From: Candidatus Latescibacterota bacterium
GTDB taxonomy: Bacteria > Latescibacterota > UBA2968
DNA: 64,000 nucleotides
Direction: 5' to 3'
NCBI GenBank assembly: GCA_965205975.1
Contig: OZ242195.1
Location: 2,784,001 to 2,848,000, forward strand
Part shown: one piece after another, positions 1 through 64,000 of the stretch
Layout of the letters: each line of letters opens with the position of its first letter
Numbering within the stretch: position 1 is the first letter of the stretch
The notes under the pieces: model-generated
What the model saw: the letters and a program-made list of their open reading frames with translations, nothing else
Databases searched by the model: none
What the model was told of the DNA's origin: nothing
Translations under genes and position numbers: made by a program

Positions 1-1
1 C

Positions 2-271
2 ACCTGGAGTCTCGACGACATCAAAAAAGAGTGGGTGGAGGAAATTGAAGCAGATAATAAATCGACCTGGGCGGAAATAACATCAGCAGGGCATATTTCT
101 GGCGAAAGCACTCAAGCATATTTGCAACTGTATTACGCGGCCAACGATAAGAAGACGCCAAAGTGGGCAAGAGGCGTGATATATAGCGCACTTGTTCATA
201 AATGGGGAGTGCCCCAAGTAATACCTTCAAAACAGGAGGTTTCAGATGTGCGGAAATATAGATCGCAATGA
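2..271 (+). CDS. 5'-truncated ORF ending in a YkvA/DUF1232-like fragment
   Basis: Frame open from window edge. YLQLYYAANDKKTPKWARGVIYSAL resembles the YkvA N-terminal segment, but the downstream PID motif is absent. Confidence 0.35.
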   Translation, partial: TWSLDDIKKEWVEEIEADNKSTWAEITSAGHISGESTQAYLQLYYAANDKKTPKWARGVIYSALVHKWGVPQVIPSKQEVSDVRKYRSQ

Positions 272-824
272 ATTGGCTTGCCGCCTCATTCAATCTGTGC
301 GAGATGCGTTCGAGAAGGAAAATATCAGCGACATGGGGTTTGGGGATATGACTCGTAGCCTATTCTCTAAATTGGATTGTCTGGGGAAGGAGCTTTGCGC
401 TGACGTTCGACATGGACCGAAAGGACAAGAGGAAAAGAATCTGAATTGGGAATTTCTCTACGACGTGTGCTTTTTTAAACCTCGCGATAAGCGTGAGGAT
501 GGCTACTTCACCCCTAAAACCCCACTGAATCAGGCCCTTATCGTTCTGGAATGCGAGTGGAACAGGGGAAATAAACAAAAAGACATACTGTACGATTTTT
601 CTAAGCTACTCATAGCCAGAGCAGAACTGCGGTGTCTCGTTTTCTATACGACGATCAAATGTAAAGATTTTGTTTGCATATTGGAACGCGTAAAGAAGTT
701 GATAGACGCCTTTGAACAAGGCGACGTGAAAGACCGCTATCTCATATGTGGGATTGGGTGTCGGAGCCTTCGGTTTGCTCTGGTGGATGGCAAGGGTAAA
801 GTACTGTGTAGGAAGAATTATTGA
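246..824 (+). CDS. Hypothetical protein, possible PD-(D/E)XK-like nuclease fold; paralog of 59218-59790
   Basis: AGGAGG RBS. Motifs NWEFLYDVCF, LECEW and DILYDFSKLL are shared with the second copy. Confidence 0.7.
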   Translation: MCGNIDRNELACRLIQSVRDAFEKENISDMGFGDMTRSLFSKLDCLGKELCADVRHGPKGQEEKNLNWEFLYDVCFFKPRDKREDGYFTPKTPLNQALIVLECEWNRGNKQKDILYDFSKLLIARAELRCLVFYTTIKCKDFVCILERVKKLIDAFEQGDVKDRYLICGIGCRSLRFALVDGKGKVLCRKNY

Positions 825-1289
825 AACAGGTCAAGATGTTGTGTTACCGCGGCCAACTGCATCCACAATACCTTGTGGTTGTGGTGCTTGACCAGACATA
901 AGAAAAAAGCCTGTTGATCTCATTCGATTGACGGGTTTTCTCGTATTTGTTGTCCATTGGGGTAGGGTGGTTGGAGGGGGAACCGAAAAAAACTGATGCT
1001 CCCCCGAAGCGGCGCTTGTCTTGGGCTTGCGCTGTGGGGTGTCGCATACATTTTGAAGACCTGCGGGCGGGCACACCATCAATAAGAGTGCGCCCTGTGA
1101 AACGAATAATACGGGGTTTTGCGATCGGGAAAGATATTGCGGGCGCGTCATAGCATTGGGAACCAATGATGTCGTCTTCATACTTATACATATAAAAAGA
1201 CTTGTGTTGAACTGCTTTCACAATTGTAAACTACCCACGTCTTGGCGTATCCACACGCCAGCAATGGATTGCAATTCCTTACCTACAAG

Positions 1290-1326
1290 TGTTCATTTTC
1301 GGACACCACTGTATCAAAATCGGACA
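1290..1326 (+). promoter_or_regulatory. Putative tandem enhancer-binding-protein sites (UAS)
   Basis: TGTTCATTTTCGGACA (1290-1305) and TGTATCAAAATCGGACA (1310-1326); right halves are 21 bp apart, upstream of a sigma54 promoter. Confidence 0.55.
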
Positions 1327-1390
1327 CTTTTCAAACCATCAATTTAAAGCGATTTTTCATAACCTATTGTTATTTCAACATTTGAATTTT

Positions 1391-1407
1391 TTGGCACGGT
1401 TATTGCT
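1391..1407 (+). promoter_or_regulatory. Sigma54 (-24/-12) promoter
   Basis: TTGGCACGGTTATTGCT matches TGGCACG-N4-TTGCW, ~60 bp before the permease ATG. Confidence 0.85.
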
Positions 1408-1469
1408 GTAAAAAATTGTGCAACCTGACCGCACCCTATTCACTGGCGAATATGGACCGGGAGAATAAA

Positions 1470-3839
1470 ATGTTTTGGAATTACCTGATTGTCGCGCTGA
1501 GAAACCTGTTGAGAAACAGGGTTTACACATACGTGAATGTGATCGGCCTGGGTATTGGAATGGGTTGCTGCGTCATGATCATGCTCTTTGTCCAGGATGA
1601 ACTGAAGTATGATCGGTTTCACGAGAACGCAGATCGCATCTATCGCGTGTTGTGGCAGGGCAAAACGGGAAAAAATGCATGGCTTCTTCCGGTATGTTCT
1701 GCAAGAGTTGGAGAAGAACTCGGCAGATACCTCAATGTGGCGCAGGTCGTTCGCCTGAATCGAGATGGGCGTGGTGTGCGCCTTGGCAATGAGTATGTGC
1801 GAGAAGAACAATTTTTTTATGTGGAAAACAGTTTTTTTGATGTATTTACAGTTCAATTCATTGCTGGCTCTGCTGAGACCGCCCTGAATAATCCAGATGC
1901 CGTGGTCATTACCGATGAGGCTGCAAAGAAATACTTTGGAAGTGACACCCCATTGGGAAAAACACTCGCGCTCAGTGATGGGTCTCTACTGACTGTAACG
2001 GGCGTCGTGAAGGGCTTTCCGTCTCAGTCGCACTTCAGGTTCGATTTCCTCGCCTCCATCAATGCCTTTGTTCCCTATCAGTTTGCTCGCAATAAATGGG
2101 GCGAGGCGATCACCTATACCTACGTACTCTTGAAAGAAAATGTAAATCCTTCCCAAATAGAAGCGCGACTACAAAAACACGTTGATAGCCTCAATCTCGA
2201 AGGTCAACCTTCTTATTCTTTTGAACCCATTACAGACATTTATCTCCACTCGCATGCAACGCGATTCGCACTATCCCCTCACGGAAGTGCAGCCACTGTT
2301 TACACATTTGCATTGGTAGGTGGCATCATTTTGCTTCTGGCCTGTATGAACTTCATCAATTTGACCACCGCGCAGATGAAGCGGCGCATGCGAGAGATTG
2401 GCATGAGAAAAGTCCTTGGCGCAGATCGGACATCTTTAATCGCCCAGTTTCTCATGGAAACCTTTGGTTACGTCATCGTCGCCACAATTTTTGCAATGAT
2501 GTTCTGCGAGTTGGGTATGTCGATTGTCAACGATCTTTCCGGGAAAAAGCTGTCAGAAGAGGTCTTACTTTCACGGGAGGGAATAACCCTTTTCGCGAGC
2601 ACAGCATTTTTTGTCATCTTGGCAGCGGGGGTATATCCGGCGTTTATCCTCTCCGGTCTCCAGCCTGTTCAGGTACTCTTTGGACACCTGAAATTGCGGA
2701 TGAGAGGGGGGCGGCAGCGCGGATATCTGATCGTTTTTCAATTCGCCATCTCCATTTTCCTGATCATAGCTACGCTCGTTGTCGATACACAATTGAAGTA
2801 CGCACAGAACAAAAAACTCGGCTTTGATAAGGAGCACTTGCTCGCAGTACATGTACAGAGACAGATCGGAAGAATCGCCTACGCACTCAGAGACCGTCTT
2901 GCAGACCTGCCCGAATCTATCGCGGTCTCTTTTGCGTCAGCTATCCCCGGACAAACTATCAGCGCAATTGCTGTCTCTCCCGAACAGCCTGCGCTTGAAA
3001 GGGAATCCTCACTGCTATTCGCCCGAGCTGATGAATATTATGTCGATGCCTTAGACTTGCACATTATCGAAGGAAGAAATTTTGCACCGCTATCATTTCC
3101 TTCAGACTCTACGGCATTTCTGATCAATCAGGCAGCAGTTCAGGCCATAGGCTGGAAAGGCGACGCGATTGGCAAAAGGATCGGGATAAGTGGGGAGCTG
3201 AAAACGATTAATGGCCCAGTGATCGGCATTGTCGAAAATTTCCATATCGAATCTCTGTATAAACCCATCCAGCCTCTGGTGATTCCATTTCTGCGCGGGC
3301 CTTCGCCATACATCCTGATTCGATTCAAACCGGGCACTGTGTCCGATCAGATCGCTGCAGTGCAAAGGGTTTGGTCAAAAATCGTCCCAGGCTATCCTTT
3401 CAAGTATTCCTTTGTCGATGAAGACATTGAACAGCTCTATGCGTCAGAGCACCGGATCGGAAAGGTCTTCCAAGCCTTCGCTGTGGTTGCCATTTTCATT
3501 GCTTGTTTGGGGCTTTATGGCCTGAGTTTTTACATAGGGGAGCTGAAAAAAAAGGAGATTGCCGTTCGAAAGGTACTGGGGAGCTCTGTGAGTGGCATCG
3601 TAGGATTGATTTTGAAAGACATTGCAAAATTGATTGTCGTGTCCTTTCTGATTGCCGTGCCGATCTCCTATTATGCGATGGGTCACTGGCTTGCAGAGTT
3701 CGCTTACCAGATTGATTTGGGTCCGTGGTCATTCTTATTGGCGGGTATGATGGCAATGACGATTGGCATGTTCACTGTCAGTTGGCAAGCCATCGCGGCT
3801 GCGCGAACAAATCCCGTGGATACGCTTAAAAATCAGTAA
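1470..3839 (+). CDS. ABC transporter permease, duplicated MacB-periplasmic/FtsX type
   Basis: MFWNYLIVALRNL start after GGAGA RBS; motifs LACMNFINL, REIGMRKVLGA, KEIAVRKVLGS, AARTNPVDTLK. Confidence 0.92.
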   Translation: MFWNYLIVALRNLLRNRVYTYVNVIGLGIGMGCCVMIMLFVQDELKYDRFHENADRIYRVLWQGKTGKNAWLLPVCSARVGEELGRYLNVAQVVRLNRDGRGVRLGNEYVREEQFFYVENSFFDVFTVQFIAGSAETALNNPDAVVITDEAAKKYFGSDTPLGKTLALSDGSLLTVTGVVKGFPSQSHFRFDFLASINAFVPYQFARNKWGEAITYTYVLLKENVNPSQIEARLQKHVDSLNLEGQPSYSFEPITDIYLHSHATRFALSPHGSAATVYTFALVGGIILLLACMNFINLTTAQMKRRMREIGMRKVLGADRTSLIAQFLMETFGYVIVATIFAMMFCELGMSIVNDLSGKKLSEEVLLSREGITLFASTAFFVILAAGVYPAFILSGLQPVQVLFGHLKLRMRGGRQRGYLIVFQFAISIFLIIATLVVDTQLKYAQNKKLGFDKEHLLAVHVQRQIGRIAYALRDRLADLPESIAVSFASAIPGQTISAIAVSPEQPALERESSLLFARADEYYVDALDLHIIEGRNFAPLSFPSDSTAFLINQAAVQAIGWKGDAIGKRIGISGELKTINGPVIGIVENFHIESLYKPIQPLVIPFLRGPSPYILIRFKPGTVSDQIAAVQRVWSKIVPGYPFKYSFVDEDIEQLYASEHRIGKVFQAFAVVAIFIACLGLYGLSFYIGELKKKEIAVRKVLGSSVSGIVGLILKDIAKLIVVSFLIAVPISYYAMGHWLAEFAYQIDLGPWSFLLAGMMAMTIGMFTVSWQAIAAARTNPVDTLKNQ

Positions 3840-3889
3840 GAAGGCTTATCCGTAATTTTACAGATGCGGCACACACGCGGAGATATCCG

Positions 3890-4078
3890 ATGATACCAGT
3901 CTTTGTTGTTCAATCAGATCCTGACGGTATGAAAGCAATGGGGGTCAGAGCATATCAAATAGCGATAGAGCAACTCTCCTTCGACGCAGTGGCAGAGCAG
4001 ATTTCCAATCTGTTTCAGGAAGCTACTACGAACAAAGCAGAAGAATGTAAACTCAACATCACAGGAGGCCTACGATGA
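3890..4078 (+). CDS. Small hypothetical protein (62 aa)
   Basis: GGAGA upstream; stop overlaps the next ATG (ATGA). No recognisable motif. Confidence 0.3.
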   Translation: MIPVFVVQSDPDGMKAMGVRAYQIAIEQLSFDAVAEQISNLFQEATTNKAEECKLNITGGLR

Positions 4079-4752
4079 AACGATTACTGATCGCAGTGAC
4101 AGCCCTATTATTGGGAGCGAATGTTTGGGCTGATGGAAATCACCTATTGGGAACCTGGCGCGGCACGCTTCCCGCCACCGAACTCAAATTGCGCCTCGCG
4201 TTTCACATCAAAAAAACAGACGATGGACAGCTATTTGCGAAGATGGACATCCCAGATCAGGAAGTGATAGGCATACCGGTTTCCCAAGTCACGCACAAAG
4301 ATTCAAACTGGTCCTTCATGATCAATTATATAAACGGCAAGTATGAAGGAATAGAGTCTGGTGCGGGTAAAATTGAGGGAACATGGACCTGGACACAACG
4401 CGGGCAGAGTTTGCCCCTCACCCTTTTTCGCGAAAACAACACGCTGAGCGGAGCGTTGGGCATGCCGTTTCCAGAAACTGACATCATGCTCCAGTTTGCG
4501 AAAGATGAAGAAGGGCATTTTTCCGCCAAATTCGCAGGTCCCCAACAAAGAGGAAAAATCATTTCTGTACGTGCCGTACGCGTTGAAAAAGACAGCATCA
4601 CCGTGGTCGTAGATGACAAAAGTTCATTTTTCGGCGTATTCGATGAACAGGTTGCGAAGGGCAAGTGGAAGATAGAAAAGTTTATCATGCCGCTGGAACT
4701 TCGCAAAGAAACTCAAAAGGATGAGTCTCATGCCAGACCAGGCAATCCATAA
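4075..4752 (+). CDS. Secreted hypothetical protein with repeated beta-rich domains
   Basis: Signal peptide MKRLLIAVTALLLGANVWA; GTWRGTL...MDIPDQ...IEGTWTQRGQSLPLTL module followed by a degenerate second copy. Confidence 0.75.
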   Translation: MKRLLIAVTALLLGANVWADGNHLLGTWRGTLPATELKLRLAFHIKKTDDGQLFAKMDIPDQEVIGIPVSQVTHKDSNWSFMINYINGKYEGIESGAGKIEGTWTWTQRGQSLPLTLFRENNTLSGALGMPFPETDIMLQFAKDEEGHFSAKFAGPQQRGKIISVRAVRVEKDSITVVVDDKSSFFGVFDEQVAKGKWKIEKFIMPLELRKETQKDESHARPGNP

Positions 4753-5314
4753 AGTTATCATTACAGGTACAGGGCGAGCGGGTACTACTTTCCTGATGCA
4801 ATTGCTAACTTCCATCGGACTGGATACGGGTTTTGCAACCCCGCAAGAAGGGATATTCCACAACTGTAATGCGGGGATGGAGTGGCGAATCACGGAGCCT
4901 AACGCGCCCTATATCATCAAGGATCCCAGATTGTGCGACGATCTGGACTGGGTGATGACCACTAAGAAATGCGTGATCGATCACGCATTTGTTCCTATCA
5001 GACATATCAAATCAGCAACAAAGAGCCGCATCCGAGTTTTTGCCCAAGGGGGATTTAGGGCTAAAGGTGGATTGTGGGATACCAAGAATCCGGACGATCA
5101 GGAAGGCATTCTATTGGAGAAATTTTATACCCTTGTTTTTACTTTGATGAAATATGACATTCCCAGCACGTTTTTGAGTTTTCCCAGAATTGTGAAAGAT
5201 CCAGAGTATTTATATGCCAAAATGAAGCCTGTCCACAAGGGTATATCGTATTCGATTTTTTTTGAAGCATTTCAGCGTATCTCTCGGCCAGAACTAATTC
5301 ACTCATTTGTCTAA
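4721..5314 (+). CDS. Sulfotransferase-like P-loop protein
   Basis: IITGTGRAGTTFLMQLL (5'-PSB-loop-like) and IKDPRL. Confidence 0.6.
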   Translation: MSLMPDQAIHKVIITGTGRAGTTFLMQLLTSIGLDTGFATPQEGIFHNCNAGMEWRITEPNAPYIIKDPRLCDDLDWVMTTKKCVIDHAFVPIRHIKSATKSRIRVFAQGGFRAKGGLWDTKNPDDQEGILLEKFYTLVFTLMKYDIPSTFLSFPRIVKDPEYLYAKMKPVHKGISYSIFFEAFQRISRPELIHSFV

Positions 5315-5416
5315 TCAGGGACAATCCTATTTTTAGTCGGAATAATAGAGGCTGGTTAGTCAGCAGCAAAAGCGGTTAATGGTTAGCTGATCGCTTTTTA
5401 AAAAAGGAGTCTTAAA

Positions 5417-6172
5417 ATGATCAAAACCGTCAACCTCGAGAAAGTCTATACCACCGAAGAAGTGGAAACCACTGCCCTGAACAATGTCAACATAGACGTT
5501 GAAGAAGGCGAATTTGTCGCCGTTATGGGACCATCGGGCTGCGGCAAATCCACACTCTTGAATGTGATCGGCCTGCTGGACAATCCGAGCGGCGGGGAAT
5601 ACTATCTGAACAGTGAAGAAGTATCCAAACACACCGAACGGCAAAGAGCCAATACCCGCAAATCAAACATCGGCTTTGTGTTTCAAAGCTTCAATCTCAT
5701 CGACGAACTGACTGTAGCCGAAAACGTGGAACTGCCCCTGTTATATCTGGGCTTACCAGCCAGCGAGCGCAAACAGCGCTTGGATGAATCGCTCGAATAC
5801 ATGGGCATCAAACACCGAGAAAAGCATTTCCCGCAGCAATTATCCGGCGGTCAGCAGCAGCGCGTGGCCGTGGCGAGAGCCGTCATAGCAAACCCCAACA
5901 TCATCCTGGCAGACGAGCCAACGGGTAATCTCGACTCGGCAAACGGCAACGAGGTCATGGACCTGTTGACCGAACTAAACAAAAACGGCACCACAATCGT
6001 CATGGTGACGCACAACTCCCACGACGCGGGATACGCGCATCGCATCATCCACCTGTTCGACGGTCATGTCGCGACAGAGAATATTAAAGAACCGCGCGAT
6101 TATCAACGCCACAAAATCCAAGTACAAGGAAAGAGAGAAATGGTAGGTGTGGAGGATGGGATTGGGATGTAA
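5417..6172 (+). CDS. ABC transporter ATP-binding protein (LolD/MacB type)
   Basis: GPSGCGKST, LSGGQQQRV, ADEPTGNLD, VTH. Confidence 0.95.
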   Translation: MIKTVNLEKVYTTEEVETTALNNVNIDVEEGEFVAVMGPSGCGKSTLLNVIGLLDNPSGGEYYLNSEEVSKHTERQRANTRKSNIGFVFQSFNLIDELTVAENVELPLLYLGLPASERKQRLDESLEYMGIKHREKHFPQQLSGGQQQRVAVARAVIANPNIILADEPTGNLDSANGNEVMDLLTELNKNGTTIVMVTHNSHDAGYAHRIIHLFDGHVATENIKEPRDYQRHKIQVQGKREMVGVEDGIGM

Positions 6173-6195
6173 GTAGATCCCAGGTGAGAGAACCG

Positions 6196-7503
6196 TCACG
6201 ATGATGGTGTGGATGTTTCGAAGGAGATTGATCGATCAAATATGCCAGCAGTTTTGAGTGCTGATGTCAATAGTCCAATGTAGTTTTCTTCGACCCAGTC
6301 GGCCACCAATTGATCTGGGGCATCGAAGACTACAGTTGTCTTTCCTACCCCTGAGATGAAAAGCGGCTCAAACCAGGTCTCAAAAGACTGGACCTGTATC
6401 CTCTCACCTATATTTTCACTCACCTCTTCCCATAAGCTCGAGTATGGGGATTCTGTGCGGCGTTTTTCCCGCTCAGGACATACAGCAGTACTTGGGCCGA
6501 AGGAAACCGCTGGCACAGTTGTACGCCGCTCAGCAACGGATAGCGGGATCACATTGCTCGCACTATCGGCCTCTGGATCCGTTGCGTGGTCGCCTGATAG
6601 ATCTCGCTTAAAATACTGCGTTGGGATCGATGCATCGTTTTCCAGGAGAAAGCGGATATAACCGCCCGGGTTCTTCACACCTTGCCCTTTGGCTCGCACA
6701 TAAGCGATGGCTGCACGGCAACGAGGCGCGGGATATGTGTGACCCAGATGGTGTGCATTTGTCTCATCAATACCAGCTTCCATCAGAGCCTGCACCCCGG
6801 ATAAAGAATCACTACGGGGCAAGCTCTGAGGAAATAATTGAGTAGCTCGCGCTGCGGGATCCCCGTCTTTCTCAGCACCGGTCGGCCGCGCGGGATGGCA
6901 CTCGTTCGAACCGGCGTCGGGTTCCGGAGGACCCGTAAAACCGTCAACAGAATAGAGCGAAACAACAACAGGATCCGGCGTTGATTCTACATCCGCTTTT
7001 GTACCTTGTACCATGTTTTTTGTTGTTATAGAATCCTGTAAACAATATTCCTTTATAACATGGTGGCCGTTTGCAGATTTCTGCAAGTTTGTAGATTTTT
7101 GCAATTCGCCATTTGCAGATTTTTGCAATTTACTATCAGCATTTGAATCGCTACTGCAGGTGCAGTTTTTTTCTTCCTCATTCAATAGCTGCGATCGCAG
7201 TTCATCAGGCAAAAGGGAAAGCAGGGCATATCGCGCCTGATCGACGACGTGGATGCTGCTCGATTCACTCGCTTTTCGTCCCTTGCGCGACAATGTGATA
7301 TAGCCTCGCCGTTTCAGTTCGGCGACCTGGTGGTTGATGGCCGAGACGGACAGACCGCGCCATTTGGCCAGGGTTTCGCGACGTGCAAAACAACCTCTTG
7401 GCCCGCGGTCGAGCTTACAAATCAAAGTAAATGTGCGGAGGGCGCCGTCGGATAGGTCGGCATCTGTGAAAGGATTAAGTGAGGCGGGAGAGGGACTACG
7501 CAT
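6196..7503 (-). CDS. Replication initiator-like protein: N-terminal HTH (HTH_36-like), C-terminal DnaA N-terminal-like domain
   Basis: DLSDGALRTF...RETLAKWRGLSVSAINHQVAELKRRGYI; C-terminal LWEEVSENIGERIQVQSFETWF...APDQLVADWVEENY. Confidence 0.75.
   Translation of the reverse strand: MRSPSPASLNPFTDADLSDGALRTFTLICKLDRGPRGCFARRETLAKWRGLSVSAINHQVAELKRRGYITLSRKGRKASESSSIHVVDQARYALLSLLPDELRSQLLNEEEKNCTCSSDSNADSKLQKSANGELQKSTNLQKSANGHHVIKEYCLQDSITTKNMVQGTKADVESTPDPVVVSLYSVDGFTGPPEPDAGSNECHPARPTGAEKDGDPAARATQLFPQSLPRSDSLSGVQALMEAGIDETNAHHLGHTYPAPRCRAAIAYVRAKGQGVKNPGGYIRFLLENDASIPTQYFKRDLSGDHATDPEADSASNVIPLSVAERRTTVPAVSFGPSTAVCPEREKRRTESPYSSLWEEVSENIGERIQVQSFETWFEPLFISGVGKTTVVFDAPDQLVADWVEENYIGLLTSALKTAGIFDRSISFETSTPSS
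7070..7128. repeat. Three 17-bp quasi-palindromic iteron-like repeats inside the initiator gene
   Basis: TTTGCAGATTTCTGCAA (7070), TTTGTAGATTTTTGCAA (7088), TTTGCAGATTTTTGCAA (7112), next to an AT-rich tract at ~7015-7060. Confidence 0.7.
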
Positions 7504-7533
7504 AACGGATTACTCCAGGTAAAGGTTACAGGT

Positions 7534-7902
7534 TCAGGACTGGTCGAGGATCGCATTTACCGTGTCGTTGAACTCGGCAACTTCAAATGGTTTTCGGATA
7601 ACTGCATCAAAGTGTGGGGTGGCTGGGTGTTCCGTTGAACTTCGGGGTTCGTTGGTCGATGAGACGAGGGCAATAACAGGTAGATCGGGATGATATATTC
7701 TGATTGCCCTGGTCAAACCATAGCCGTCCAGATCGGGGAACTCCAACGCGGTCAGCACCAGGTCAGGTTCTTGGTGATTGAGCACATCGAGTGCCCTGCA
7801 AACATCTGGGGCGAGTACCGGGCAATGTCCTGCATCTCTAAGGGTGTCTCGAGCCAAGTCCCGGATATCTGGATCGTCATCAACTACGAGTATATAAGCC
7901 AT
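7534..7902 (-). CDS. Stand-alone receiver-domain protein, atypical (phosphoacceptor Asp replaced by Ala)
   Basis: ILVVDDD, PDLVLTALEFPDLDG, KPF; ATG overlaps the upstream stop (TAATG). Confidence 0.8.
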   Translation of the reverse strand: MAYILVVDDDPDIRDLARDTLRDAGHCPVLAPDVCRALDVLNHQEPDLVLTALEFPDLDGYGLTRAIRIYHPDLPVIALVSSTNEPRSSTEHPATPHFDAVIRKPFEVAEFNDTVNAILDQS

Positions 7903-8660
7903 TATTGATTCTTCCCGTTTGAACGCGCATCGCGTGTTATGATGGTCACATCGACCAGGGCACCGGGACGGACATATTTTCCCGCATTCAAAAAAAGACC
8001 CGTTACTTTGCACGTCCCGCTGTCTGGATCAATAACAGGACTGATCCCGATAACGCGCCCGGGCAACGCGCGCTTTCCACCGGCGGTCGGCACGGCAGAC
8101 AGCGGCATATTCTTATGGATCGCGTTCAGCATGTCCTCGGGCACAAGCAGATGCACCTCAAGGTCCAGATAGTCGATCACCCGCGCGACCGCGGTGTAGG
8201 CCAGTATCCAGTCGCCTACCTTTACATTGACCTCGACCACCATTCCGTCCTGGGGCGCGATGATTGCGGTTCTGTCCAGTTCCATACGCGCGGTGACCCA
8301 GTTGCAGTGCGCAACCTCGGCATCGAAGCGAACATTTTCAAGCTGCTGGTCACTGATCAGCTTCTTATCGTGCAACACTTTCCATCGCGCTTGCAGGGTC
8401 TGGGCCTTCTTCAGTGCGATTCGGGCCGCAGTTTCCTTCACCAGCAGATCTCGGCGGGTTAAGACCATGAGGGTATCCCCTTGGGTCACCCGGTCTCCCA
8501 CCTCGAAGTTGACCTGCTGCATCCGTGCGTTCATCCCGGCATAGACGGTCGCCGATCGCGCAGGTACTAAAGGTGTCCTCAGCATCAGTTCTTCTGCGCT
8601 GGCCCTTGTGGCAATGAGCATGAGGAACAGACCGCACAGAAACATCGCGTTGTATATCAT
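7902..8660 (-). CDS. RND/HlyD-type periplasmic adaptor (membrane fusion protein)
   Basis: Signal peptide; lipoyl half-motifs VGDRVTQGDTL and IIAPQDGMV; ISPVIDPDSGT. Confidence 0.85.
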   Translation of the reverse strand: MIYNAMFLCGLFLMLIATRASAEELMLRTPLVPARSATVYAGMNARMQQVNFEVGDRVTQGDTLMVLTRRDLLVKETAARIALKKAQTLQARWKVLHDKKLISDQQLENVRFDAEVAHCNWVTARMELDRTAIIAPQDGMVVEVNVKVGDWILAYTAVARVIDYLDLEVHLLVPEDMLNAIHKNMPLSAVPTAGGKRALPGRVIGISPVIDPDSGTCKVTGLFLNAGKYVRPGALVDVTIITRDARSNGKNQ

Positions 8661-9850
8661 AGTTGATCTCCTGTCAGACGAATTCGTAACATACCCCTGA
8701 ACCGCACGTTTTTGCGTTTCAGGGCCTCGATCTCTTTCTGCTTTTCCGCCAGTTCTTTCTCAATTTCCCTCCGTTTCAGGTAATGAACGGGTGGACGAGC
8801 CATTTTTAAAGCCTCTATTTTCGAATAAATCCCTTGCTCTGCCCTTGATAACTCTTTTAATCGCTCTTTGAGGCCTTTAAAAACGGGCTGAAACCGCGAA
8901 ATCTCCTCTTTTTGGGCAAATTTGAATTCATAAGCCCGGGTGGTGATCGTAATAGCACTGCTCTGGAAGTCTTCTTCCCCAACTTCAAAAGAAGCATCTG
9001 CCTCGATCAGCCCAGACACAAAACTGTTTTCCGGGATCCGTTCCACCAGCTCCTGATAGGTCTCGCCTTTCAACCGGAGCGCCTGTATTCTCACGGGCCG
9101 ATCAGTTTCCTCCACGCGCACCTTATCCGGCAAAATGGCGCCGTGTTCTCCGCACGTCAGAACCCGTCCATCGAAAAAGATCCAGAACCAGGCGGGTTTG
9201 GCATCGAGGATCAGGGCTTTTCCACTTACCTTCTCCCGCGTGTGTCGCCATTGTCCTTCAAAATTCAAATAGGTCTCTGTATTGGCTCTCCGATAATCTG
9301 AGTATGCGGCCGAAGGCGTCGCCATCAGGTACCTGAATGATCGCCAGATACCGCCCATAGTCGATATGGGCATGAACGCCAGGAGCAGTATTAGAATCAC
9401 GGCCAATACAGTACCCTCCCCCATGAGGGATCCGGTTTTGACCCTGTACCTCGCACTGCCGGGAAAAACGCAAACCGCAGGATGGGGATAAAACAGGGGC
9501 ACGCCGCTCTTGGTCGCACAATCGGCGATCAGGTGGCTCATATAGCCCAGGAGCAGAGCCGCATAACACGCGCTTTGATAGGCGAGCAAGGGCAGAGTGA
9601 CAACCGATAGAGCGAGCATACAGAGCAGCGAATGCGTAATCGTGCGGTGCCCCCATCGCCGCTCGATCGGGATGGAAGCAAAGGGCACCATCCGGCCAAT
9701 AGAACTTTTCGGCGAATCCACGTCCGGAAGCAGGCTCCCTATGATCGCGCATGCGACCGCGGGAAGATTGCGGTGAAAGGACATCGAAAAGAGCGAAAAG
9801 GAGCTCGCCACCGTGAGCAGCCCAAATGCAATGTGTGTAGGTGCAGTCAT
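8657..9850 (-). CDS. YdjM-like membrane metal-dependent hydrolase with long C-terminal extension and coiled coil
   Basis: THIAFG, GSLLPDVD, GHRTITHS, YMSHLIADCATKSGVPL. Confidence 0.85.
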   Translation of the reverse strand: MTAPTHIAFGLLTVASSFSLFSMSFHRNLPAVACAIIGSLLPDVDSPKSSIGRMVPFASIPIERRWGHRTITHSLLCMLALSVVTLPLLAYQSACYAALLLGYMSHLIADCATKSGVPLFYPHPAVCVFPGSARYRVKTGSLMGEGTVLAVILILLLAFMPISTMGGIWRSFRYLMATPSAAYSDYRRANTETYLNFEGQWRHTREKVSGKALILDAKPAWFWIFFDGRVLTCGEHGAILPDKVRVEETDRPVRIQALRLKGETYQELVERIPENSFVSGLIEADASFEVGEEDFQSSAITITTRAYEFKFAQKEEISRFQPVFKGLKERLKELSRAEQGIYSKIEALKMARPPVHYLKRREIEKELAEKQKEIEALKRKNVRFRGMLRIRLTGDQL

Positions 9851-11523
9851 CGTTTGAACCTGTACATGAAGAATCGAATGCCTACCAGAAGCGCGCTGCC
9901 AATGCCGGCCAGCACATAACCCTCCATACTTCCGATACCGCGCATGAAGAACCGCGCCGCGACCACGAATAGTAGAATCAGCACCACGGCAAACGTGAGA
10001 TCGATCTGCGCTCGCGCGCCGGTGTGGGATACATCCCTGACCGCGGATCGGGTTACCGCCGGCTCTTTGCGAAGCCGCTCCATGATCTCAATGATGGCGC
10101 GCGGATTGCCAGCACTCTGTTGTAATACGCGGGTCTCGGTCATGGGATAGTCTTCTATATGGGCGCCAGCGGCACACTGCCGGATCAACTTCTTGGCGTC
10201 CGCGGTCGAGAGATGCTCGATTTCCACGCGGTCGAATTTCCAGAAGTGTTTTTCGTAAGGCCTCCGTACTTCTGGCAGAGCAGCGATAATGGTGAACTTG
10301 CGGTTGAGTTTGTCGATCAGCCGCCCGACGGAGCTCGTCATATCGGATAGGTCATCCACGATTAACACGAACTCGTCTTTCTCCACTGAGCCGAGTACCA
10401 TATCTGTCCAGCCCTGGATGGTCGTGCGGGCGTGTTGCTTTTTGATGGTTTCAAAGGGAATGGATGCCCCGGGCGCGATATTGGGAACTGAGTGATCTGT
10501 TTCAATAGCATCACCTCCTTCGGTTGTGTGTGATTGGTTGTTGTCTTGATCTGCCCCAACATCAGCAATCAGAGTCTCCCCCTTCATCTCCGCTTGCTGT
10601 TGCCGTGCCCGGGGCCTCTCCCCTTCCTCTTTGTCCGGACCATCCGGACATAGCCTTCCTATTTTGTGCAGCTCCTCTGCAATATTTATCAGGGCCTCTT
10701 TCGCCGGTGAAAGCGTCTTCACCCTGAGCACATTTTCAGCCTCGAGCAGCGCGAGCAAATGACTTTTGCCCACTCCGATCGGGCCGAGCACCAGGGTATC
10801 AATGCGCTTGCTCAAATTGTCTTTGAGCTGGCGCAATTCCTCATCGCGTCCCACTGTCTGCAGTACCCCGATATGCAAATGCTTTCTCGGCTGCGCGAAG
10901 AATCTGTAATCGCGGTTCTTCTGGCGCGACCACCACCGCGACAACCGCGACCTGCGGTCGATGCGGTCAACAGAATGCCGCTTTTGTTCGGCACTCACAG
11001 AAATGTAGATGGACGACGTCTCGATGGACGCATGCCCCATCAGGTCTTTGATGCGCTCGACCGGCACATTTCGATCTGCCAGGTCCGTGCCGAAGGTGTG
11101 CCTGAGCATGTGCGGATGGACGTGGCGGATCCCCGCGCGCTGCGCGTAGGTCTTCATAGCCGCCCACACGGTCTTGCGGCTGAGACGCTGCCCGTTGCGG
11201 AGATTGCAGAAGACATAAGGAGAATCCGAAAAATGCCGGGACTCCAGCCACTCTCGGAGCACGTCCTGAACCTCGAGGTTCATCGGGACAACCCGCTCTT
11301 TGCCGCGCTTGCCCGTGAAGCGAAGACTCGGTGTGCCCGTTGACCAGTGGATATTGTCAACCGTGAGTGAACACGCTTCGGATACGCGCAGACCACACCG
11401 CGAGAGCACGGCGATCAGTGCACGGTCGCGCGGGTTCATGCGTACGGATTGGAGTGCTTCAAGCTCGTCTTGCGCGAGCGCTTTGGGGAGTTTCTGTATG
11501 GATGATCGTGATGTCATAAGCAA
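9847..11523 (-). CDS. Tyrosine recombinase catalytic domain fused to a P-loop ATPase and two C-terminal TM helices
   Basis: GLRVSE, GKRGK, HPHMLRH, LMGH...SIY; then VGRDEEL, GPIGVGKS, LIVDD, GNPR; two hydrophobic C-terminal segments. Confidence 0.85.
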   Translation of the reverse strand: MLMTSRSSIQKLPKALAQDELEALQSVRMNPRDRALIAVLSRCGLRVSEACSLTVDNIHWSTGTPSLRFTGKRGKERVVPMNLEVQDVLREWLESRHFSDSPYVFCNLRNGQRLSRKTVWAAMKTYAQRAGIRHVHPHMLRHTFGTDLADRNVPVERIKDLMGHASIETSSIYISVSAEQKRHSVDRIDRRSRLSRWWSRQKNRDYRFFAQPRKHLHIGVLQTVGRDEELRQLKDNLSKRIDTLVLGPIGVGKSHLLALLEAENVLRVKTLSPAKEALINIAEELHKIGRLCPDGPDKEEGERPRARQQQAEMKGETLIADVGADQDNNQSHTTEGGDAIETDHSVPNIAPGASIPFETIKKQHARTTIQGWTDMVLGSVEKDEFVLIVDDLSDMTSSVGRLIDKLNRKFTIIAALPEVRRPYEKHFWKFDRVEIEHLSTADAKKLIRQCAAGAHIEDYPMTETRVLQQSAGNPRAIIEIMERLRKEPAVTRSAVRDVSHTGARAQIDLTFAVVLILLFVVAARFFMRGIGSMEGYVLAGIGSALLVGIRFFMYRFKR

Positions 11524-11572
11524 CTCTGGGGGTTAATGGATTAACACATACTTTCTACGGTATTGGGGACGT

Positions 11573-11600
11573 ACCTGACATAATTCGTATTATGTCTATA
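11573..11600. other. dif-like tyrosine-recombinase site (11-6-11)
   Basis: ACCTGACATAA-TTCGTA-TTATGTCTATA; inner CATAA/TTATG geometry as in E. coli dif; ~50 bp upstream of the recombinase fusion. Confidence 0.65.
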
Positions 11601-11637
11601 TCTTTTTCTGCCTGAAATCCCGATAAACCGGGTATCT

Positions 11638-12276
11638 TCACGGCCCTTGTATCCCCAGGCGGATGAGGATCAAAGCCACCGTCAGCGCAATGCCGTTGAC
11701 ACCTGCGTGAATCGCCGCGGTCGTCCAATACGCGCGCTTGCGGCCAAACTGACGCATGTGCAGAAATACAACCGCCAGGAAGAAGCCAGCACCAACGGTC
11801 GCAACAAACCCGTACACCCCGGCGTGCAGATGAAAGACGCCAAAGAGCACGGTCGAAAACCAGACCGCAACAACGGGCCTGTGTGTCACCTTCATGGCAA
11901 GCCAGATCGGGAACCACTGGTTCATCAACGTCTCGATAAGCGGTGCCAAGAAGATCGCCGCGATGAATGTTATCCAAAACCCGTTGTCGGCAATCATCGC
12001 CCTCGGGTCAATGGCTTTAGCAGCGGGATCATCGGCAATCGAGTAAAACGGCATGGCCTCGAGCATGAATCCCAGTGCCATATCTACGAGCGTCGCATAG
12101 ACCGCGAAAATGGCAATCATCGCTGGCGCAGAGAGACTGAGGACGCGCTGAAAGTGCTCTCGAATCACATTATCTCGGGATCCGAAGACATCGAGGACGT
12201 CGCGTGTAGAGTGGGATTCTGGCGGGACTGTACGGGATGGTACTGCTGGACGGGTTGCGAGTGACTGGTGAACCAT
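11638..12276 (-). CDS. CPBP/Abi (CAAX-type) intramembrane protease
   Basis: APLIETLMNQ, FGVFH, AIHAGVN; multiple TM helices. Confidence 0.8.
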   Translation of the reverse strand: MVHQSLATRPAVPSRTVPPESHSTRDVLDVFGSRDNVIREHFQRVLSLSAPAMIAIFAVYATLVDMALGFMLEAMPFYSIADDPAAKAIDPRAMIADNGFWITFIAAIFLAPLIETLMNQWFPIWLAMKVTHRPVVAVWFSTVLFGVFHLHAGVYGFVATVGAGFFLAVVFLHMRQFGRKRAYWTTAAIHAGVNGIALTVALILIRLGIQGP

Positions 12277-12336
12277 GGGAATGCCCTCCTGAATGGGTTT
12301 GGAACTGAAAATTTTGATCGTGTGCCCTTTATATAC

Positions 12337-12353
12337 TGCAAAAAGCGTGCCAA
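12337..12353 (-). promoter_or_regulatory. Sigma54 promoter for the CPBP gene
   Basis: Minus strand reads TTGGCACGCTTTTTGCA. Confidence 0.85.
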
Positions 12354-12430
12354 AATTTGCCCAAAACCCCGTAACTGCTTGCAGGAGAGCGTGTTTTTAA
12401 AAAATGCCCAAAAATGGACATGCCGAAAAG

Positions 12431-12488
12431 TGTGTCAAATGAAACAGTTGGTGTTTCAAATGAAACAGTAAGTGTTTCAAATGAAACA
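12431..12488. promoter_or_regulatory. Three palindromic activator sites, 21-bp period
   Basis: TGTGTCAAATGAAACA (12431), TGTTTCAAATGAAACA (12452 and 12473). Confidence 0.75.
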
Positions 12489-12530
12489 GTTTGATTAGAA
12501 TTAAATAAGTGTTCTATTAGGGAGATTACA

Positions 12531-12562
12531 CAAAAAATGCCCTGAAGAACACAGGGCATTTT
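12531..12562 (-). terminator. Intrinsic terminator ending the RiPP/sugar operon
   Basis: AAAATGCCCTG / CAGGGCATTTT stem with 7-nt loop; T-tract on the minus strand. Confidence 0.75.
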
Positions 12563-12604
12563 GGAAGGTATTTATGGTATTGGTGCTCGGATGAACACTG
12601 ATAA

Positions 12605-13570
12605 TTAGAGAATTTGTCGCTGTCTCTTTTCTAGGAACCATTTTGCAAAACTTTCAATACCTTCTTCAATATCCACTTTAGGAGTAAAATTATACAGTCT
12701 TTTAGCTTTTGAAATATCCGCATACGTTAGACAAACGTCACCGGGTTGTTCAGGATATTGATCAATAACGGCTTTACACTTCAACGCATCCTGAATTATT
12801 TCAAGAGCATAGCTCAACTTAACAGTTCTCGAGTTACCAAAATTGACGATCTCAAAAGAATTTGGATATTTGAGTGCTGTGGCCAGACCATCTACAATAT
12901 CAGAGATGTAAGTATAGTCTCGTTGGGTACTTCCATCACCAAACATGCGTATAGATTCATTTGATATCATTTGTCTTGCAAAAATATGAAATCCCATATC
13001 TGGACGTTGACGAGGTCCATAAACCGTAAAAAAACGGAAACAGGTAATAGGAATACCAAATAAATGATGATATGCATGGCAGATGAGCTCAACACTTCGT
13101 TTTGTGGCAGCATAAGGCGATATCGGTTTGTCTGCTGTATCTGTTTCTTGAAAAGGTACCTTATCAGAATTTCCATATACAGATGAAGATGATGCCACCA
13201 AAAGATTTTCAATTCCCAACTTGCGGCAAGTTTCGAGCACTGTGATAGTGCCACCAACATTGACATCTTCATAACTCAGGGGAGTTTCTAAAGATGCTCT
13301 TACACCTGCTCGAGCTGCCAGGTGGACTACTTTTTTGATTTTGTGATTCTCAAACAGAACTTCAAAAGCATCTCGATTTCGGATATCCCCTTCAACAAAA
13401 GTATAATTGGGAAGATTCAGAACTTTAGAAATATTATCTTGTTTTATTTTTCGCGAATAACTGTTATTTAAATCATCGAAGACTACGACTCTTTCCCCTG
13501 ACTCAAGTAGTTTTTCTGCCAGATGGGATCCGATAAAGCCAGCCCCTCCTGTAATAAGTACGCTCGACAT
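12605..13570 (-). CDS. NAD-dependent epimerase, UDP-uronate 4-epimerase-like
   Basis: GGAGFIG, HLAARAGVR, SSSSVYG, PISPYAATK, RFFTVYGPRQRPDM. Confidence 0.9.
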   Translation of the reverse strand: MSSVLITGGAGFIGSHLAEKLLESGERVVVFDDLNNSYSRKIKQDNISKVLNLPNYTFVEGDIRNRDAFEVLFENHKIKKVVHLAARAGVRASLETPLSYEDVNVGGTITVLETCRKLGIENLLVASSSSVYGNSDKVPFQETDTADKPISPYAATKRSVELICHAYHHLFGIPITCFRFFTVYGPRQRPDMGFHIFARQMISNESIRMFGDGSTQRDYTYISDIVDGLATALKYPNSFEIVNFGNSRTVKLSYALEIIQDALKCKAVIDQYPEQPGDVCLTYADISKAKRLYNFTPKVDIEEGIESFAKWFLEKRQRQIL

Positions 13571-13591
13571 CGCGTTTTCCTCCTTTCCGTG

Positions 13592-14938
13592 CTATAGTTT
13601 AAAGACGTGATCTTTCTTTCCAGATACAGCCTGCGTGGCATTGCGCGTATCGACAATACAGCGCGCGTGCTTGACTATCCATTCGTAGTCCCAATCGCTG
13701 TGATGCGTCACAATGACCACACAATGGGCTTCTGTTAAATGTTTTTTATTTAAAGAAGTACTCTTCAAGTCCAAACTTTCCGTCTGCAAGTGATCTACAA
13801 ACGGATCGCAATACGAGACTTTCGCCCCTTTCTCCTGAAGCATTTCTATAATATCCAATGCTGGTGACTCGCGAATATCGCGCACATCGGGTTTGTACGT
13901 CACGCCCAATATCAGGATGTTCGAGCCTTTCAAACACCGCTCGTGTTCGTTGAGTGCGTCGGTGATTTTATCGACCACATACCCTGGCATGCTGCGCGTC
14001 ACTTCGCTGGCCAATTCGATAAAGCGCGCATTGTAATTCAAGGTCTTCAGCTTCCAGGCCAGAAAGTGCGGATCAACCGGGATACAATGCCCGCCCAACC
14101 CAGGACCGGGATAAAATGGCATGAATCCAAACGGCTTGGTCGCTGCGGCATCGATTACTTCCCAAACATCCACTCCCAGGCGGTCACACATCAGGGCCAC
14201 TTCATTGACAAGACCGATATTTACACTGCGAAATGTATTTTCCAGCAACTTGGTCATTTCAGCAGCCTGAGTCGATGAGACTGATACGACTTCGCCGATC
14301 GATTGTCGGTAAAAATGTGTGCCTATTTCTGTGCAAGACGGGGTAATACCACCCACGACTTTGGGCGTGTTGGTGATGGTATAAACCCTGTTGCCCGGAT
14401 CGACGCGCTCTGGGGAAAATACCAGAAAAAAGTCTCGACCGACCTTCAAGCCACTTCCTTCGAGAAGGGGCAATACCAGTTCATGGGTCGTACCTGGATA
14501 CGTCGTGCTCTCCAAAATCACCAGTTGTCCACGGCGCAGTCGGTCTTTGATTGCATTACAGGCTTGTACAATAAATGAGACATCCGGGTCGCGTGCTTTA
14601 TTTAAGGGTGTGGGCACACATACCACGACTACATCGGCTTCATTGAGTGCGTTGCATTCTTGTGTTGCTGTCAATTTTCCTACAGTTTTAAGACTTGTCA
14701 CTTCAAATTCCGATACACCCTGCACATCGGACTTTCCCGATTCTACCAGATCTACTTTGCGCGCCGATGTATCGATTCCCGTGACGGAAAATCCCACCTT
14801 GCCCAATGCCACAGATAAAGGCAATCCCACATATCCTAATCCCATCACTGCCACCTGTGCCTCGTGTGACGCGATCTTCTCCTCCAGAATCTGTGTGGAA
14901 TCGACGCTTCCCCAGGGTAATCTTTCTGTCAGGGCCAT
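13592..14938 (-). CDS. Nucleotide-sugar dehydrogenase (UDP-GlcNAc/ManNAc 6-dehydrogenase, WbpA/WecC family)
   Basis: GLGYVGLP, ESTTYPGTT, SPERVDPGN, GGHCIPVDP, DIRESP. Confidence 0.92.
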   Translation of the reverse strand: MALTERLPWGSVDSTQILEEKIASHEAQVAVMGLGYVGLPLSVALGKVGFSVTGIDTSARKVDLVESGKSDVQGVSEFEVTSLKTVGKLTATQECNALNEADVVVVCVPTPLNKARDPDVSFIVQACNAIKDRLRRGQLVILESTTYPGTTHELVLPLLEGSGLKVGRDFFLVFSPERVDPGNRVYTITNTPKVVGGITPSCTEIGTHFYRQSIGEVVSVSSTQAAEMTKLLENTFRSVNIGLVNEVALMCDRLGVDVWEVIDAAATKPFGFMPFYPGPGLGGHCIPVDPHFLAWKLKTLNYNARFIELASEVTRSMPGYVVDKITDALNEHERCLKGSNILILGVTYKPDVRDIRESPALDIIEMLQEKGAKVSYCDPFVDHLQTESLDLKSTSLNKKHLTEAHCVVIVTHHSDWDYEWIVKHARCIVDTRNATQAVSGKKDHVFKL

Positions 14939-14983
14939 TGTGTCATCCTCCCATAGTAAATCTATTTGATTTTCAGGACAGGA

Positions 14984-16066
14984 TTAACTTTTTAATACAG
15001 CAACAATTCGCTCTGCGGTATTGCCGTCCCACAACTCGGGCAAGCGACCGAATTTATAACGCCCATTCAAAACAGATTCAGCCTCTGCAACAATGCGTTC
15101 GGGACAAACGCCCACCAGTGTATTCGTCCCAATATCTATCGTCTCTGGGCGTTCTGTATTCTCTCTAAGCGTCAAACACGGCACACCCAAAGCCGTTGTC
15201 TCTTCTTGCAATCCGCCAGAATCTGTCATCACACATATTGCATTCTTCTGAAGTTTCAAAGAATCGAGATAGCCCACCGGATCCATAAGTTTGATATGAT
15301 CCATCATCTCAAGCCTTTGCAAAAAACCGAATTGAGACAGGCGATTGCGGGTTCTCGGATGCAAAGGCCACGCAATTGAACATTTGAGGGCTTGCAACGC
15401 GGAGACAATGTCGGCCAACGTATCTGGACAATCGACATTTGAGGCGCGATGGAGGGTTAGAAAAACGTACTCTTGAACTGACAAACCGTGTATATCCAGG
15501 ATGCGGGATTCATCGGCTTTGGGAGATAGTAACATCAGGGAATCGATCATCACATTGCCCACAAAATGAATGCGGTGATCTTCTATGCCTTCGCGCCTCA
15601 GATTTTCACACGCCTGCTTCGAAGGCGCAAACAATAGATCAGATATGGCATCCACCACGATTCGATTGATCTCTTCGGGCATCGACCTATCCCAACTTCG
15701 CAACCCCGCCTCTATATGTCCAACGGGAATTTGCAATTTTGCTGCATCCATCGCACATGCCAGAGTGGAATTGACATCACCAACGACAAGAACCCAATCC
15801 GGCCTTTCCAATGACAAAACCTCCTCAAACCCCATCATGATCTGCGCTGTCTGATACGCGTGACTGCCCGACCCCACATTTAATTCATAATGAGGTATGG
15901 GAAGATTTAAGTCTCGAAAAAAAATCTCGGACATCCGATCATCGTAGTGCTGTCCCGTATGCACCAGAATCGGATCAAATAAATCGGGTACCTCAATCAG
16001 TTGATTCCACAGTGGGGCAACTTTCATAAAATTGGGCCGCGCACCCGCAACAAGGATAATTTTCAC
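14984..16066 (-). CDS. wecB: UDP-N-acetylglucosamine 2-epimerase (non-hydrolysing)
   Basis: GTG start after GAAGGAG; GARPNFMK, HTGQHYD, HIEAGLRS, MPEEINR, TDSGGLQEE, NTERP. Confidence 0.92.
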   Translation of the reverse strand: MKIILVAGARPNFMKVAPLWNQLIEVPDLFDPILVHTGQHYDDRMSEIFFRDLNLPIPHYELNVGSGSHAYQTAQIMMGFEEVLSLERPDWVLVVGDVNSTLACAMDAAKLQIPVGHIEAGLRSWDRSMPEEINRIVVDAISDLLFAPSKQACENLRREGIEDHRIHFVGNVMIDSLMLLSPKADESRILDIHGLSVQEYVFLTLHRASNVDCPDTLADIVSALQALKCSIAWPLHPRTRNRLSQFGFLQRLEMMDHIKLMDPVGYLDSLKLQKNAICVMTDSGGLQEETTALGVPCLTLRENTERPETIDIGTNTLVGVCPERIVAEAESVLNGRYKFGRLPELWDGNTAERIVAVLKS

Positions 16067-16079
16067 CTGTATTCTCCTT

Positions 16080-16859
16080 CTATTTAGAGGCTTCCGCCTG
16101 CCAAATCGGATACCGTATATCTGCCCGCTGCATCTCTCGTTGTAACCACTGATTAAACAGATGTTTGCGGATTTCCTTTTTAATCCTCTCGTCCAGCGTT
16201 GCTGGATAGAGTTGCTGTACCAGGTACAGCGCAAAGCCTTTTGATACTTTTTCTGGTCTCAAAATTTCACTCGGTGAAGCAGCAAAAACACGCGCAGCAA
16301 TCCCCTTTGGCAACTGCTTGCGCCGAACACGACCCAAAAAGCCACTACCTGATCGCGTATGTGCATCTTGAGAAAACCGACGCGCCATCGCGTAAAAGTC
16401 CGCACCATCTTCTCGTATCTGCAAATCAACCTCGTCAATCACACCCTTATCCGTGTGAAAAATCCAGCAAATCTCCGCTTCGTCAAATTCCAGTGTGTGC
16501 TGTGCAAAATAGGATTCGATCTGTCCTTTGGCAATCTTCTCAGACAGCAAATACTCCAACCGCCTCACCTCGGCATCTTCTGTCACATCCTGAAGTGTAA
16601 TACCTCGCTTTGCAAGATAGGCCTCTGTATCTTCCACCCGTTCCAGGCGATGTTGATACCGCCAGTCATCTACCCTGCGCTGAATATCTTCCTGTGCTGC
16701 ACAAACACCCTCGCGCCGGGCGAGTTCCCGGATCAATTCCCTGCGCGCAAACCCATCAAAGAAACGCAGATTATCAGCAACACCCATCTGCCGCACGATA
16801 TGGCGCACTGATACCTCGGTACCATTGACCCAAATCAGTGTCGCATCATCTACCATCAC
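16080..16859 (-). CDS. PpiC/parvulin-like peptidylprolyl isomerase associated with the peptide exporter
   Basis: ADFYAMARRFSQD...GSGFLGRV rotamase motif; overlaps the HlyD stop. Confidence 0.8.
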   Translation of the reverse strand: MMVDDATLIWVNGTEVSVRHIVRQMGVADNLRFFDGFARRELIRELARREGVCAAQEDIQRRVDDWRYQHRLERVEDTEAYLAKRGITLQDVTEDAEVRRLEYLLSEKIAKGQIESYFAQHTLEFDEAEICWIFHTDKGVIDEVDLQIREDGADFYAMARRFSQDAHTRSGSGFLGRVRRKQLPKGIAARVFAASPSEILRPEKVSKGFALYLVQQLYPATLDERIKKEIRKHLFNQWLQREMQRADIRYPIWQAEASK

Positions 16860-18238
16860 AATGCCCCCTCTTGCACATCGTACTTCGCCGACTCGTAAAG
16901 CTGTCGCAAGGGAGAAAGCAACATCAGCAAGATTGATTGGCGATCTGTCATCATCTCAGCCGTGCCCTTCATACCAAACATCAGAGGTTTATCATATCCT
17001 TTCACACGCATCGTATTTTCTTCTAACTCAACAACGCACTTAAATATCGGACCAATACGTTCATCAATCACCGCATCTGGCGAGATGGATGTAAGCCACC
17101 CGCGTTTGATGCCAAAATCCTGAAAAGCATACGCATCGTATTTCAGCTTGACCAATTGCCCGGGCTTGAGCAAGCCCACATCTTTATTCAACACCATCAC
17201 TTCTGCAACCATCGGCGCTGAGGCCGGTGCCAGTGCAACCAAAGGTTGCCCCTTACTGATCACCTGTCCCATCGCATTCACCATCACCTGTGTTACAATC
17301 CCCGATTCAGGTGCCAGAATCAAATCTGACTCAGCTTCCAGGGTGCGATCAATGCGTTTGCGCGCCTGTTCCAATCGCAATTGTGCAGTCTCATAAGCGT
17401 GTTGCATCTGCGACGCCTCCCGCTCGTGAGCAATGCGCGCCTCCAAAATTTGACGCTTGAGATCCTGCACAGCCATTTCATTCTTGTATATCTCTGACAT
17501 ACGCGAGGGAAGCGCGGACAGAGCACTCAAATACTGCACGCGCGCGCGATTCATATCTGCCCGGCTGATCAATTCGCGCTCAAACAGCGTCTTCTGCTGC
17601 AAAAACTCCCCTTTCAAGTGATCAATCTCAGCCTGACGAAACCCAATCTGCGCTTGCAACCCCACGTCAGAGGTTTTGGTTTTCGATCCTACAACACCGG
17701 CCACATCGCTTTGATAATCTTCCAGCGCATCCCGATGTGCCTCCATAAACCGCTGCAAAACAGAAAGACGTTGTTCCAATGCCCCTATCGTCTCTCGATT
17801 CAACCTCGCCCTTTGTGGCAACACCGTCTTGAAATCGTACTCTGCCTTTTGAAAAGCCATTTCAACCTGCTCCCATTCCCGCAACTCTCCCCAGGTCTCC
17901 CAGGATTTGAGCTTGAACAATACCCGCCCTTTCTCGACATGATCCCCTTCTTTCACGCCAATCAACTCGATCTCACCGCCTCGCTGTGCCTGCATTGTCT
18001 TCACCTGTCCGAGGGGCACAAGCCGAAAAGGTGCTGATGCCACCACATCCACCTCGCCCCACCACGCCCAAGTAATGGCAACAATCATAAATAGCAGGAT
18101 AATATAGAGCAATGCACGACCCCAAAAGGGTCGCAAAGACCTCATAAACGCATGCACCTCCTCTGCGGCGTCATCTTGTCCCTGAATTACACCAGGAGAC
18201 ATTGTCTCTGCTGGTGTCTCTAAAAGCGGTTCTGCCAT
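16856..18238 (-). CDS. HlyD-family type I secretion adaptor
   Basis: N-terminal TM helix, VKEGDHVEKG, coiled coil, KDVGLLKPGQLVKLKYDAY. Confidence 0.92.
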   Translation of the reverse strand: MAEPLLETPAETMSPGVIQGQDDAAEEVHAFMRSLRPFWGRALLYIILLFMIVAITWAWWGEVDVVASAPFRLVPLGQVKTMQAQRGGEIELIGVKEGDHVEKGRVLFKLKSWETWGELREWEQVEMAFQKAEYDFKTVLPQRARLNRETIGALEQRLSVLQRFMEAHRDALEDYQSDVAGVVGSKTKTSDVGLQAQIGFRQAEIDHLKGEFLQQKTLFERELISRADMNRARVQYLSALSALPSRMSEIYKNEMAVQDLKRQILEARIAHEREASQMQHAYETAQLRLEQARKRIDRTLEAESDLILAPESGIVTQVMVNAMGQVISKGQPLVALAPASAPMVAEVMVLNKDVGLLKPGQLVKLKYDAYAFQDFGIKRGWLTSISPDAVIDERIGPIFKCVVELEENTMRVKGYDKPLMFGMKGTAEMMTDRQSILLMLLSPLRQLYESAKYDVQEGAL

Positions 18239-18254
18239 TATGAGGCTCCTTAAA

Positions 18255-18278
18255 AGCAATCAGCAGTCAGCTATCAGC
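18255..18278. repeat. Short intergenic heptamer tandem repeat (AGCnnTC)
   Basis: AGCAATC AGCAGTC AGCTATC AGC. Confidence 0.5.
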
Positions 18279-18336
18279 CCGCCCAACCACACCACCCTAA
18301 AACTACACCACCTTACTCACCCCAGTCTCCAGCCCC

Positions 18337-21300
18337 TCATACTACTTGCAACTGCTGACTGCACATGTGATAATACAAACCCTGCTGCACCATCAACTCA
18401 TCGTGCGTACCCATCTCCACAATATGACCCTTATCTAAGACCACAATCGCATCTGCATCGCGCACCGTACTCAACCGATGCGCGATAATCAACGCCGTGC
18501 GATCATCCAAAAACAGATCTAAATTCGCCTGTATCGCCTGTTCTGAATCTGTATCCAACGCATTGGTCGCTTCATCAAAAATCAAAATCTTGGGATCATT
18601 ATACAGCGCCCGTGCAATCGCGATCCGTTGCCGTTGTCCACCCGATAATCCCACACCCTGCTCACCCACCTTTGTCTCATAGCCCAAAGGCATATCGCTT
18701 ACGAAATCGTGCACACACGATAGCTTTGCCACTTCCAAAATGCGATCCATATCCGCATCTGTCTGACCAATAGCGATATTTTCTGCAATCGTGCCAGAAA
18801 ACAAAAACGGCTCCTGCATCACCATACCCACCTGCCGCCGCAGCCAATGGGGATCCAGATCCCGCATATCCATTCCATCCAGCGTCACACGCCCTTCTGA
18901 CGGATCAAACAAACGGGGTACCAGCTTGACCAACGTGGTTTTACCCGCGCCACTGCGTCCCACAATTGCAACTTTCTGACTCGGTTCAAGAATCAAGTCG
19001 ATGTTATTCAACACATAAGGCTCATCAGAACCGACACCGTATCTAAAAAACACCTCATCAAAAACCACGCGCCCTTCCAAATGCTTTAAGATCAAACCCT
19101 GACCCTGTTGCCGCGCATCTTCCATCTGCGTGTCATACACATCATTTAACCGATCTAACGCTATACGCGCTTCCTGCACCTGTGGCCATATCCCGATCAA
19201 TCCCATAATTGGGCCCATCACATTGCCAATCAGCGCATTAAACGCCATCAACTGTCCCACCGACAGGTTCCCTTCAATCACCAATGAAGCGCCATACCAC
19301 AAAATCACCGTACTGCTCAACAAATTGATCACGCTTCCGATCCCCCCAAACAACATCTGCATTTTTAACCGCTGAAAGCCAATCTGAATCTCCTTTGTGA
19401 ACTTACCTTCCCAATGCCACCGCGTCGTGTGCTCAACTGCCTCGGCTTTGACCACATCAATGCCATGCAGCGAATCAATCAAGACCGATGATTGTTCGGC
19501 ACGCGCCAGAAAAGCGCGCTGACTGAAAGACTTCAAAATGGGCGTGTAAATCAACGTAAGACCCACAGAGAGCGGCACAAAAACCAGCATAACCAGCGTC
19601 AGTTCCGCATTGTAATAAAACATCAGACCCAGATAGACAAAGAGCATGATAAAATCCAGAACCGCAGAAACCGTCGTACCCGTCAACAAACGCTGAATCG
19701 TTGCATTCTCCCGAAACCGCGTGGTCAAATCGCCCGTGCGCCTGAGCGCAAAAAACTGCATGGACAGCGCCAATAAATGCCGATAAAAACGCGACAACAT
19801 CGCAATGCTCAACCGCGCACTCACATACCCGATTAAATAGACGCGCAACGTCGATGTACCCATCTGGAACAACGCGACGACCACCATACCCACCAGCATC
19901 AAATTCAACAAATCCTCGTCGTGATGCACTAAGACCTGATCGACAATCGTCTGCATAAAAATGGGCGATGCCAGACCAAACAAACTGAGCACTAAAGACG
20001 CCAGCAACACTTCAATCAAAATGCCTGTATAGGGCTTTATCAGAGGGAAAAACCGCTTAAAAGAAGACTGAGAGGGTTCATTCTCTGCCACCTGGTCCGT
20101 GTATTCCAACAACAGCGCCATATTTGTCCAGCCCTTCTCAAACTCTGCTCGCGACAGCTTGCGAATGCCCACGCTGGGGTCCGCTATCTTCACTTCTTTT
20201 TTATTCATCTGATACAAGACCACAAAATGATTGCCTTCCCAGTGTAGAATAGCTGGCAATTCTGTTCGCATCAGAGCTTCATAACCCGTACGCACGCCGC
20301 GCGTGACAAAACCTATGGTTTCCGCAGCCTCGGCCAATGCCGCCATCGATGTGCCATACCGCGACACATTGGACATATCGCGCAACCTGTTTAATCCAAT
20401 CGGCATCTTGTAATACTTACAAATCATGCCCAAACACGCTGCACCACAATCTGATTGATCGTGTTGCTTCAAAAATGGGAAATGCAACAACGTGGGCACT
20501 TGTGGTTTTGCACCGTCTATTCTGATATTAACCACATTGGATGCTGTATGAGACTCTGTATCTTTTTGGGTAATAGAACGCACAACAGGTGGTTCAGACA
20601 CAGAGCGCAATTCCCCCCTTGATCCCTCTTTTCCACGCGATATACGCCCTCTCTCCAGTGCTTCGTCAAATCCCGGCATCATAGCTTTTAACTTATTAAA
20701 ATCGCTTTTATCTATATAAAAGAGCACACTATCACGCCGACTGCGAATCACCCTCTTATCACCTGACAAATTCTCATCACCAAAATAATCACCTGGCCGT
20801 AAAATTACCGTATCCCCACTTTCCAACACAGCCTCCAACTGACCGCTGCCAAGCAAATAAAACCGCTGCCCGAATTGCCCCTGGTCAACAATGGTCACGC
20901 CCTCCTCAACCGCATCGCGCTTCAACCGCGCGAACAACACCCGCATCGCTTCGTCTGGAACATCTCCTTTCAAAAAACGCGTAAAATCCCTATATGCAAT
21001 ACAGGAGACCTGTTCTTCGAGGTAGGCTTTCACGTCAGAACTTTTTCTCATAGCCTTAAAAAACTCGTCCTTCGGCACCCGCAACACATCCGCATCCTCA
21101 ACTGCCCGCACCGTTGCCCGATGCCCTTGCCTATTCAACAATGCCCCTTCGCCAAAATGATCGCCCGCATACAAATAGCCCACAGTTGTTGAATTGCCAT
21201 TCTCATCCTGCTTAATCACCCGCAACCGTCCAGACTCCACAATGTAAAACGCCTCACCCGCTTGCTCTTGTTGAAAAACAACACTTCCAAAGGGAAAACG

Positions 21301-21351
21301 AACAGATTGCGACCGAACTGAGTTTTTGACGAAAAAGTGCGAAAGATTCAT
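18337..21351 (-). CDS. Peptidase-containing ABC transporter (two cNMP-binding domains, C39 peptidase, TMD, NBD)
   Basis: FYIVESGRL...GDHFGEGAL and FYLLGSGQL...GDYFGDE; QHDQSDCGAACL, HFVVLY, IADP; GRSGAGKT, LSGGQRQR, DEAT. Confidence 0.93.
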   Translation of the reverse strand: MNLSHFFVKNSVRSQSVRFPFGSVVFQQEQAGEAFYIVESGRLRVIKQDENGNSTTVGYLYAGDHFGEGALLNRQGHRATVRAVEDADVLRVPKDEFFKAMRKSSDVKAYLEEQVSCIAYRDFTRFLKGDVPDEAMRVLFARLKRDAVEEGVTIVDQGQFGQRFYLLGSGQLEAVLESGDTVILRPGDYFGDENLSGDKRVIRSRRDSVLFYIDKSDFNKLKAMMPGFDEALERGRISRGKEGSRGELRSVSEPPVVRSITQKDTESHTASNVVNIRIDGAKPQVPTLLHFPFLKQHDQSDCGAACLGMICKYYKMPIGLNRLRDMSNVSRYGTSMAALAEAAETIGFVTRGVRTGYEALMRTELPAILHWEGNHFVVLYQMNKKEVKIADPSVGIRKLSRAEFEKGWTNMALLLEYTDQVAENEPSQSSFKRFFPLIKPYTGILIEVLLASLVLSLFGLASPIFMQTIVDQVLVHHDEDLLNLMLVGMVVVALFQMGTSTLRVYLIGYVSARLSIAMLSRFYRHLLALSMQFFALRRTGDLTTRFRENATIQRLLTGTTVSAVLDFIMLFVYLGLMFYYNAELTLVMLVFVPLSVGLTLIYTPILKSFSQRAFLARAEQSSVLIDSLHGIDVVKAEAVEHTTRWHWEGKFTKEIQIGFQRLKMQMLFGGIGSVINLLSSTVILWYGASLVIEGNLSVGQLMAFNALIGNVMGPIMGLIGIWPQVQEARIALDRLNDVYDTQMEDARQQGQGLILKHLEGRVVFDEVFFRYGVGSDEPYVLNNIDLILEPSQKVAIVGRSGAGKTTLVKLVPRLFDPSEGRVTLDGMDMRDLDPHWLRRQVGMVMQEPFLFSGTIAENIAIGQTDADMDRILEVAKLSCVHDFVSDMPLGYETKVGEQGVGLSGGQRQRIAIARALYNDPKILIFDEATNALDTDSEQAIQANLDLFLDDRTALIIAHRLSTVRDADAIVVLDKGHIVEMGTHDELMVQQGLYYHMCSQQLQVV

Positions 21352-21354
21352 TTT

Positions 21355-22242
21355 TTAGTCCATTGTATGGATGGGCACATATCCATCTCTATTATTGCCT
21401 GCCAGAGTTCCTTCGGGTTCAACTCCCGCCTCAAGGTGATCTGTTTCTTCGCGCTTCGCCACCTGATAAAACCACCTCAACCCAATCACGGCTAATAGTA
21501 CGGCACACACATCTACCCACCACGGCAGAAAGATCAAAGCCTCTGGATTTTCCGCAAAGCCAAGTATTTCCGACCGTGCCAATATAACGGCCAAAAAATT
21601 GTTCAACGCGTGTCCCAAAAGACAGGGCAACAAAGACCCCGTCTGAATGATCCACCAGGCGAATACAAGTCCCAATATCAAAGCCACGGGAAATTGCCAA
21701 GGGCTCAGGTGATATATAGCAAACAAAATTGCCGACCAAATAGCAGCCTGATACTTTGACCAATACGCCAACAAACCACCCAAAATAATACCTCTAAAAA
21801 ACACCTCTTCTGTGAAGGGTGCTTGAATCACCGCTACATAAAAAGCGAGTAAATAAGAGGACTCTTTACCAACTAACTCGCGAGACGCATTCTGCAAAAT
21901 CTCGGGCATTGGAATCACATACAATACCCCTTTGCCTAATTCCAGAGAGACAATAAACAACCCGGGAATAGATATCACAAGTGGAAGTAGTAATTGCCAT
22001 GAAATGGCTTTTATGGGCATAATATCAGCCCACGACGACCATGTTCGATCGGTTCGACGCAAAACATAGTTTACGACCAAAATAAAACTCGCCAAGGTCA
22101 AGAGCCAGATCACATAAGGACTTTCATGGAATGGCTGGTCAATAATCACTCCTATTATCGCAATCGGTACCATCAAACCTGCGCTAATCAGGAACAACAA
22201 TACCAGCAGCCAAATCGATTGCTTCAGATTGGGATACGTCAT
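21355..22242 (-). CDS. CPBP/Abi intramembrane metalloprotease (possible immunity or processing)
   Basis: APFTEEVFFRG, FAIYH, GHALNN. Confidence 0.9.
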   Translation of the reverse strand: MTYPNLKQSIWLLVLLFLISAGLMVPIAIIGVIIDQPFHESPYVIWLLTLASFILVVNYVLRRTDRTWSSWADIMPIKAISWQLLLPLVISIPGLFIVSLELGKGVLYVIPMPEILQNASRELVGKESSYLLAFYVAVIQAPFTEEVFFRGIILGGLLAYWSKYQAAIWSAILFAIYHLSPWQFPVALILGLVFAWWIIQTGSLLPCLLGHALNNFLAVILARSEILGFAENPEALIFLPWWVDVCAVLLAVIGLRWFYQVAKREETDHLEAGVEPEGTLAGNNRDGYVPIHTMD

Positions 22243-22296
22243 TTCTTCTCCTTGTCGATAAATTTAAATCACCTGCTCATAAATCTGTCTACCTAT

Positions 22297-22575
22297 CTAT
22301 TCCTCTTGTTTGCTACCATTAGATCCAGAGAACTTTGCCATTACTCTATCTGCCCAATCCCAATACCATTTTGCATGTTTGAATGATAAGACTGCCAAGC
22401 CTCCCATCAAACCACCATTTATGGCAGACATCATATTAGAGCTCAATCCTGGAAAGAAAAAATGTTTAAGAGTTACCATCAATGCTGAGAAAAATACCCC
22501 CAAACAGAGTGCCAAAAGAACAAAACCAAAAATGCGACCTTTCCAAGGACCGCCAAGAAGATATGCGGGTTTCAT
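22297..22575 (-). CDS. Small membrane protein, candidate immunity protein
   Basis: GGAGG RBS; two hydrophobic helices; directly downstream of the bacteriocin-like precursor. Confidence 0.6.
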   Translation of the reverse strand: MKPAYLLGGPWKGRIFGFVLLALCLGVFFSALMVTLKHFFFPGLSSNMMSAINGGLMGGLAVLSFKHAKWYWDWADRVMAKFSGSNGSKQEE

Positions 22576-22675
22576 TAAAACCTCCATTTTTATTTAGAGT
22601 CTTTCCTTGTGATGAACACCGAGCAGACACGCTTAGAAGGCTCTAGGCTCAAAAACATCAAATTATAGAAAGCAC

Positions 22676-22733
22676 TAACCAATGGTGCGTGTTTAGAGAC
22701 TGAAAACCTTTTAAAAACTCGCACCATTGGTTA
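22676..22733. other. Long stem-loop after the precursor genes (terminator or mRNA stabiliser)
   Basis: Perfect 14-bp inverted repeat TAACCAATGGTGCG / CGCACCATTGGTTA. Confidence 0.65.
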
Positions 22734-22746
22734 CTTAACAGCAATC

Positions 22747-23115
22747 CTAATTACAACTACAGGTGCATCCTTGCGGATCGGAATCTTCTGACGTAATTTC
22801 GCTCAAAATATAACCTGCAGCACCACTTACAACACCACTTACATAACCAATTCCCGCCCCTAAGGCAGCACCTGGAAGAGCACCTATACCACCAGCCATA
22901 GCACCAGTGGTTGCACCTGTAGCAGCACCAGATATAGTACCAACAACAGCAGCTGTCTGTACAGCTTCATTAAATTCATCCCAATCCCATAAACCATCAA
23001 TACCCGCCATTTCATCAACATTGAGCGTTGTTTGCTGGACGGGCAGTGCTGCGCAAGAAGCAAAAACGGCATCTGAATCTGACTTTACACGATTGTTCAA
23101 AGCGATAACGGACAT
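22747..23115 (-). CDS. Class II bacteriocin-like precursor P4 (double-glycine-type leader, Gly/Ala-rich core, CxCxC tail)
   Basis: LNVDEMAGIDG leader; GAATGATTGAMAGGIGALPGAALGAGIG core; ends QGCTCSCN. Confidence 0.75.
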   Translation of the reverse strand: MSVIALNNRVKSDSDAVFASCAALPVQQTTLNVDEMAGIDGLWDWDEFNEAVQTAAVVGTISGAATGATTGAMAGGIGALPGAALGAGIGYVSGVVSGAAGYILSEITSEDSDPQGCTCSCN

Positions 23116-23236
23116 AATATTCTCCAAAAGTAATAAATGGTAAGGCTCATCAAGCCAGTACCTGAGTAACAGAAATTTGAAATTTACAACAAACGACCAA
23201 TATGTTCACCTGGCCAAATACTTACCGGACCCTGAA

Positions 23237-23464
23237 CTACATTGGCCAGGGAAAAGGGTTAAAGATATCTTCCAAATAATCTTCCAAAATATCGTCCAGT
23301 GTTGGGTCAAAATCCTCACTGGTATCATCTTCTGGGACCGGAAAACATCCATCAGCACCAGAGAGCCGAGCAATTTCAAGCCTATTCAAATCGCTCGTTT
23401 TAATCGGCAGATTGGTCACACCTGCGACCGATTGCTCGGGATTTGATACAATTCGTCTCGTCAT
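23237..23464 (-). CDS. RiPP precursor P3 (acidic core, single Cys)
   Basis: AAGGAGGTGA RBS; leader ...LNRLEIARLSGA; core DGCFPVPEDDTSEDFDPTLDDILEDYLEDIFNPFPWPM. Confidence 0.75.
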   Translation of the reverse strand: MTRRIVSNPEQSVAGVTNLPIKTSDLNRLEIARLSGADGCFPVPEDDTSEDFDPTLDDILEDYLEDIFNPFPWPM

Positions 23465-23917
23465 TCCTCTCACCTCCTTTCTCCATAGCCTCAGCGCAAG
23501 CTACATCCCCGTGGCGCCGATCAGGGAGCTGTAAGCATATCGCTGATGGTATCGGATTCTGTAAAGGGTTTTATGGGGTGTGGCGCAATACTACCAGGAA
23601 CCCCACCATTCACTCACCGCATCTCCAATATCATCAATAATATCTTCAATAAGTGGATCGTGCTCAGACAGATCTTCCCCTGGCAAAATGCACCCACCTA
23701 ATGTATTCGCCATCTCACCACGCACCAGTTCGATTTCTTGACCAGGAAGTTGAACACAGGTAGCAGAAACTTGTTCTGGCATTGATGTAATGCGTTCAGT
23801 CATTTCTTTCACCTCCTTTCTCCATAGCCTCAGCGCAACAGCGTCTCCTGCACCTGTACATCGATCAGGGAGCCGTGAGCATATCGCTGAAGTGTCGAAT
23901 TTTGCGAAGCGTCTTAT
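23462..23917. repeat. Tandem duplication unit (GT 3' end, RBS region and precursor start)
   Basis: Identical 30-mer at 23470-23499 and 23809-23838; diverged copy of the GT 3' end at 23518-23574 versus 23862-23917. Confidence 0.85.
23591..23803 (-). CDS. RiPP precursor P2 (acidic core, predicted N-terminal Cys)
   Basis: AAGGAGGTGA RBS; leader ...LVRGEMANTLGG; core CILPGEDLSEHDPLIEDIIDDIGDAVSEWWGSW. Confidence 0.78.
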   Translation of the reverse strand: MTERITSMPEQVSATCVQLPGQEIELVRGEMANTLGGCILPGEDLSEHDPLIEDIIDDIGDAVSEWWGSW

Positions 23918-25268
23918 AAGCTCTATCGCGCGTCTCGCATAAGCCTATCAGAGCAGCTTCGACTTCGTTTGGGTGTAAATGTTGCATCAAATGAAGGCCC
24001 AAGCCTTCAATAAGGGACATATCTTGCCCAAAAAACGAAATGCGAGGCAACGGACCTTGCGCGCTTCCCAAATAGTTAAATCCTTTGGACACACTTTTCG
24101 GCACACCGGACATATCACACCCCTGTGTAAAACTCACGGTTATTGGTATCGGGCAGGCAGGTACATCGCGTTTGGTCCGCAGACTTTCAAACAGTGCCAT
24201 GTGCTGCTGTGCCGTATGATCCCAGGAAAATTCTAGTGCGCGTTTGCGAGCAGACTCACCCATTTCTACACGCTCCGTCTTGCTATCCAAAAAATCGCGC
24301 ACAGCATCTGAAATCACTTCTGGGGCGATATACCCCGTCACATTCAATGGCTCGTCTTCAAATCGCTCAATCTCGATCAACCGCCCACAACTGCCCAACA
24401 ACTCTGGCGCACCCGCAAAATTTGTCGCCACAACCGGAAGACCACACGCCATGCCCTCTATCACAGTGGAGGGACACGACTCATACGAATACACCGACAG
24501 CGCGCACAATACATCCAGCATATTGTAATACAGCGGCATATCCGTATAGGGTTGCGCGCCCAGAAAGATCACATTGGGCGGATGCGTCACGGGTGCGAAC
24601 TGCTTGCCAATCACCGCAAACAGCACATTGGGATTCAGATCGGCCATCCGCAAAAACGGATACGCACCCTTGCCCGGCTCAAACCGCCCGCAAAAACCCA
24701 CGACAGGCATCTCTAAAAAACGTTGATCACCCGTCTTATTCGCGACCTCCTTTCGCGCTTGCAACTTATCCATCGGCACAAACACCTCGGCATCTACCCC
24801 ATTGGTAATCGCATGCAAATACGATCTGTCAAACACCATCTTGCCCACTTCGTCAGCGACATACGCCGACTTGGGCGACAGGGCATCATAAGGCCGCAAC
24901 AGCGAATAACATTGAAGCACCTTATCTATAAAATCCCGATTGCGTCCAAAAGAACACGACAGCCGAATCACAATGGGTGCGGGACACACATGGCGAAAAA
25001 ATGCCAGGTCATCTACTTTGGGCTCAAACATCAGCACCCCATCAAAATCCTGCCGCGCAAACCACTGGCGAGACGCATCAATCGTCTCAAACTCAGGTCG
25101 AATACCGTGCAAATTCGGACCATAATCCACCGCTTCAGACGCTGGCATATACACATTGCAATACTTCGATAACGCCTGCACATGGTTAAAACCCGAAAGG
25201 GACGCCCCGCTATTCGACGCCATCACTTTTTCATGATCGTGATACGGATGTGACACATAAATTTTCAT
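23865..25268 (-). CDS. GT4 family glycosyltransferase with C-terminal extension
   Basis: NGVD, GRFEPGKG, ESCPSTVIEGMACGLPVV, FSW. Confidence 0.9.
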   Translation of the reverse strand: MKIYVSHPYHDHEKVMASNSGASLSGFNHVQALSKYCNVYMPASEAVDYGPNLHGIRPEFETIDASRQWFARQDFDGVLMFEPKVDDLAFFRHVCPAPIVIRLSCSFGRNRDFIDKVLQCYSLLRPYDALSPKSAYVADEVGKMVFDRSYLHAITNGVDAEVFVPMDKLQARKEVANKTGDQRFLEMPVVGFCGRFEPGKGAYPFLRMADLNPNVLFAVIGKQFAPVTHPPNVIFLGAQPYTDMPLYYNMLDVLCALSVYSYESCPSTVIEGMACGLPVVATNFAGAPELLGSCGRLIEIERFEDEPLNVTGYIAPEVISDAVRDFLDSKTERVEMGESARKRALEFSWDHTAQQHMALFESLRTKRDVPACPIPITVSFTQGCDMSGVPKSVSKGFNYLGSAQGPLPRISFFGQDMSLIEGLGLHLMQHLHPNEVEAALIGLCETRDRAYKTLRKIRHFSDMLTAP

Positions 25269-25286
25269 CTTTCACCTCATTAGGAA

Positions 25287-25383
25287 TCGGCTTTCAGCCA
25301 TCAGCTTTCAGTTCCCCGCCCAGACACCCAAAGGTAATAGCTTGCTTGTTTTGCTAACTGCTAACCACTGAACGCTGACTGCT
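25287..25383. repeat. Inverted arrays of heptamer repeats between the GT genes
   Basis: TCGGCTT TCAGCCA TCAGCTT TCAGTT ... GCTAACT GCTAACC ACTGAAC GCTGACT. Confidence 0.45.
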
Positions 25384-27943
25384 GCTCTATGAACTTTTGC
25401 GTTTGCTCGGCACCATCCAGGGATAGATGATGTTCGGACACAGAACTTTCGAGCATTTCGGCTATAGCTTTTGCCATCTTTTCCGCACTGAGTTGATCCG
25501 GATGTACCACCCCGGCAATGCCCAACCACATCAACTCCTGCGCGCGAAATTCCTGATCATCCATCGCAATGCTCGGCACCAGAATTGATGGGACCTGTGT
25601 CTCGAGCACATTCATACACGTATTGTAGCCCGCCCGGCTAATCGACAAATCCGCGTGTTTCATCCACGCCAAAAAATTGGACGTAAAGCGCTCAATGCGA
25701 AACGGACCATCACCGCACAACCCGCGCAAAGCCTCAAAATGCTTTTCATCTATAAACGCACCAGCAAAAATCACCATCTCGCGTCCATCGTGCGCATCGT
25801 CCCGCTCCAATTGTTTCCACGCTTCAATACACGGCGCAACAAGCGCAAGCCCCTCAGCCCCGCCGCCAGCACTGACCAACACATACCGATCAGGCGCACG
25901 ATCAGGCCGAGATGCGTCCTCGAGTTTCTCAGAGACAAACCCCGTATAAACCACGGGAATACCGATATCAGCAGTCCAGGGAAAGTGATCTTCCAACCGG
26001 GATAGTTGGGAATCGCCATGCACCAATACCGCATCGAAATACTGATTCAACACGGGCACGACCTCCTCGTAATACCGCCGATTAAAAGCCACATACTCGT
26101 GATGTATCCCGCCAAAAGGCACCGAATAAAACCGCATCGCATCTCCATCGCGTCTCTGGACAAGCGCGACAGTCGGTTGCAACACATTGCTTTTTGCCCG
26201 CGTTGGAATATCGCGCAGAGAACACAGCACTTTCGCGCCGGGATTGACCTCATTGAGTCTGACTATTGTATTGAGGATTTCGCTCTTAAGCGACCATCGG
26301 GAAAAAGGGAAAAACTCAATACAAAACACATCGGGGCGAATCTGTTCCATCGCTTCGGAAAGCCTGACCTGGCGCTCGCGCATCACAGCCTGCAAATCGC
26401 GCTCCTTATCAACAGACTCAATGCCCTGTGCGCCCGAGCGAAGGGGCGGCAGGGAAATACGCGTCACCCGTTCATCGAGATCGGCTTCGGGAACAGGGCG
26501 CCCGCCATCGATGAAAAAAACATCGCATGTCTTGACTAACGCATTGACAATCTGTCGATTGCGAAAATGGTGTCCCACGCCGATAAGATGCTGGCTGTAA
26601 AAAGCAACGCGCGTGCGTCTGGTTTTGGCCGCTGATAATGGTTCTACACGTGAACTTTCCGCCTGGACGAGACAAACGGATGAACCGCTCTGACACTTGT
26701 ACACCGCTTGCGCAGATTCATATATCCCGCGATAGCCTTCCACAACCCGCGTCCATGTACGCTCTGACCGCACCCATTCACTACTCTTTTTCCCCAATTG
26801 CATCCGCAGTGAGGGATTCTCGATAAGTTCGGCACATGTTTGGGTAAGACTCTCGACATTATCTGCCGCAAAAACGCGCCCGGTTTCGCCATCTGTAACC
26901 ACCTCCGTAAGTGCGGCTACATCACTCACAACAACGGCTTTTTTCATCGCCATTGCCTCATAAGGCTTCATCGGCGTAACCAGTTCGGTAACGCGGCTAC
27001 GCGTGCGGGGAATAACAAAAACATCTAACATCGCGTAATAGGCAGAAACCTGGTCGTGTGGTATTTCACCCGTAAAAATCACTATATCCGAAAGACCGCG
27101 TTCAAGTGCCTCGCGTTGCAACGCCGGCAAATCTCGTCCACCACCCACAATCAACACTTTGAGATTGGCATACTGCGTGCGAAGAACCTCACACGCCTGC
27201 AACAACAACCGTAATCCCTCCAGCGACCGCACCAGACCGATATAACCTAACACCACATCGCTCAATTCAATACCTATGCGATTGGCAAGTTCACCTGACT
27301 TATTTTTGGGGGCATATTGCTCTATTGCTACCCCATTGGGCACCACGCCAATTTTCTCTTCGTCAACACCTTCGCGTATGCACTCGGCTTTTAATACCTC
27401 GGACAACGTCACTACTGCATCGGCTTGTCGCATCGCATTGACATGTTGCTCGTGCTGCTGGCGATACGCCTCTGAAGCGGGAACCAGCATCCCTTGCGCC
27501 ACACCGCTATCGTGCCACAACCCCCGCACCTCGTACACCACAGGCAGACCATAGTGATGCCCTATATCAATCGCAACCTGCGCGTTTCTACCCGGCGAAG
27601 CGGCGTGCAACACATCGGGTTTTTCCATTTCTATTGCCCGCGCAACACGCTTGCGAAAGTGTTGCTCCTGTCCCGCGTGATAGATTCGCGGAGTATCTGG
27701 TAATTGAAATTTGCCCAGGCGTTCTGATAGACGTGTGGTGTATTTTTCAGAAGTATTTCTCAAATAAGGCACTTCATTGATATATTCGACACCATCAGCG
27801 AGTTGTTCAGACACACCCCACCGCGTGAGCACCACAGGATCGAAGCCGAGTACTTTCTGCGTGTTGATGATATACTGGCTTCGCAAACTGTATCCGCTTT
27901 GTCGGTGTGGCAGCGAAATATCCAGAATATGTAGAATTTTCAT
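25361..27943 (-). CDS. Bifunctional glycosyltransferase: GT4 domain plus GT28-C-terminal-like GT-B domain
   Basis: HILDISLP..SGYSLR, YEVRGLW, PMKPYEAMA; second domain YSQHLIGVGH, SAGGG, ISRAGYNT. Confidence 0.88.
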   Translation of the reverse strand: MKILHILDISLPHRQSGYSLRSQYIINTQKVLGFDPVVLTRWGVSEQLADGVEYINEVPYLRNTSEKYTTRLSERLGKFQLPDTPRIYHAGQEQHFRKRVARAIEMEKPDVLHAASPGRNAQVAIDIGHHYGLPVVYEVRGLWHDSGVAQGMLVPASEAYRQQHEQHVNAMRQADAVVTLSEVLKAECIREGVDEEKIGVVPNGVAIEQYAPKNKSGELANRIGIELSDVVLGYIGLVRSLEGLRLLLQACEVLRTQYANLKVLIVGGGRDLPALQREALERGLSDIVIFTGEIPHDQVSAYYAMLDVFVIPRTRSRVTELVTPMKPYEAMAMKKAVVVSDVAALTEVVTDGETGRVFAADNVESLTQTCAELIENPSLRMQLGKKSSEWVRSERTWTRVVEGYRGIYESAQAVYKCQSGSSVCLVQAESSRVEPLSAAKTRRTRVAFYSQHLIGVGHHFRNRQIVNALVKTCDVFFIDGGRPVPEADLDERVTRISLPPLRSGAQGIESVDKERDLQAVMRERQVRLSEAMEQIRPDVFCIEFFPFSRWSLKSEILNTIVRLNEVNPGAKVLCSLRDIPTRAKSNVLQPTVALVQRRDGDAMRFYSVPFGGIHHEYVAFNRRYYEEVVPVLNQYFDAVLVHGDSQLSRLEDHFPWTADIGIPVVYTGFVSEKLEDASRPDRAPDRYVLVSAGGGAEGLALVAPCIEAWKQLERDDAHDGREMVIFAGAFIDEKHFEALRGLCGDGPFRIERFTSNFLAWMKHADLSISRAGYNTCMNVLETQVPSILVPSIAMDDQEFRAQELMWLGIAGVVHPDQLSAEKMAKAIAEMLESSVSEHHLSLDGAEQTQKFIEQQSAFSG

Positions 27944-27993
27944 CGCTCGATTCTCCAAGGATCGTAGGCATACAAGGGGTTCATCATCTACAA

Positions 27994-28926
27994 TTAGAAT
28001 TTTCTACTCGCCCATTTGTTATACGAAAACAGCGAGTTTCTAAAAAACATATTGACGATTGTCATATAACAGGCATTCTGTTTTCTATTTAGGGCGTCTG
28101 GTAGGAGCGTAGAATTTCGATCTACTAACTCCTGGATGTGCTCAGGCGTCACGCCATAGATATTGCGAAGGGTATTGAACAGACCAATCAAATCTGTTTC
28201 ACAGCAGTTATTCGCTTTAGCCAGTGCTCTCAAATACACATCACCGATATGCGATAATGCCTTTGCTATTCGGGAGCGGGTTTCACTGACAGACTGAACA
28301 TCCGAAAGTCTGGAGGGCGCATCCCAACATGGTGTCACGGACCTGATCTTACGCAACACCGCCAGATGGTGATCTTCGCGGATCATTTCCACTTTAAAAC
28401 TACCGGAATAGACGGACAGCCAGTTCTCGACTATTTGCTTCTCATAAGACCTTCTGAAATCATCCAGAATGACCAGACCACCAATCTTGATCTGATCATA
28501 AACCTGGTAGAGACATGCCTCCCGACCTCGCAAGGTATAGACAGGCGGACCATCAATAATCACGCAATCCATCTCTTCCTCCCAAAACACCCCATCTTCA
28601 TAAGTCAAAAATTCCGCATCTCCATAAGATTCAAGTGTAACCGGACGATATTTGATCGATAGATTGCGCTTATCCCAGAATGATCTCATCAGACTCGTGG
28701 TCTCTGCAAAATTCCGCCAATCGCCTTCTATAGACAGAACCTCGGCTTCCGAAAACGCCATTGCCAGACGGATAGAACTCGGACCACTTCCAAATTCGAG
28801 AATTCTTTCTACTGGAGACATCTGACGAAGTAAAGTTTCTATTTTCTCAAACGCTGTCTCACCAATGCTCCAACCTGTGTTCAGATTAAGCTGTTCCGAC
28901 ATTTTGAGGTCTGAAATTTTATGCAT
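27994..28926 (-). CDS. Class I SAM-dependent methyltransferase
   Basis: ILEFGSGPSS, VIIDGPP, GGLVILDD. Confidence 0.82.
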   Translation of the reverse strand: MHKISDLKMSEQLNLNTGWSIGETAFEKIETLLRQMSPVERILEFGSGPSSIRLAMAFSEAEVLSIEGDWRNFAETTSLMRSFWDKRNLSIKYRPVTLESYGDAEFLTYEDGVFWEEEMDCVIIDGPPVYTLRGREACLYQVYDQIKIGGLVILDDFRRSYEKQIVENWLSVYSGSFKVEMIREDHHLAVLRKIRSVTPCWDAPSRLSDVQSVSETRSRIAKALSHIGDVYLRALAKANNCCETDLIGLFNTLRNIYGVTPEHIQELVDRNSTLLPDALNRKQNACYMTIVNMFFRNSLFSYNKWASRKF

Positions 28927-28942
28927 TATTCACTTCTTTCTT

Positions 28943-29176
28943 CTAATAGCCATCATGTGCAAATACATACACATACCAGGAAGCCTGTTCTGGCCCTACC
29001 CCATTAGGGGGAGCATCACAATCCCAAATTTCAGCGAGTCGCGTCTTTTCCTGCTGGGCTTCCCGCTTAGAATTATAATGTCCCACAATCCTCCAATTTC
29101 TGAAGGAGCGATACCTGGATCGCCAATATCGCTTTCGCTCGTCAGGGTTCATAGTAATTCCAACTCGACAGGCCAT
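28943..29176 (-). CDS. Small basic hypothetical protein, GIY-YIG-like
   Basis: MACRVGITMNPDERK...SKREAQQEK...WYVY; GGGGAG RBS. Confidence 0.55.
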   Translation of the reverse strand: MACRVGITMNPDERKRYWRSRYRSFRNWRIVGHYNSKREAQQEKTRLAEIWDCDAPPNGVGPEQASWYVYVFAHDGY

Positions 29177-29350
29177 ATTCACTCCCCATGGTTTATGAGG
29201 TCACTTCCAAATCATAACGTCGCTGTAACAAAGACGCTTCTGCTTCTATAATTTCCATTCAAAGCCCAAAGCCTCGGTTCTTCTCGAACAGATTTAGTGG
29301 ATGATTCGCTTAAGAACAGGAGGCCTTGGGCTTTCAAAAGTTTGCGATTC

Positions 29351-30781
29351 CTATGATGCCACTTCCAGATCATATCGCCGCTGCAACAAAGACGCATCCG
29401 TCTCTGCAATCTCCATACATATCTCCATCGCCAGTTCATAGCGATAGCGCGTCTGTTCACAAGCAACAGGATTGGGATACATCGGATCACCCGTCGTCGT
29501 CCGCGCCTCCCAAAGACACCCGCCACCACACAAATTGCGCGCCCAGCACGTCTTGCACTCAGGCCGATTATTGACATTGAACTGCGCGTCAAAATGCTGC
29601 TGTTTTTCGCGATCAATACCCGCGAACACATCACCCATCTTAAACTCGGGCGCATCGGCCAAACTCGAACAAAAATAAATCGACCCATCCGCTGCAATCG
29701 CCAAATACTGCTTACCTCCCAGACACCCGTGACAGGATTTTTGGCGCGTCAAAAGTTTTTGAATCCTCGGATCAAACTCTTCACACTCTTCACCATTTAG
29801 AATAGCTTTGAGCGCACGTCGGCTCCGCCTGTAAATTTGCTGCTTCAAAACAGGTATGTGTTCTTCCCCAATAGCATAAGGCGCATCCGGTGAAACAACA
29901 GCCGAGCTAACAAGTGCGTTTTCAGTACCCAGAGAACGCAACGCATCGGCAATCTGATCCTCATCCATATCATACGCTGTCATAACAGCCTGCAGGTACA
30001 CGCGCTCAGGCACCTCATCAGTCAGTTTCTCCACATTCTTTGCCACAACATCATAAGTGCCAGAACCATTGTGAAACTTGCGAATGCGATCCTGTGTCTT
30101 ACGCCCCCCATCCAGGCTGACCTTAATCTGAAACTTTTCATCAACCAAAAACTGCTTCATCTCTTCGGTCAACAGCGTGCCATTGGTCACAATGCCAAAA
30201 CCAACCTGCACACCCAACCGCGCGCCCAGGGATTTGGCAAACGGGACAAGCTCCTGCATCAATGGAAAATTCAGGAGTGGCTCCCCGCCAAAAAAATCAA
30301 TCTGGCACCGTCCGAACACCTGGGCCTCAGTAACAATCCAGCGTATCGCCTGCTCTGCAACGTCTGGTTGCATCAGCATCGCCTTACCGCCGTAATCTCC
30401 ACCGTGGGCAAAGCAATAAGCACATTGGATATTGCACGAATGCGAAACGTGCAACGACACCTGCAAACGATCTGTCTGCGAAACCCCACAGGCAGCCACC
30501 CCTTCTGTTGTCGGCACATGGGATACCACAGGTAGTGCACCATCCGAAATCAAACCCACCTGAGCCAATTCCTCAATAGCCTCGACAATCTCCTCTGCCT
30601 CGTATTGATCGGCTAACTTCTGAACAACTTGTGAAGCCGACAACCCCTCACAACACTCTAAAACCGACAGGAAAAGAGTATCCAATTGAAAAAACAGACC
30701 CGTCTCTACCTGATAGACAATTGGCTGTTTTTGTTCTTCAGTTTGAAAAAGATGCATGTCGCATTTCTGAATGGATAGCAT
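29351..30781 (-). CDS. Radical SAM/SPASM peptide maturase with N-terminal RRE (CteB/PapB-like architecture)
   Basis: CNIQCAYC, FFGGEPLLN, SLDG; SPASM GC...YFC...CKTCWARNLCGGGC-x18-C; PqqD-like N-terminus. Confidence 0.92.
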   Translation of the reverse strand: MLSIQKCDMHLFQTEEQKQPIVYQVETGLFFQLDTLFLSVLECCEGLSASQVVQKLADQYEAEEIVEAIEELAQVGLISDGALPVVSHVPTTEGVAACGVSQTDRLQVSLHVSHSCNIQCAYCFAHGGDYGGKAMLMQPDVAEQAIRWIVTEAQVFGRCQIDFFGGEPLLNFPLMQELVPFAKSLGARLGVQVGFGIVTNGTLLTEEMKQFLVDEKFQIKVSLDGGRKTQDRIRKFHNGSGTYDVVAKNVEKLTDEVPERVYLQAVMTAYDMDEDQIADALRSLGTENALVSSAVVSPDAPYAIGEEHIPVLKQQIYRRSRRALKAILNGEECEEFDPRIQKLLTRQKSCHGCLGGKQYLAIAADGSIYFCSSLADAPEFKMGDVFAGIDREKQQHFDAQFNVNNRPECKTCWARNLCGGGCLWEARTTTGDPMYPNPVACEQTRYRYELAMEICMEIAETDASLLQRRYDLEVAS

Positions 30782-30807
30782 ACGAGGTACTCCTCAGAAC
30801 AAAGATG

Positions 30808-30987
30808 TCACTCGGCGTGATCAAAATCGTCCCAATCGTCATCGTCATTGGGAAAGGGCAAGGGAGGAACAGCAATAGGAGTCGGAGAACAGCCATATTC
30901 AAAACTATCCGTCGTCTCATATGTGTGAATACCTCCCTCTTTATCCATTGTTCCATTAATCAAGGTCAACTTGTGCCGAGTCGTCAT
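30808..30987 (-). CDS. RiPP precursor P1 (ranthipeptide-type leader, single Cys, Pro/Asp-rich core)
   Basis: AAGGAGG RBS; MTTRHKLTLING...EYGCSPTPIAVPPLPFPNDDDDWDDFDHAE; immediately upstream of the rSAM gene. Confidence 0.78.
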   Translation of the reverse strand: MTTRHKLTLINGTMDKEGGIHTYETTDSFEYGCSPTPIAVPPLPFPNDDDDWDDFDHAE

Positions 30988-31045
30988 ATTATCCTCCTTC
31001 AATACAAAAATCTAAATGTCGTCACTGTCTTCGCTCCGTTTATAT

Positions 31046-31062
31046 TGCAAGATGCGTGCCAA
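31046..31062 (-). promoter_or_regulatory. Sigma54 promoter heading the RiPP operon
   Basis: Minus strand reads TTGGCACGCATCTTGCA, ~60 bp upstream of P1. Confidence 0.88.
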
Positions 31063-31077
31063 AAATCGTTTTAGCAC

Positions 31078-31109
31078 AAAAAAAAGCACTTGACGACACT
31101 CAAGTGCTT
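31078..31109 (-). terminator. Intrinsic terminator after the activator gene
   Basis: AAGCACTTGA-6 nt-TCAAGTGCTT followed by a T-run on the minus strand. Confidence 0.65.
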
Positions 31110-31170
31110 GAAAAACAAAGAGATAAAATTTAAAAATTATTTGTATTGTAAATGCGGCATCCAGATATAT

Positions 31171-31269
31171 GTGCATCTAATAGATACACATATAACCGTT
31201 CATTTAGATAAAATATGCATAACTAATTGATTAATATAAAAATAAATTAAAGTGCATCCAAATGATACA
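31171..31269. promoter_or_regulatory. Putative activator binding sites (UAS)
   Basis: GTGCATCTAATAGATACA (31171) and GTGCATCCAAATGATACA (31252) in an AT-rich spacer. Confidence 0.6.
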
Positions 31270-31299
31270 TTTTTGCAAAATGATACACCTGTTCAACAT

Positions 31300-34200
31300 C
31301 TATCTCAACCCCAAACGATTCATCTTTCTATACAAGCTGGCGCGCACCAACCCCAGTTCTTCGGCCGTACGCTTAATATTACCCTCGTATTTTTCGAGCG
31401 CATCCATAATCAACCGTTTCTCATACTCCTGCATACGATCTTGTAAACGCCCTCCTACTTGCGTGTGGGCATCCGTCCGTGCAGGCAAGTGATATTCGAC
31501 AGAGACGCCCGACACCGCGTGCCCGATAGATTCTGAAAACAAATCGGGCGTAATATCACCTTCTTCTTCTGCCAATGCAACCGCACGCCGAATCTCATTC
31601 TCCAACTCGCGCACATTGCCCGGCCATTTGTAACTTGTAAGTGCCCTGATTGCACCTACTGTCAGCCCTCCAATCGGCTTGTTTACATTTTCTTTTATCC
31701 GGATAAGTAGATGTTCGGCCAGTAACGGCACATCTTCCATGCGTTCTCGCAAAGGCGGCATATCAATCTGAATCACATGCAACCGGTAATACAAATCCTC
31801 GCGGAAAGAACCTTCTTCAACTTCTTTTTTTAAGTCTCGATTGGTCGCTGCAATAATGCGTACATCCACTGCCCGATCCTCTGTTTCCCCCACCCGCCGG
31901 ATCTCGCCTTCTTGCAACACCCGCAACAAACTCCTTTGCAACTGTGGCGGGGCATCGCCGATTTCATCGAGAAAAACCGTACCCCTATTGGCTTCCTCAA
32001 AAACCCCTTTATGATCTTCAGTCGCTCCAGTAAACGCCCCTTTTTTATGCCCAAACAACTCGCTCTGCAACAACTCTGGTGATAGTGCGGCACAATTTTG
32101 TGACAAAAACCGCTGGTCTTTGCGTGTACTATTGTAGTGTATAGCACCCGCTGCCAATTCTTTGCCCGTACCTGTTTCGCCCTGCACAAGCACGGGAATA
32201 TCGCTCTTTGCAGCACTTTCTATAAGATAGTAGATCGCCTGCATCGCATCACTTTGCCCAAACAGATCGCCAAGCTGGTGCCGTCTTTCGACCTGTTGCT
32301 GCAAATATTGTGCTCTCTCTTCCAATTGTTCGTACATCCTCGCATTGACCAGTGCTACACCCACCAGATTCGCAAATACCTGCAAAAACGTCTGATCTTC
32401 TTCAGAAAATACGTTGCCCAAGCCGCGATGATCTACATATAGCGCACCGATAACACCTTCTTTAACATGAAATAAGGGCACGCACAATACAGACCGAATA
32501 TTGTAGTCTATCACACTCTGATATTGATTGAGCCTATCGTCTGTCTGTGCATCAATGCTCAAAACGAGTTCATTTGTCTCAATAACGCGGTAAATAATAC
32601 CCCTACTCAGCACGTCTGCATCATCTACTTCTACATTGTGGTAGCGCACAGCATCGACCTCAAAGCCTTTTTGGGTCTCATTTTTAATCGCAACAATCAC
32701 CCGCTCTGCTGGATAGACAGTTAACAAATTGCCCAGAGTCCGGTCCAATAGCACTTTGACATCGCGCTCGGTTGTCAATTCGTGGCTCACATCGTAAAGC
32801 AAGCGCAAACGATCAACAGACAGCGTATCGACTGAAATCTCAGAACTGGATACGGATCCACGAGAGGATTCATCCAATTGATCTAATAACACCTGTGTTT
32901 TCTCCAGAAAATAGGACATTTGCATTTCTTCAAACGCCTGTTTTGCCGCTTTGAGATGTGCTTGTGCTTTTGGTATATCATCGCGCTCAAGATAAAACTC
33001 CCCAGCCATCAGCAATGCACGCGCCCAGTGATCGCCTTTGGATTCTATTCGGCATTCAATCGCCTGCTCAAAAGCCTCTTCAGCCTCAACAATTCGCCCT
33101 ACTTTAGACAAAGCAACACCAATACCACAATACACCAGAGGCAATATGCCCGTGAACATACCCGATGTTTGTTGCGTACCTTCGCTGGCTCTTTCTGCCC
33201 ATTCAAGAGCTACTTCTGTATCGCCCATTCTTGCAGCAGCCGTTGCCGCTATTGCATAAGCGCGATAGACATAATCTCTTCGTGGTGTGTCCAAATAACG
33301 TTGTGATGAAATCTCTGCATATTCCAATGCCTCGGCAAAATCCCTGCGTTCCAGTGCCAATTCACTAAGCCATAGGAAATTGGCTGCTTCCAAGTATATA
33401 ACCCCTCGCTTCTGCCACTCTCCAATTGCTTCATTGCAAACCGCTTCCGCAAGATCGCATTCACCCAAATAAAAATAAACTCTTGCGAGTAAATTGAGTG
33501 TCCCTATGCGATGGTGTTCAAATCCAACTTGTTGAGATGTCCTTAAGACTTCTTCCAAATGTACTCTCGCTATCTCAAATCGAAATTCGATTAAGGCGAG
33601 TTGTCCTTCAGACTTTTGAACGTCAGTCTGATTATGCGCGTCAGCATTACGCTTCTGTTGTTTTTTGATATATTGACGGACATAATCAGCAGCATCCTTG
33701 TGCCTTTCTGACACATCGCACAAGTAAGACAAGCTACTTAATGCCTGAATTTCGCCGTCGAAATCACCCAATTCACGGTAAAGCCGCAATGCCTCCAACA
33801 TATATTCTTCTGCTATTTTTCCATGTTGAAGTACGCTGTGAATACTACCTGTATAATTCAAAATACGCGCTTTCAAATCTTTCCGATCAGCGGGCAATAA
33901 TGCCTTTGCTTCCTCTAAAAGTTTCAGTGCTTTATCGTGCTGGCTGCAATTGCGCAACACATCTGTATAATCGCACAAAAAGTCAATAGCATCTGCTGGT
34001 GATTCAAAAGCGTCATCTGCTGTCCAGTCTCGCACAGCCTCAAATCGTCTCAATGCCCGCCGATACGCTTGTCCCTCCAATGCTTTTTTGCCTGCCAAGC
34101 GTGCATATTTAACAGCTTTATCTTGTTCTCCTGCCACGGCAAAATGATCCGCCAATTCTTCTGTCAATTCTTCTGCATCTTCCAACTCTTCCAGGGCATT

Positions 34201-36117
34201 GCCAATTTCTCGATGCAACAAACGCCGCCGCACATCTTGCAGGCGGTCATAAATTGCCCGCCGATACAAACCCTGTGAAAAACGATATTGATCTTCACCC
34301 TCCTCACAAGGAACCAAAAACCCTTCTGCAATCAAGTCGTCCAGCACATCCAGCAGTTCTAACTCATCACCGCGCCAAACCTCAGCCAATAATTCAAAAG
34401 AAAAATCACTCAGAAAAACACAGGCGTATTCCAGTACCCGCTGTTGTACAGCAGACAGAGTAGCCACGCGCTTGTACAAAACCTCTGAAAAATCATCGAA
34501 TAATAATCTTTCGGGAATTTCTCCCCACTGCCAATCGCCAGACACATTCTGCCGAACCACATCGGTATTCACCAGCGTCCTCACAGCCTCCACGACAAAC
34601 AGGGGCTGCCCATCCGTTTCTCTGAACAAAGTTTGTAATGCATCCGGCGGTATGGATCGCTCCCCCAACATCGACGCCGCTAAATACCCTACCTCTTCTT
34701 GTGATAGATTATTCAACTGAATATGAGTCGTCTCAGCAAATTCATTGCTGTGTATAAATTTTTCAACTTCCTCTGAAAGCGGTTCCAGATTAGACCATCG
34801 GCAAGTCAGACATAACAAAAACGGGCACGGTTCTGGATCGCGCAACACATACTGCAAAAATTCCAGAGTCAATTCATCAAGCCATTGAATATCTTCCAGA
34901 CACAACACAATGGGCTGCTTCTGCCGCAGACGTTTAAGCACCTGCAACCAGTGCTCCATAACAGAAAACTTATCCGTCTCCCCCATCAAATCCGCCGTCT
35001 CTTGAAAAGCATCAATCAACGCAGCGTATATTTGTCCGCCCTCTTCCCGCCCTGCGCCCTTCAAACATAGAAAATCGTGGATCAGAGCGTCGGCCAGCAA
35101 TTCTTCGGCCAGTCTCGATTTGCCTACTCCCGCCTCACCCGAGATCAGAACCACACGCTGCTTGCCAGCCTGTACATCCTGCAACATCGCACTCAGTATC
35201 TTCATTTCAGATTCCCGCCCGACAAATTGCGGGCGCACAACTTTTCTATGCACATCGCGAAGCTCATCACTCGGCAGCACAAACTCCGATGGTAAGGCAC
35301 CAACCAGTTCCTCTGCCGACTGATAACGATCAACACGTTCCTTTGCCAGCAACCTCAGCACAATTTGTTGCGTCTCTTCGGGAACAGCGATATGGACTTC
35401 GCCCATCGGAGGCGGTGACTCTCGAATATGCTTCATAATAACAGATATTGGGTTTTGTCCAGAAAAGGGTGGTGCGCCCATGAGCATCTCGTATAAAATT
35501 ATGCCCAATGAGTACAAATCTGATCGATGATCCACCCAGAGACCCTTACCCTGCTCTGGCGACATATATTCTACCGTACCCATCGTCGCGCCCGTCTGCG
35601 TCATGGAGACTCTATGCAGATGTTTGATTTTCGCCAGCCCCAGATCCAAAATCGTGGTCTCAATCCCCTCTTTTGTCTCCAAAACCATAATATTGGATGG
35701 CTTGAGATCGCGATGCACTGCGTCCTGAGCGTGGATATATGCCAATCCCTCGGCAATTTGTTGTATCAAGTCAAAAAAGTGAGAAGTCCGAAATTGTCCT
35801 AACATTGCACGATCGGCAATTATCTTTTCCAAAGTCTTTCCAGGCAAATATTCCATTGTAAAATACGGACGTTCTTCGGCAAAGCCCCAGACATACGTGC
35901 GTACCAGACGCGGATGCTGAAGTCTGCTCAACACCTGAAATTCTCTGTGAAAACGGCGACGCACAGCCTGCTCATCCATCATTTCATTCAAAATTTTGAG
36001 TGCGCACTCCTGGCCTTGATTCAGGTCCAACACCCGATAGACTTCGCCCATGCCCCCGGTTCCCAGATGCGCCTGGATTTGGTATTTGTTGTCGAGAATT
36101 GTTCCGTTTTCAAACAT
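31300..36117 (-). CDS. Multidomain regulator: Ser/Thr kinase, STAND-type ATPase, TPR, GAF, sigma54 AAA+ and Fis-type HTH
   Basis: GTGGMGEVY, HRDLKPSN, GTVEYMSPEQ; FVGRESE, GEAGVGKS, LEDIQW; RSVLCVPL; GETGTGKE, GAFTGA, FLDEI, WPGNVREL; TAEELGLVRASLYRKM. Confidence 0.93.
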   Translation of the reverse strand: MFENGTILDNKYQIQAHLGTGGMGEVYRVLDLNQGQECALKILNEMMDEQAVRRRFHREFQVLSRLQHPRLVRTYVWGFAEERPYFTMEYLPGKTLEKIIADRAMLGQFRTSHFFDLIQQIAEGLAYIHAQDAVHRDLKPSNIMVLETKEGIETTILDLGLAKIKHLHRVSMTQTGATMGTVEYMSPEQGKGLWVDHRSDLYSLGIILYEMLMGAPPFSGQNPISVIMKHIRESPPPMGEVHIAVPEETQQIVLRLLAKERVDRYQSAEELVGALPSEFVLPSDELRDVHRKVVRPQFVGRESEMKILSAMLQDVQAGKQRVVLISGEAGVGKSRLAEELLADALIHDFLCLKGAGREEGGQIYAALIDAFQETADLMGETDKFSVMEHWLQVLKRLRQKQPIVLCLEDIQWLDELTLEFLQYVLRDPEPCPFLLCLTCRWSNLEPLSEEVEKFIHSNEFAETTHIQLNNLSQEEVGYLAASMLGERSIPPDALQTLFRETDGQPLFVVEAVRTLVNTDVVRQNVSGDWQWGEIPERLLFDDFSEVLYKRVATLSAVQQRVLEYACVFLSDFSFELLAEVWRGDELELLDVLDDLIAEGFLVPCEEGEDQYRFSQGLYRRAIYDRLQDVRRRLLHREIGNALEELEDAEELTEELADHFAVAGEQDKAVKYARLAGKKALEGQAYRRALRRFEAVRDWTADDAFESPADAIDFLCDYTDVLRNCSQHDKALKLLEEAKALLPADRKDLKARILNYTGSIHSVLQHGKIAEEYMLEALRLYRELGDFDGEIQALSSLSYLCDVSERHKDAADYVRQYIKKQQKRNADAHNQTDVQKSEGQLALIEFRFEIARVHLEEVLRTSQQVGFEHHRIGTLNLLARVYFYLGECDLAEAVCNEAIGEWQKRGVIYLEAANFLWLSELALERRDFAEALEYAEISSQRYLDTPRRDYVYRAYAIAATAAARMGDTEVALEWAERASEGTQQTSGMFTGILPLVYCGIGVALSKVGRIVEAEEAFEQAIECRIESKGDHWARALLMAGEFYLERDDIPKAQAHLKAAKQAFEEMQMSYFLEKTQVLLDQLDESSRGSVSSSEISVDTLSVDRLRLLYDVSHELTTERDVKVLLDRTLGNLLTVYPAERVIVAIKNETQKGFEVDAVRYHNVEVDDADVLSRGIIYRVIETNELVLSIDAQTDDRLNQYQSVIDYNIRSVLCVPLFHVKEGVIGALYVDHRGLGNVFSEEDQTFLQVFANLVGVALVNARMYEQLEERAQYLQQQVERRHQLGDLFGQSDAMQAIYYLIESAAKSDIPVLVQGETGTGKELAAGAIHYNSTRKDQRFLSQNCAALSPELLQSELFGHKKGAFTGATEDHKGVFEEANRGTVFLDEIGDAPPQLQRSLLRVLQEGEIRRVGETEDRAVDVRIIAATNRDLKKEVEEGSFREDLYYRLHVIQIDMPPLRERMEDVPLLAEHLLIRIKENVNKPIGGLTVGAIRALTSYKWPGNVRELENEIRRAVALAEEEGDITPDLFSESIGHAVSGVSVEYHLPARTDAHTQVGGRLQDRMQEYEKRLIMDALEKYEGNIKRTAEELGLVRASLYRKMNRLGLR

Positions 36118-36231
36118 GATCTCTTCTACTTTCTTTAAGTCAGCAAGACTGAGGCGCAGTTTTTCCTATCGTATTTTTCAGACTCATCAAAAAACGGTGG
36201 AAAAACGTGGCATAAAGTACGTGACTTTCAA

Positions 36232-36487
36232 GATCACTGGGTACGCGTTTTTCTACGCGCGAAGGCATCCAGTTCATGCCGGACGGTTGAACTACTGGCG
36301 TAGTTGTACCCCGCTCGACCGGACAGTTCGGCATAGCGCTGCGTGGTCTGCAAGTTGCGATGACCGAGTAGCCAGCGCACTGTGCCAACACCCACGCCAC
36401 TGTTCACCAGCTCCGTCGCGACCGTGTGCCGAAGTTGGTGGATCTGGCATTTGACCTCTGCCTGATCACACAGCTTTGTCCATTGAT
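36232..36487 (-). pseudogene. Duplicated 3' fragment of the recombinase at 39318-40268
   Basis: Colinear, diverged copy of 39316-39571 (QWTKL...HQLRH...LGHRNLQTTQRY...stop). Confidence 0.85.
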
Positions 36488-36511
36488 AATACGCGCTTCC
36501 ATCCGCATTTC

Positions 36512-38059
36512 TCACGCACCTGCCACCTCAAAGGCCGTTATGTTGCGAGTATCCTTGCTGAACTCTACCCCGATCAGATGGATCGGCCGATCCAGACCCC
36601 GATATTTGTCCGCGTATCCCTTCTCCTGCAACTGCGCCATCGCCGCTCCCTCAGACGCCAGTTCCACCACCTTGAACTCGAACAGGTAGATGTTATCGTT
36701 GAAGTGAACAGCCATATCCACACGCCCATGACTGCTGCTGTCTTCTACCGTAATATTGAGACCCAAGCCCGCGAAATAGGAATAGAACACGCTGGCATAG
36801 TAGCCTTCAAATTTGGCGATGTCGTTGTTGGTGTACCACTCATAAGGGATACTGGCAAAAAAGGCGTGGAATAAGGTCTCCATGCTGGCGAAGTCGTTGG
36901 CTTCGAGCAGGCGGTAGAGTTGCACGCTGTTCGCCATCTGCTCAGACGGGTCTTTTACCAGGTAGTCCAACAGGCTCTCGTTGAGGCTCTGGCGCACCTC
37001 ACGGTTGGGATAGCCCAGCCAGTAAAGGGACTTGCCGCCGAGGTTCTCCTCACTGGTAATGGTCAAGTACCCGGTCTGAAACAACAGAGCCTCAGTCGCG
37101 ATTTCATCCACATCAAAGGTCGATAGCAGGTCGTTACTGCCCATCATCTCATCGAGTTTCAGAGAACTGACACGGCGTTTGAACAGGGTTTCGATGAGGA
37201 ACGTGGGCGTGCCGGTCTCGAACCAGTAGGCTCCGAACTCGCGGCTGTCGAAGAGCAGGAGAATATCGAAGGGGTTATAGACCTTCTCCTCGCCTCGCCA
37301 GCTATAGCCATTGTACCAGTCGCGGATCTTCCCTCGATCCAAGCCGGGAAGCTCGGGCGCGAACACCGTGTCCAAATCCGCATCGGTATAGCCGCAAACA
37401 GCCGAGTAGCGCGTATCCAATGTGATATCCTTCAGATTGTTGAGGCCAGAGAACAGACTCACCTTGGAGAACTTGCTGACGCCTGTGAGGAATGTGAATT
37501 TGATATGGGCATCGCTGTCCTTGATGGTCGCGTAGAGACCGCGCAGAAAATCGCGGTTGTCGCGTGCAACCTCCGGTACATCCAAAGCATCAAGTATCGG
37601 CTTGTCGTATTCGTCAATGAGAACAGCCACGCGCTGCCCACCCTGCCGATGCAATACCCGAATCAGATCACTAAAGCACTCCGGTGTCGTATCGTAACGC
37701 GGCGCAATACCGGCTTCTTCCGCTATGGTGTGTAGTTGCGCCATCACATTCGCATGCAGGTAGCCCTCGTCTTTGAAATTGCCCCTGCCAAAGCTCAAAC
37801 GCACAACGGGATAGCGAACAGACCAGTCCCAGTGGTCGTGGATGTGAAGCTCTTCGAACAGCGGTTCATTGCCCTCGAACAGTTCCTTTAGCGTATCCAG
37901 AAATAGACTTTTGCCAAACCGACGTGGACGTGATAAAAAATAGTGCTTGCCCTGGTCGAGCAGCCTCCGAATATAGGCGGTCTTATCCACATAGTAGCAG
38001 TTATCCTCTCGCATCTCGCGAAAGGTCTGAATACCGATGGGCAGTCTGCGTTTGGTCAT
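36512..38059 (-). CDS. AAA-ATPase-like protein with C-terminal PD-(D/E)XK nuclease domain
   Basis: LPIGIQTF, YYVDKT, SRPRRFGKS, IDEYD, WFETGTP, GRVD...FEFK. Confidence 0.9.
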   Translation of the reverse strand: MTKRRLPIGIQTFREMREDNCYYVDKTAYIRRLLDQGKHYFLSRPRRFGKSLFLDTLKELFEGNEPLFEELHIHDHWDWSVRYPVVRLSFGRGNFKDEGYLHANVMAQLHTIAEEAGIAPRYDTTPECFSDLIRVLHRQGGQRVAVLIDEYDKPILDALDVPEVARDNRDFLRGLYATIKDSDAHIKFTFLTGVSKFSKVSLFSGLNNLKDITLDTRYSAVCGYTDADLDTVFAPELPGLDRGKIRDWYNGYSWRGEEKVYNPFDILLLFDSREFGAYWFETGTPTFLIETLFKRRVSSLKLDEMMGSNDLLSTFDVDEIATEALLFQTGYLTITSEENLGGKSLYWLGYPNREVRQSLNESLLDYLVKDPSEQMANSVQLYRLLEANDFASMETLFHAFFASIPYEWYTNNDIAKFEGYYASVFYSYFAGLGLNITVEDSSSHGRVDMAVHFNDNIYLFEFKVVELASEGAAMAQLQEKGYADKYRGLDRPIHLIGVEFSKDTRNITAFEVAGA

Positions 38060-38123
38060 ATTATGCACCTTTGTCTTTACATCTCATCCAAAAGCGATTC
38101 TGTTATTTTTTGTTCTTTGGCAT

Positions 38124-39236
38124 TCATCTAAGCATTTTCTGCCGTGTGCGGTCGATTTCCGCAGCCAGGAGTTCCTCGTCGGGTAGCGTGGTTCGATACT
38201 CTGCGGCCATCACTTTGTTCGATAATCCTTCGAGCGAGTACCGGGCAACTGCTTCATCTTTCTGCGAGCAGAGAATCAGCCCTACCGGCGGGTTTTCATC
38301 CTCGTGCGTCCAGTGTTCCCGTGCATAGTTGAGATAGAGGTTCATTTGTCCAGCGTCGGCGTGCGTGAATTTTCCGAGTTTCAAGTCAATGACCACCAGA
38401 CACCGCAGACGACGATGATAAAACAGCAAATCTATCCGATACCATTCGTCGCCAACACGCAGACGTTTTTGCCTGCCCATGAAGCAGAAATCCTCTCCCA
38501 ATTCCATGAGAAAAGTTTCCAGGTGCTTGATTAACGCATCTTCCAAATCGCTTTCGGAGTATTCGTCCTTGAGATCGAGAAATTCGAGAACGAATGGGTC
38601 TTTGATTTCCTCTTCGGGGAGAACGCGGTCTTCTGGCTGTGCCTTCTGGCCTTTGGTCAGCATGGCGGCTTTGTTCTTTGAAAGTGCCGTGCGCTCGTAG
38701 AACTGGGAGTTGATCTGTCGGTTGAGCTGGCTAATCGACCACCCTCCGCGCAGGGCCTCGGTTTCGTAGAACTCACGGGCGTTTATGTTCTTGATCGAAA
38801 GCAGTCGTACATAAGCGGACCACGGAAGAGGAAAGCGTGAGGCGATACTGGCCAAAGAAGATTCCGCTGATGTCTCCGGCATATTCTCTGTATCTCCCAA
38901 TTTTTCAGACGGCATCTGAAAAATTCGTTCGGATGGCCATAACAGATAGAATCTCCTCATCTGGCTCAGATTGACCGCTCCGAAGCCTCGGCCAAACCGC
39001 TGCGTCAAATCCTCTGCCAGCCTTTTAATGAGCGCGGTTCCGTATTCGGCTCTCTCCTCACCTGACTGCTCGAACTCCACGATGTGCTGCCCGATCATCC
39101 AATACGCAGCGGTCATGACAGCGTTTATTGAACGCGCAGCCGTTTGCCTTGCCTCGTCGATAATACTGGATACATCCCCAAAGATGGACTGGTACTGGGC
39201 ATCAAGCGCGTCAGTTTTGACTATTGGCTTTTTCAT
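38124..39236 (-). CDS. yhcG: YhcG/DUF1016 PD-(D/E)XK family protein
   Basis: AYWMIG, LPWSAY, KDPFVLEFL, IDLLFYHRRL, DLK, GQMNLY. Confidence 0.9.
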   Translation of the reverse strand: MKKPIVKTDALDAQYQSIFGDVSSIIDEARQTAARSINAVMTAAYWMIGQHIVEFEQSGEERAEYGTALIKRLAEDLTQRFGRGFGAVNLSQMRRFYLLWPSERIFQMPSEKLGDTENMPETSAESSLASIASRFPLPWSAYVRLLSIKNINAREFYETEALRGGWSISQLNRQINSQFYERTALSKNKAAMLTKGQKAQPEDRVLPEEEIKDPFVLEFLDLKDEYSESDLEDALIKHLETFLMELGEDFCFMGRQKRLRVGDEWYRIDLLFYHRRLRCLVVIDLKLGKFTHADAGQMNLYLNYAREHWTHEDENPPVGLILCSQKDEAVARYSLEGLSNKVMAAEYRTTLPDEELLAAEIDRTRQKMLR

Positions 39237-39317
39237 GGTGGGGTTCCTTCACTTTGCAGGCATTTCGGCCTATCTGTACATCTACAAAGCGTTGTCATGC
39301 TTCGCGTCCATTCACGA

Positions 39318-40268
39318 TCACCGGGTCCGCGTTTTTTTACGTGCGAAGGCATCTAACTCATGCCGAACGGTTGAACTACTGGCGTAGTTGTACCCCGCTC
39401 GACCAGACAGTTCGGCATAGCGTTGGGTGGTCTGCAAATTGCGATGACCGAGTAGCTGGCGCACCGTGCCAACCCCCACACCGCTATTCACTAGCTCCGT
39501 CGCGGCCGTATGCCGAAGCTGGTGGATCTCGCATTTGACCCCGACCTCCTCGCGCAGCTTTGTCCATTGATGAAGTGCTGCCCGATAACTCATGCGCTGA
39601 TCTTTGTATTTTCCGGTCCTGAAAAGCGGTCCCGAAGTTAAATCTTCATTGCGAAGATACGCGCGCAACAGTTTCAGGCTTTCAAACTCAAAGGGCAACG
39701 GGATCTCGCGTTCGTATTCCCCTTTGCCTCTAAACCGAATACCCTCTTGTCCGGCACTCAGGACAATATCCTCAACGTAAATCCCCAGTGCCTCATTGAT
39801 CCGGATCCCGGTTTCGGCCAACAGGGTGAAGAGCAGGCGTTCCCGCGGTTTTGACTTCCGAATCGCCTGCATCAACCGCTCCAGGTCTTTCCTGTGGATC
39901 GGCCGCGGCAACCCGGGTGTAACTTTTGGCGGGCGGAACTTTCCCATGGGATTGACGGCAATCAGATCGTGCCGATAACACCACTCGAAAAAGGTCTTTA
40001 ATGCGGAATGATGCCGCGCACGGGTCGCTGGGGCAACATTCTGGAGTGAGCCCAGGTAAGAGCGGATCAACACGATGTCTAAAGGTCTCCCCTGCTCGAC
40101 TATGAACTTCTGAAATCGACTGAGGTCTGAGCGGTAATTCTTGATGGTGTGCTGCGATCGACGCGAGATTTCCAGGTCCATCAGGAAGTCTTCGATCAGG
40201 GTTTTCAACTGGTCATCGGCCTGCGCGGGCAGGACGGTATCAACGGTTTCAACAGCTAAATCGGCCAT
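39318..40268 (-). CDS. XerC/D-like tyrosine recombinase/integrase
   Basis: N-terminal SAM-like domain (SQHTIKNYRSDL); GIRINE, GKG, HQLRH, LGH, TQRY. Confidence 0.92.
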   Translation of the reverse strand: MADLAVETVDTVLPAQADDQLKTLIEDFLMDLEISRRSQHTIKNYRSDLSRFQKFIVEQGRPLDIVLIRSYLGSLQNVAPATRARHHSALKTFFEWCYRHDLIAVNPMGKFRPPKVTPGLPRPIHRKDLERLMQAIRKSKPRERLLFTLLAETGIRINEALGIYVEDIVLSAGQEGIRFRGKGEYEREIPLPFEFESLKLLRAYLRNEDLTSGPLFRTGKYKDQRMSYRAALHQWTKLREEVGVKCEIHQLRHTAATELVNSGVGVGTVRQLLGHRNLQTTQRYAELSGRAGYNYASSSTVRHELDAFARKKTRTR

Positions 40269-40280
40269 GTTTCCCCTTTT

Positions 40281-40387
40281 TTGGCGTATAATGATAAATG
40301 AGTAGATTGCAATTATCTGCAATTTACTCGAAAAAACAGGGGTTTGCAATAGCAATTTGGCGTATAAAGATTATTATACGCCAAATT
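40281..40387. other. Recombination/operator site: palindrome with 6-bp spacer plus an extra direct repeat
   Basis: AATTTGGCGTATAA-AGATTA-TTATACGCCAAATT (40354-40387); second TTGGCGTATAA at 40281-40291. Confidence 0.75.
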
Positions 40388-40677
40388 TAACCCCTTCAAA
40401 ATGTCTCAAGACGAGGATCCAAAACGCACTTGCACACTTTCGCATCATATCCGTATATTGATGAACCGAACTGGTGCGTGAATGACGTAGTGCAGCGCAA
40501 GTTCAGCGGTTGCTCCAAAAGCAATGCAACGCTATCTTGGTGACGGATATCGGACGTATTTCTCTGAGTTACAAAACTCACACATAGGGAAAATATCAAT
40601 GACAGAGGAAACAAATGGTAAGATTGCCAAAATGAGGAAAACCTGCTGGGAAAATGCACTTAAGGCATTTGGTACTA

Positions 40678-42118
40678 GTGGGTCATTTGCTTTGGTTATA
40701 GCCAATGCGTAATTTTAGATATATCTTTATGCATCAGCAAGAGCTTTCACATTTTCGTCTTTATCGTGGAGGTATAATGGCCCGAAGGCAAAATAACCCC
40801 CTGCGTATTTTAACAGCAGAAGAACGCACCACCCTGTATGCCATCAGCCGTAGTTTAACACAACCGGCTGCCCCTGTTGCGCGTGCCAAAGCCTTACTGG
40901 CCGTATCCGAAGGGCATTCGTTTAGTGAAGCGGCTCGAAGGGCAGGTCGTCGCAGTGGTGATGCCGTCAGTCAGTTAGTCGCCCGCTTTAATCAAGAAGG
41001 GATAGCAGCCATAGAACCCCGATACGGGGGTGGACGACAAGTGATCTATACAGAAAAAGAACGCCAACGTATTCTTTGTGAGATAAACCGTGTGCCAGAT
41101 CGCATACAGGATGGGACAGCAACCTGGTCGCTTTCGACGCTTCAAGCAGCACTGAGAAAAGCCCCTGATGGGTTGCCCAATGTCAGCACCTATACGATTT
41201 GGACCGTATTGCATGACGCGGGCTGGACCTATCAAAAGGATCGGACATGGTGTATGACTGGTCAAGTGGTACGTAAGCGAAAAACAGGTGTGGTCACCGT
41301 GACTGATCCGGATGCACAAGCAAAAAAAAAAGCTCATTGAGAAAGCCTACACGCTCGGTGAAAAAATGGGGCTATCCGTCTGGTGTGAGGATGAAGCCGG
41401 TCCCTTTCAAACCATCCCTTACCCCGGACAGCGCTGGCATCCTGAAGGGCGACCCCATCGTTTGCCACACGAGTATGTTCGATCAGGTACAGCCAAGCTG
41501 ATGACGCTGTTCCATCCCAAAACAGGTCGCCTGCGTGTGCGGGGAACCACAAGCACAGCCAATCAGGTTTTGCACCCCTGGCTGAAAGAAGAACTCACCG
41601 CGATCCTGAAAGGCTTACCAAAGGTAAAAAAGACGCATAAAGCAAAGCAGAATCGCGCATTATGGCAGACCTGGCAAGCGGGATTAGAGATGCCTATAAC
41701 CCTGCCTGAAGACCTCCCGCCATTGCGCCTGCTACTTGTGATGGATAACTTGAAAGGACATCACACGACATCGTTGATCTTATGGCTATTCTCTCAAGGG
41801 GTTATGCCGCTTTATACCCCCCTTGGCGGATCTTGGTTAAATATGACAGAGTCCATACAGCGCATCTTGAAACGGCGAGGACTGGACGGACACTATCCCC
41901 AAACACCTGAGCAAATCATCGACTGGTTGGAAGCCACTGCTGCGGGATGGAATGGTAATCCAACGCCTTTCGAGTGGGGTGGTAAAAGAGCAAAACGACG
42001 ACAGCACAGCAGAGATAGACGCTATGCCATAGGCGGATCAAGGGCCTTCACCAGATCACCTTTGAGACGGTCTAAATCTGCACTCTATCAATGGCAACGC
42101 GCATACCAAATGACCCAC
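40678..42118 (+). mobile_element. IS630-family insertion sequence
   Basis: 12-bp terminal IRs GTGGGTCATTTG / CAAATGACCCAC; TA duplication at 40676-77 and 42119-20. Confidence 0.92.
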
Positions 42119-42121
42119 TAG
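40777..42121 (+). CDS. IS630 transposase, two frames joined at an A10 run (41322-41331)
   Basis: HTH orfA ends DPDAQAKKK; orfB has [20 protein letters not shown]; stop TAG uses the target TA. Confidence 0.88.
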
Positions 42122-42655
42122 TTGGATATTCGAACAACGAACGCATAAGTTTAGATTGCGCCTGAGAACGCTGACATTCTTAGGCATCGTCGTCCCAGCA
42201 TTTGTAGGTGGTGTGGTTGTTGCTTCTGGGGATAAGTATCTTTGGATTATTCTTACTATCGCTTCTATTCTTGGTCTTTTTCAGTTAGTAATGTCAATTT
42301 GGGCAGCCGCCGCAAAATGGGATGATGCATTTGCATATGCAACCGAATCGTTGACTTCAAATCAACAGCTATCAAATGCCTACAAAGATCTTGCATCCAA
42401 CCCTCCCAGTTCTGCTGCAGCTTTTAGACGCCAACTGAAACCAATCAATATCGAGAATAAGTACCGCGAAGCCCAAGATCTCAAACAAGGCATAACAGGC
42501 GCAGAGAAAAAGGCAGGTCTGCGTGCTGCACTAAGACAATTTCAATCTAAGTGTGTAGATTGTAGGAATGTACCAACATCAATGGAACCCACGGATTGTC
42601 CTATATGTGGCAAATTCAAAATTAGCCGTCTCTACAATGTGAAGGAGGCAAAAAG

Positions 42656-42856
42656 ATGACAAATCAGGGGAGAAAAGTAGTTGCTGGTTTTTATAGACTT
42701 AGCATATCAGATCGTGAAGAGGTTTTGACAGCAATACACAGGTACTGGAGGGCAAATATTGATGAAAAAAGGCAACTACGACATAGGATGGAAGAGGTGT
42801 TGGCTATAGATTTAGGGCCGCTTGATTCCGACAGGTGTCCGTGTTGTGGTAAGTGA
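42656..42856 (+). CDS. Small protein with C-terminal CPCCG, coupled to the CxxCx11CxxC gene
   Basis: ATGA overlap, AAGGAGG RBS, LGPLDSDRCPCCGK. Confidence 0.7.
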   Translation: MTNQGRKVVAGFYRLSISDREEVLTAIHRYWRANIDEKRQLRHRMEEVLAIDLGPLDSDRCPCCGK

Positions 42857-43005
42857 GGATTCATCCGTGAGGGATAGAGAAATTTCTTACTTCAACCCTG
42901 CAGGTAATGACCGCGTGCGTTGATCAATGGTCTGGGGGCATCGAGTTCGCCATCTCCAACGTCCAATTTGCACGATATTTGTTGCCAACGTCAATGCCCA
43001 CCATT

Positions 43006-43945
43006 TTACTTGTGCGGTCCGTCCCCAATACGAGCAGAAATACGCGCTGCAAGCCTCTGCCGCAATTCCTCCGGATTTTTCCAAACAATGTGATTGTACT
43101 GGCGTGTATCGAAATGGACATGTTTCAAAGCATCCTTTCTACAGGTAAAAAATACCTCGATACCAAGCCCATGTGCAAAGCCAGCTTCGTAATAGACACC
43201 CCCGCGCTCCGTCATCTCCCTGGGTGAAATCAGCGACAACAAAACGAGACCGCCTGATTTCGGCAATAATCTCGTCGTCTATCTTGTTGGTATGTTCTTT
43301 TTCATCGATTCGGACTGCTTCGTATCCTGCATCTTCGATTCCGAGTTTAATACCTTCTTCCCACGCTTTTTGGGTGGATTCATCAAACCACATGGCCACA
43401 AAACCTTTTGATGATTCGGCATTCGCTGTCTCAAGTTCTGCAAGTCGAGCGTATCCCTCGACTGTTATGGTGTATATATGATAATTTCCTTTTTCTACTA
43501 CCCAACGCTCCTCTTTCAAATAATTTAATAGATACCACACTTCATTCTCACTGACAGATTCCGACCAAGCTGCTACAGCTATGTTGGACATCTCTGAGGA
43601 CGAAAAATCAACTCTTTGACCGATCTCTACAGTTTGATCTCCAATGTACTGGAGAAGTCGGTCTGCACGCTCGTGGACGGACAAATCCCTTTTTTCTTCC
43701 GCCATCGTGATCGTGTTACTGTCTATTTCAGGACAATTGACGCCCAATCGCCGTTGATCGACCAACCACGAGGTCAAGCGTGCCTTGCCGCGTTCATCGA
43801 TCCGTGGCAAGCATCCAATAGCTGTTCCAGAAATGAAGTACTTACCGCCCGCCCGAGGCGAATCCACCAATTTTCCATGGCGACCATCTGTAGATTCTTC
43901 GGAAGCCGGTGTACCCCAGATTGGACAGAGTGATTCCTGGTTCAT
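43006..43945 (-). pseudogene. Nucleoside 2-deoxyribosyltransferase/TIR-like domain protein, frameshifted at ~43200
   Basis: FVAMWF...IDDEIIAEIRRSRFVVADFT..GARG continues in another frame as GVYYEAGFAHGLG..HFDTRQYNHI; break lies in a G5 run. Confidence 0.8.
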
Positions 43946-44011
43946 GTTTTCACATCCTCGTTTTAATATTTGAAGAGTTTATCACCCTTTTCTCTGCCTA
44001 AATTGGAGCGC

Positions 44012-44034
44012 AAAAAAACCGGCAAAAGCCGGTT
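44012..44034 (-). terminator. Intrinsic terminator after res
   Basis: Minus strand reads AACCGGC-TTTT-GCCGGTTTTTTT. Confidence 0.75.
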
Positions 44035-44063
44035 GGGGTTGGTCTGGCGAAAATTAACTTAAA

Positions 44064-47000
44064 TTATGGCACAGCATCTCCACTGAGTGCGTGTGTGATG
44101 ACCTGTTGAAGACATTCTTTCTCGTTCAGGAAGTAAACACCATCCTTTTTCCACTCACTCGCACGACGACCGCCATCATCAATCTCCGAAGCTGGTGTGA
44201 CGGACAGAATATAGGCTCGCAGATACAGATCCGGGTCGTTCTCGCGCACCCGCTCTTCTATTTCCGCGATCTCGTGATGCAGTTGCACTTTTCTGCGCTC
44301 CCTTTGGCCGAACCTGCTTAAGCCTTTGGGGTCGAGAAATAGAACGTGCTGTTGGTCGTCGTCTTTCAACCAGACGATAAAGTCCGGGTAATAACCGAAG
44401 TCGTCGAAAAAGGACACGCCTCGACCGCGCGTCAGATTGCGAATCAGAAACAACTCTTTACCTTGCAGGCATGGGTCGCCGTTCTGGATCAGCTTTTCCA
44501 GCCCCTCGACAACGCGCTTCTCGTTTACATCCAAGGGAACGGGTTGGACCGTAACGATGCGATCTTTTCGGGCATGTAGTAGTGGCTGATACGCATGAGA
44601 CTGTGAACAGATAACACCGATTCTCAAGCTCTCATACCAGTTTTGTAACTCTTCGTACTGGCGTTCGCGGATGTTGTACGCCAGCTCACCCGCGTCCTTG
44701 ACCAACTGATCTTCGGTCACATCCACGGATAGCTCGTAGCTTATGACATTATTTGGGTCGTCCTCATCCAGCGTGACGACCTCAAGCTCGCCGTGTTCCC
44801 AGCGCCTGCGCTTCTTGCGCCAGAAGTCATCGGCGTACTCAGTGATCAGATCAAGGGCGATGTTTTCCAGTCCACGCATCTGCGCGAATCCGATGGGATT
44901 CAATCGATCTGGCGGCATATGGAGTTCGTACCAGTCATTGCTCTGCAATAGCTGCTCCACCGTCCGCTGCTCAATAACCAGATTGTGCCAGCCTTTTTGC
45001 TGCTTGCACGACAACAGACGCTCGTAAATGCGGGCTGTGTTGAAAAAGGCAGCATGCGGCCTGAGATCGACCGCATTTTGTCTCGTTTCTTCGCTGAACG
45101 CAGTGCCGTCGGATGCAACGGATTGAAGCTTCGAGTACAGATCCAGCTTTACAGGGGGGCTGCCGTCATCCCCTGGACCCGGCAAGATGGGACGCTCAGC
45201 GGAAAGATGGTATTTTCGATCATCCTTGAGTCGGATCAGCTTCAGGTCTGTCTTCCTGGCAAAATTCCAGGTGGTGGGCAAGCTAAATGTCTCTTGTTCG
45301 GCGCGCATCCCTTCCTTTTCCAGAAGATCCCGGAAGGTCTGCATGTAGTTGGCACGTAGCCCAAAGATGTATAGCTTCTCCAATTCTGCCAGTTCATCGC
45401 TATCCGCTGGCAGTTCCCCTTCGATTTCGCGGTGCCGCTTCAGGCTCATGTTATAGCCCTTCAGGCGTACGCCGCGTCCGAACATCTGGATGATTTCAGG
45501 ACCTTCGTTCACACCGACGTGCATCAGCCCCATCGTACTCACGCGCCATGAGTTCCAGCCCGCGATGAAGCGACGTGCGCCGATGACGATATTCACGGTT
45601 GAGTCCTGACGATCTACGTCGGCGAATAGCCGCGCGGCAAAGCCCAGTTCTCGATCAACGTCGAAATCGGGGTTAGAATTTTCCGTGAGCAGGCTGTAGA
45701 GCTTCGTCGAGTCCCCGACATTGACCACGCCAAAAGGGTCATTGTCCGCGGTGCGAAGGTGTAACTCGCCCGCGCCCGCGGTCAGATAGACGACGTGCAG
45801 CCGTCCAGCTCCGTGAAACACAGTCTCACAGAGATCGTCGTAGAGGTCTTCCCCGCTCGGCAAATGAGAAAAGCGGCCAGAAAAGTAATCATTGCCGGTA
45901 CTGTCGAGCAATCCTGATTCTCCGGCTAACAGGCGTTGGATCATAGACCGCACGTCTTTCTCGTGGGCCAGCACCCAACCGAGAAAATCCAAGATGCTGA
46001 TGACATCGGACCGGGTCTCCTGGTCCGCTTTGCTCGATCCTGTCACCGTCTTGCCGAGAAACACCCACAGAGGTTTTGCCGGATTGAATGCTTTCCAAAA
46101 CGCTCCCTTGTCTCGCCAGATGCGGTATTGCTGGTAAAAGGTCAGCAGGCAACCCAGCAGGTACATGTTGCTGTTCTCGTCTTGCGCCCCGCCCGGCAGG
46201 TTCAGGATCGCGTAGTCTTTGCCGTAGCCATCTGCGTGAAACCGACGGTACGTATAGTCGAATAGCAGACACTTACCGTAGGCGTTCAGCAGGTCGGCAC
46301 TCTTTCCCGCTATCTGGTTAAAGGTCGCAGAATACTCAAAAGTAAAGCCACCGCTCGCCAATTCCCGGCGGCGTTCGCGCCAAGCATTGCCCGATGCGCC
46401 CAGATGCCCTTCATCAACCAGCACCAGATTGTCGTCGCCAAAATCCGTCACCGCAACGCGTTTCACGCCCGTTTTCTCAGCCAGCTTATTCAGGTCAATG
46501 ATCTCGACGGTCTGGAACAAATCAGAACTGGCCTCGCTGGAGAACAGCCGTGCCCCCAGACCGCTTTCCCGCATTTCGCGCTCGTGCTGCACAGACATCT
46601 GCTCATTCGGCGTCACCAGCACAATATTGTTTAGCTGTTTTCCCGCACGCTTTAGATAATGCTGGTATTGCAGAATATGGGCGTGCATGAGGAGCGTTTT
46701 TCCAGAGCCAGTCGCACTCTGGAAAGCGAGGGTGTGCAGGTCTTCTACTGTGTAGTCCGACATACCCGCAGTCGAACGATGACTGGCTTTTTCATGGTTC
46801 AGGTCGGCGCACAGGGCCTCGAGATCGTCGAAATAGCGGTGCAAATAATGTTCGGTGAACAACAGGGCAAGGTATTGGTGGGGTTTCCAGGTCCGTCCGT
46901 GTTCCTCTGTCATGCGAAGTCGCCGGCTGTGCTCCACGATGTTGGCATCGTATTCAGCAAACTGGCTGGCGGGAACGCGGGCGCGAGTGGGATGCGGACT

Positions 47001-47147
47001 CAGTGCCTGGGCATAGTCGCTCTCTCCTCCCGAGATGAGAACGCCCTGGGCATCGCGCAAGCGTTCGAGCATCCTGTCCATGTCGTCGTAGCCGAACTCC
47101 CGGCAGATAAAGCGATGCAGGGCGAGGCGACTTTGTAGGCGTGTCAT
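44064..47147 (-). CDS. res: Type III restriction endonuclease Res subunit
   Basis: ATGSGKT, DEGH, YSATF, QMFGRGVRL, YPDF...LDPKG. Confidence 0.9.
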   Translation of the reverse strand: MTRLQSRLALHRFICREFGYDDMDRMLERLRDAQGVLISGGESDYAQALSPHPTRARVPASQFAEYDANIVEHSRRLRMTEEHGRTWKPHQYLALLFTEHYLHRYFDDLEALCADLNHEKASHRSTAGMSDYTVEDLHTLAFQSATGSGKTLLMHAHILQYQHYLKRAGKQLNNIVLVTPNEQMSVQHEREMRESGLGARLFSSEASSDLFQTVEIIDLNKLAEKTGVKRVAVTDFGDDNLVLVDEGHLGASGNAWRERRRELASGGFTFEYSATFNQIAGKSADLLNAYGKCLLFDYTYRRFHADGYGKDYAILNLPGGAQDENSNMYLLGCLLTFYQQYRIWRDKGAFWKAFNPAKPLWVFLGKTVTGSSKADQETRSDVISILDFLGWVLAHEKDVRSMIQRLLAGESGLLDSTGNDYFSGRFSHLPSGEDLYDDLCETVFHGAGRLHVVYLTAGAGELHLRTADNDPFGVVNVGDSTKLYSLLTENSNPDFDVDRELGFAARLFADVDRQDSTVNIVIGARRFIAGWNSWRVSTMGLMHVGVNEGPEIIQMFGRGVRLKGYNMSLKRHREIEGELPADSDELAELEKLYIFGLRANYMQTFRDLLEKEGMRAEQETFSLPTTWNFARKTDLKLIRLKDDRKYHLSAERPILPGPGDDGSPPVKLDLYSKLQSVASDGTAFSEETRQNAVDLRPHAAFFNTARIYERLLSCKQQKGWHNLVIEQRTVEQLLQSNDWYELHMPPDRLNPIGFAQMRGLENIALDLITEYADDFWRKKRRRWEHGELEVVTLDEDDPNNVISYELSVDVTEDQLVKDAGELAYNIRERQYEELQNWYESLRIGVICSQSHAYQPLLHARKDRIVTVQPVPLDVNEKRVVEGLEKLIQNGDPCLQGKELFLIRNLTRGRGVSFFDDFGYYPDFIVWLKDDDQQHVLFLDPKGLSRFGQRERRKVQLHHEIAEIEERVRENDPDLYLRAYILSVTPASEIDDGGRRASEWKKDGVYFLNEKECLQQVITHALSGDAVP

Positions 47148-48044
47148 TTGTCGTCCTCTTCTTGCATCTTATGGTGTTTGTTTACGAGATAGGCAGCAAA
47201 GGATGCGCAGGCTCCAAACATAAACATGGCCTCGTCCAGCCCGACATCTGGCGAGTTCTTGTCGAGTAGTGCGTGCCGAATCCCCTGTTCGTCGTTTGTG
47301 TATTTAAATAGCTTGGAGAACGCTTCTTTGAGTGCCTGGTGCCTTATCAAACCGGCTTTTTCGAGGGAATTTAGCGCAGGATTAAGGGTTTGTGATGATT
47401 CTGGATCAATTTGGCGAGCAACAGATTCAACCGCGTGGATGCTATCTTTAATTGACTCGGCAAATCGCTGTGCGTTAATATGCGCTGCGGCCTGGCGCAA
47501 GTGTGTCTCTGCGCCTTTCATACCGCCATCGCGGATCGTTTTGATAGCTTCTCGCGTTGCCTCGCCTTGCGCCTTCATTACTGCGCGGAAAAAATTTATA
47601 CGGATGGCGTGACATATCCAGATAGTAAGCAGCGCACATCTTTCAAATGATTCACTGATAGGTTAACTAATTTTTCTCCATACGTGCTGTCATTTACCAT
47701 GAATTGAACAAAGTCGAGAACCTTATTAGAAATTGCCTTTCAGAATCACTTGCTTGAACTGGTTAATTACTTTTCATAAGAAGTATTGATTTCATCTTCG
47801 GGTTTTTTTAACAACTTTCCCAAGACACGTTCGAAAAATCGACTTGCCTTCTTGGTAAAATACACTCGTCTGATAGGCATTTGGTTGAAGCTTGAGATTC
47901 AAGAAACTCTCGTGTCGCATTCCATATTTCTCGCCTTAGATCATCCGAAAGCTCTTCCAATTGCATTGGCTCCGGTAAAGATTCATAACCGTGACGCTGC
48001 GAGAATGTGAGATGATCGTCGGACTGGTATCGGTTATCGCCCAT
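47144..48044 (-). pseudogene. AbiJ-NTD4-like protein with HEPN-like C-terminus, several frameshifts
   Basis: TFSQRHGYESLPEPMQLEELSDDLRREIWN N-terminus; ESIKDSIHAVES...YTNDEQGIRHAL C-terminus; middle needs several frame changes. Confidence 0.7.
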
Positions 48045-51000
48045 CGTTGGTCTCTCCAAACATCAATTCACGAAAAATCGGCTCAATGGTCTTCGCGGTC
48101 CAATTCTCACCGGGCTGTTGCATGGCGTTCAGGGTATGATCGCCGTTGACGTAGATGATGTCCAGTGGTTCGGCGAACAAATCGCGGTTGCGATCAAACC
48201 AGGCGTCCAGCGCGGTGAGGTCTATCTCGTCGGTATTGCGCCAGAGGATCAGACAGTTGTGTCCCTCGGGCTCCGTACCCGTGATCGCGAGCACACCGTC
48301 AACTCGCTGTCGGGATTCTACACGCAGACCTATCAAATAGTTGAAAGTCTCGGGCAGATCAACCTGAACTTCTCGACGCACACCATCGCGCACGACGGAG
48401 AGCGTGTAGGAGAAGGGATCAGCGAACGCTTTGCCCAGCAGACACGCGCTACCAGCCGTCTCCTCACCGAGCGCGTAACGCAGCCGATAATCCTCCGCCA
48501 GCGCGGGGTTCTCGGCCAACAAATCCTGCTGTGCGCCCGAAGGTGGCGTCACTTCAAGACTGTCCATTGTATCTTCGTAGGATTCCAGTCGGATGTACTT
48601 GAACAACTGCGTAACGCCTTTACGCAAAACCGGTTTGCCATCCTTCCAATCTGGCGAATAGATGACCTTCTTCATACGCGGTAATAGAACAGTGTCGAAG
48701 TAATCGCCGATCTCCACAAGAACATATTTACGCTGTCCATCATCCTCGCGGTTGAGGTTGATGACCGCATGACCAGTGGTACCAGAACCAGCGAAGAAAT
48801 CAAGAACTTGTGCACCTATCCGTGAAGCACCTGCCGTATATATCGAATCCATCACTGCGTGAATAGATTTTGGATACGAGAAAACAGTCTTTCCAAACAT
48901 CGCGTTGAGAATCACTGTACCGTGTTCAACCGATGAGTATTTTGCATCAAACCAGCAAGACATAGACATCACACCTTTATTATGAGGACGTCTTTTGTAG
49001 TAAACATAATCTCGACCAGAGCGATCCTTGCGTACAGCAATTTCTTGCAAAGCACTCATCACTTTCTTTGCTTCCCAACGCCAAGTCTTCTGAATTCCTT
49101 TTTCGTTGTCTGGAAAAACTACCAGTTCTCCGGCGCCTGATTTTTCCTCTATAATCCATTCTTCGGTCACTGTATTCCAAGTCATTTGGGGAATACGTAT
49201 AGTCTTATCTTTCAGGTATATAGGATAATAAAGTCCAGGTCGTGCTGTTCGATCTGAATTTGATCCTTCTCGCCGTAAGTTTCTCCACTCGAACACCCCT
49301 TTTTCGTCTCGTTTTGAGAAGCGCGCTGCCTGTTTCTTTGTCGGTGGCATTCGTTCAATTGTCCCCAATCGGTGTCTTGCCCCACGCCTGCATACAAAAG
49401 GTATTCGTGTGCTACAGAGTATCCGCCTTGTGTTGGTCGTCCTGAAGGATTTGTACGGACCAGTATTGTCCCAAGTAGTTTCTTGTTGAAGACAGTAGAA
49501 AGCAAAAAACTCAGCTCTTTTTGTTGTTCATCATCAATTGCGGCAACTAGAATGCCACTGTCCGTAAACAGCATTCGAGCAGCGCGAAGGCTACCCTCCA
49601 TGAGGGATACCCAGGTTGAGGACTTATATCCATTCTTGTAGAGGATGGGAGACGCATCAGTATTGAAAGGAGGATCGACATAGACACAATCCACCTGTCC
49701 CTGATATCGCGCTTGCAGCAGATTCAACGTCTGAAAATTCTCGCCATGCACCAGCAGTCCGTCCAACTGTTCGTCCAGCGATTCAGGTTCGGAGAGTGCT
49801 GCCAGTAGTTTGTCCGTGAAATCGCAGTCAAAGTGCCTCGTGTCCAGAACCAGGTAGGGATTGGATTTGAGGAAATCAACGCTCGGCGGATTGTTCCAGG
49901 TCGCACCTCCGTTTATCAGATCGCCCGGGATCTCGTCAACGGCGAACAACTCAACCCATTCCTCGCACTGCGCCGCGTTGTCGGCGATCTCGGGATATAG
50001 CGTTTCAGGAACGCGATCCAGAGTAACGCACCAGTTGGTTTCGAGGACAAATTTTTTCTTTAGCCAGAGTTGCTTCTGAAAGTCCTCCAGTTGCGCCAGA
50101 AAGTCGATGATCTTCCCACCGATGTGACGGGTCGCACGCACGCGCGCCAGTGCCCGGTCCAGCCGGAGGGCGTCGCCCTGCTCCAGATCGTCCAGGTTCA
50201 GTACTTCCGTGTTCAGGTACAGGTCCAACTCGCGACGCAGAAAGCCGCCCAGGTCCTTGTGGATGAAGTAGTCAAAACTGTTCTTCGCTGTATATCGCTC
50301 GACATGCTTCTCCAGCAACGTCCGCTTTTCATTCGCGTCTGTTGGTTCCAGCACAGCGAGTAGATCCCGCCAGTCAGAGGCCACCGAGTTGAGTATCTGA
50401 TCGACCACTGTCTCGTTGATCCTACCCTGTTGTCTAACACCGTTGCCCGTCCACGTCTTCTTTTCGCTATCGGTCAACGGACGGTGCTCAAAGTGCATAA
50501 TGAGCACGCCATCCTCAACCGCAATGGCATCATCCGCGAGAACGAAACGACGTTGCTTGCTGTCGGCCTCCTTGATGTTGTCCCTCTCGTTATCGGCTGC
50601 CGCGATCTCAAAGCGCACGCGCCTCTCTGTTTCGCCTGTGCCAACCGTGAAGACATAAGAAGAGTAGTTCTCTGTTGTCTTGACGTAGTATTGATCCGCG
50701 TTGGCCCAGTGCAACTTGACTTCCTCACCATCGTAAGGGATCAGATAGGCCGAGCGGCCGCCGCTTGAGTAGCGACGTTGCGAGATAAAATCGCCCTCGG
50801 CATAATAGCGTGCGAAAAAATTGGCGAGATGGTTGTACACATCGGCCTCAGAGTCCGCGTCTTTTTGCATCTCAGCAAGCCTTTGGTTCAGTTCAAGGAT
50901 CTTGGGCGAGGGCTGGGTATCGGGATCATACCCACCCTTTCTGGCTTGCTCACGGGCGTCCTGTAGTTCCTGTTCCAGTCTGACGCGTTCCTGGTTGTCC

Positions 51001-51227
51001 GTGAGATTGAGTTGCTCCTGCACCTGCGGCAGCAAGTCATTGTCGAGAAATGTCTCAATCTCAGCGGTCTTCAGGTTCATGATGCGGTATAGGCCAAAGT
51101 CCAGATCGCCGCGGTCGAGTTGAAACATCTCGCGCAGCAGTGTCTTCAGCCGGTCGAACTTTCCTTCAGATCCCCGGGCTGGCTGCACGTCGTTTGATGT
51201 CGAATGCGATGATGTTGAATTATTCAT
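48034..51227 (-). pseudogene. mod: Type III methyltransferase Mod subunit split by one frameshift near 49365-49385
   Basis: DLDFGLYRIMN, YVDPPFNT in ORF1; FSYPKS, DFFAGSGTTGHA, LESYEDT in ORF2. Confidence 0.85.
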
Positions 51228-51436
51228 GATGGGAATTTTTGTTTGGAGTGAAAAAAGTTAGAAATGGTGCAGATACCAGATATCGAATTTCGGGGGGAGT
51301 ACATTGAAATCCAATGGTTCTGAATCGAAATGAGGGAGTGATCAATTATACTCAGCGAATAGCGAGCCGTCAAGCAAGCATTGAGAATGTCATCAGAAAC
51401 TATGATGAGATATACAAACACAATTAAGATTATGGG

Positions 51437-52645
51437 CTAAATTGGACTACCGCGCCAGACTAATGGTTTACCGGTCTCAACGTCAACTATGCCATCCAAA
51501 CGAGGGGGATTGTTTGGGTCAGCGTGAGCTTGGTCAATTTGGGCTTGAGTGAGGTTACGCACACCTGCTTTAGAAGAACCATCTTTAATTCGTAACTTAG
51601 TAATCATGCCTTTCCACATCGTTACAGATAGATTGGCTCCTGAAAGATTTGCTCCCGAAAGTTTTACTCCTGACAAATCTGTTTCAAAGAAAATCACGCC
51701 AGATAGATCAGCACCAGATAAGTCCGCATTTGATAAATCCGTTCCTTGGAGACTTGCGTTACGCAAGTCAGCACCGTCAAGCAATGCGTCTTTCAGTATT
51801 GCATCTATCCATTCTGTTCCGGATAGGTTTGCACCTGAAAGATGTGCGCCAGATAAATTTGTTTCTTCAAACTCTGAACGAGACAGGTTCGTAAAATCGA
51901 GATGTGCATTTGATAGATCGACATCCCAAAAAACTACGTGCGATAAGTTTTCATTGAACGACGGCTTCTTTTTAATATCGCTTAATTCTATCGTGTACCT
52001 TGTCAATCCTCGAATTCGTGCGGAATGAAGATTGATCTCATCAAGAAGGAAATGAAATTTAGCTTTTTTTTCTAATTCAATGTCTTTTTCACTCCGGGTT
52101 GCGATTGCCCGTAGAATACTCTCAACATCCTCGCGTAGATATGTATCACTATTGATCTTCTGCCTATTAGCAGATACTATGTTGGTGTGTTCGTCAATTT
52201 CCATACTATTATCCTTGGTCGGATGACGCATGAAGGCGCAGAATAGGCGCAGGATCTGGACGTGATATTGCTCTGGATAATCCTCGGCGAGATGTTGCAA
52301 TGCATAGATGCCTCCCAATCGAACAGAGAGAACACTATTGCCAAGCATCTCGGCTCCCTTTTGGTACCGTTCGTTTAACAAATTCTGCTGTGCTGTATCA
52401 GCTTGCCGCTCCCCTATCCAACTGCGCCATATCGCTAAAGGCAGAGCGATTACGCCTGCGATGAGCAAACCGATATTGCGTATCTTAGTGATATCGGTTT
52501 CGGTCAAGCGATCCCAGAAGTCGATAAACACGACAACGCATGCGACCATCACAAAAATTGTCCAAATAGTGACCCAGAAACCAACTGATTTAATCGGGAT
52601 ACGATTCGGATGCAGGTGGCGTAGCCATTTTTTGAGGTGATTCAT
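51437..52645 (-). CDS. Membrane-anchored pentapeptide-repeat protein
   Basis: Two N-terminal TM helices, VRLGGIYAL, many ANLSG/ADLSG repeats. Confidence 0.88.
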   Translation of the reverse strand: MNHLKKWLRHLHPNRIPIKSVGFWVTIWTIFVMVACVVVFIDFWDRLTETDITKIRNIGLLIAGVIALPLAIWRSWIGERQADTAQQNLLNERYQKGAEMLGNSVLSVRLGGIYALQHLAEDYPEQYHVQILRLFCAFMRHPTKDNSMEIDEHTNIVSANRQKINSDTYLREDVESILRAIATRSEKDIELEKKAKFHFLLDEINLHSARIRGLTRYTIELSDIKKKPSFNENLSHVVFWDVDLSNAHLDFTNLSRSEFEETNLSGAHLSGANLSGTEWIDAILKDALLDGADLRNASLQGTDLSNADLSGADLSGVIFFETDLSGVKLSGANLSGANLSVTMWKGMITKLRIKDGSSKAGVRNLTQAQIDQAHADPNNPPRLDGIVDVETGKPLVWRGSPI

Positions 52646-52830
52646 TAGTCGATTTTCCTCGCATTAGAGGATAGTTCAAATTCCCATACGTCCCTGTGTA
52701 GGGGACGCCGCACGGTAAATCAATTTTTTTCTTGATAAAATCAGGCTCGGTGTTATTGTGGGCACGCAACCTATTGAGATAATATTTAAACCTTCTTGCA
52801 GTCATCAACAGATGAACAAGACGCAACGGA

Positions 52831-54408
52831 TCACATGCCCCATACGTCTATCTCAACACCACCTTCAGACGCACAGCGACGGTGGAACACCTTATCCTCC
52901 CAACGTCTGTCTGTGCGACGGTCAAAAATCACCAGATGACCTGCCTCTGCATCGCACCGATCCATGTACTCCGCGGTCTGTTCCAGACCCTCGGCAATGG
53001 TCTGCTCCAGACTCTTGTGGAGCAATTTACACTCAATCACGATTTTGCGCGTCTCATCGCCCTGCGGCCATAAGATGAGCAGATCAGTGCGTCCACGTCC
53101 CAAACCATACTCCCGTTCAATGCGTCCACCGCTGTTCACAACGCGCTGGAGAAATGCTTGTAACAACAACTGTGGCCCCGCCTCCTGATATTGAAACCGC
53201 GTCACCCAATGCTCTGAATGTTCGCGGAAAAAGGTCTGAAACTCGGTCAGCAGTGCAACCACGTCCAGGCTGCCATCAGCAGTGACATACCAGGCTGTTT
53301 CCTGCTCAAACTCCTCCTGGACCACCCACGTCAGTTCGCGGGGAACGACCTCGGCGTAGATCGGATTGGCGATACGCACGGGACGATCCTGAGCCACCAG
53401 ACCGAGATCGCGCACATACTCTATGTCGCGGTCAATAAAACGGCGTTCCTCACCCCCACTCAGTAGCGGCTCAACGACACGCCGCACGCGGTCTTCCTTG
53501 AGCTTGTCGGCTAACTGATCGAGGTGTATCTCCCGGCGCAGGATGAGTTGCTCCCCTGCATCGTATATCGCCTCGGCTGTGATGGGCTGGCTGCGATCCT
53601 GCCCGGTCTTGTTCTTAAAGCAAGCTTCATACGCCAGTGCGTTCACCAGCCAGGGTTGTCCCTGCGTCTGTCTCCAGATCGTCTCCAGTGACTCGGCTGT
53701 GAATGCCTGCCCCGTTTCTGCCGTATGCTGTGAGATGAGAGCGAACACTTCATCCTGTGAGAAGTCCCCCAGGCGCAGGGACTCGGCGCGAATATTGAAC
53801 GCACTGCCACCGGCAATGATCGCATTCTCAGCAGTGGATTGGATGCGGTAGTCGCGCACATCGCGCACGCCACACAAGATGACGCTTTGTGGAAAACCCT
53901 CTGGACGCAGGTCGTAGCCATCCCGCAACTGCCGCAGTACGGACAGCAGAGAATCGCCGATCAGAGCATCGATCTCGTCAATAAGCAGCACCAGAGGCTT
54001 TGGATCGGCTTTGGACCAGCGCGTCAACGCCTCGCCCAGGGCAGCGTGAGGCCCGTATTTTGTCAAGATGTCGGGCCAAATCTCGTCCAGAAATTCGTCG
54101 TCCAGCGTCAAGCGTGCTCGGGAGGCCAACCTACCCAGAAAAGTGCGCGTCACCTGTTCCACATCTTCGCGTGCGGCTTGCCCGGCCTCGACATTGACAT
54201 ACACACAACGGTAGGTGCCCTCAGCATTGAGCAAGTCGCGCAAAGCCAACAAGGCAGAAGTCTTGCCCGTCTGCCGAGGTGCATGCAGGACAAAATATTT
54301 TGCATCCCGGACCAGGGCATGCACCTCGTCCATGTTCAGACGTTCCAGCGGCGGGATGCAATAGTGCCTTTCGGGCTTGATTGGGCCAGCAGTGTTGAAA
54401 AAGCGCAT
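52831..54408 (-). CDS. AAA-like ATPase with C-terminal PD-(D/E)XK-like domain
   Basis: RFFNTAGP, APRQTGKTS, IDEID, GQPWLVN, GRTD...IECK. Confidence 0.88.
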   Translation of the reverse strand: MRFFNTAGPIKPERHYCIPPLERLNMDEVHALVRDAKYFVLHAPRQTGKTSALLALRDLLNAEGTYRCVYVNVEAGQAAREDVEQVTRTFLGRLASRARLTLDDEFLDEIWPDILTKYGPHAALGEALTRWSKADPKPLVLLIDEIDALIGDSLLSVLRQLRDGYDLRPEGFPQSVILCGVRDVRDYRIQSTAENAIIAGGSAFNIRAESLRLGDFSQDEVFALISQHTAETGQAFTAESLETIWRQTQGQPWLVNALAYEACFKNKTGQDRSQPITAEAIYDAGEQLILRREIHLDQLADKLKEDRVRRVVEPLLSGGEERRFIDRDIEYVRDLGLVAQDRPVRIANPIYAEVVPRELTWVVQEEFEQETAWYVTADGSLDVVALLTEFQTFFREHSEHWVTRFQYQEAGPQLLLQAFLQRVVNSGGRIEREYGLGRGRTDLLILWPQGDETRKIVIECKLLHKSLEQTIAEGLEQTAEYMDRCDAEAGHLVIFDRRTDRRWEDKVFHRRCASEGGVEIDVWGM

Positions 54409-54739
54409 GATGCAAGTCTCCTTTTTTATCGTCAGCAGATTGTGCCGTGCGTGGGGCGGGTTGCGATCCTGCTTGCGCCAATCTGTGTCTGCAACTTGTT
54501 ATCGTGACCATTTCCTTGTAACAGCCTGGCCATTAAGATATCTAAACTTAAAGATAAAAGGGATAACAAAAGATAGCGTCCTTAAATTTCTGTAAAAAGC
54601 AAAAAAGTCACCCTTGACCCGCTATCAAGACTTGAGTTTGTCGTCACGAGTAATGTCCTCTCTCGCCACAGCCAATTTTTTGCAACCTTAATCAACTCAT
54701 CTGCATCGTATTATGATGATGACAAAGGAGGTGAAAATC

Positions 54740-55024
54740 ATGTCTATTGCTACTTTCTGTATGATAGCTACTGATTGGGATATATCCGGTATATCGGCAC
54801 TCTACAGAGAGAGTTCACCGAAACCAGAAGACTTGATAGAGGATATGCCAGATGTTAGTAAAGGATTAACCGAAGTAGCCGATGTAGTGGAATTAGCAGA
54901 AGCAGGAGGGAAAGCAGTAGAAGGAAAACTTGAGCCACTGCTAGAGTGGGTAGGAGATTGGATTTTGGGAAAAGGAGTGGAAGAATTGCTCACAGTTTTA
55001 TTATCCCATATCCCAAATTTCTAA
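54740..55024 (+). CDS. Small acidic hypothetical protein (94 aa)
   Basis: AAGGAGGTGA RBS; followed by a strong hairpin. Confidence 0.6.
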   Translation: MSIATFCMIATDWDISGISALYRESSPKPEDLIEDMPDVSKGLTEVADVVELAEAGGKAVEGKLEPLLEWVGDWILGKGVEELLTVLLSHIPNF

Positions 55025-55048
55025 TCAAGAAAGAAGTTGCTGTTTCTT

Positions 55049-55089
55049 GGCCTGGTGAGTGTTGTCGCACTCGCCGGGCCTTTTTCTTT
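55049..55089 (+). terminator. Intrinsic terminator
   Basis: GGCCTGGTGAGTG-loop-CACTCGCCGGGCC-TTTTTCTTT. Confidence 0.8.
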
Positions 55090-55196
55090 GTTTATCTGTA
55101 AATATCAGGATAAATCTATTTACCAAGCCGGATCATCCACGTTTTGCCATTTACCAACTCTATCTTATTTTTATTTGAAAAAAAAGGAGACGGTAA

Positions 55197-58100
55197 ATGA
55201 TCGACCAATACGCAAAATATCTGATTCTCGTGATACTCGTGGGCTGGATAACTGGCGCGCGTGACTGCGCCGCGGCGACGCCTTTTACGCCGCGGCATGC
55301 GGATCCCGTGCAGGAGTTCTGGCGCTGGCGAGCCTTTCCAGAATTGAAGGGTCAGGGGCTGTCGTGTCTGGCGCAGGATCGGGATGGCAATTTCTTATTT
55401 GGGACGGACAATGGGATCTACCGCTACGACGGGACGAGCTGGCGCGTCATTCCGCTTGATGAGGAAATAGTTGGACCACGGATCAACACACTCTATGTCG
55501 CCCAGGACGGAAGTATTTATGTGGGCTCCGACTTGGGCATTGCTCGATTCGAGAACGGGACCTGGGAACGGATCTTTCCAGCCCAGGAGGATTATAGATG
55601 GTTCACATATAACTTGACGGAAGCAGAAGACGGGAGTTTGTGGGCGGGTACGGAATGGGGCGCGCTCAGATTGACGCCGGGTGGTGCAACGCTGTATGTA
55701 GCTGCGGAAGACACAACAGGTATTCGGCAGGTCGTGTCTGATGCTGTGACCTTTGTCGCGGTTCCCGATCGCGTCTTGCCGAGAAGAGCCTGGGGCGTTG
55801 GCATCGGGGCCGCGGTTGTGCTGTCTATATCGGAACCCGGCATCATTGTCAAAATAGCCGATGGCGGCCCAGCGGAACGCGCGGGTTTGAAAGTGGGGGA
55901 TCGCGTGTTGTCTGTGGAGGATGATGTAGAGGCCGAGGGAAGGCGTGTGACGGTCGTACAGGTACAACGGGTTGATGGGCAGATTGACACCATAAAGCTC
56001 GAGAAAGAACGGATAGCGGCGTCTGATCAGCGTTTTAGGGTGTATGATGTGTATGACGCATTGAACGGAACGATCTGGCTTGGGGAATACTACGGCGATC
56101 TCATCCGATTTGATTCCGCATCAGGCTATCAGCGTTTCGATAGGGGAGATGGGATCGACCAGGGCATGTATCCGAAGATCTGTGTGACAAAAGATGGCAC
56201 GGTTTGGGCTGTGTATGGCGACAATAGCAAAAGCATCAACCGATTCGACGGCGAAAAGTGGGAAGCTCTCGAAGTTGGAGATCTCGGCCGCGGTCATCAT
56301 TACACATCGATCATAGAAAGCCGCGATGGGACGCTCTGGATTGGCGGTAGCCATCTGATTGCTCATAAAGACGGCGTATGGCGCGTCTATGACCCGAAAG
56401 ATACTGCGCCTTTACCCGGGCACCGCACAAAACTCCTCGAAGCCGCGGACGGCGCCCTCTGGATTATTGGCCGCGGAGAGGAAGCTGTGCGTCTGGATCT
56501 GAGTGAGACGCACTATCAGACTTATGAGGGCCTCATTTTTCAATGTGATACGCCGGATGGGGCACAGTGGTTTATCTCACAGGATAACGGCGTTGTGCGT
56601 TATGATGGGGAAGGGTGGACGCGGTTTGGGGGAGAGGATGGGTTGATGGACGAGCCCAGCAAGCTCATTGTGACCCGAGAGGGCGCATTGTGGGCCGCAG
56701 GCAGCCACGAGCACGTCGCCGCTACAGCGCGTTTAAATGGCTCTGAATGGATTCTTAAACGCCATTCCCAACTTTCCTGGAGCATTGATCCACGTGCGGT
56801 TTATGAGGCTTTTGATGGCTCTCTGTGGTTTGCCGCGGCTGTGGATTGGTGGTTGTATCGCGATCGCGACTTTCTCGGTGGGGTCGTGGTCTTCGACGGA
56901 ACGAACTGGACACATCACACGCCTCCGGCTATGACGCCTTATGCTTATGGGATTGGGCAAAGTGCGGATGGGACTTTGTGGTTTGGTGGGCGACTGGTCA
57001 GCTTTGACGGAACGCGGAGGGCACGATTCACTGGGCGGCCAGAGGAGTTGGCAAATGACTTTATCGATGCTGTCTATACCACGTCCCAGGGCGACCTCTG
57101 GTTGGGATCCCGAACTTATGGGGTATTTCGCCATAACGGGACGGACTGGCAGCGGTTCGATTACCAGGACGGACTGGCCGACAACCGGGTGCGAAGCATT
57201 TTCCAGGATCGAGACGGCGCGATCTGGGTGGGAACGGCAGAGGGGGTCAGCCGGTTTGATGGACGCACCTGGTTCCCGAACGCCTTGCCGCCCGGGCTCC
57301 CGCTCACGGAGTTTTATGATCCGATTCTTCAGTCTCGAGATGGGACACTCTATCTCAATTCCGCATCTGATGCCGATGCCTGGCGCAACAGGTCAGGACC
57401 CCAGCATGCAACAGGTCCTTATACCCTGCGCACGATCCGATATGTGCCAGAGACGGATCCTCCTGAGACCATAATGACCATTGACCCGGGTGAAGCCTTT
57501 CAGGGCGGAGAGATAACTTTCGCCTGGACAGGTGCAGACCCCTGGCAAAGCACATTGCGCGAAGATTTGCAATACGCCTATCGTCTGGACGGCGGGGAGT
57601 GGTCGCCTTATGGCGCAGATATGATCCGATCTTTTGAGGATCTGGACGTGGGAACGCATACTATTGAGATTAAGGCACGCGATCTGGCGTTCAACGAAGA
57701 TCCTACGCCGGCTATGAAATCGTTCAGCGTTGTTCCGGTGGTGTGGCGGCGCCCGTGGTTTATTGGGTTGATCCTGGGATTTGTGACCATCACCGGCTAC
57801 CTGATCACGCGGATTATTGTCAGGGATCGGAGACTGCGTCAATCGAATGAGGAACTTCGGCAGACGATGGATGAGCGCGCGCGTTTGGATGACCAGCTCC
57901 AGAATCTGAGATATCTGTATCGCTTGCGATCGGAACTCGACGGCGAGAAATCACCGCGTGCCGTGATCCAGCGGGCGGGAGACGTCATGATGAACGTTCT
58001 GAACGGCGCGGCCAACGCAGCCGTCCGTGTCTCTTTCGATGGACAGCAGTGGGAATTTGGAGATGGGATCCAGAATGGGCGGAGAAGCTATACACGGACG

Positions 58101-59000
58101 ATCTCTATTGCGGGAAAAGAGCGAGGGAGGTTGGAACTCCACTGCGGAATTGAACTCACAGAGGGGCAGGAAAGGGCGCTCCTGGGCGAAACCGCGGGCC
58201 AGCTTGCACGAACACTGGAGGCACGGGAACTCGAGATGCAGCTCCTGCAGTCCGCGCGTCTGGTCTCGCTGGGGCAAATGGCCGCTGGTGTGGCGCACGA
58301 ACTCAACCAGCCGCTGACGGTCGTCGAGACAACCGCCGGTGATATTTGCCTGCGTTTGATAGAGGGGATACCGCTTGGGACAGACGAGTTGAGGGAGATG
58401 ATGGAGAATGTTCGGGGTGTGGTTGATCGGATGGCGGGCACCGTCGATCACCTGCGCGTGTTCTCACGCGATGTGTCTGAAGAGCCGCGCGAAGCGATGG
58501 ATGTGAATGCGGTGGTCGAGAGCAGCTTGGAGTGGATGCGTACGCAGTTCGAGAATCACGAGATTGATCTGGTGCTGGATCTTTCTGACGCGCTCCCAGA
58601 GGTCTGGGGGCATCCGCATCCGCTCGAGCAGGTGGTTCTCAATTTGCTGTCAAATGCCCGGGATACGGTGGGTGATCGAGCAGAGATGGAGGGAACGGGT
58701 TATGACAAACGGATCCAGATCCGAACGTGCGTTGAGAACGATGCGGTTGTTATCGAGGTAGAGGATAATGGAGTTGGGATGGATGAGGCGACCCGGCAAC
58801 GTCTTTTTGAGCCGTTTTTCACGACAAAAGATGCCGACCGCGGCACGGGTTTGGGGTTGTCGATCATTTACGCCATTATTCGCAATCACGATGGGGAGAT
58901 CACTGTCGAGAGCGAGCAGGACGTGGGCACGACGTTCAGGGTGATGTTGCCGGTGGTGGGCGAAAGCTATCCGCAGATGGACGCAGGCATGTCCCTGTGA
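55197..59000 (+). CDS. Sensor histidine kinase with beta-propeller repeats, PDZ insertion, Y_Y_Y-like domain, HisKA and HATPase
   Basis: DGxLWxGT repeats; GGPAERAGLKVGDRVL; YAYRLDG; AHELNQPL, NLLSNARD, DNGVG, GTGLGL. Confidence 0.92.
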   Translation: MIDQYAKYLILVILVGWITGARDCAAATPFTPRHADPVQEFWRWRAFPELKGQGLSCLAQDRDGNFLFGTDNGIYRYDGTSWRVIPLDEEIVGPRINTLYVAQDGSIYVGSDLGIARFENGTWERIFPAQEDYRWFTYNLTEAEDGSLWAGTEWGALRLTPGGATLYVAAEDTTGIRQVVSDAVTFVAVPDRVLPRRAWGVGIGAAVVLSISEPGIIVKIADGGPAERAGLKVGDRVLSVEDDVEAEGRRVTVVQVQRVDGQIDTIKLEKERIAASDQRFRVYDVYDALNGTIWLGEYYGDLIRFDSASGYQRFDRGDGIDQGMYPKICVTKDGTVWAVYGDNSKSINRFDGEKWEALEVGDLGRGHHYTSIIESRDGTLWIGGSHLIAHKDGVWRVYDPKDTAPLPGHRTKLLEAADGALWIIGRGEEAVRLDLSETHYQTYEGLIFQCDTPDGAQWFISQDNGVVRYDGEGWTRFGGEDGLMDEPSKLIVTREGALWAAGSHEHVAATARLNGSEWILKRHSQLSWSIDPRAVYEAFDGSLWFAAAVDWWLYRDRDFLGGVVVFDGTNWTHHTPPAMTPYAYGIGQSADGTLWFGGRLVSFDGTRRARFTGRPEELANDFIDAVYTTSQGDLWLGSRTYGVFRHNGTDWQRFDYQDGLADNRVRSIFQDRDGAIWVGTAEGVSRFDGRTWFPNALPPGLPLTEFYDPILQSRDGTLYLNSASDADAWRNRSGPQHATGPYTLRTIRYVPETDPPETIMTIDPGEAFQGGEITFAWTGADPWQSTLREDLQYAYRLDGGEWSPYGADMIRSFEDLDVGTHTIEIKARDLAFNEDPTPAMKSFSVVPVVWRRPWFIGLILGFVTITGYLITRIIVRDRRLRQSNEELRQTMDERARLDDQLQNLRYLYRLRSELDGEKSPRAVIQRAGDVMMNVLNGAANAAVRVSFDGQQWEFGDGIQNGRRSYTRTISIAGKERGRLELHCGIELTEGQERALLGETAGQLARTLEARELEMQLLQSARLVSLGQMAAGVAHELNQPLTVVETTAGDICLRLIEGIPLGTDELREMMENVRGVVDRMAGTVDHLRVFSRDVSEEPREAMDVNAVVESSLEWMRTQFENHEIDLVLDLSDALPEVWGHPHPLEQVVLNLLSNARDTVGDRAEMEGTGYDKRIQIRTCVENDAVVIEVEDNGVGMDEATRQRLFEPFFTTKDADRGTGLGLSIIYAIIRNHDGEITVESEQDVGTTFRVMLPVVGESYPQMDAGMSL

Positions 59001-59217
59001 AAACAGGGATGGACGCGGATGAAAAGGCGAAAACAGTCTGAATCAGGATTTACAAGATTATAGGATGGTCAGGATGAAAGGGAAACTGCATCAATCACAG
59101 GTTTGAAACACAAGCCCTAATCTCTACACCGAAACGGGCAACTCCAATACAACATTATTAACCAACTGTTGCGTAACATCAGGTAAAAATTAAGAATTGG
59201 CTTGTTGGGAGGCACTG

Positions 59218-59790
59218 TTAGGTAGGGTAGCGGTAGCTGAAAAGTTCGTTACCGTTGCCATCTATCAGAACAAAACGAAGGGCATTAGCCACAAGTCCAC
59301 ATATAAGATAGCGATCAGCCTCTGCGCCTTGTTCAAAGGCCGCGATAGCCAACTGTACGTCTTGCTTGATGGACCTAAACCTGTTATTGGAACTCTTATC
59401 GAAAACGAGGACCCGCAGTTCAGATCTGGCCATGAGAAGTTTAGAGAAATCGTACAGTATGTCGTTATTGTGCGAGATGTTTGTTTTGTTATTTTTCCAT
59501 TCGCATTCGAGAACGATAAGGGCCTTTCTCAGTGGGGTTTGCGGGGCAAAGTAGCCGTCCTGGCTAATACCTCCAGTTACCAAAAAGCACACGTCGTAGA
59601 GAAATTCCCAATTTTGATTAGGCGTCACTGTTCGTCTAACGTCAACGCCAAGTTGATTACCCAGATTATCCAATTGAGCGAATAGGTTATCAGTCATCTC
59701 CGGGTACGTCATGTTTTGGATATCTTGATCTTTGAACGTAGCCCTCACAGATTGGATGAGTCCGTTAATCAATACGTTGATATTACACAT
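59218..59790 (-). CDS. Hypothetical protein, paralog of 246-824
   Basis: AGGAGG RBS; NWEFLYDVCF, LECEW, DILYDFSKLL, DRYLICG. Confidence 0.72.
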   Translation of the reverse strand: MCNINVLINGLIQSVRATFKDQDIQNMTYPEMTDNLFAQLDNLGNQLGVDVRRTVTPNQNWEFLYDVCFLVTGGISQDGYFAPQTPLRKALIVLECEWKNNKTNISHNNDILYDFSKLLMARSELRVLVFDKSSNNRFRSIKQDVQLAIAAFEQGAEADRYLICGLVANALRFVLIDGNGNELFSYRYPT

Positions 59791-59871
59791 CTGATACCTC
59801 CTGTTGTATGGTTACCCTTAGAAGCTGTTTTAAAACTCATTTTGCCCCTTCTCGGTGCTGCGCTATTGCCC

Positions 59872-60080
59872 TGTCATTCTGAGCGCAGCGGAGTCGAAGG
59901 AGCGGGGTACAACTGCGATAGCAGTTCATCTGCTGTCTCAACAGTGTGCATGGGTAACAGATGCTTCGTCAGCCTATCGGCTTTCTCAGCATGACGTGGT
60001 GTAGTAGCACATTTATTTTTTAAGTCACACATTGCGTTATGGATGATTATGCGGGCGACCACGAAGGGATCGCCCCTACA
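59872..60080. repeat. REP-like palindromic elements
   Basis: GTCATTCTGAG...CTCAGCATGAC (59873-59995); GTAG-type hairpin GGGCGACCACGAAGGGATCGCCCCTACA (60053-60080). Confidence 0.55.
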
Positions 60081-60093
60081 ACAATCACGCCGC

Positions 60094-61650
60094 TCAGGCA
60101 AGAGCTGTCTCGAATGCTATCAGATTGCGGGTCTCCCGGCTGAACTCTACCCCGATCAGATGAATCGGCTGATCCAGGTCGCGGTATTTGTCCGCATATC
60201 CCTTTGCCTGCAATTGCGCCATTGCAGACCCTTCCGGTGCCAATTCTACAACCTTGAACTCGAAGAGATACACATTGTCGTTGAAACGAACCGCCATGTC
60301 CAGACGCCCATCGCTGCCACTGTCTTCCACAACAATGTCGAATCCCACCGATGCGAAGTAGGAGTAGAAGACGCTGGCGTAGTAGCCTTCGTAGTTCGCT
60401 ATTTCATTGTTTGTGTGCCACTGGTAGGGAATGCTGGCGAAGAATGCCTTGAACAGGCTTTCCAGGCCAGCGAAGTCATTGACCAGCAACAGGTCGTATA
60501 AACGGGCACTGTGCTCTGCCTGTTGCGCGGGGCTTCCGGTCAAATGGTTGAGCAAGCTTTCGTTCAGGCTCTGGCGCACTTCCTGGTTTGGGTAACTCAG
60601 ACGGTAGTAGATTCTGCTACCTCGCGGTTCGGTTTGGATAATCGTGAGATACCCGGTCTGGAACAGCAATGCTTCGGTGGCGATGTGATCAACGTCGAAT
60701 GTAGATAACAGTTCGTCACTGCCCAATATGTTGTCCAGGTCCAGCGTACCAACCCCGCGCGAGATCAGGGTCTCGATCAGGAATGTCGGGGTACCGGTCT
60801 CGAACCAGTAGGCTTTAAAGTTGCGGTTTCTGAACAGCAAGAGGATGTCGAAGGGGTTATAGACCTTCTCCTCTCCCAGCCAGCTATAGCCATTGTACCA
60901 GTCGCGGATCTCATCCCGATCCAGACCCGGCAATTCTGGCGCGAATACCGTGTCAATGTCCTCCTCGGTGTAGCCACATAAGGTGGAATATTGTGGATCA
61001 ATGGTGATGTCTGTAAGATTGTTGAGGCCAGAGAACAGACTGACCTTAGAAAACTTGCTGACGCCTGTGAGGAATGTGAACTTGATGTACGCGTCACTGG
61101 ACTTGATGGTTGAATACAGACCCCGCAGAAAGTCGCGGTTGGCACGGGCGACTTCAGGCTCATCTATCACATCTAAGATCGGCTTGTCGTATTCATCAAC
61201 GAGAACAGCCACGCGCTGTCCCGCCTGGCTATGCAACATCTGGATGATATCGCGAAAGCGTGCTGAAGCCGTATCGTAGGGGCTTTCTACACCTGTTTCT
61301 TTTTCTACGGCGTCCAGTTGTGCCATAACCTCTTTGTGCAAGATCTCCGGCTCATCAAAGTTGCCGCTGCCAAAGTCGAGGCGCAGGACAGGATAGCGAA
61401 CAGACCAGTCCCAGTGGTCGTGAATGTATAGCCCCTCGAACAGCGGTTCATTGCCCTCAAACAGTTCCTTCAGCGTATCCAGAAACAGGCTTTTGCCAAA
61501 GCGACGTGGACGCGATAGAAAGTAGTGCTTACCCTCGTCGATCAGCCGCTGAATGAGGGCCGTTTTATCGACATAGTAGCAGTTTTCCTCTCGTATCTCG
61601 CGGAAGGTCTGAATGCCGATAGGCAGCTTGCGTCTGTCTGATATGCCCAT
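60094..61650 (-). CDS. AAA-ATPase-like plus PD-(D/E)XK protein, close paralog of 36512-38059
   Basis: Same motifs: LPIGIQTF, SRPRRFGKS, VDEYD, GRLD...FEFK. Confidence 0.9.
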   Translation of the reverse strand: MGISDRRKLPIGIQTFREIREENCYYVDKTALIQRLIDEGKHYFLSRPRRFGKSLFLDTLKELFEGNEPLFEGLYIHDHWDWSVRYPVLRLDFGSGNFDEPEILHKEVMAQLDAVEKETGVESPYDTASARFRDIIQMLHSQAGQRVAVLVDEYDKPILDVIDEPEVARANRDFLRGLYSTIKSSDAYIKFTFLTGVSKFSKVSLFSGLNNLTDITIDPQYSTLCGYTEEDIDTVFAPELPGLDRDEIRDWYNGYSWLGEEKVYNPFDILLLFRNRNFKAYWFETGTPTFLIETLISRGVGTLDLDNILGSDELLSTFDVDHIATEALLFQTGYLTIIQTEPRGSRIYYRLSYPNQEVRQSLNESLLNHLTGSPAQQAEHSARLYDLLLVNDFAGLESLFKAFFASIPYQWHTNNEIANYEGYYASVFYSYFASVGFDIVVEDSGSDGRLDMAVRFNDNVYLFEFKVVELAPEGSAMAQLQAKGYADKYRDLDQPIHLIGVEFSRETRNLIAFETALA

Positions 61651-61770
61651 CTCTTATCTCCAGAGTGTGATGTCAGCACGGTCGCCCTGCTCGATACAGT
61701 ATTATACCGCTTTCGCTATCTATTTGGAAGTCAAAACTTTTCGTTTTTCTGTGCCTACATCTATTAGGCG

Positions 61771-62098
61771 GATCCGGACGTGCGCTGAGAATGATGCGGT
61801 TGTTATTGAGGTGGAGGATAATGGAGTAGGGATGGATGAAGCGACCCAGCAACGTCTTTTTGAGCCTTTTTTCACGACAAAGGATGCCGACCTCGGCACG
61901 GGTTTGGGATTGTCGATTATTTACGCCATTGTTCGCAATCACGATGGGGAGATCACCGTGGAGAGCGAGGAGGGTGTGGGGACGACGTTTAAGGTAATGT
62001 TGCCGGTGGTGGACGAAAGCTATCCGCAGATGAACGAGAATGAACGCAGATGAAAAGGCAAACTGCATCAATCACAGCTTGAAATCCAAGCCTTAAAT
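61771..62098 (+). pseudogene. Duplicated 3' end (HATPase fragment plus downstream DNA) of the sensor kinase
   Basis: Colinear with 58718-~59120, including non-coding AAACTGCATCAATCACAG. Confidence 0.88.
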
Positions 62099-62482
62099 AT
62101 CCCACTAAGGCGGAGTAACTCCACTCTCGATGCTCACCCATGGGGAGGAGCATTCCGGACAAGCCAGCATTGGGTTCTGGTTAGACTTAGTAATGGAAGA
62201 ATGGTGATAGGATGGCCGAAGAGAATCAGTAGCCGAGACGATAAATATACTCTGTCCCTTCAAGACGCTTCTTGGGTCCGTGATGATGCGACAAAAGTGG
62301 CGATTTATGCCGATGAGTTCTTGATCACGGGTGACATAGATTGGGTGCAATTTCTAAAAACAAAATAACTGTGTTAAATTTTTCTTTTGGACTTGATCCG
62401 TTTCGGTGGATACAGCAACGCCTGATCCAGGACATAGACGGTTTCCCTATCCACAAACGCAACCGGGAATCTTCTGCGAAGG

Positions 62483-63127
62483 CTATTGCCTTTCGCCGTA
62501 CACATAGGTCGATTCGATTTCCCTTCCATCCGAGTCACGAGAGATCCAGCGTCCGTGCTTCTTGCCGTTCTCATAGGGGCCTTTCTCTGTGAGTATAGTC
62601 CCATGTGATTGTCCCTTCCCCCTGAGCCACGTTCCCCGAACATCTGCCAGACCAGGTTACAGTTTCGCCTTCTTGAAGATAAGGGTTCCAAACATAGCAT
62701 TCAGGACGGTCGGCCAATGCCATCCAGCAACTCGAACCTAAAGGTTTTCCGGCACAACCTCAGCACTGATCGGTATTCCTTCAGTCTCGATCAACAACGC
62801 CAGTGCCTCCTTGTAAAACTCGCCCTCTTTCCCTGTTGCTGATAGATATCTGGTCACAGACTCAAGCGCGATCCGGGTTGAATCTGCTGAAAGAGCCACC
62901 TGTGCATATTTGAAGTGGAACTCGTCTGGCAATGTGAGATTGTGTTCTTTTTGCAGCGCAATGATCTTATCCATCATATTAAGCGCAGCTACATAGTCTT
63001 TTTTTGCATGTAACAGTTCTGCCTGCATCAGATATTTGTCCGCTATGATCTCCGGCGGCAGTTGGGCAGACGCAACCGCAAAGAATCCCAATAAGGCCGG
63101 AATGAAAAAGCCGATAAACATTCGCAT
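62483..63127 (-). pseudogene. Secreted protein with helical N-domain, Cys-rich segment and MORN-like repeat; two frameshifts
   Basis: Signal peptide then AQLPPEIIADKYL; other frames give CAGKPLGSSCWMAL..CYVWNP..TWSGRC and GPYENGKKHGRW. Confidence 0.6.
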
Positions 63128-63188
63128 GAGTGTCTCCTGTCATCAATTTTACGCGGCGAAGGCGAAAGTTGCGGTAAAGAATCAAGAA

Positions 63189-63968
63189 CTAAAAAGACCG
63201 AGCGACACGAAAACCGCAGGAGAGGGACCGATCCTCGGAGGAATCTTTGTGGCGATTCGCCGAGCGCAAGCCCCTCGGCCCCTGCAAAAACGATCCACCA
63301 CGCATCGCGTGCCTATTGCAGTCTCCACGTACCCCCGCAGAACCGTCTGTTGGCACGCCCCTGTAGCTGGGTCTCCAACAGTCCTGTACCCACTCACTCA
63401 CATTCCCGTGCATATCGTACACGCCCCAAGCATTCGCCTCGAAAGATCCCACTGGTGCTGTCTTCCACTCACCATCCCATGCACTAACGCAACCATCGCA
63501 ATTGGCACGGTCGTAATCTATACTATCGCCCCAGCTATACGCAGTCCCCGTTCCTGCTCGCGCAGCATATTCCCACTCCGACTCGCTCGGCAAGCGATAG
63601 GTTTCCCCTGTCTGATCCGATAGCCATTCTGTGTACGCTATCGCGTCATACCACGAAACTTTGATTACCGGGCGACGGCCACGCCCCCAACCTATATTAT
63701 CATCTACCCGCTCGCGACCAGTCGCATCCGTGAAAGCGTCGTACTCCTCAAACGTCACCTCATACTTCGACAGGGCAAATGAGTCTATGTTCACTTCACG
63801 CACAGGTTTCTCATCGTCGTCACAGTCTATACCCGACACACAGCCCATCAGAAAACTGCCCGCAGGTATCACCACCATCTCAGGCATTGGAAAACTCGGT
63901 TGCGAATATACTGAATACGCCGTCCAGCAACTCAACACTACTGATAGTACAACAAATTTACGCCACAT
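63189..63968 (-). CDS. FGE-sulfatase (SUMF1-fold) domain secreted protein
   Basis: PEMVVIPAGSFLMG, YRLPSESEWEYAAR, DMHGNVSEW, RGGS, GFRVAR. Confidence 0.9.
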   Translation of the reverse strand: MWRKFVVLSVVLSCWTAYSVYSQPSFPMPEMVVIPAGSFLMGCVSGIDCDDDEKPVREVNIDSFALSKYEVTFEEYDAFTDATGRERVDDNIGWGRGRRPVIKVSWYDAIAYTEWLSDQTGETYRLPSESEWEYAARAGTGTAYSWGDSIDYDRANCDGCVSAWDGEWKTAPVGSFEANAWGVYDMHGNVSEWVQDCWRPSYRGVPTDGSAGVRGDCNRHAMRGGSFLQGPRGLRSANRHKDSSEDRSLSCGFRVARSF

Positions 63969-64000
63969 ACTGAACCCCTTTCCCCGCTATTACCTAACTG

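Follow-up and report, generated by a model that had tools for sequence, protein, structure and literature searches.

A gene in the window, by which we mean the whole 64,000-nucleotide stretch analysed, joins in one reading frame a tyrosine-recombinase catalytic domain without core-binding (CB) domain, an AAA+/STAND ATPase and a two-helix membrane anchor. The gene is one subunit of an envelope module of plasmids and genomic islands, with a long YdjM-type hydrolase, a periplasmic adaptor and a TolC-like protein as further members, a context absent from the initial annotation. The architecture, the conserved residues, the fold class, the gene linkage and the plasmid or island location are established. 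The best explanation, to which we give slightly less than an even chance, is that the fused protein serves as the DNA-handling subunit of an undescribed export machine of plasmids and islands, in which DNA processing would be coupled to export.

Domains and folds of the fused protein

The initial annotation described a tyrosine recombinase fused to an ATPase and a membrane anchor, and this description is borne out, since all four parts scored (recombinase, Walker A, Walker B/lid and TM) are present in 164 of the 263 proteins fetched. The catalytic residues that it listed are present at R46, K72, H138-x-x-R141, H164 and Y173 (558-aa numbering; the database form, P0001, starts at an ATG at 11517 and has 556 aa), and this R-K-HxxR-H-Y set on a DNA_BRE_C fold makes the protein a member of the tyrosine recombinase superfamily. 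The Pfam match to PF00589 (E 1e-40) already spans residues 16–178, so that there is no room for the core-binding domain, which had correctly been called missing; at most 90 residues (median 39) precede the GLR motif in 163 of the 164 full-length homologs. AAA+/STAND ATPases are recognized by the motifs GRxxE, Walker A, Walker B and GxP lid. Here these are found as GR at 225–226, GPIGVGKS at 247–254, LIVDD at 387–391 and GNPR at 472–475, the last three already noticed at the outset, and together with the fold they identify an AAA+/STAND ATPase, which Pfam matches weakly as AAA_16 (residues 224–407). The two transmembrane helices claimed earlier also stand: over 19 residues hydropathy reaches 2.6 in the first, which is clear, and 1.67 in the weaker, moderately hydrophobic second, and AlphaFold places both in a hairpin (508–528 and 531–555). 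The complete model (pLDDT 78) ends in this helical hairpin and has, besides, two ordered domains and a disordered insert.

By fold and by family the recombinase domain is nearest to Xer proteins, with structure matches to XerA (Z 21) and XerH (Z 20) and family matches to XerA (E 3e-44) and XerC (E 6e-40). Against the curated cut-offs, which are set for whole proteins, it reaches 137 of 335 bits for XerC, 134 of 330 for XerD and 152 of 220 for XerA. A profile of the domain gives 130 bits to the host XerD vs 40 bits to the relaxase TcpM, the sole MOB_M protein compared, for which the hhalign probability is 58%. The best structure matches of the ATPase are Cdc6/Orc1 (Z 16.5, rmsd 3.0, 214 residues aligned), TnsC (15.7), MuB (15.3) and a plant NLR (15.2), so that the predicted fold appears closest to DNA-acting AAA+ proteins, with AAA+ initiator and STAND within Z 1.3 of each other. 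The view that this ATPase is not FtsK-like is supported among the matches listed: no FtsK-HerA ATPase was matched by Pfam in the fused protein, and the 50 fold matches listed were all AAA+ or STAND proteins with a helical lid and included no FtsK-type fold.

Table 1. Features of the operon and of the fused protein (window positions, or residues of the fused protein where marked aa).
Feature	Position	Strand	Remarks
HTH + DnaA_N protein, phage-O-like replication initiator	6196..7503	minus	
Stand-alone response-regulator receiver	7534..8013	minus	accessory
Periplasmic adaptor (membrane-fusion protein)	7902..8660	minus	TIGR01730 over cut-off
Long YdjM-type membrane metal-dependent hydrolase	8657..9850	minus	PF04307 E 8.6e-28, invariant H/D motifs
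Fused gene	9847..11523	minus	558 aa from TTG start
CB-less tyrosine-recombinase catalytic domain	aa 16-186		in fused protein
AAA+/STAND ATPase	aa ~222-502		in fused protein
Disordered insert	aa ~297-352		inside ATPase; deleted in relatives
Two-helix membrane anchor			C-terminal part of fused protein
Inverted repeat GACATAA-N6-TTATGTC	11577..11596		about 55 bp upstream of fused gene
CAAX/Rce1-like membrane protease	11638..12276	minus	first operon gene
Sigma-54 (-24/-12) promoter-like site TGGCAC-N5-TTGC	12338..12352	minus	58 exact matches genome-wide
Three TGT-N10-ACA palindromes, 21-bp spacing	12431..12488		

The fusion as a conserved family

A word search returned 314 matches; some 65 of these cover nearly the whole protein, at 49–100% identity. 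With a profile search the family grew by another hundred or so clusters (at 50% identity), whose members mostly have 480–560 aa. The 99 fetched proteins outside the full architecture comprise 25 without a TM match only, 25 without the recombinase, 29 with the recombinase only and 20 that are partial in other ways. Within the 164, the Walker A lysine and the N-terminal GR arginine are invariant, the GxP proline is kept in 163 and the catalytic tyrosine in 160, while R-H-R-H-Y is complete in 131, across 20–30% identity; the other 33 deviate, some by truncation. In a metagenome scan, one of the 80 loci listed was a true relative and the rest were ordinary Xer genes.

The initial annotation would have given way had homologs always been two genes with a broken junction. 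The homologs are fused, and the junction is bridged gap-free, from 10725 to 11664, by a contig of 940 nt that another study produced (X5 record 21). An assembly artefact is ruled out because 164 of 263 proteins share the architecture, the same genome has a second copy and this independent contig crosses the junction. Parts of the region also occur as contigs in an RNA run (X20), which gives no measure of expression.

In a tree of 58 ATPase sequences the fused forms group together (90/91, not starred), and a clade of fused proteins that have lost catalytic residues (F-x-R-I-Y type) is separate (100/99). Unfused copies from Latescibacterota are nested in the fused clade and are therefore secondary losses. 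Twenty genomes of the same genus divide into 7 with the fusion in one frame, 8 with the ATPase part only and 5 with neither, and among the copies of this genus the recombinase domain was lost by clean deletion. Because of these deletions and the catalytically dead clade, cleavage must be dispensable in some members. A phage origin was rejected: the ATPase was matched neither in 50,697 phage records nor in PHROGs, two single queries of viral contigs did not find it, and neither the ATPase nor YdjM is encoded in any of the 80 viral loci listed that match the repeat pattern.

Genomic islands and the operon

The second copy (C1:1,573,404-1,575,077, 94% identity) lies at one end of an insertion of ∼54 kb at the 3′ end of a tRNA-Phe gene. 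The same site is empty in three genomes, G087, G091 and G085 (only a few hundred bases), holds a 12-kb insert minus the module in G090 and is rearranged in G082. For this copy alone, relatives show the empty site expected of an integrative element; a duplicated tRNA 3′ end (attL/attR) was not found, the sequence being single-copy in the genome. The island of the window carries a separate full-length integrase (39318–40355), the window is rich in cargo, and the islands are rich in restriction and toxin-antitoxin genes. Relatives are named Latescibacterota, and sponge metagenomes are the source of the matching reads. The window copy is an island-borne member in a sponge-associated Latescibacterota genus in which the module is eroding.

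The operon reads from enhancer-like palindromes and a sigma-54-like promoter through the CAAX protease and the inverted repeat to the fused gene, YdjM, adaptor, receiver and initiator. We take the promoter-like site to be sigma-54-dependent from its consensus, and the palindromes ahead of it are presumably sites for an enhancer-binding protein. The most constant neighbour is YdjM, whose reading frame runs over the fused gene's stop codon: it adjoins the fused gene in 17 of 17 related loci and is present at every locus examined that covers the fused gene's neighbours. In its model, beta domains occupy the C-terminal part, along with a coiled-coil hairpin; this part had no Foldseek match at E 0.001 or better and no atlas match, and its best structure match is the TrmB beta domain (Z 10.9), so that a new fold is not implied. 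Other families, too, have the adaptor behind YdjM, at ∼30% identity (P0293, P0372), and in some relatives the two are fused. The remaining genes vary. The receiver is full length in only one of 17 related loci, the CAAX protease is deleted or truncated in most relatives, where the leader joins the recombinase or the ATPase, and relatives from other families have HTH and IstB/DnaC-like genes in the position of the initiator. No TolC-like gene was found in the window operon, and no ABC, RND or MFS pump there or in the plasmid modules inspected.

An inverted repeat ahead of the fused gene

The inverted repeat that the initial annotation had pointed to at 11573–11600 is real: its pattern occurs once in the window vs 0.01 matches expected. 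It has 11-bp arms, a 6-bp spacer and a dif-like core, and is a good candidate for the cognate binding or recombination site of the fused protein. A similar site precedes the fused gene in G152 and G150, which belong to another family, so that two families have the repeat 50–150 bp ahead of the gene; in G152 no other match exists in the genome (of 21 genomes, 4 had a match, and the control gave 1), while two other copies in G150/G152 have a different palindrome in this position. The sequence ahead of the fused gene on the Bacteroidota plasmids showed no such repeat; Flavobacterium has a similar palindrome just past the stop codon, where it may serve as a terminator. Related sites form 32-bp tandem arrays in the host genome at 1,624,900, 2,173,458 and 2,697,967, the first of which is the far edge of the tRNA-Phe island, and the repeat is itself found at island edges. 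Among the copies of the genus the flanks of the repeat are mixed, the exchange lying 10–15 bp outside the repeat and not in the spacer. No invertible segment was found. A LexA box was rejected, the repeat being unlike the motifs upstream of lexA and recA, and a frequent match, TAGACAAAAA..TTTTGGCAG, was discarded because it lies within a coding region.

The dif-like repeat and the Xer-like family matches could suggest a resolver of host chromosome dimers with 11573–11600 as its dif. We give very little credence to this, or to a frameshift or assembly artefact, which is countered by the conserved fusion and the bridging contig. The repeat sits 1.3 Mb from the skew maximum (1,482,097), near which a better dif candidate is found at 1,482,493 by a pattern that we take to represent dif (12 matches genome-wide), the host encodes full-length XerC and XerD, and the gene is absent from five of the 20 genus genomes. 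On these grounds the chromosomal role was rejected. The echo of XerD activation by FtsK proposed initially is no more than an analogy.

The upstream position of the repeat, its uniqueness in G152 and the arrays of similar sites elsewhere would also suit a membrane-tethered regulator, in which the recombinase fold binds an operator and an envelope signal is read through YdjM and the ATPase. The well-supported dead clade fits this too, as do inactive recombinase folds that bind DNA elsewhere (TnsF, PMC10293859, and MrpR among the fold matches). Nevertheless we regard a regulator as quite improbable: all five catalytic residues persist in most full-architecture proteins despite their divergence, and the operon already has its promoter-like and putative enhancer sites.

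The wider plasmid module

The fused gene is found on six plasmid records, from Haliscomenobacter (2), Flavobacterium, Spirosoma, Flammeovirga and Thiospirochaeta. All five annotated fused plasmids carry a long YdjM, adjacent in four. The module ATPase also occurs without the recombinase domain in many lineages: the unfused ATPase and YdjM share 38 plasmid records, among them records from Gammaproteobacteria (Nitrosococcus), Thermus, cyanobacteria, Desulfocapsa, Fusobacteria and Thermococcus (pTBMP1). The ATPase-YdjM core is thus shared by plasmids from several bacterial phyla and from Thermococcus, and the ATPase sits in plasmid backbones next to rep/par genes. Matches to OEP/TolC occur in the modules of Thermus (E 1e-9), Nostoc (1e-5), Fusobacteria (2e-4) and Flavobacterium (5e-4); on the fused plasmids OEP is present in three of five, near the fused gene on one, and was not found on the other two. 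Lipoyl or adaptor-like genes accompany the module, with a TrwB/HerA-like ATPase added in cyanobacteria, and no adaptor is annotated beside the fused copies of Bacteroidota. The fused loci contain no T4SS and no FtsK-like coupling protein. Of the 16 plasmid stretches inspected for the module, 7 have an annotated gene for a thermonuclease or a non-specific endonuclease. For the gene upstream of proteobacterial ATPases neither Pfam nor PDB gave a match, and by eye it looks like half a TolC; the idea that genes upstream of unfused ATPases are degenerate recombinases was rejected.

A prediction of the complex between ATPase-TM and YdjM gave ipSAE 0.38 vs 0.00 for the best control, with runs agreeing in at least 85% of contacts and a partner pLDDT of at least 77. 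Scores of 0.60 or less were given to no more than 18 of the 157 solved pairs, and also to both of the mismatches that passed (2 of 215), and therefore the prediction counts as weak support; passes this weak are more often wrong than right unless the pairing is likely beforehand.

All 38 ATPase plasmids, and 57 of 59 found with the YdjM query, are typed as non-mobilizable, compared with 140 of 238 ParB control plasmids from similar taxa, a contrast inflated by the kinship of the module plasmids and resting on MOB-suite typing, which is weak for their taxa. The fusion is the sole tyrosine recombinase (PF00589) on five of five fused plasmids, and a separate one is present on nine of ten unfused plasmids (raw counts). 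A 188-aa CB-less recombinase lies near the module of pSYSX, and because it scores 107 bits, below the 130 of the host XerD, it is not established as a split ortholog.

The fusion's being the only tyrosine recombinase on these plasmids would be expected if it acted in plasmid maintenance only, as a membrane-tethered dimer resolvase working on the repeat and timed by the ATPase, with the envelope genes in a role other than export. The closeness to XerA, XerC and XerD in sequence and fold agrees with this, as do the arms, spacer and dif-like core of the repeat, its mixed flanks and its place at island edges. We nonetheless consider maintenance alone unlikely, because it leaves the adaptor, TolC-like and nuclease partners and the absence of typed relaxases unexplained, and because exchange outside the spacer and the dead clade count against it. 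Alternatively, the module could act in defence or exclusion: a STAND-type switch would sense phage or mating contact and free the recombinase as a DNA-damaging effector, YdjM being a lipid or cell-wall hydrolase. The effector-STAND-sensor order, the NLR resistosome among the fold matches and the restriction and toxin-antitoxin cargo of the islands are in keeping with this. However, PADLOC gives only P-loop-level matches to anti-phage systems (E 6e-4 or worse), many plasmids carry the ATPase without an effector domain, and a place in backbones beside rep/par fits defence poorly; we hold it to be distinctly unlikely.

A proposed mechanism

In the export reading the parts would be the ATPase with its two TM helices, the long YdjM and the periplasmic adaptor, joined on many diderm plasmids by a TolC-like protein. 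In one broad lineage the module ATPase would have acquired, by fusion, a plasmid Xer-like recombinase that had shed its core-binding domain. The hairpin and ATPase would dock on YdjM at the inner membrane, as the complex prediction faintly suggests, and the catalytic domain would bind the repeat beside its own gene, for which the conservation of the site argues. ATP-dependent oligomerisation would then replace the assembly otherwise provided by the core-binding domain and license cleavage, so that the element may be monomerised, excised or nicked at the machine, which, to judge from the plasmid context, would export the element's DNA. TnsC and MuB gate transposases, and the ATPase may control recombination in a comparable manner.

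Several observations count against export. The ATPase appears to be outside the FtsK/VirD4 class of DNA pumps, the recombinase domain is nearer to XerD than to TcpM, and the TolC-like and adaptor partners are not universal; in addition, one clade is catalytically dead, recombinase domains have been deleted and the window island has a separate integrase. A bolder claim, which we think possible but rather doubtful, is a relaxase-free and T4SS-free system of DNA transfer common to bacteria and archaea, consisting of AAA+ ATPase, YdjM, adaptor, TolC-like pore and a membrane-tethered tyrosine recombinase that is switched on by ATP-driven oligomerisation and processes DNA at the pore.

How plasmids typed as non-mobilizable spread is a general question, and the module marks such plasmids; since its carriers have no known transfer genes, it may be part of an unrecognised route by which DNA moves between cells. 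The fusion physically ties a DNA-breaking domain to the module, which makes a role in DNA transfer or maintenance directly testable, and the module is present in tractable hosts (Thermus plasmids of ∼20 kb, Synechocystis pSYSX and a 14-kb Flavobacterium plasmid). An ATP-gated, membrane-bound tyrosine recombinase would, if true, be a new mode of regulation for this class of enzyme.

Comparison with known systems

The statement that the fusion has no characterised counterpart agrees with our search: no description of the system was found in the literature covered, which samples subscription journals sparsely. With XerC/XerD-FtsK and XerA, XerH and XerS it shares the nearest catalytic domain, an 11-6-11 repeat beside the gene and a membrane ATPase tied to a recombinase. 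Unlike those systems it has no core-binding domain, its ATPase is of AAA+/STAND type and covalently joined, it falls below every Xer cut-off, and it is mobile and patchily distributed, with a site far from the terminus.

The MOB_M relaxases TcpM, MpsA and MobK are tyrosine-recombinase relaxases without AB or CB domains (PMC8152469), an absence that the fused protein shares, and bioRxiv 10.64898/2026.01.13.699239 likewise offers CB-less relaxases as a precedent. They too are encoded by plasmid genes next to genes for membrane ATPases, whereas the fused protein resembles TcpM weakly, is fused to an AAA+ domain and is encoded at loci that contain no T4SS or FtsK-like coupling protein. The tripartite exporters (HlyBD-TolC, MacAB-TolC, RND) have in common with the module an adaptor and TolC-like partners; in the module, however, there is no ABC, RND or MFS pump, the inner membrane holds YdjM and a hairpin-bearing AAA+ ATPase, and the TolC-like partner is not universal.

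TnsC and MuB share the ATPase fold and activate DNA-breaking enzymes, and TnsF/Tsy show recombinase folds used in mobile elements (PMC10293859); the fused protein differs from all of these in having a membrane anchor and no transposase, zinc fingers or CB domain. The short invertases of FimB/FimE type, whose ∼200-aa profiles match residues 21–191 (E 1e-14), act without an N-terminal domain, but the match is far below cut-off, no invertible segment was found and the ATPase and anchor are fused. By their defining tests, the fused gene belongs to none of Xer, MOB_M, the tripartite pumps or the known defence systems: each of its domains comes from a known family, and what is new is the architecture and the gene set.

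Spacer orientation and related sites

Comparison of the window with the related loci L151-L154, L156 and L157 shows that the 6-bp spacer (window 11584-11589) of the inverted repeat GACATAA-N6-TTATGTC, which lies upstream of the fused recombinase-ATPase gene, occurs in both orientations relative to its flanks, and that perfected arms accompany the inverted form. The inversion would fit either template switching in a quasi-palindrome or the action of a recombinase.

Elsewhere on the chromosome (G000:C1), sites of the GACA-N12-TGTC type form tandem arrays of 2-4 units with a period of ~32 bp at 1,624,900, 2,173,458 and 2,697,967. All three arrays lie at edges of cargo regions, and no recombinase gene was found near any of them. 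On the same contig, the GC-skew maximum and the dif candidate (1,482,493) are 400 bp apart.

Cargo, probable island edge and neighboring recombinases

Features of the window and of plasmid pSYSX
Feature	Position	Remark
ABC ATPase gene	window 5417-6172
Peptidase-C39 ABC exporter with cNMP domains, HlyD, PPIase, CAAX protease, radical-SAM/SPASM enzyme, 1605-aa kinase-AAA-sigma54 activator	window 16080-22242 + 29351-36117
Sigma-54 site of the exporter cluster	window 31047-31061
AAA-ATPase-like/PD-(D/E)XK genes, 518 aa	window 36512-38068, 60094-61650	repeated
Full-length tyrosine integrase	window 39318-40355	SAM-like domain
Tyrosine recombinase without core-binding domain, 188 aa	L333:3266-3832 (pSYSX)	2.2 kb from module

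The ABC ATPase gene matches a chromosomal paralog at 92%, but only as far as 6084; its 3' end beyond that point is foreign, and the gene probably lies close to the island edge. By its gene content, the exporter cluster looks like one for export of a RiPP or glycopeptide. The 518-aa genes are also often carried by related islands.

A third locus (G000:C1 4,478,150-4,478,780) holds a broken YdjM remnant; at this locus relatives retain ATPase-YdjM, adjoining a sigma-54 response regulator.

Cut-down copies of the full-length integrase occur repeatedly close to the envelope gene module (ATPase-2TM, long YdjM and adaptor) in the related loci L004 and L156. In the Synechocystis plasmid pSYSX, the other module copy is preceded by a second tyrosine recombinase gene lacking the core-binding domain.

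Follow-up and report, generated by a model that had tools for sequence, protein, structure and literature searches.

The locus described here raises the question of whether a co-oriented run of peptide, radical-SAM (rSAM), glycosyltransferase (GT) and sugar-nucleotide genes encodes a single pathway. The window (the whole stretch of 64,000 nt that was analysed) comes from the genome of an uncultured, sponge-type member of Latescibacterota, assembled as a single contig of 5.56 Mb. The run occupies the minus strand, from a sigma-54 promoter at 31046-31061 to a terminator at 12531-12560. A sequence-only reading had taken it for one integrated system making glycosylated and perhaps cross-linked peptides from its own supply of amino-uronic sugar. 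We think it probable, though with a good measure of doubt, that the 18.5-kb run is instead a mosaic, a head-to-tail fusion of two cassettes (A and B), and that the enzymes of cassette B are predicted to glycosylate exported peptides, likely at the Cys residue following the leader.

Gene content and layout of the run

All genes listed by the sequence-only reading, including its four precursor-like ORFs, were found intact and co-oriented between promoter and terminator by ORF, Pfam and NCBIfam analysis. The features are given below in the order of transcription.

27994-36117, minus strand: cassette A (sigma-54 activator, promoter, acidic single-Cys precursor, RRE-rSAM/SPASM enzyme, methyltransferase-like protein)
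31300-36117, minus: regulator, 1605 aa, with Ser/Thr kinase, AAA16/STAND, TPR, GAF, sigma-54 activator and HTH domains (Pfam)
31084-31109, minus: strong intrinsic terminator of the regulator gene (10-pair stem, then a T-run)
31046-31061, minus: sigma-54 (-24/-12) promoter TGGCACGCATCTTGCA, assigned by position and conserved core
30808-30987, minus: precursor of 59 aa with one conserved Cys and acidic tail VPPLPFPNDDDDWDDFD
29351-30781, minus: CteB-like RRE-rSAM/SPASM maturase (Pfam PF04055 and PF13186, weak PqqD match)
28943-29261, minus: orf77 (77-aa ORF, 28943-29176) and a second, remnant copy of the rSAM 3' end, seen by eye
27994-28926, minus: class I methyltransferase-like protein (weak similarity), 310 aa, placed in cassette A by its rSAM neighbourhood
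14984-27958, minus: cassette B (GT4 and GT1/GT28-type GTs, double-glycine precursors, CPBP, C39 exporter, HlyD, PpiC-like protein, WecB)
25361-27958, minus: fused glycosyltransferase GT865, 865 aa, with an N-terminal GT4 half (stp3-like) and a C-terminal GT28_C/GT1-like half
23865-25268, minus: signature GT4 glycosyltransferase GT467, 467 aa, with a family-specific 100-aa C-terminal domain
23591-23812, minus: family-1 precursor, leader end ...EMANTLGG, acidic core from CILPGED... to WWGSW
23237-23473, minus: family-1 precursor of a second type, leader end ...LSGADG, core from CFPVPEDD... to PWPM
22747-23127, minus: family-2 precursor, leader ...FASCAALPVQQTTLNVDEMAGIDG, Gly-zipper core ending CTCSCN
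22297-22587, minus: 96-aa two-helix membrane ORF, with homologues in loci L022, L029, L050 and L051
21355-22242, minus: CPBP (Rce1-like) intramembrane protease (Pfam PF02517)
18337-21351, minus: peptidase-containing ABC exporter (PCAT), 1004 aa, with two cNMP-binding domains, a C39 peptidase and an ABC core
16856-18259, minus: HlyD-type membrane fusion protein (Pfam, NCBIfam)
16080-16859, minus: PpiC-like protein (TIGR04500 'peptide maturation system', 82.6 bits, under the cut-off of 180)
14984-16234, minus: WecB, non-hydrolysing UDP-GlcNAc 2-epimerase (TIGR00236, 338.8 bits, above the cut-off of 210)
13592-14938, minus: NDP-HexNAc dehydrogenase, WecC/TviB-like (TIGR03026, 439 bits)
12605-13570, minus: SDR nucleotide-sugar epimerase/dehydratase (Pfam/NCBIfam; best PDB matches 5u4q and the 6zl6 group)
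12531-12560, minus: run-end terminator (hairpin and T-run), read by eye and absent from the terminator scan list

Three coordinates need refinement: the precursor at 23591-23812 probably starts at the MTERI ATG at 23803, GT865 probably at an ATG at 27943, and the WecB interval is a maximal ORF whose true start probably lies near 16066-16114. The 77-aa and 96-aa ORFs had not been listed before, and the activator gene (31300-36117) lay outside the interval described earlier, yet is part of the unit.

Origin of the joint between the cassettes

Searches with tblastn found each cassette three times in the genome: rSAM, precursor and activator for cassette A, and GT467, precursor, PCAT, HlyD and PpiC for cassette B. 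Copies of either cassette share 84-92% identity, and only in the window are A and B adjacent. At the DNA level the mosaic has sharp borders. Positions 29352-36117 resemble the other cassette-A copies, 14990-27945 resemble the second cassette-B copy, and 27946-28943 are unique in the genome. In the direction of transcription, similarity to the second cassette-B copy begins exactly at the glycosyltransferase start codon, with its border at 27945. The stretch with orf77 and the duplicated rSAM end has 86% DNA identity to its equivalent in the third cassette-A copy; by its sequence, 28943-29261 appears to be a recombination scar. Together, the mosaic and the duplicated end argue for recent recombination.

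An error of assembly among multicopy cassettes about 90% identical could in principle produce such a joint, and the listed short-read contigs of three runs do break between 27837 and 28057, so that the A/B joint has the single-contig assembly as its one witness. Still, the joint is flanked by the genome-unique sequence 27946-28943 instead of lying within a repeat; exact contigs (28774-29408 and 28942-29408, 0 differences) bridge the methyltransferase start, orf77 and the rSAM end; all three DNA runs give depth in 30 of 30 bins; and the genome is one contig. We consider an artefact very improbable.

Whether the joined genes form one pathway is a separate matter. In that reading the rSAM enzyme, the methyltransferase and the GTs would act on the same acidic exported peptides, yielding cross-linked, methylated HexNAc-uronic glycopeptides. 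It accords with the co-orientation, short gaps, single sigma-54 promoter and single terminator (no convincing internal terminator was found), and with the acidic, single-Cys character shared by the cassette-A and family-1 precursors. Two other genomes have an extra dehydrogenase copy 2-7 kb past the rSAM-methyltransferase pair, and after the third cassette-A copy come genes for a protein of the DUF354 type and for one resembling UDP-glucose dehydrogenase. Against it stands the distribution in relatives. Matches to the rSAM, methyltransferase and activator genes were absent from all 20 close GT467 loci (16 of them with the full 10-kb upstream flank) and all nine divergent ones, i.e. from 29 of 29 related glycosyltransferase loci. 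In the nine other genomes of the genus that carry both on one contig, rSAM and GT467 are never adjacent and lie at least 140 kb apart (nearest, ∼142 kb); five genomes of the genus, 97-99% complete, carry GT467 and gave no rSAM match at E <= 1e-30. The cassette-A precursor also has a leader unlike those of cassette B and no conserved GG cleavage site, EGG being replaced by EGD, EGS or EGH among the 11 homologues compared. Given also the signs of recent recombination, a single pathway seems improbable to us, and the rSAM set is better regarded as a separate cassette.

The mosaic reading has a consequence for expression. The native gene upstream of cassette B in related loci encodes a response-regulator/AraC protein; in the window, cassette A would have taken the place of this gene and its upstream region, and we therefore propose that transcription from the sigma-54 promoter reads through into cassette B.

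Cassette A and its control

The promoter TGGCACGCATCTTGCA is situated ∼58 nt 5′ of the first precursor ATG, directly past the regulator terminator. A pattern search of the whole window gave three matches at <=1 mismatch, where chance alone would give 3.1, so the assignment relies on position and on conservation: of the 11 cassette-A copies, 10 show the complete core GGCAC-N5-TTGC upstream of the precursor, and in the remaining one part of it can be seen. Two paralogues of the regulator (79-82% identity) accompany the other two rSAM copies in the genome, and the kinase-fused activator would turn on the sigma-54 promoter of cassette A.

The ATG of the 59-aa precursor is preceded by ribosome-binding site GAAGGAGGA. 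Residues 20-454 of the rSAM protein match CteB (PDB 5wgg, E = 3.4e-59), and this full-length homology, with a small precursor gene directly upstream, likens cassette A to the SCIFF/ranthipeptide systems (CteA-CteB, PapB); antiSMASH 'ranthipeptide' calls are reported from sponge Latescibacterota MAGs (PMC12993501). Cassette A differs from those systems in scoring below the equivalog cut-offs (TIGR03974, 259 bits versus 425; NF047865, 230.7 versus 340), in a precursor with one conserved Cys rather than several, and in having a kinase-fused 1605-aa activator and a methyltransferase-like partner. The CteB-like enzyme would put one cross-link on the precursor at this Cys, and the methyltransferase-like neighbour would modify the peptide further.

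The gene called a methyltransferase is present, though its product has no significant match in Pfam or NCBIfam; an atlas score of 0.96 to Methyltransf_24 clusters and a weak PDB match to O-methyltransferase 2gpy (E = 0.0053) hint at a class I methyltransferase. Its company is clearer. Among 22 match rows outside the source genome, 16 (15 genes) have the gene within 3.5 kb of an rSAM gene, and none has it near GT467. The gene travels with the rSAM and not with the sugar enzymes, contrary to the part in sugar chemistry first given to it.

Cassette B and the proposed peptide acceptor

The association of double-glycine precursors, GT-B glycosyltransferases and a C39 exporter proved genuine and conserved in relatives. 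Of the 17 close loci whose downstream sequence is long enough, 16 have PCAT 3′ of GT467, as do eight of nine divergent loci (GT467 identity only 51-82%); the PpiC-like gene is kept downstream of HlyD. At every locus GT467 immediately precedes the precursors (at L017, a close locus, searches gave GT467 and no precursor or PCAT match). The family is narrow (24 of 168 genomes of the phylum, 3 of 49 genera), was found solely with cassette B, and is well delimited, as scores fall from 495 bits directly to 52 bits for generic GT4 enzymes. Its EX7E glutamates are invariant; searches with its C-terminal domain gave no RRE or any other match.

For the sugar genes the picture is divided. All eight testable close loci that carry the GT4-domain fusion have WecB, and none of nine loci having a stand-alone GT28_C gene only has it; WecB thus tracks the fusion in close relatives. 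In two of two testable divergent loci (L044 and L047) the GT4 gene is present with no WecB within 1.8-3 kb. The dehydrogenase gene duplicates a housekeeping gene (the copy at 0.16 Mb is 90% identical in DNA), the epimerase is unique in the source genome, and both adjoin cassette B in the window copy only; homologous cassettes thus largely lack these two. Of the own uronic-sugar supply first proposed, WecB therefore stands as a conserved part and the other two genes do not.

Cassette B precursors combine a conserved leader of ∼40 residues, ending in GG or DG, with hypervariable cores; in divergent GT467 loci the cores are rich in Ser, Thr, Gly and Asn. At GT467 loci, family-1 cores start with Cys in 20 of 21 peptides and with Ser in one. 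In the sister genus g10, PCAT orthologues (62-76% identity) are present in 15 of 15 genomes and GT467 in 0 of 15; there, all 16 family-1-type cores (from 11 loci) start with F, L, I or V. That the first core residue follows the presence of GT467 points to S-glycosylation of the Cys directly after the leader cleavage site. This contrast amounts in essence to one comparison of two sister genera and could thus stem from shared ancestry. The family-2 precursors encoded at these GT467 loci lack a Cys at +1, so the acceptor rule cannot be general. In two g10 loci scanned with Pfam, GT467 and GT865 are absent and a gene for a TMEM260-like (GT-C) protein lies nearby on the opposite strand; other glycosylation may occur there.

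The GTs and sugar genes could alternatively build or alter an envelope glycan or glycolipid, for example as self-protection from unmodified bacteriocin-like peptides. The solved GT4 enzymes closest to GT467 (MshA, GlgM, BshA, PimA/B) use small molecules or lipids as acceptors, not peptides; the GT4 half of GT865 is nearest to an exopolysaccharide family (TIGR04063, PEP-CTERM/XrtA, 330.6 bits, under the cut-off of 442); and in g10 the core of leader, PCAT, HlyD and PpiC works without these enzymes, which makes them accessory. A precedent for immunity by envelope modification is reportedly bactofencin A, whose immunity is called unusual in the title of PMC3809560. What speaks for a peptide acceptor is the fixed place of the narrow GT467 family before the precursors, the switch of the first core residue together with the enzyme, and the gene content: Pfam and NCBIfam found no flippase, polymerase or priming transferase in the run, and neither these nor a polysaccharide exporter occur in the run or related loci. 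PCAT is therefore the sole exporter. We regard an envelope function as rather unlikely, and glycosylation of the peptides remains our preferred reading.

Literature searches turned up no description of such a system, in agreement with the sequence-only reading; several known systems share parts of it. Glycocins are described as being glycosylated at Cys or Ser, with the gene for the enzyme next to that for the precursor (PMC12457901, PMC6405829). Glycocins such as sublancin, glycocin F and pallidocin (SunS-like enzyme, SunT-type transporter) resemble cassette B in the double-glycine leader and in C39 ABC cleavage and export. They use GT2/GT-A enzymes, whereas those of cassette B are GT-B (GT4, GT1/GT28-like), with up to three transferase domains. 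The cassette B cores are strongly acidic, with one Cys at +1 and none of the nested disulfide pairs of glycocins; the producer here is a Gram-negative-type uncultured symbiont, and its exporter has an HlyD partner and two cNMP-type domains.

The cluster for cacaoidin, a lanthidin of Streptomyces cacaoi, is likewise described as a RiPP cluster with GT4, other GTs and its own nucleotide-sugar genes (PMC8068269). Unlike cassette B, it works with GT2 enzymes and genes of the rhamnose pathway, and the sugar is joined to Tyr in a lanthidin scaffold; it has neither a double-glycine/PCAT export core nor a HexNAc 2-epimerase. HetC of Nostoc PCC 7120 is a C39 ABC exporter whose N-terminal cNMP-type domain is reported to bind ppGpp in vitro and to be required in vivo (PMC10986499); the exporter here has two such domains and candidate substrates encoded beside it, while no substrate of HetC is known. 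Bacteroidales GG-peptide clusters, as described in silico (TIGR04148/TIGR04157, PMC10352776), combine GG-motif precursors, PCAT, rSAM and accessory glycosyltransferase or methyltransferase genes. Here scores fall short of their models (79.5 versus 300 for TIGR04148, 27-54 versus 400 for TIGR04157), and rSAM and glycosyltransferase sit in separable cassettes.

We propose that GT467, a retaining-type enzyme, would act first on the precursors, in the cytoplasm, and that the GT1/GT28-like domain (the GT28_C half of GT865 has a weak OleD-type match) and the stp3-like GT4 domain would lengthen the glycan, the latter drawing on UDP-ManNAc from WecB. With three GT-B domains in the run (GT467 and the two halves of GT865), an oligosaccharide is implied. 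In the window only, the extra dehydrogenase and the unique epimerase would widen the donor pool to HexNAc-uronic acid. The exporter has visible Gln/Cys/His/Asp motifs that we take to be those of a C39 peptidase; this domain would cleave after the double glycine while the ABC/HlyD pair exports the product, gated by the two cNMP-type domains. CPBP, frequently multicopy in related loci, and the 96-aa membrane protein are each possible immunity proteins and would confer self-protection. From sequence comparison, cassette B is thus likely to be a GT-B variant among the systems for glycosylated exported peptides, uncharacterised so far and narrow in its distribution.

Content and origin of the gene run

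The source genome is one contig of 5.56 Mb, of which the window takes positions 2,784,001–2,848,000; several sequencing datasets containing near-identical sequence carry sponge metagenome labels. ORF calls in the window placed all large ORFs from 12.5 to 36.1 kb on the minus strand. The gene types named by the sequence-only reading were all recovered by Pfam and NCBIfam matches, the methyltransferase apart, and its four precursor-like ORFs are all real in the window sequence.

Main genes of the run and of its upstream neighbor
Minus strand: SDR epimerase; NDP-sugar dehydrogenase (Pfam/NCBIfam)
Minus strand: WecB (score above the curated NCBIfam cut-off)
Minus strand: PpiC-like protein; HlyD; CPBP protease (Pfam/NCBIfam)
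Minus strand: ABC protein of 1004 aa with two cNMP-type domains and a C39 peptidase domain (Pfam/NCBIfam)
23865–25268, minus strand: GT467, a GT4 glycosyltransferase of 467 aa (Pfam/NCBIfam)
25361–27958, minus strand: GT865, a protein of 865 aa with a GT4 half joined to a GT28_C/GT1-like half (Pfam/NCBIfam)
Minus strand: RRE-rSAM/SPASM enzyme (Pfam/NCBIfam)
Upstream of the run: activator of 1605 aa with kinase, STAND, TPR, GAF and sigma-54 activator domains

Both proposed ends of the run were found as well. The sigma-54 element at 31046–31061 comes after the activator gene's strong terminator and ∼58 nt ahead of the first precursor, and a hairpin with a T-run closes the run at 12531–12560. The sigma-54 pattern was found three times in the whole window (3.1 expected), so the count alone is not evidence. 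A second exact element, TGGCACGCTTTTTGCA (12337–12352, minus strand), has three direct copies of ACTGTTTCATTTGAAACAC ahead of it, with an inverted repeat in each (block 12337–12500), and lies upstream of a second CPBP gene (11638–12276) and an integrase-AAA gene (9847–11523); an 84–91% identical copy of this block is located at 1.573–1.576 Mb.

The run had been read as a single integrated pathway. Own-genome copies, the DNA mosaic and relatives replace that reading with one of two independent cassettes that were fused recently: cassette A (27994–36117; activator, promoter, 59-aa precursor, rSAM enzyme and methyltransferase-like protein) and cassette B (14984–27958; glycosyltransferases, double-glycine precursors, CPBP, the C39 exporter or PCAT, HlyD, PpiC-like protein and WecB). 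In tblastn searches of the genome, the activator, 59-aa precursor and rSAM genes appeared in three copies (window, 2.90 Mb and 3.08 Mb), as did GT467 with precursors, PCAT, HlyD and PpiC (window, 2.66 Mb and 0.25 Mb); the two cassettes are contiguous only in the window. By Pfam, the 2.90-Mb copy consists of activator, precursor and rSAM alone, and the 2.66-Mb copy runs from an AraC-type gene through a GT fusion, GT467, precursors, CPBP, PCAT, HlyD and PpiC to WecB, with no rSAM. The DNA itself is a mosaic.

DNA likeness of segments of the window within the own genome
29352–36117: like the other cassette-A copies
28944–29261: a duplicated scar that resembles orf77 and the very 3' end of the rSAM gene in the 3.08-Mb copy
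27946–28943: no DNA counterpart
14990–27945: like the 2.66-Mb cassette-B copy
13585–14948: dehydrogenase; a 90% copy at 0.16 Mb
12605–13584: no DNA counterpart

The probable ATG of GT865 (27943) is two bases away from the point where the likeness to cassette B begins (27945); therefore the native upstream region was replaced. Four sequencing runs of one study contained 56–73% of the words of 22700–31100; the short-read contigs listed for three of the runs were exact over unique parts, and none of those listed spans 27837–28057. An RNA run (X22) gave short pieces only, of 95–99% likeness in 14 of 30 bins, which probably derive from relatives and carry no expression claim.

The second cassette-B copy (locus L004) is interrupted by an IS with transposase ORFs (11702–12891), and the AraC-type gene ahead of it is cut short (136 aa versus 268 aa in relatives); the intact copy may thus be that of the window. 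The activator gene of the third cassette A (locus L008, genome positions 3,072,001–3,092,000) is split into two ORFs, and downstream of this cassette come orf77, a DUF354 protein and a UDP-glucose dehydrogenase-like gene, then an S8 peptidase-DUF1611 fusion, a beta-propeller protein and a MacB-type permease. Three loci (window 28943–29176, L008 and L041) encode, immediately downstream of the rSAM gene, a 77-aa Trp/Arg-rich protein that starts MACRVGIT and has no family match. The cluster is flanked by integrase and transposase genes (39318–42121), and an AAA-ATPase_like/PDDEXK_9 gene (36512–38068) has at least seven more near-full-length genomic copies with 72–82% DNA identity.

Relatives keep the cassettes apart. 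None of the 20 loci with a GT467 relative taken from species-representative genomes (the close set, 16 of them with a full 10-kb upstream flank) contains the rSAM, methyltransferase, activator, dehydrogenase or epimerase genes, and the order precursors, PCAT, HlyD, PpiC holds in 16 of the 17 loci whose downstream sequence is long enough; in L017, GT467 stands alone. Nine divergent loci (GT467 identity 51–82%) have the response-regulator/AraC gene, a GT4 gene, GT467 and precursors in common, usually with GT28_C as well; PCAT, HlyD and PpiC are present in eight of the nine, and rSAM in none. The co-occurrence expected by the sequence-only reading holds for GT467 with PCAT and, in the close loci, for WecB with the GT4-domain fusion, but not for rSAM or dehydrogenase. 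Among 20 other genomes of the genus, GT467 was found in all and rSAM in 15; nine genus genomes have both on the same contig, the closest pair ∼142 kb apart, and five nearly complete genus genomes have GT467 with no rSAM match. At locus L059 of one relative (G011:C1:5318001-5338000), an IS element comes after cassette A, then a pair of M16 peptidase genes and, together with HlyD and PpiC-like genes, a cNMP-C39 exporter of a third type (55% identical); several genus genomes have paralogues of that type, with 53–57% identity.

The radical-SAM cassette

Cassette A is a sigma-54 rSAM cassette that includes a methyltransferase-like partner. Its precursors (n = 11) have in common the start M-x-x-R-R-K-L-x-L-I-N-G, one conserved Cys in G(G)C-x-P (11 of 11) and the tail VPPLPFP-DDDD-W-D-D-F-D. 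The ‘EGG’ of the window precursor is EGD, EGS or EGH in other copies and, hence, is not a double-glycine site.

The enzyme combines an rSAM core (PF04055) and a SPASM domain (PF13186) with a weak PF05402 match as N-terminal RRE, an architecture that it shares with the SCIFF/ranthipeptide maturases CteB and PapB. It is homologous along its length to CteB (PDB 5wgg, residues 20–454, E = 3.4e-59), and it scores below every curated equivalog cut-off (TIGR03974, 259 versus 425; NF047865, 230.7 versus 340; TIGR04064, 249.2 versus 518.7). SCIFF/ranthipeptide precursors, however, are Cys-rich with several thioether sites, whereas all 11 cassette-A precursors have one conserved Cys. From these sequences the most likely chemistry would be a single thioether-type cross-link followed by methylation.

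The proposed methyltransferase, a 310-aa protein, has no significant family match in Pfam or NCBIfam, but three weaker lines point to class I: the glycine-rich LEFGSGPSS motif, an Atlas score of 0.96 to Methyltransf_24 clusters and weak PDB matches to O-methyltransferases in the same region. In other genomes, 16 of 22 matches (15 genes) lie at most 3.5 kb from an rSAM gene and none of the 22 lies near GT467. Its downstream neighbors vary and include patatin, tyrosinase, IS elements and a response-regulator/AraC gene accompanied by an additional copy of the dehydrogenase.

Enzymes, precursors and exporter of cassette B

The GT467 family is narrow (24 of 168 genomes of the phylum, 3 of 49 genera), matches below 46% identity being generic GT4 enzymes; members with 46–58% identity come from genomes of 7–8 Mb, and a metagenome scan with the GT467 profile gave only three short contigs, without usable context. 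The EX7E glutamates are invariant, and the structural model is confident (pLDDT 88.8), of GT-B fold and closest to MshA, GlgM and BshA. In the full model the C-terminal 100 residues follow the order strand-strand-strand-helix-helix-helix; by itself this domain folds poorly (pLDDT 64.8). A possible RRE (PqqD-like) identity of this domain is not used as evidence here: comparison with the rSAM N-terminus gave an hhalign probability of 0.6, Foldseek no match at E ≤ 0.001, wide VIA-align generic three-helix matches only (Z ≤ 6.6), and a profile search against 1.84 billion representatives only members or fragments of its own family and one 3921-aa repeat protein. In that protein (P0069), 21 separate stretches match the beta-hairpin part of the domain (profile positions 6–44).

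The C-terminal half of GT865 weakly resembles GT1 natural-product transferases, and the GT28_C/GT1-like part is a stand-alone gene of 415–471 aa in half of the loci. WecB is present in eight of eight testable close loci with the GT4-domain fusion and in none of nine with the stand-alone gene only, a pattern that fits use of UDP-ManNAc by the added GT4 domain; against this link, two of two testable divergent loci with a GT4 gene have no WecB nearby. A dedicated sugar supply had also been proposed: its WecB part is conserved in the close loci with the fusion, but dehydrogenase and epimerase matches are absent from all 20 close loci. The dehydrogenase in the window is an extra copy, a conserved housekeeping copy being found in many genomes ∼100 kb from one cassette-B site; in the own genome a different epimerase follows that housekeeping gene. 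The genome has a single copy of the window epimerase, whose best relatives among solved structures are 5u4q and the 6zl6 group, which we take to be UDP-glucuronate 4-epimerases. For the GT4 half of GT865, an identity with stp3 of PEP-CTERM/XrtA systems was rejected (TIGR04063, 330.6 versus a cut-off of 442.05; no exosortase, Wzx/Wzy or priming transferase in the run).

Both precursor families of cassette B (family-1 and family-2) have a common leader design, R-x-x-(S/T)-x-(P/S/D), then F/V-x-x-C-x-x-L-P, L-x-x-x-E-M and G-G. Their core sequences, unrelated to one another, are of several types: strongly acidic ones that end in a Trp motif, Gly-zippers, ones with Cys-rich tails and ones rich in Ser/Gly/Asn. 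The GG at the leader end is invariant in 18 of 18 aligned family-1 precursors, whose cores mostly have a single Cys, at +1 (the first core residue after the cleavage site), with a second Cys in a few. The ABC protein beside the precursors (PF00027 in two stretches, PF03412, PF00664 and PF00005) has a C39 domain with catalytic motifs, and the double-glycine leaders would be processed by this adjacent exporter, as the definition of glycocins demands. An NHLP/Nif11 export system was rejected, TIGR03796 (581.2 versus 853.3) and TIGR03794 (37.1 versus 156.2) both scoring below family cut-offs and the precursors having no NHLP or Nif11 Pfam match. The exporter is built like HetC-type PCATs, with N-terminal cNMP-type domain, C39 and ABC core in one protein. 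Passages of PMC10986499 describe HetC as a studied PCAT with a cNMP-type domain, its substrate as unknown and its nucleotide ligand as ppGpp.

Predicted acceptor site and known systems

No flippase, polymerase or priming transferase was matched in the run or related loci by Pfam/NCBIfam; a glycan made in the cytoplasm could therefore leave only on peptide via the PCAT. Which residue may carry it is suggested by the sister genus g10. All 15 g10 genomes have PCAT orthologues (62–76% identity) and none has GT467; g10 loci have the same leaders, CPBP and DUF3267 genes, PCAT, HlyD and PpiC, with no GT467 or GT865 homologue. Where the enzymes are missing, the +1 residue is F, L, I or V in all 16 family-1-type cores (11 g10 loci); where they are present, it is Cys in 20 of 21 cores and Ser in one. 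Both groups have the same leader, its own Cys included; hence the leader works with the export apparatus common to both, and the nucleophile at +1 accompanies the enzymes. This contrast, essentially one comparison between sister genera, is the best available pointer to putative S-glycosylation at Cys(+1) by the cassette-B enzymes, which would leave the family-2 precursors unexplained. In the two g10 loci scanned with Pfam, a TMEM260-like gene of 731 aa (GT-C, protein O-mannosyltransferase-like; L056 17055–19250 and L057 3139–5334) lies on the strand opposite to the precursor genes of these clusters without GT467; it may represent unrelated synteny or an alternative glycosylation route.

With glycocins cassette B has in common the double-glycine/PCAT logic and, as predicted from sequence, a sugar on Cys/Ser. 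Glycocins, however, use SunS-like GT2 enzymes (GT-A), whereas cassette B has GT-B enzymes only (PF00534, PF13692, PF13579 and PF04101), and glycocin cores have paired Cys with nested disulfides, whereas family-1 cores mostly have one Cys. RRE fusions to GT2 enzymes are on record. A GT4 enzyme and sugar-supply genes can occur in a RiPP cluster, as noted for cacaoidin in a section of PMC8068269. Bacteroidales clusters with GG precursors, rSAM, glycosyltransferase and methyltransferase are known in silico, according to part of PMC10352776; their GG-peptide family cut-offs are not reached here (TIGR04148, 79.5 versus 300; TIGR04157, 27.1 and 53.7 versus 400). For sponge Latescibacterota, passages of PMC12993501 report ‘ranthipeptide’ and ‘RiPP-like’ clusters without further analysis there. 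The ‘srp’ proteusin clusters of sponge symbionts were ruled out, being NHLP/YcaO systems in the description excerpted from PMC9426513. We found no description of the cassette in open-access papers and bioRxiv.

We conclude that cassette B probably represents a GT-B variant, not characterised before, on the theme of glycosylated exported peptides, with a concrete and testable acceptor hypothesis. A bolder proposal, which we put forward tentatively and with the balance somewhat against it, is that GT467 founds a GT-B family of peptide S-glycosyltransferases acting on Cys at the leader cleavage site, with GT1/GT28-like and GT4 partners extending the sugar to a ManNAc- or ManNAc-uronate-containing oligosaccharide; it would define a new class of anionic exported RiPPs bearing oligosaccharides in sponge symbionts, captured here under a kinase-fused sigma-54 switch.

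To our knowledge, almost all known glycosylated ribosomal peptides carry one neutral sugar, from a GT2 enzyme. GT-B enzymes directly before double-glycine precursors would widen this chemistry, and cassette B brings with it a dedicated HexNAc 2-epimerase, a directly testable acceptor site and a natural with/without comparison, as sister-genus clusters without the enzymes are also without the Cys. The locus also offers candidates for the substrate of a HetC-like nucleotide-gated peptidase exporter, a transporter type that has no known substrate in the one case studied. The locus illustrates how peptide-maturation cassettes are shuffled in flexible islands of uncultured sponge symbionts, here putting an export/glycosylation cassette behind the signal-sensing promoter of another cassette.

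Follow-up and report, generated by a model that had tools for sequence, protein, structure and literature searches.

The window, the whole 64,000-nucleotide stretch of Candidatus Latescibacterota DNA that was analysed, contains a run of genes on which all features listed in Table 1 lie. The run opens with a kinase/sigma-54 activator gene and a sigma-54 promoter consensus, followed by precursor gene D, an RRE-radical SAM gene, a methyltransferase-like ORF, a GT4-GT28 fusion gene, a GT4 gene with a C-terminal extension and precursor genes A, B and C. After C come the genes for a small membrane protein, a CAAX protease, a cNMP-cNMP-C39-ABC transporter (PCAT), an HlyD adaptor, a rotamase and three nucleotide-sugar enzymes. 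The sigma-54 consensus may drive the whole run. The activator fusion is also found upstream of the other two radical SAM copies, and related sigma-54 activators precede the GT-bearing arrays in genus g9. The cluster closes (9847-12352, minus strand) with another sigma-54 consensus (12352), a further CAAX protease gene and an integrase-AAA fusion, an arrangement that suggests a mobile island.

The window is a composite of two modules, the leader array and the radical SAM module, that usually stand apart. The genome harbors three arrays of the leader (eight genes), each behind a GT4-extension gene. D-type precursors also occur in three copies (in the window, L003:9270-9446 and L004:9884-10096), directly upstream of the RRE-radical SAM gene. 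The window copy lies behind the sigma-54 consensus and has a single Cys ahead of a tail rich in Pro and Asp; it has no library match, and its leader may resemble those of PapA and SCIFF. A 79-aa ORF between the radical SAM and methyltransferase-like genes (28943-29182, minus strand) has a counterpart with 88% identity at the radical SAM locus of L003.

Precursors A, B and C are linked to a PCAT with a Cys-His-Asp triad and to a membrane-fusion protein. PCAT residues Q296, C302, H375 and D391 are invariant in 25 of 25 homologs. Of 12 fetched loci whose precursor core is a Trp-x-Trp Gly zipper, 10 have the small membrane protein; overall it is present in 15 of 77 loci, duplicates included. The three sugar genes are found in only two others of 80 fetched loci, many of which end before that position.

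Table 1. Features of the gene run, in window coordinates.
Feature	Position	Strand	Remarks
UDP-GlcNAc 2-epimerase, UDP-sugar dehydrogenase, NAD epimerase	12605-16234	minus	possible donor supply
PpiC/SurA-like rotamase	16080-16859	minus	TIGR04500-like, below cut-off
HlyD adaptor	16856-18259	minus	
PCAT	18337-21351	minus	two cNMP-binding domains, C39 peptidase, ABC transporter
Rce1/CAAX-like membrane protease	21355-22242	minus	candidate immunity or processing factor; recurs in many loci
Small membrane protein	22297-22587	minus	candidate immunity factor
Precursor C	22747-23115	minus	122 aa from ATG; 42-aa leader (22990-23115) ending Gly-Leu; 80-aa core
Precursor B	23237-23464	minus	75 aa; 37-aa leader (23354-23464) ending GA; 38-aa acidic Pro-rich core, Cys at +3
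Duplicated GT4 3′ end, ribosome-binding site and leader start	23432-23560	minus	upstream of B; 75% over 120 bp vs 23771-23890
Precursor A	23591-23803	minus	70 aa; 37-aa leader (23693-23803) ending GG; 33-aa acidic core, Cys first
GT4 glycosyltransferase	23865-25268	minus	467 aa; intact E-x7-E, R195/K200; ~105-aa beta/alpha C-terminal domain without an assigned fold
GT4 fused to GT28-like domain	25361-27958	minus	TIGR04063-like, below cut-off; GT4-only in some loci
RRE-radical SAM/SPASM enzyme	29351-30781	minus	separate module, not the leader's partner
Precursor D	30808-30987	minus	59 aa; unrelated leader, single Cys, acidic tail
Sigma-54 promoter consensus	31046-31061	minus	downstream of the activator gene
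Ser/Thr kinase-AAA-TPR-GAF-sigma-54 activator fusion	31300-36117	minus	1605 aa

A leader family with variable cores

The initial annotation described A, B and C as sharing a gapless 34-residue leader in front of dissimilar cores. The shared leader is borne out: R1, S4, A11, L16, P17, L23, E27, A29 and G33 are exactly the invariant set, the pairwise identities are 14, 13 and 10 of 34, and the best ungapped 34-mer score is matched by none of 2000 shuffles in each of the three pairs. The residues that had been assigned to a C39 recognition helix, L(-12), E(-8), a hydrophobic residue at -7 and G(-2), are all found in the three leaders. Position -4 is Thr in A, Leu in B and Ile in C (I/V/T/A family-wide). 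The ends of leaders A (GG) and B (GA) belong to the canonical GG/GA/GS set; the Gly-Leu end of C falls outside it, in a register fitting -12/-7/-4.

Dissimilarity of the cores holds for C only, while A and B are homologous through the core, with 43.5% identity over 62 columns. Around the starts of A and B, a 120-bp stretch that takes in the final codons of the GT4 gene upstream is 75% identical, which marks the pair as a tandem duplication. This duplicated segment of GT4 3′ end and leader start is the unit of array growth. Paralogs of A are found at two further loci of the same genome. The cores of A and B contain one Cys each; that of C is a Gly zipper with a tail of three terminal Cys residues, and the Gly-zipper/DUF6861 matches of precursor C in a library scan are confined to it. 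An alternative TTG start of C at 23127, proposed by the ORF finder, would give 126 aa. Contigs of relatives in RNA libraries X1 and X2, mostly 80-95% identical, cover gene B and leader A; DNA carry-over is possible, and contigs give no expression ranking.

A profile built from the three leaders retrieved 109 proteins. A profile of 23 leaders retrieved 88 representatives at 50% identity, of which six long repetitive proteins were dropped, leaving 82 short precursors. The suggestion that the leader is a new family has thus held up: the HMM search gave a large family of ~82 clusters at 50% identity, with highly variable cores and without a library match. Family-wide, the pattern is R(-34), S/T(-31), P(-29), F(-25), C(-22), L(-19), P(-18), L(-12), E(-8), M(-7) and G(-2). 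L16(-19), P17(-18), L23(-12) and G33(-2) of the window's invariant set persist, S4 varies between S and T, and conservation does not extend to A11 and A29. Two further family features, C(-22) and F(-25), are not invariant in A, B and C. L(-12) is present in 94% and 91%, and M/I/L(-7) is dominant, in sets of 65 and 33 unique leaders. Conservation is inflated in these figures because members were picked by HMM and G(-2) served as an inclusion filter, both in the member count and in the selection analysis below.

Leaders are 37-44 aa long, and arrays hold one to six precursors. The 109 unique members in the fetched loci have cores of 25-115 aa (median 44), and 88 are net-negative. Their leaders end in GG (76), GL (21), GA (5), GE (3), GQ (3) or GT (1), so that 81 carry a canonical GG/GA/GS end. 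One leader type is found with unrelated cores, which include acidic helices, Gly zippers, Gly/Ser/Thr-rich tracts and Cys-rich tails. At L017:10263-10514 and L018:12311-12574, the cores terminate in as many as seven consecutive Cys and then Asp-Asp; metal binding is possible. In a search for longer or fused forms among at most 8000 candidates, the matches listed included at least 17 longer proteins of 78-162 aa and no fusion proteins of the leader. A PCAT match is absent from the fetched stretch at L064, L065 and L067 despite the presence of precursors. Those at L064:9635-9997 and L065:9427-9789 are orphans without an exporter match in ~20 kb, and L064 has a decayed GT4-extension remnant upstream.

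The initial impression that the leader is neither NHLP- nor Nif11-like is confirmed by scans of the three precursors and 23 leaders against Pfam and NCBIfam, in which HMMER filters drop most matches above E 0.1: no NHLP, Nif11 or other precursor model matched. TIGR03793 matched 0 of 23 leaders, and its two matches in G000 lie elsewhere, in ~206-aa frames. A search of the ESM Atlas with leader C gave only sub-0.9 leads, to ComC/Bacteriocin_IIc. No description of the leader was found in the accessible full-text literature, subscription journals mostly aside, or in the main text of the Latescibacterota and sponge papers PMC12993501, PMC9426513 and PMC11832590; a supplementary cluster table could hold an entry. 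The 28 GTDB loci with a true GT4-extension ortholog belong to Latescibacterota/Latescibacteria (27) or to an organism named only "bacterium" (one). Among 10 distant clusters looked up, the one that is assigned belongs to Latescibacterota; two source names among the profile matches are Gemmatimonadetes. Specificity of the leader to one order of Latescibacterota forms part of our best explanation.

Distribution, GT4 loss and selection

The leader is found in 41 of 168 genomes of the phylum: G000, all 20 of genus g1, all 15 of g7, both of g9, and one each of g4, g5 and g11. A 42nd match, in genome G150, was rejected as spurious. The PCAT N-terminal region is present in 39 of the 41, plus one distant genome without a leader match; the two misses are fragmented assemblies with the precursor on 5.6- and 6.4-kb contigs. 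The GT4 extension is found in 25 of the 41, and in none of the 15 g7 genomes (92-100% complete). A radical SAM ortholog is found in 20 of the 41 (53 genomes of the order were searched). Because the genomes are kin, these counts describe co-occurrence and do not test it. The leader tracks the cNMP-C39-ABC/HlyD/rotamase exporter better than it does GT4 or radical SAM.

In a quick tree, the g7 PCATs are sister to the window's clade and nested inside GT-bearing clades (SH-aLRT 100 and 99). Eight of 16 g7 loci retain a degraded GT4 3′ end immediately 5′ of the first precursor gene (four at E<0.05). These remnants and the tree indicate that g7 lost GT4, a natural deletion that is essentially one loss event, and g7 could use another partner in trans. 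In genome G052 (L014:10204-10476), only the GT4 C-terminal domain survives, beside an insertion sequence, and another insertion lies between precursor and PCAT.

Selection was estimated as dN/dS from 200 randomly drawn sets of disjoint pairs, selected without sight of the N-terminal part (~31 pairs in g1, ~19 in g7), counting substitutions only and leaving indels aside. The values for positions -34..-23, -22..-13 and -12..-1 are 0.49, 0.34 and 0.44 in g1 and 0.60, 0.23 and 0.24 in g7; a preceding run on a smaller scale pointed the same way. Purifying selection persists in g7 without GT4 across positions -22 to -1, C-x-x-L-P among them, and L(-19) and P(-18) are unchanged between the two genera. 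It had been proposed that the upstream R..S..A..LP part docks a modifying enzyme. As stated, this proposal is not supported, since C-x-x-L-P is constrained in the 15-genome g7 without GT4, which makes docking through L-P unlikely, and since the RRE-radical SAM enzyme has its own precursor and occurs without the leader.

The far N-terminal segment, -34..-23, looks relaxed after the one GT4 loss. Its nonsynonymous change relative to the rest goes from 0.63 in g1 to 1.16 in g7, two genera that differ in their mix of precursor types. With positions defined on the outgroup clades only, the frequency of F(-25) is 51% in g1 and 12% in g7, and that of R(-34) is 75% and 54%. This segment may therefore be a GT4 docking site. 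The cores also differ: a Cys lies within +1..+5 in 17 of 18 type A and 12 of 16 type B cores with GT4 (29 of 34), and in 0 of 18 and 0 of 15 in g7 (0 of 33), and the mean net charge of A- and B-type cores goes from about -10 in g1 to -1 to -3 in g7. Outgroup cores in GT-bearing loci are 20% Ser/Thr.

Export, glycosylation and other readings of the leader

Taken together, the family, its distribution, the GT4 loss and the selection pattern are the basis for reading the shared segment as, quite probably, an extended double-glycine-type export leader that feeds interchangeable cargo to the adjacent cNMP-C39-ABC/HlyD/rotamase exporter; cleavage, export and activity are predictions, and glycosylation is a possibility. 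The -12..-1 helix would enter the C39 groove, and C-x-x-L-P (-22..-18) would be retained as a further determinant that serves the export machinery. The PCAT would cut after GG or GA and probably also after Gly-Leu. The secreted core could serve in competition or signalling, and the small membrane protein and the CAAX protease would provide self-protection. Arrays would grow through tandem duplication and core swapping, and the GT4 pair would be an ancestral, dispensable tailoring module that may glycosylate some cores.

C39 domains are described in the accessible text of PMC10885120 as reading hydrophobic residues at -12, -7 and -4 and cutting after GG/GA/GS. Against the export reading, the GL, GE, GQ and GT ends (28 of 109) fall outside this set. 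A precedent for C39 cutting at a non-canonical site, Gly-Lys, is reported in PMC12457901, and the conserved Gly-Leu end (21 of 109 leaders) suggests a non-canonical specificity here. Distant PCAT paralogs without GT in the fetched stretch have a weakly matching version of the leader with the same C..L..GG spacing (E 0.3-0.9, by eye). In one PCAT paralog clade (~55% identity; L073:4888-5439, L074:14061-14657, L075:14568-15146, L078:13508-13996 and L080:16194-16712), the cargo is 160-200 aa long with a related, shorter leader, and two conserved ~450-aa genes of no assigned function lie between cargo and exporter.

A four-chain co-fold combined PCAT residues 1-420, the rotamase, the GT4 extension and leader C. 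The leader scored 0.51 in it, against 0.01 for the best control, in which the PCAT N-terminus was replaced while the rotamase and the GT4 extension were present; the score thus needed the PCAT chain. The control value is no evidence against leader binding by the rotamase or the GT4 extension. Among solved pairs, 116 of 157 reach the mark used, as do 2 of 215 mismatched pairs, but only 18 of the 157 and both mismatches do so at 0.60 or under. Runs agree in at least 79% of contacts, with a partner pLDDT of at least 59. The model lends weak support to leader-PCAT binding and may only mirror likeness to solved C39-leader complexes.

A rather unlikely alternative is that the leader is bipartite and defines a new class of glycosylated RiPPs. 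An RRE-like C-terminal domain of GT4 would bind R-x-x-T/S..F (-34..-25), and one or both GT4 enzymes would glycosylate the core-initial Cys (A, B) or Ser/Thr (outgroup) before export. In most GT-bearing loci, a GT4 with intact catalytic motifs immediately precedes the first precursor, in orthologs of 51% to 98% identity. The changes that accompany GT4 loss (the fall of F(-25) and R(-34), the rising nonsynonymous share of -34..-23 beside a steady L-P, and the disappearance of the early Cys) are in line with it, as are the Ser/Thr-containing outgroup cores and the persistence of Cys-initial cores in g1 genomes without a radical SAM ortholog (G001, G009, G011). However, there is one loss event, and the dN/dS of -34..-23 differs little between the genera. 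F(-25) is mostly absent from types A and B even beside GT4 (1 of 18 and 0 of 16), no residue is common to all cores in GT-bearing loci, and both the second GT4 and the genes for the sugar enzymes are similar to exopolysaccharide genes.

The GT4 extension itself was modelled as two strands, a stretch with pLDDT under 50 and three helices, close to the RRE order of three strands and three helices (PMC12710340); fold searches with the full GT4 model gave a GT-B fold, covering residues 1-368 only. PqqD appears at rank 24 for the extension (Z 4.1, rmsd 2.5, 54 aligned; poor single-sequence model with mean pLDDT 55). Nevertheless, the extension has no PDB sequence match and no match to PqqD/RRE or other relevant Pfam models, the ESM Atlas returned nothing for it, and hhalign against the window's own RRE, a three-sequence template, gave 0.2%. 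RREs fused to PF00535 glycosyltransferases have been reported, and PF00534 is absent from the main text of that report (PMC12710340). The structural model is suggestive of an RRE.

For the C-terminal half of the leader, glycosylation is compatible with export, and a GT4-glycosylated peptide class is a plausible candidate on the basis of essentially one loss event. Its fullest form, which we consider unlikely, is a new class of glycosylated secreted peptides in which a GT-B GT4 with a fused, divergent RRE-like domain would read the far N-terminus and S- or O-glycosylate unrelated cores. A relaxed C39 would then read C-x-x-L-P plus the helix, cutting even after Gly-Leu, and the g7 GT4 deletion would have exposed two separable leader addresses.

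It is very improbable that recent duplication and drift alone account for the conservation upstream of -13 and that the C39 helix is all that matters. Arrays do arise via tandem duplication, but -22..-13 has a dN/dS of 0.23-0.34 in both genera and leaders remain alignable with unrelated cores across the ~82 clusters. Least probable of all is docking of the leader to the RRE of the radical SAM/SPASM enzyme, with ranthipeptide-like Cys-to-Asp/Glu thioethers in the acidic A and B cores: the gene lies 5.5 kb upstream in the same run and these cores, like that of D, have a Cys and then acidic residues, yet each of the enzyme's three copies in this genome comes with a precursor D of its own, two of them lacking any leader-family gene within 20 kb. 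No ortholog of the enzyme was found in 21 of the 41 leader genomes, including five g1 genomes 97-99% complete, and the two modules are joined only in the window and at one distant-paralog locus (81 screened).

We conclude that this is a real leader family without a library match, probably working like a known double-glycine export leader. Read as an export leader, its profile is a genome-mining handle for more than 80 diverse peptide clusters of Latescibacterota, a phylum flagged in the accessible text of PMC9426513 as biosynthetically rich in sponge microbiomes. Probable cargo is thereby named for an exporter type whose substrates mostly lack assignment, and through the natural GT4 deletion the leader falls into segments that can be tested. 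Should GT4 modify the cores, it would represent a peptide glycosyltransferase of the GT4 family that is guided by a leader and tolerates unrelated cores; C39 cutting after Gly-Leu, if true, would widen a widely used protease tool.

Comparison with known systems

Glycocins (sublancin, glycocin F, thermoglycocin) resemble the present system in PCAT export, a glycosyltransferase encoded by the precursor gene and the availability of Cys, Ser or Thr. The glycocin glycosyltransferase is a SunS-type GT2 enzyme, whereas the enzymes here are GT4/GT28-like and GT-B, and the cores are acidic. The single core Cys of A and B leaves no room for glycocin-type nested disulfides. NHLP (TIGR03793) and Nif11 leaders share the double-Gly helix end, and NHLP leaders also have L-P a few residues upstream; against three NHLP sequences, hhalign gave a probability of 26% over the last 19 columns. 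In contrast to NHLP, the leader is half as long (37-44 versus over 70 aa) and has no similarity upstream of L-P.

Exporter relatives are found on cyanobacterial and Burkholderiales plasmids. The long-type cyanobacterial bacteriocin clusters of groups I, II and VI have the same trio of CAP_ED + C39 + ABC, HlyD and SurA/rotamase in the same domain order (PMC3140520). Their precursors are NHLP, Nif11, HetP, DUF37 or unassigned, at 0.35 per group I cluster, according to the main text of PMC3140520. The present clusters differ in holding one family, in arrays of one to six, linked to a GT4 pair, and a pattern search found no comparable precursor in five of six cyanobacterial plasmid loci. The leaders of small ORFs beside the exporter on the Burkholderiales plasmids are shorter; they end in L-x-x-x-x-M-x-x-hydrophobic-x-GG and have D-L further upstream. 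Kinship of these leaders beyond the helix was considered and rejected: the profile match is 78%, yet 5 of 40 shuffles are as good upstream of the helix. At L082, L084 and L107 on such plasmids, the exporter trio and a sigma-54 activator flank 90-100-aa GG-leader proteins with Asn/Gln/Thr-rich cores, which give the impression of possibly being fibre-forming.

The predicted function resembles that of the double-glycine C39 leaders of ComC, LahA and the class II microcins and bacteriocins. These differ from the present family, which has leaders of 37-44 aa with a conserved upstream part and a frequent Gly-Leu end, acidic cores of 25-115 aa and no leader HMM match. They are alike in the hydrophobic residues at -12 and -7, G(-2), a C39-ABC transporter with an intact triad, an HlyD protein and candidate immunity genes. 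The lah cluster, as described in the accessible text of PMC10885120 and PMC9746304, likewise combines several precursors that share a leader and carry diverse cores.

Follow-up and report, generated by a model that had tools for sequence, protein, structure and literature searches.

A conserved Latescibacterota cassette of a sigma-54 regulator, a single-cysteine precursor peptide and a CteB-like radical SAM maturase

To our knowledge, characterised ranthipeptide enzymes mostly use Cys-rich cores or acidic or Thr acceptors. For CteB, the closest solved relative of the enzyme studied here, the accessible text of the reports describes seven SPASM cysteines, three on Aux I and four on Aux II, with Aux I left open for the thiol of the substrate (PMC10177961), and a product in which Cys32 of the precursor CteA, the sulfur donor, is linked in vivo to Thr34 by a gamma-thioether (PMC8172795). 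Excerpts of further reports add that a His-Arg pair of PapB was modelled as the holder of the acceptor carboxylate (PMC10739248), that CrpC places thioethers in motifs without an acidic residue, CPLV and CAGM among them (PMC13692751), and that a GYW motif defines the cyclopropyl synthases TvgB and TigE (PMC10878394). Six positions in the proximity of the catalytic site have been defined, which read F,F,T,S,H,Q in CteB, and single-Cys thioether precursors were omitted from the published scoring module for lack of examples (PMC10288494, in part). A link between SCIFF peptides and quorum sensing has been drawn (PMC8102284), and antiSMASH 'ranthipeptide' clusters of unassigned function are on record for sponge Latescibacterota (PMC12993501), again according to the accessible parts of these sources.

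In this work, we analyse a 64,000-nucleotide stretch of a Candidatus Latescibacterota genome (the window), in which an earlier note had proposed a ranthipeptide-type maturase acting on a core with a single Cys. Literature listings and the openings of abstracts, with subscription papers and bioRxiv supplements out of reach, hold no description of this cassette family, and the accessible part of the PMC10288494 supplement holds no match to it.

Layout of the cassette and its surroundings

All features of the cassette lie on the minus strand. An RRE-radical SAM-SPASM maturase of 476 aa (29351..30781) is preceded, across a gap of 26 nt, by a gene with a strong ribosome-binding site for the 59-aa precursor peptide P1 (30808..30987), and further upstream stands a regulator of 1605 aa (31300..36117) that joins a Ser/Thr kinase, a STAND ATPase, TPR repeats, a GAF domain, a sigma-54 activator domain and an HTH. 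Pattern matches place a sigma-54 (-24/-12) promoter box 5' of P1 (31047..31061) and a terminator-like hairpin between regulator and promoter (31084..31109), the latter from a search that found 5 hairpins against 3.3 in shuffles. The strict sigma-54 pattern recurs at 18 of 30 close loci, where shuffles predict 0.01, and the box of the remaining 12, read by eye, deviates at its first base. A P1 homologue lies upstream of the enzyme in 33 of 34 close loci (the fragment L030 was omitted, and L027 is cut with its core visible), as does the regulator in 30 of 32, the other two being cut by contig ends; it is also present at distant loci. This genome holds three regulator-P1-enzyme cassettes. Regulator, sigma-54 promoter, P1 and enzyme form a conserved Latescibacterota cassette, and no protease or exporter is conserved beside it in the neighbourhoods of the enzyme loci.

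Downstream of the enzyme, the window holds an ORF of 77-79 aa, a gene resembling methyltransferases, two glycosyltransferases of the GT4 type, the peptides P2, P3 and P4 (the last a glycine-zipper peptide), a CAAX protease and an exporter of the peptidase-type ABC kind with HlyD. The small ORF (28943-29182), which also directly follows the enzyme in 10 of 32 close loci, has no Pfam or NCBIfam match; we take it to resemble a small GIY-YIG-type protein. The class I methyltransferase-like gene (27994..28926, minus strand) is a frequent but optional passenger, matched in 16 of 32 close loci (two as fragments only) and absent from five of six genus genomes that lack the enzyme; it usually adjoins the enzyme and also occurs away from it. 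It matches Methyltransf_24-like clusters, with a family share of 16-42% in the top three, and may act as an optional tailoring enzyme.

At two loci (L013:7535-8001 and L019:2480-2949) about 260 additional bases, similar in both, separate precursor and enzyme, and a small acidic Cys-rich ORF with a signal-like start lies downstream of a distant enzyme copy (L038:2850-3113). Genes labelled by eye as mobile-looking, namely a helix-turn-helix replication-like protein, tyrosine recombinases and AAA-ATPase/nuclease-like and DUF1016-like genes, occur on both sides of the region (6196-12276 and 36234-40355).

P2 (23591..23812) and P3 (23237..23473), both on the minus strand, are double-glycine precursors and not part of the cassette; they belong to a separate glycosyltransferase/peptidase-ABC module. 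This genus-wide module occupies 15000-27958 (core 16080-27958, minus strand) and comprises a GT4/GT28 fusion, a GT4 with a 100-residue C-terminal extension, P2, P3, P4, the CAAX protease, a cNMP/C39 ABC exporter, HlyD and a PPIase-like gene. The C-terminal end of the 467-aa glycosyltransferase, considered as a possible RRE-like domain, has no Atlas match. The module is possibly a glycosylated-peptide system that employs GT4 enzymes, in which the P2 core would begin with Cys, and the epimerase, dehydrogenase and UDP-GlcNAc 2-epimerase genes (labelled by eye) that lie below the exporter in the same strand run (12605-16234) could supply the glycosyltransferases.

The maturase and its precursor

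The enzyme carries the RRE (Pfam PqqD, E 0.003) and the SPASM cysteines that the earlier note had called CteB-like, and a CX3CX2C motif. It passes generic Pfam domains only and stays under every NCBIfam family cut-off, with 259 bits against 425 for SCIFF (TIGR03974), 249 against 518.7 for Nif11 (TIGR04064), 249 against 453 for QhpD, 231 against 340 for PapB (NF047865) and 112 against 349 for anSME (TIGR03942). CteB is the closest solved relative by sequence (5WGG, E 3e-59) and by fold (TM 0.71), followed in fold by anSME (TM 0.61), and TigE is a weak match in both. The earlier note would have given up its reading for an enzyme that grouped with the sulfatase maturases; with 112 bits for anSME against 259 for SCIFF, and CteB as the best structure, it does not group there. 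It falls within the RRE-rSAM-SPASM group of QhpD, CteB and PapB, and there it belongs to a clade of its own, outside every curated family. Among the 120 homologues listed, a group of 62 at 38-93% identity is followed by a drop to 28-33%, and the 14 clade members sampled for a tree form one branch (SH-aLRT 99) against 20 sampled weaker matches, of which 17 have retained PCHQ or PCHR. Members of the clade turned up in 25 of 168 Latescibacterota genomes, and in 14 of 20 within the genus; its named records are nearly all from Latescibacterota, with one Gemmatimonadota and one Poribacteria label.

C116, C120 and C123 form the SAM cluster motif, and alignment to CteB (PMC10177961, seen in part) assigns C353, C371 and C422 to Aux I and C409, C412, C418 and C441 to Aux II. 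These seven CteB-type SPASM cysteines are invariant in all 43 clade members. An additional Cys350 near C353, present in 24 of the 43 and in all 33 close copies, could close Aux I. The six pocket residues (F124, F164, V198, S222, S372 and S373) are identical to those of CteB at three positions; the fifth is Ser in 43 of 43 clade members, the sixth Ser, Ala or Thr in as many, and all 33 close enzymes share the same six. Loss of the His-Arg pair in the clade fits a core without Asp or Glu. The pN/pS of the enzyme is 0.14.

Distant cassettes hold a second enzyme paralogue with the RRE and most SPASM cysteines that lacks the CX3CX2C SAM motif (L285:6583-7983, L286:6141-7637, L287:10321-11787, L288:196-1569, L289:1099-2511 and L292:9211-10602), usually followed by a GT4 gene; the L291 paralogue is the opposite case, with the SAM motif retained and SPASM cysteines lost. 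These paralogues make up the clade's sister branch.

P1 has the one Cys (C33), the Pro-rich stretch and the Asp/Trp tail described earlier, and contains no CxxxD/E; only 3 of 33 close homologues have Asp or Glu at Cys+4. Neither P1 nor P2 and P3 match an NCBIfam or Pfam family. All 33 close P1 sequences differ from each other, around an invariant K-L-x-L-x-N-G, an invariant Cys and an invariant V-P-x-x-x-F-P. Of the likeness to CteA and PapA that the earlier note had drawn, the leader strand KLxLxNG held throughout, whereas 'YGC' occurs in 1 of 33 homologues; G directly precedes Cys in 20, and a PapA-like AYGCS or 'YGC' was rejected as a family motif and put down to chance.

The leader strand, residues 5-12 (30952..30975), with its invariant K6, L7, L9, N11 and G12, is predicted to bind the RRE, as the earlier note required of P1. 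A co-folding model lays P1 residues 5-14 on RRE residues 28-34 and 64-75 with a score of 0.86 against 0.02 for the best control, a mark that 116 of 157 solved pairs and 2 of 215 mismatched ones attain (contact agreement between runs is 49% or more, and partner pLDDT no lower than 51), and this pass may reflect likeness to the solved CteA-CteB complex (5WGG). The model has no confident contacts for residues 28-59 and says nothing on the acceptor.

Beyond a leader side that is less fixed (21-23 residues from NG to Cys), Cys33 (30889..30891), the putative sulfur donor, is the only invariant reactive residue of the core (33 of 33); seven homologues have a second, unconserved Cys. The distance from Cys to the VP is 7 in 32 of 33 and 6 in one (L029), and V+7, P+8, F+12 and P+13 are invariant in the 32 cores with spacing 7. 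Between them lies a hypervariable six-residue loop (residues 34-39, 30871..30888) with Pro always at +1 or +2; then come the conserved V-P-x-x-P-F-P (30850..30870), which holds Val40 and Pro41, and an acidic tail (30811..30849) that is conserved in the genus and unseen in 10 distant precursors. Cys33 lies 28 residues past H5, and in 57 of 65 SCIFF precursors from fetched loci 29 residues separate the H/R-I/V-K/R start from the Cys equivalent to CteA Cys32. With one conserved Cys in 33 of 33, the P1 homologues lack the six Cys in about 45 residues that characterise SCIFF precursors.

Across 32 P1 sequences, pN/pS is 0.22 in the leader motif, 0.54 in the linker, 0.97 in the loop and 0.16 in the VP..DDD follower. 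P1 is a protein-coding gene under selection with a free loop, and the earlier note's proviso that it be translated agrees with this coding selection. Positive selection on the loop was considered and rejected, its uncorrected pN/pS of 0.97 (0.78-1.08) being neutral or saturated and not above 1. Four RNA-library runs, taken from two studies, hold contigs of relatives that span the enzyme gene and whose loose ends run into P1-like sequence, although these contigs are strandless and could stem from DNA.

Ten distant precursors (one of them split by a frameshift and read by eye) keep the IN/VN motif of the leader and one core Cys and have lost the poly-Asp tail; their +7 residue is V, I, L or F in nine and P in one, and V-P is not fixed beyond the genus. 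Searches with the distant A3 alignment gave 2 clade loci among 80 genome loci, and the 80 metagenome loci all stayed at or below 36% identity; because they returned mostly SCIFF-type loci, distant precursors are under-sampled.

Candidate chemistry at the single cysteine

By analogy with the characterised maturases, Cys33 would probably be joined by one thioether to a downstream residue that is not acidic. In the mechanism we propose, the regulator would switch on P1 and the enzyme, whose RRE would bind the leader strand; Cys33 would ligate the open iron of Aux I, the 5'-deoxyadenosyl radical would abstract a hydrogen from a downstream non-acidic residue, and one thioether ring would form with loss of 2 Da, as deduced from CteB, Tte1186, PapB and CrpC. 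The best-scoring models (SCIFF, Nif11, QhpD and PapB) are all thioether synthases, with anSME far lower, and CrpC provides a precedent for non-acidic motifs (PMC13692751, in part).

The acceptor is most likely Val40 (Cys+7) or Pro41, which carry about half of the thioether reading and are favoured because their distance from Cys is fixed and +7 is hydrophobic family-wide. Either would give one large ring around the freely varying loop, with the bond to the alpha carbon or the side chain. The other half is shared by the CteB-like positions +2 and +5, where Thr is absent in 33 of 33 close cores; +5, where 32 of 32 close cores have Pro or a hydrophobic residue, is a possible acceptor site. VPxxPFP could instead be a protease or binding signal. 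The acidic tail was rejected as acceptor and as family hallmark, since the first D/E past VP stands at +14 or +15 and poly-Asp is missing in the 10 distant precursors; an acceptor upstream of Cys was likewise set aside, as no residue is fixed there and the spacing varies by one, although it would be conceivable for an alpha-thioether. The loop shows no co-variation with the enzyme.

The earlier note had offered a Cys-to-Pro or long-range thioether, or a non-thioether reaction, as atypical chemistry for a ranthipeptide-type maturase. Its long-range thioether is supported in so far as the single-Cys, non-acidic core meets an enzyme modelled best by thioether synthases; its Cys-to-Pro option is weakened, as regards the loop, by a Pro that shifts while the pocket stays constant. 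A short ring from Cys33 to Pro35 (Cys+2) would be a sub-case of thioether formation in the register that CteB uses in vivo, where Cys32 and Thr34 of CteA are linked (PMC8172795, in part), and Pro stands at +2 in 20 of 33 close cores and at +1 or +2 in every one. Yet Pro is at +1 in 14 cores and at +2 only in 19, facing an identical six-residue pocket; Ser, Ala or Val occupies +2 in 13; on an enzyme tree of low resolution (1 of 30 inner branches well supported), the Pro register changes 11 times, where shuffling gives a mean of 10.7, and shows no clustering; and of the distant cores six have Trp at +2 and two no Pro before +7. We hold this ring to be unlikely, and the loop Pro is better read as a turn. 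Rather unlikely, too, is a reaction at Cys33 that makes no thioether, for instance its oxidation to formylglycine in the manner of anSME, in which case Cys350 would occupy Aux I. The sulfatase substrate motif is C-x-P-x-R, which the C-x-P of 20 of 33 cores recalls, and both the extra C350 of the subclade and the rank of anSME as second-best fold (TM 0.61) would suit it; however, the full motif is found in 1 of 33 only, the anSME model scores 112 bits against its cut-off of 349, the enzyme comes with an RRE and a peptide of its own, and 19 of 43 clade members have no C350 in the same cassette layout. Conversion of Val40 into cyclopropylglycine as by TvgB or TigE, with another part for the Cys, would explain an invariant Val40 and the weak sequence and fold match to TigE, but GYW is found in 0 of 43 clade members and the core has no repeated motif, which makes this reading extremely improbable.

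The substrates of the enzyme raise a separate question, since P2 and P3 lie on the same strand about 7 kb downstream, their acidic cores have Cys and then Pro, and the cassette has no conserved protease or exporter, so that the transporter of the P2 module could conceivably be used in trans. The earlier note had seen a G-C-(x)-P acidic core shared by P1, P2 and P3 under two leader types; 'CILPG' in P2 and 'CFPVP' in P3 exist as quoted, but the distance is large, neither peptide has the L[IV]NG motif, and the sharing is a coincidence because in 'GC' the G closes a leader of the double-glycine type. P2, P3 and P4 have a common leader of this type and very variable acidic cores, several of them Cys-free; several P3-type relatives have no Cys at that place, and relatives in G082, G086 and G091 lack it. 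That P2 and P3 are further substrates in one large cluster is very improbable: none of the 28 close enzyme loci that extend 7 kb or more downstream matches the glycosyltransferase, P2 or P3, and of the three glycosyltransferase-P2-exporter modules in this genome two have no enzyme nearby, the module adjoining the cassette in this window only. Across the genus, all 20 other genomes have the 467-aa glycosyltransferase and 14 of the 20 have the enzyme; in those 14, a comparison of coordinates by hand puts the two on separate contigs or no less than 140 kb from each other. Of the 20 genus genomes, 17 hold P2 matches, including four without an enzyme match (G079, G085, G087 and G090), of which G079 and G087, the latter one contig and 97% complete, have GGCILPGE-type peptides and G090 has strong P2 matches.

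The regulator, the loop and known systems

The most variable part of the regulator is a TPR patch at residues 800-900 (33418..33720, minus strand), with a mean identity of 0.69 against 0.82-0.87 in the enzymatic domains (28 of 33 loci, those with more than 90% regulator cover) and a pN/pS of 0.38-0.43. The region folds as a TPR superhelix in the predicted structure, where three helices within 746-860 have the highest mean variability; of the listed fold matches, the top TM scores are those of MalT domain III (0.62) and Rap with pheromone (0.59), although TPR folds match many unrelated proteins. This patch is also the part of the regulator that best tracks the P1 loop. Partial Mantel tests over 31 windows (n=28) gave r 0.31 for the loop (family-wise p 0.001) and r 0.29 for the loop plus two residues (p 0.009); with 10 close-pair sequences dropped (n=18) nothing was significant (p 0.17-0.36). 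At the 21 loci with intact genes r is 0.38, or 0.31 with the 22 closest pairs masked (p 0.001), whereas the GAF domain, sigma-54 domain and enzyme, though nearer to P1, reach 0.07 at most and the kinase 0.07-0.13. Nearest neighbours by TPR patch fall in the same loop class, as defined after inspection of the alignment, in 22 of 28 cases (null 7.4), against 16 of 28 for the C-terminal part. The regulators of the window and of L023, distant elsewhere, are closest at 800-850 and have similar loops; copy B of the same genome, with a similar loop and a different patch, is a counter-example. Five held-out loci all lack the TPR region.

It is possible, if tentative, that the peptide serves as a self-signal for the TPR sensor in the regulator next to it, and we put it no higher because co-inheritance through recombination can give the same pattern. 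As the loop and the sensor seem to vary together, the product might signal in a strain-specific way; more specifically, that an approximately 25-membered ring from Cys33 to the Val40 side chain is an allele-specific ligand of the TPR sensor of its own regulator seems doubtful. Peptide and enzyme are intact beside a regulator lacking residues 657-1169 (L007:4220-7486), one without residues 617-1013 (L021:2713-7475), both without TPR sensor, and the frameshifted one of copy B (G000:C1:3086762-3091598).

If borne out, bonding of one Cys to a hydrophobic residue beyond a variable loop would extend the thioether chemistry of radical SAM enzymes; a macrocyclase that follows the leader, accepts varied loops (more than 30 in nature) and does without an acidic acceptor would be a tool for peptide stapling. 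Sponge-associated Latescibacterota would then have a family of self-recognising signal cassettes, several per genome, and a match of loop and TPR sensor would allow a direct test of signalling in an uncultured sponge symbiont and of radical SAM peptides as ligands of sigma-54 activators.

Among described systems, CteB/CteA (thermocellin), Tte1186/Tte1186a and the SCIFF enzymes of TIGR03974 (structures 5WGG and 5WHY) have the same RRE-rSAM-SPASM layout, the seven SPASM cysteines (to which C350 is added in this enzyme), a leader strand that ends in NG, a donor Cys whose spacing from the leader motif is almost equal, and a compact precursor-enzyme pair. They differ in sequence (about 29-31% identity), in a precursor with six Cys where P1 has one and in a His-Gln that is Ser-Ser/Ala here, and this cassette stands apart through its hypervariable core, sigma-54 control, multiple copies and host phylum. 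PapB/PapA (freyrasin) and QhpD/QhpC are homologous thioether synthases with, as here, the Cys N-terminal to the presumed acceptor, whereas P1 has no CX3D/E and the enzyme has Ser-Ser in place of His-Arg. CrpC/CrpA of Methanococcus voltae (TIGR04463) shares the seven-Cys SPASM and thioether motifs that are not acidic (PMC13692751, in part), but CrpA is a large Cys-rich protein with short rings, and our enzyme scores 77 bits against a TIGR04463 cut-off of 525. RRNPP regulators, including Rgg-SHP with radical SAM RiPPs, and MalT-type STAND sensors likewise set a TPR superhelix next to a small variable peptide; here the putative sensor lies within a kinase-STAND-GAF-sigma-54 activator.
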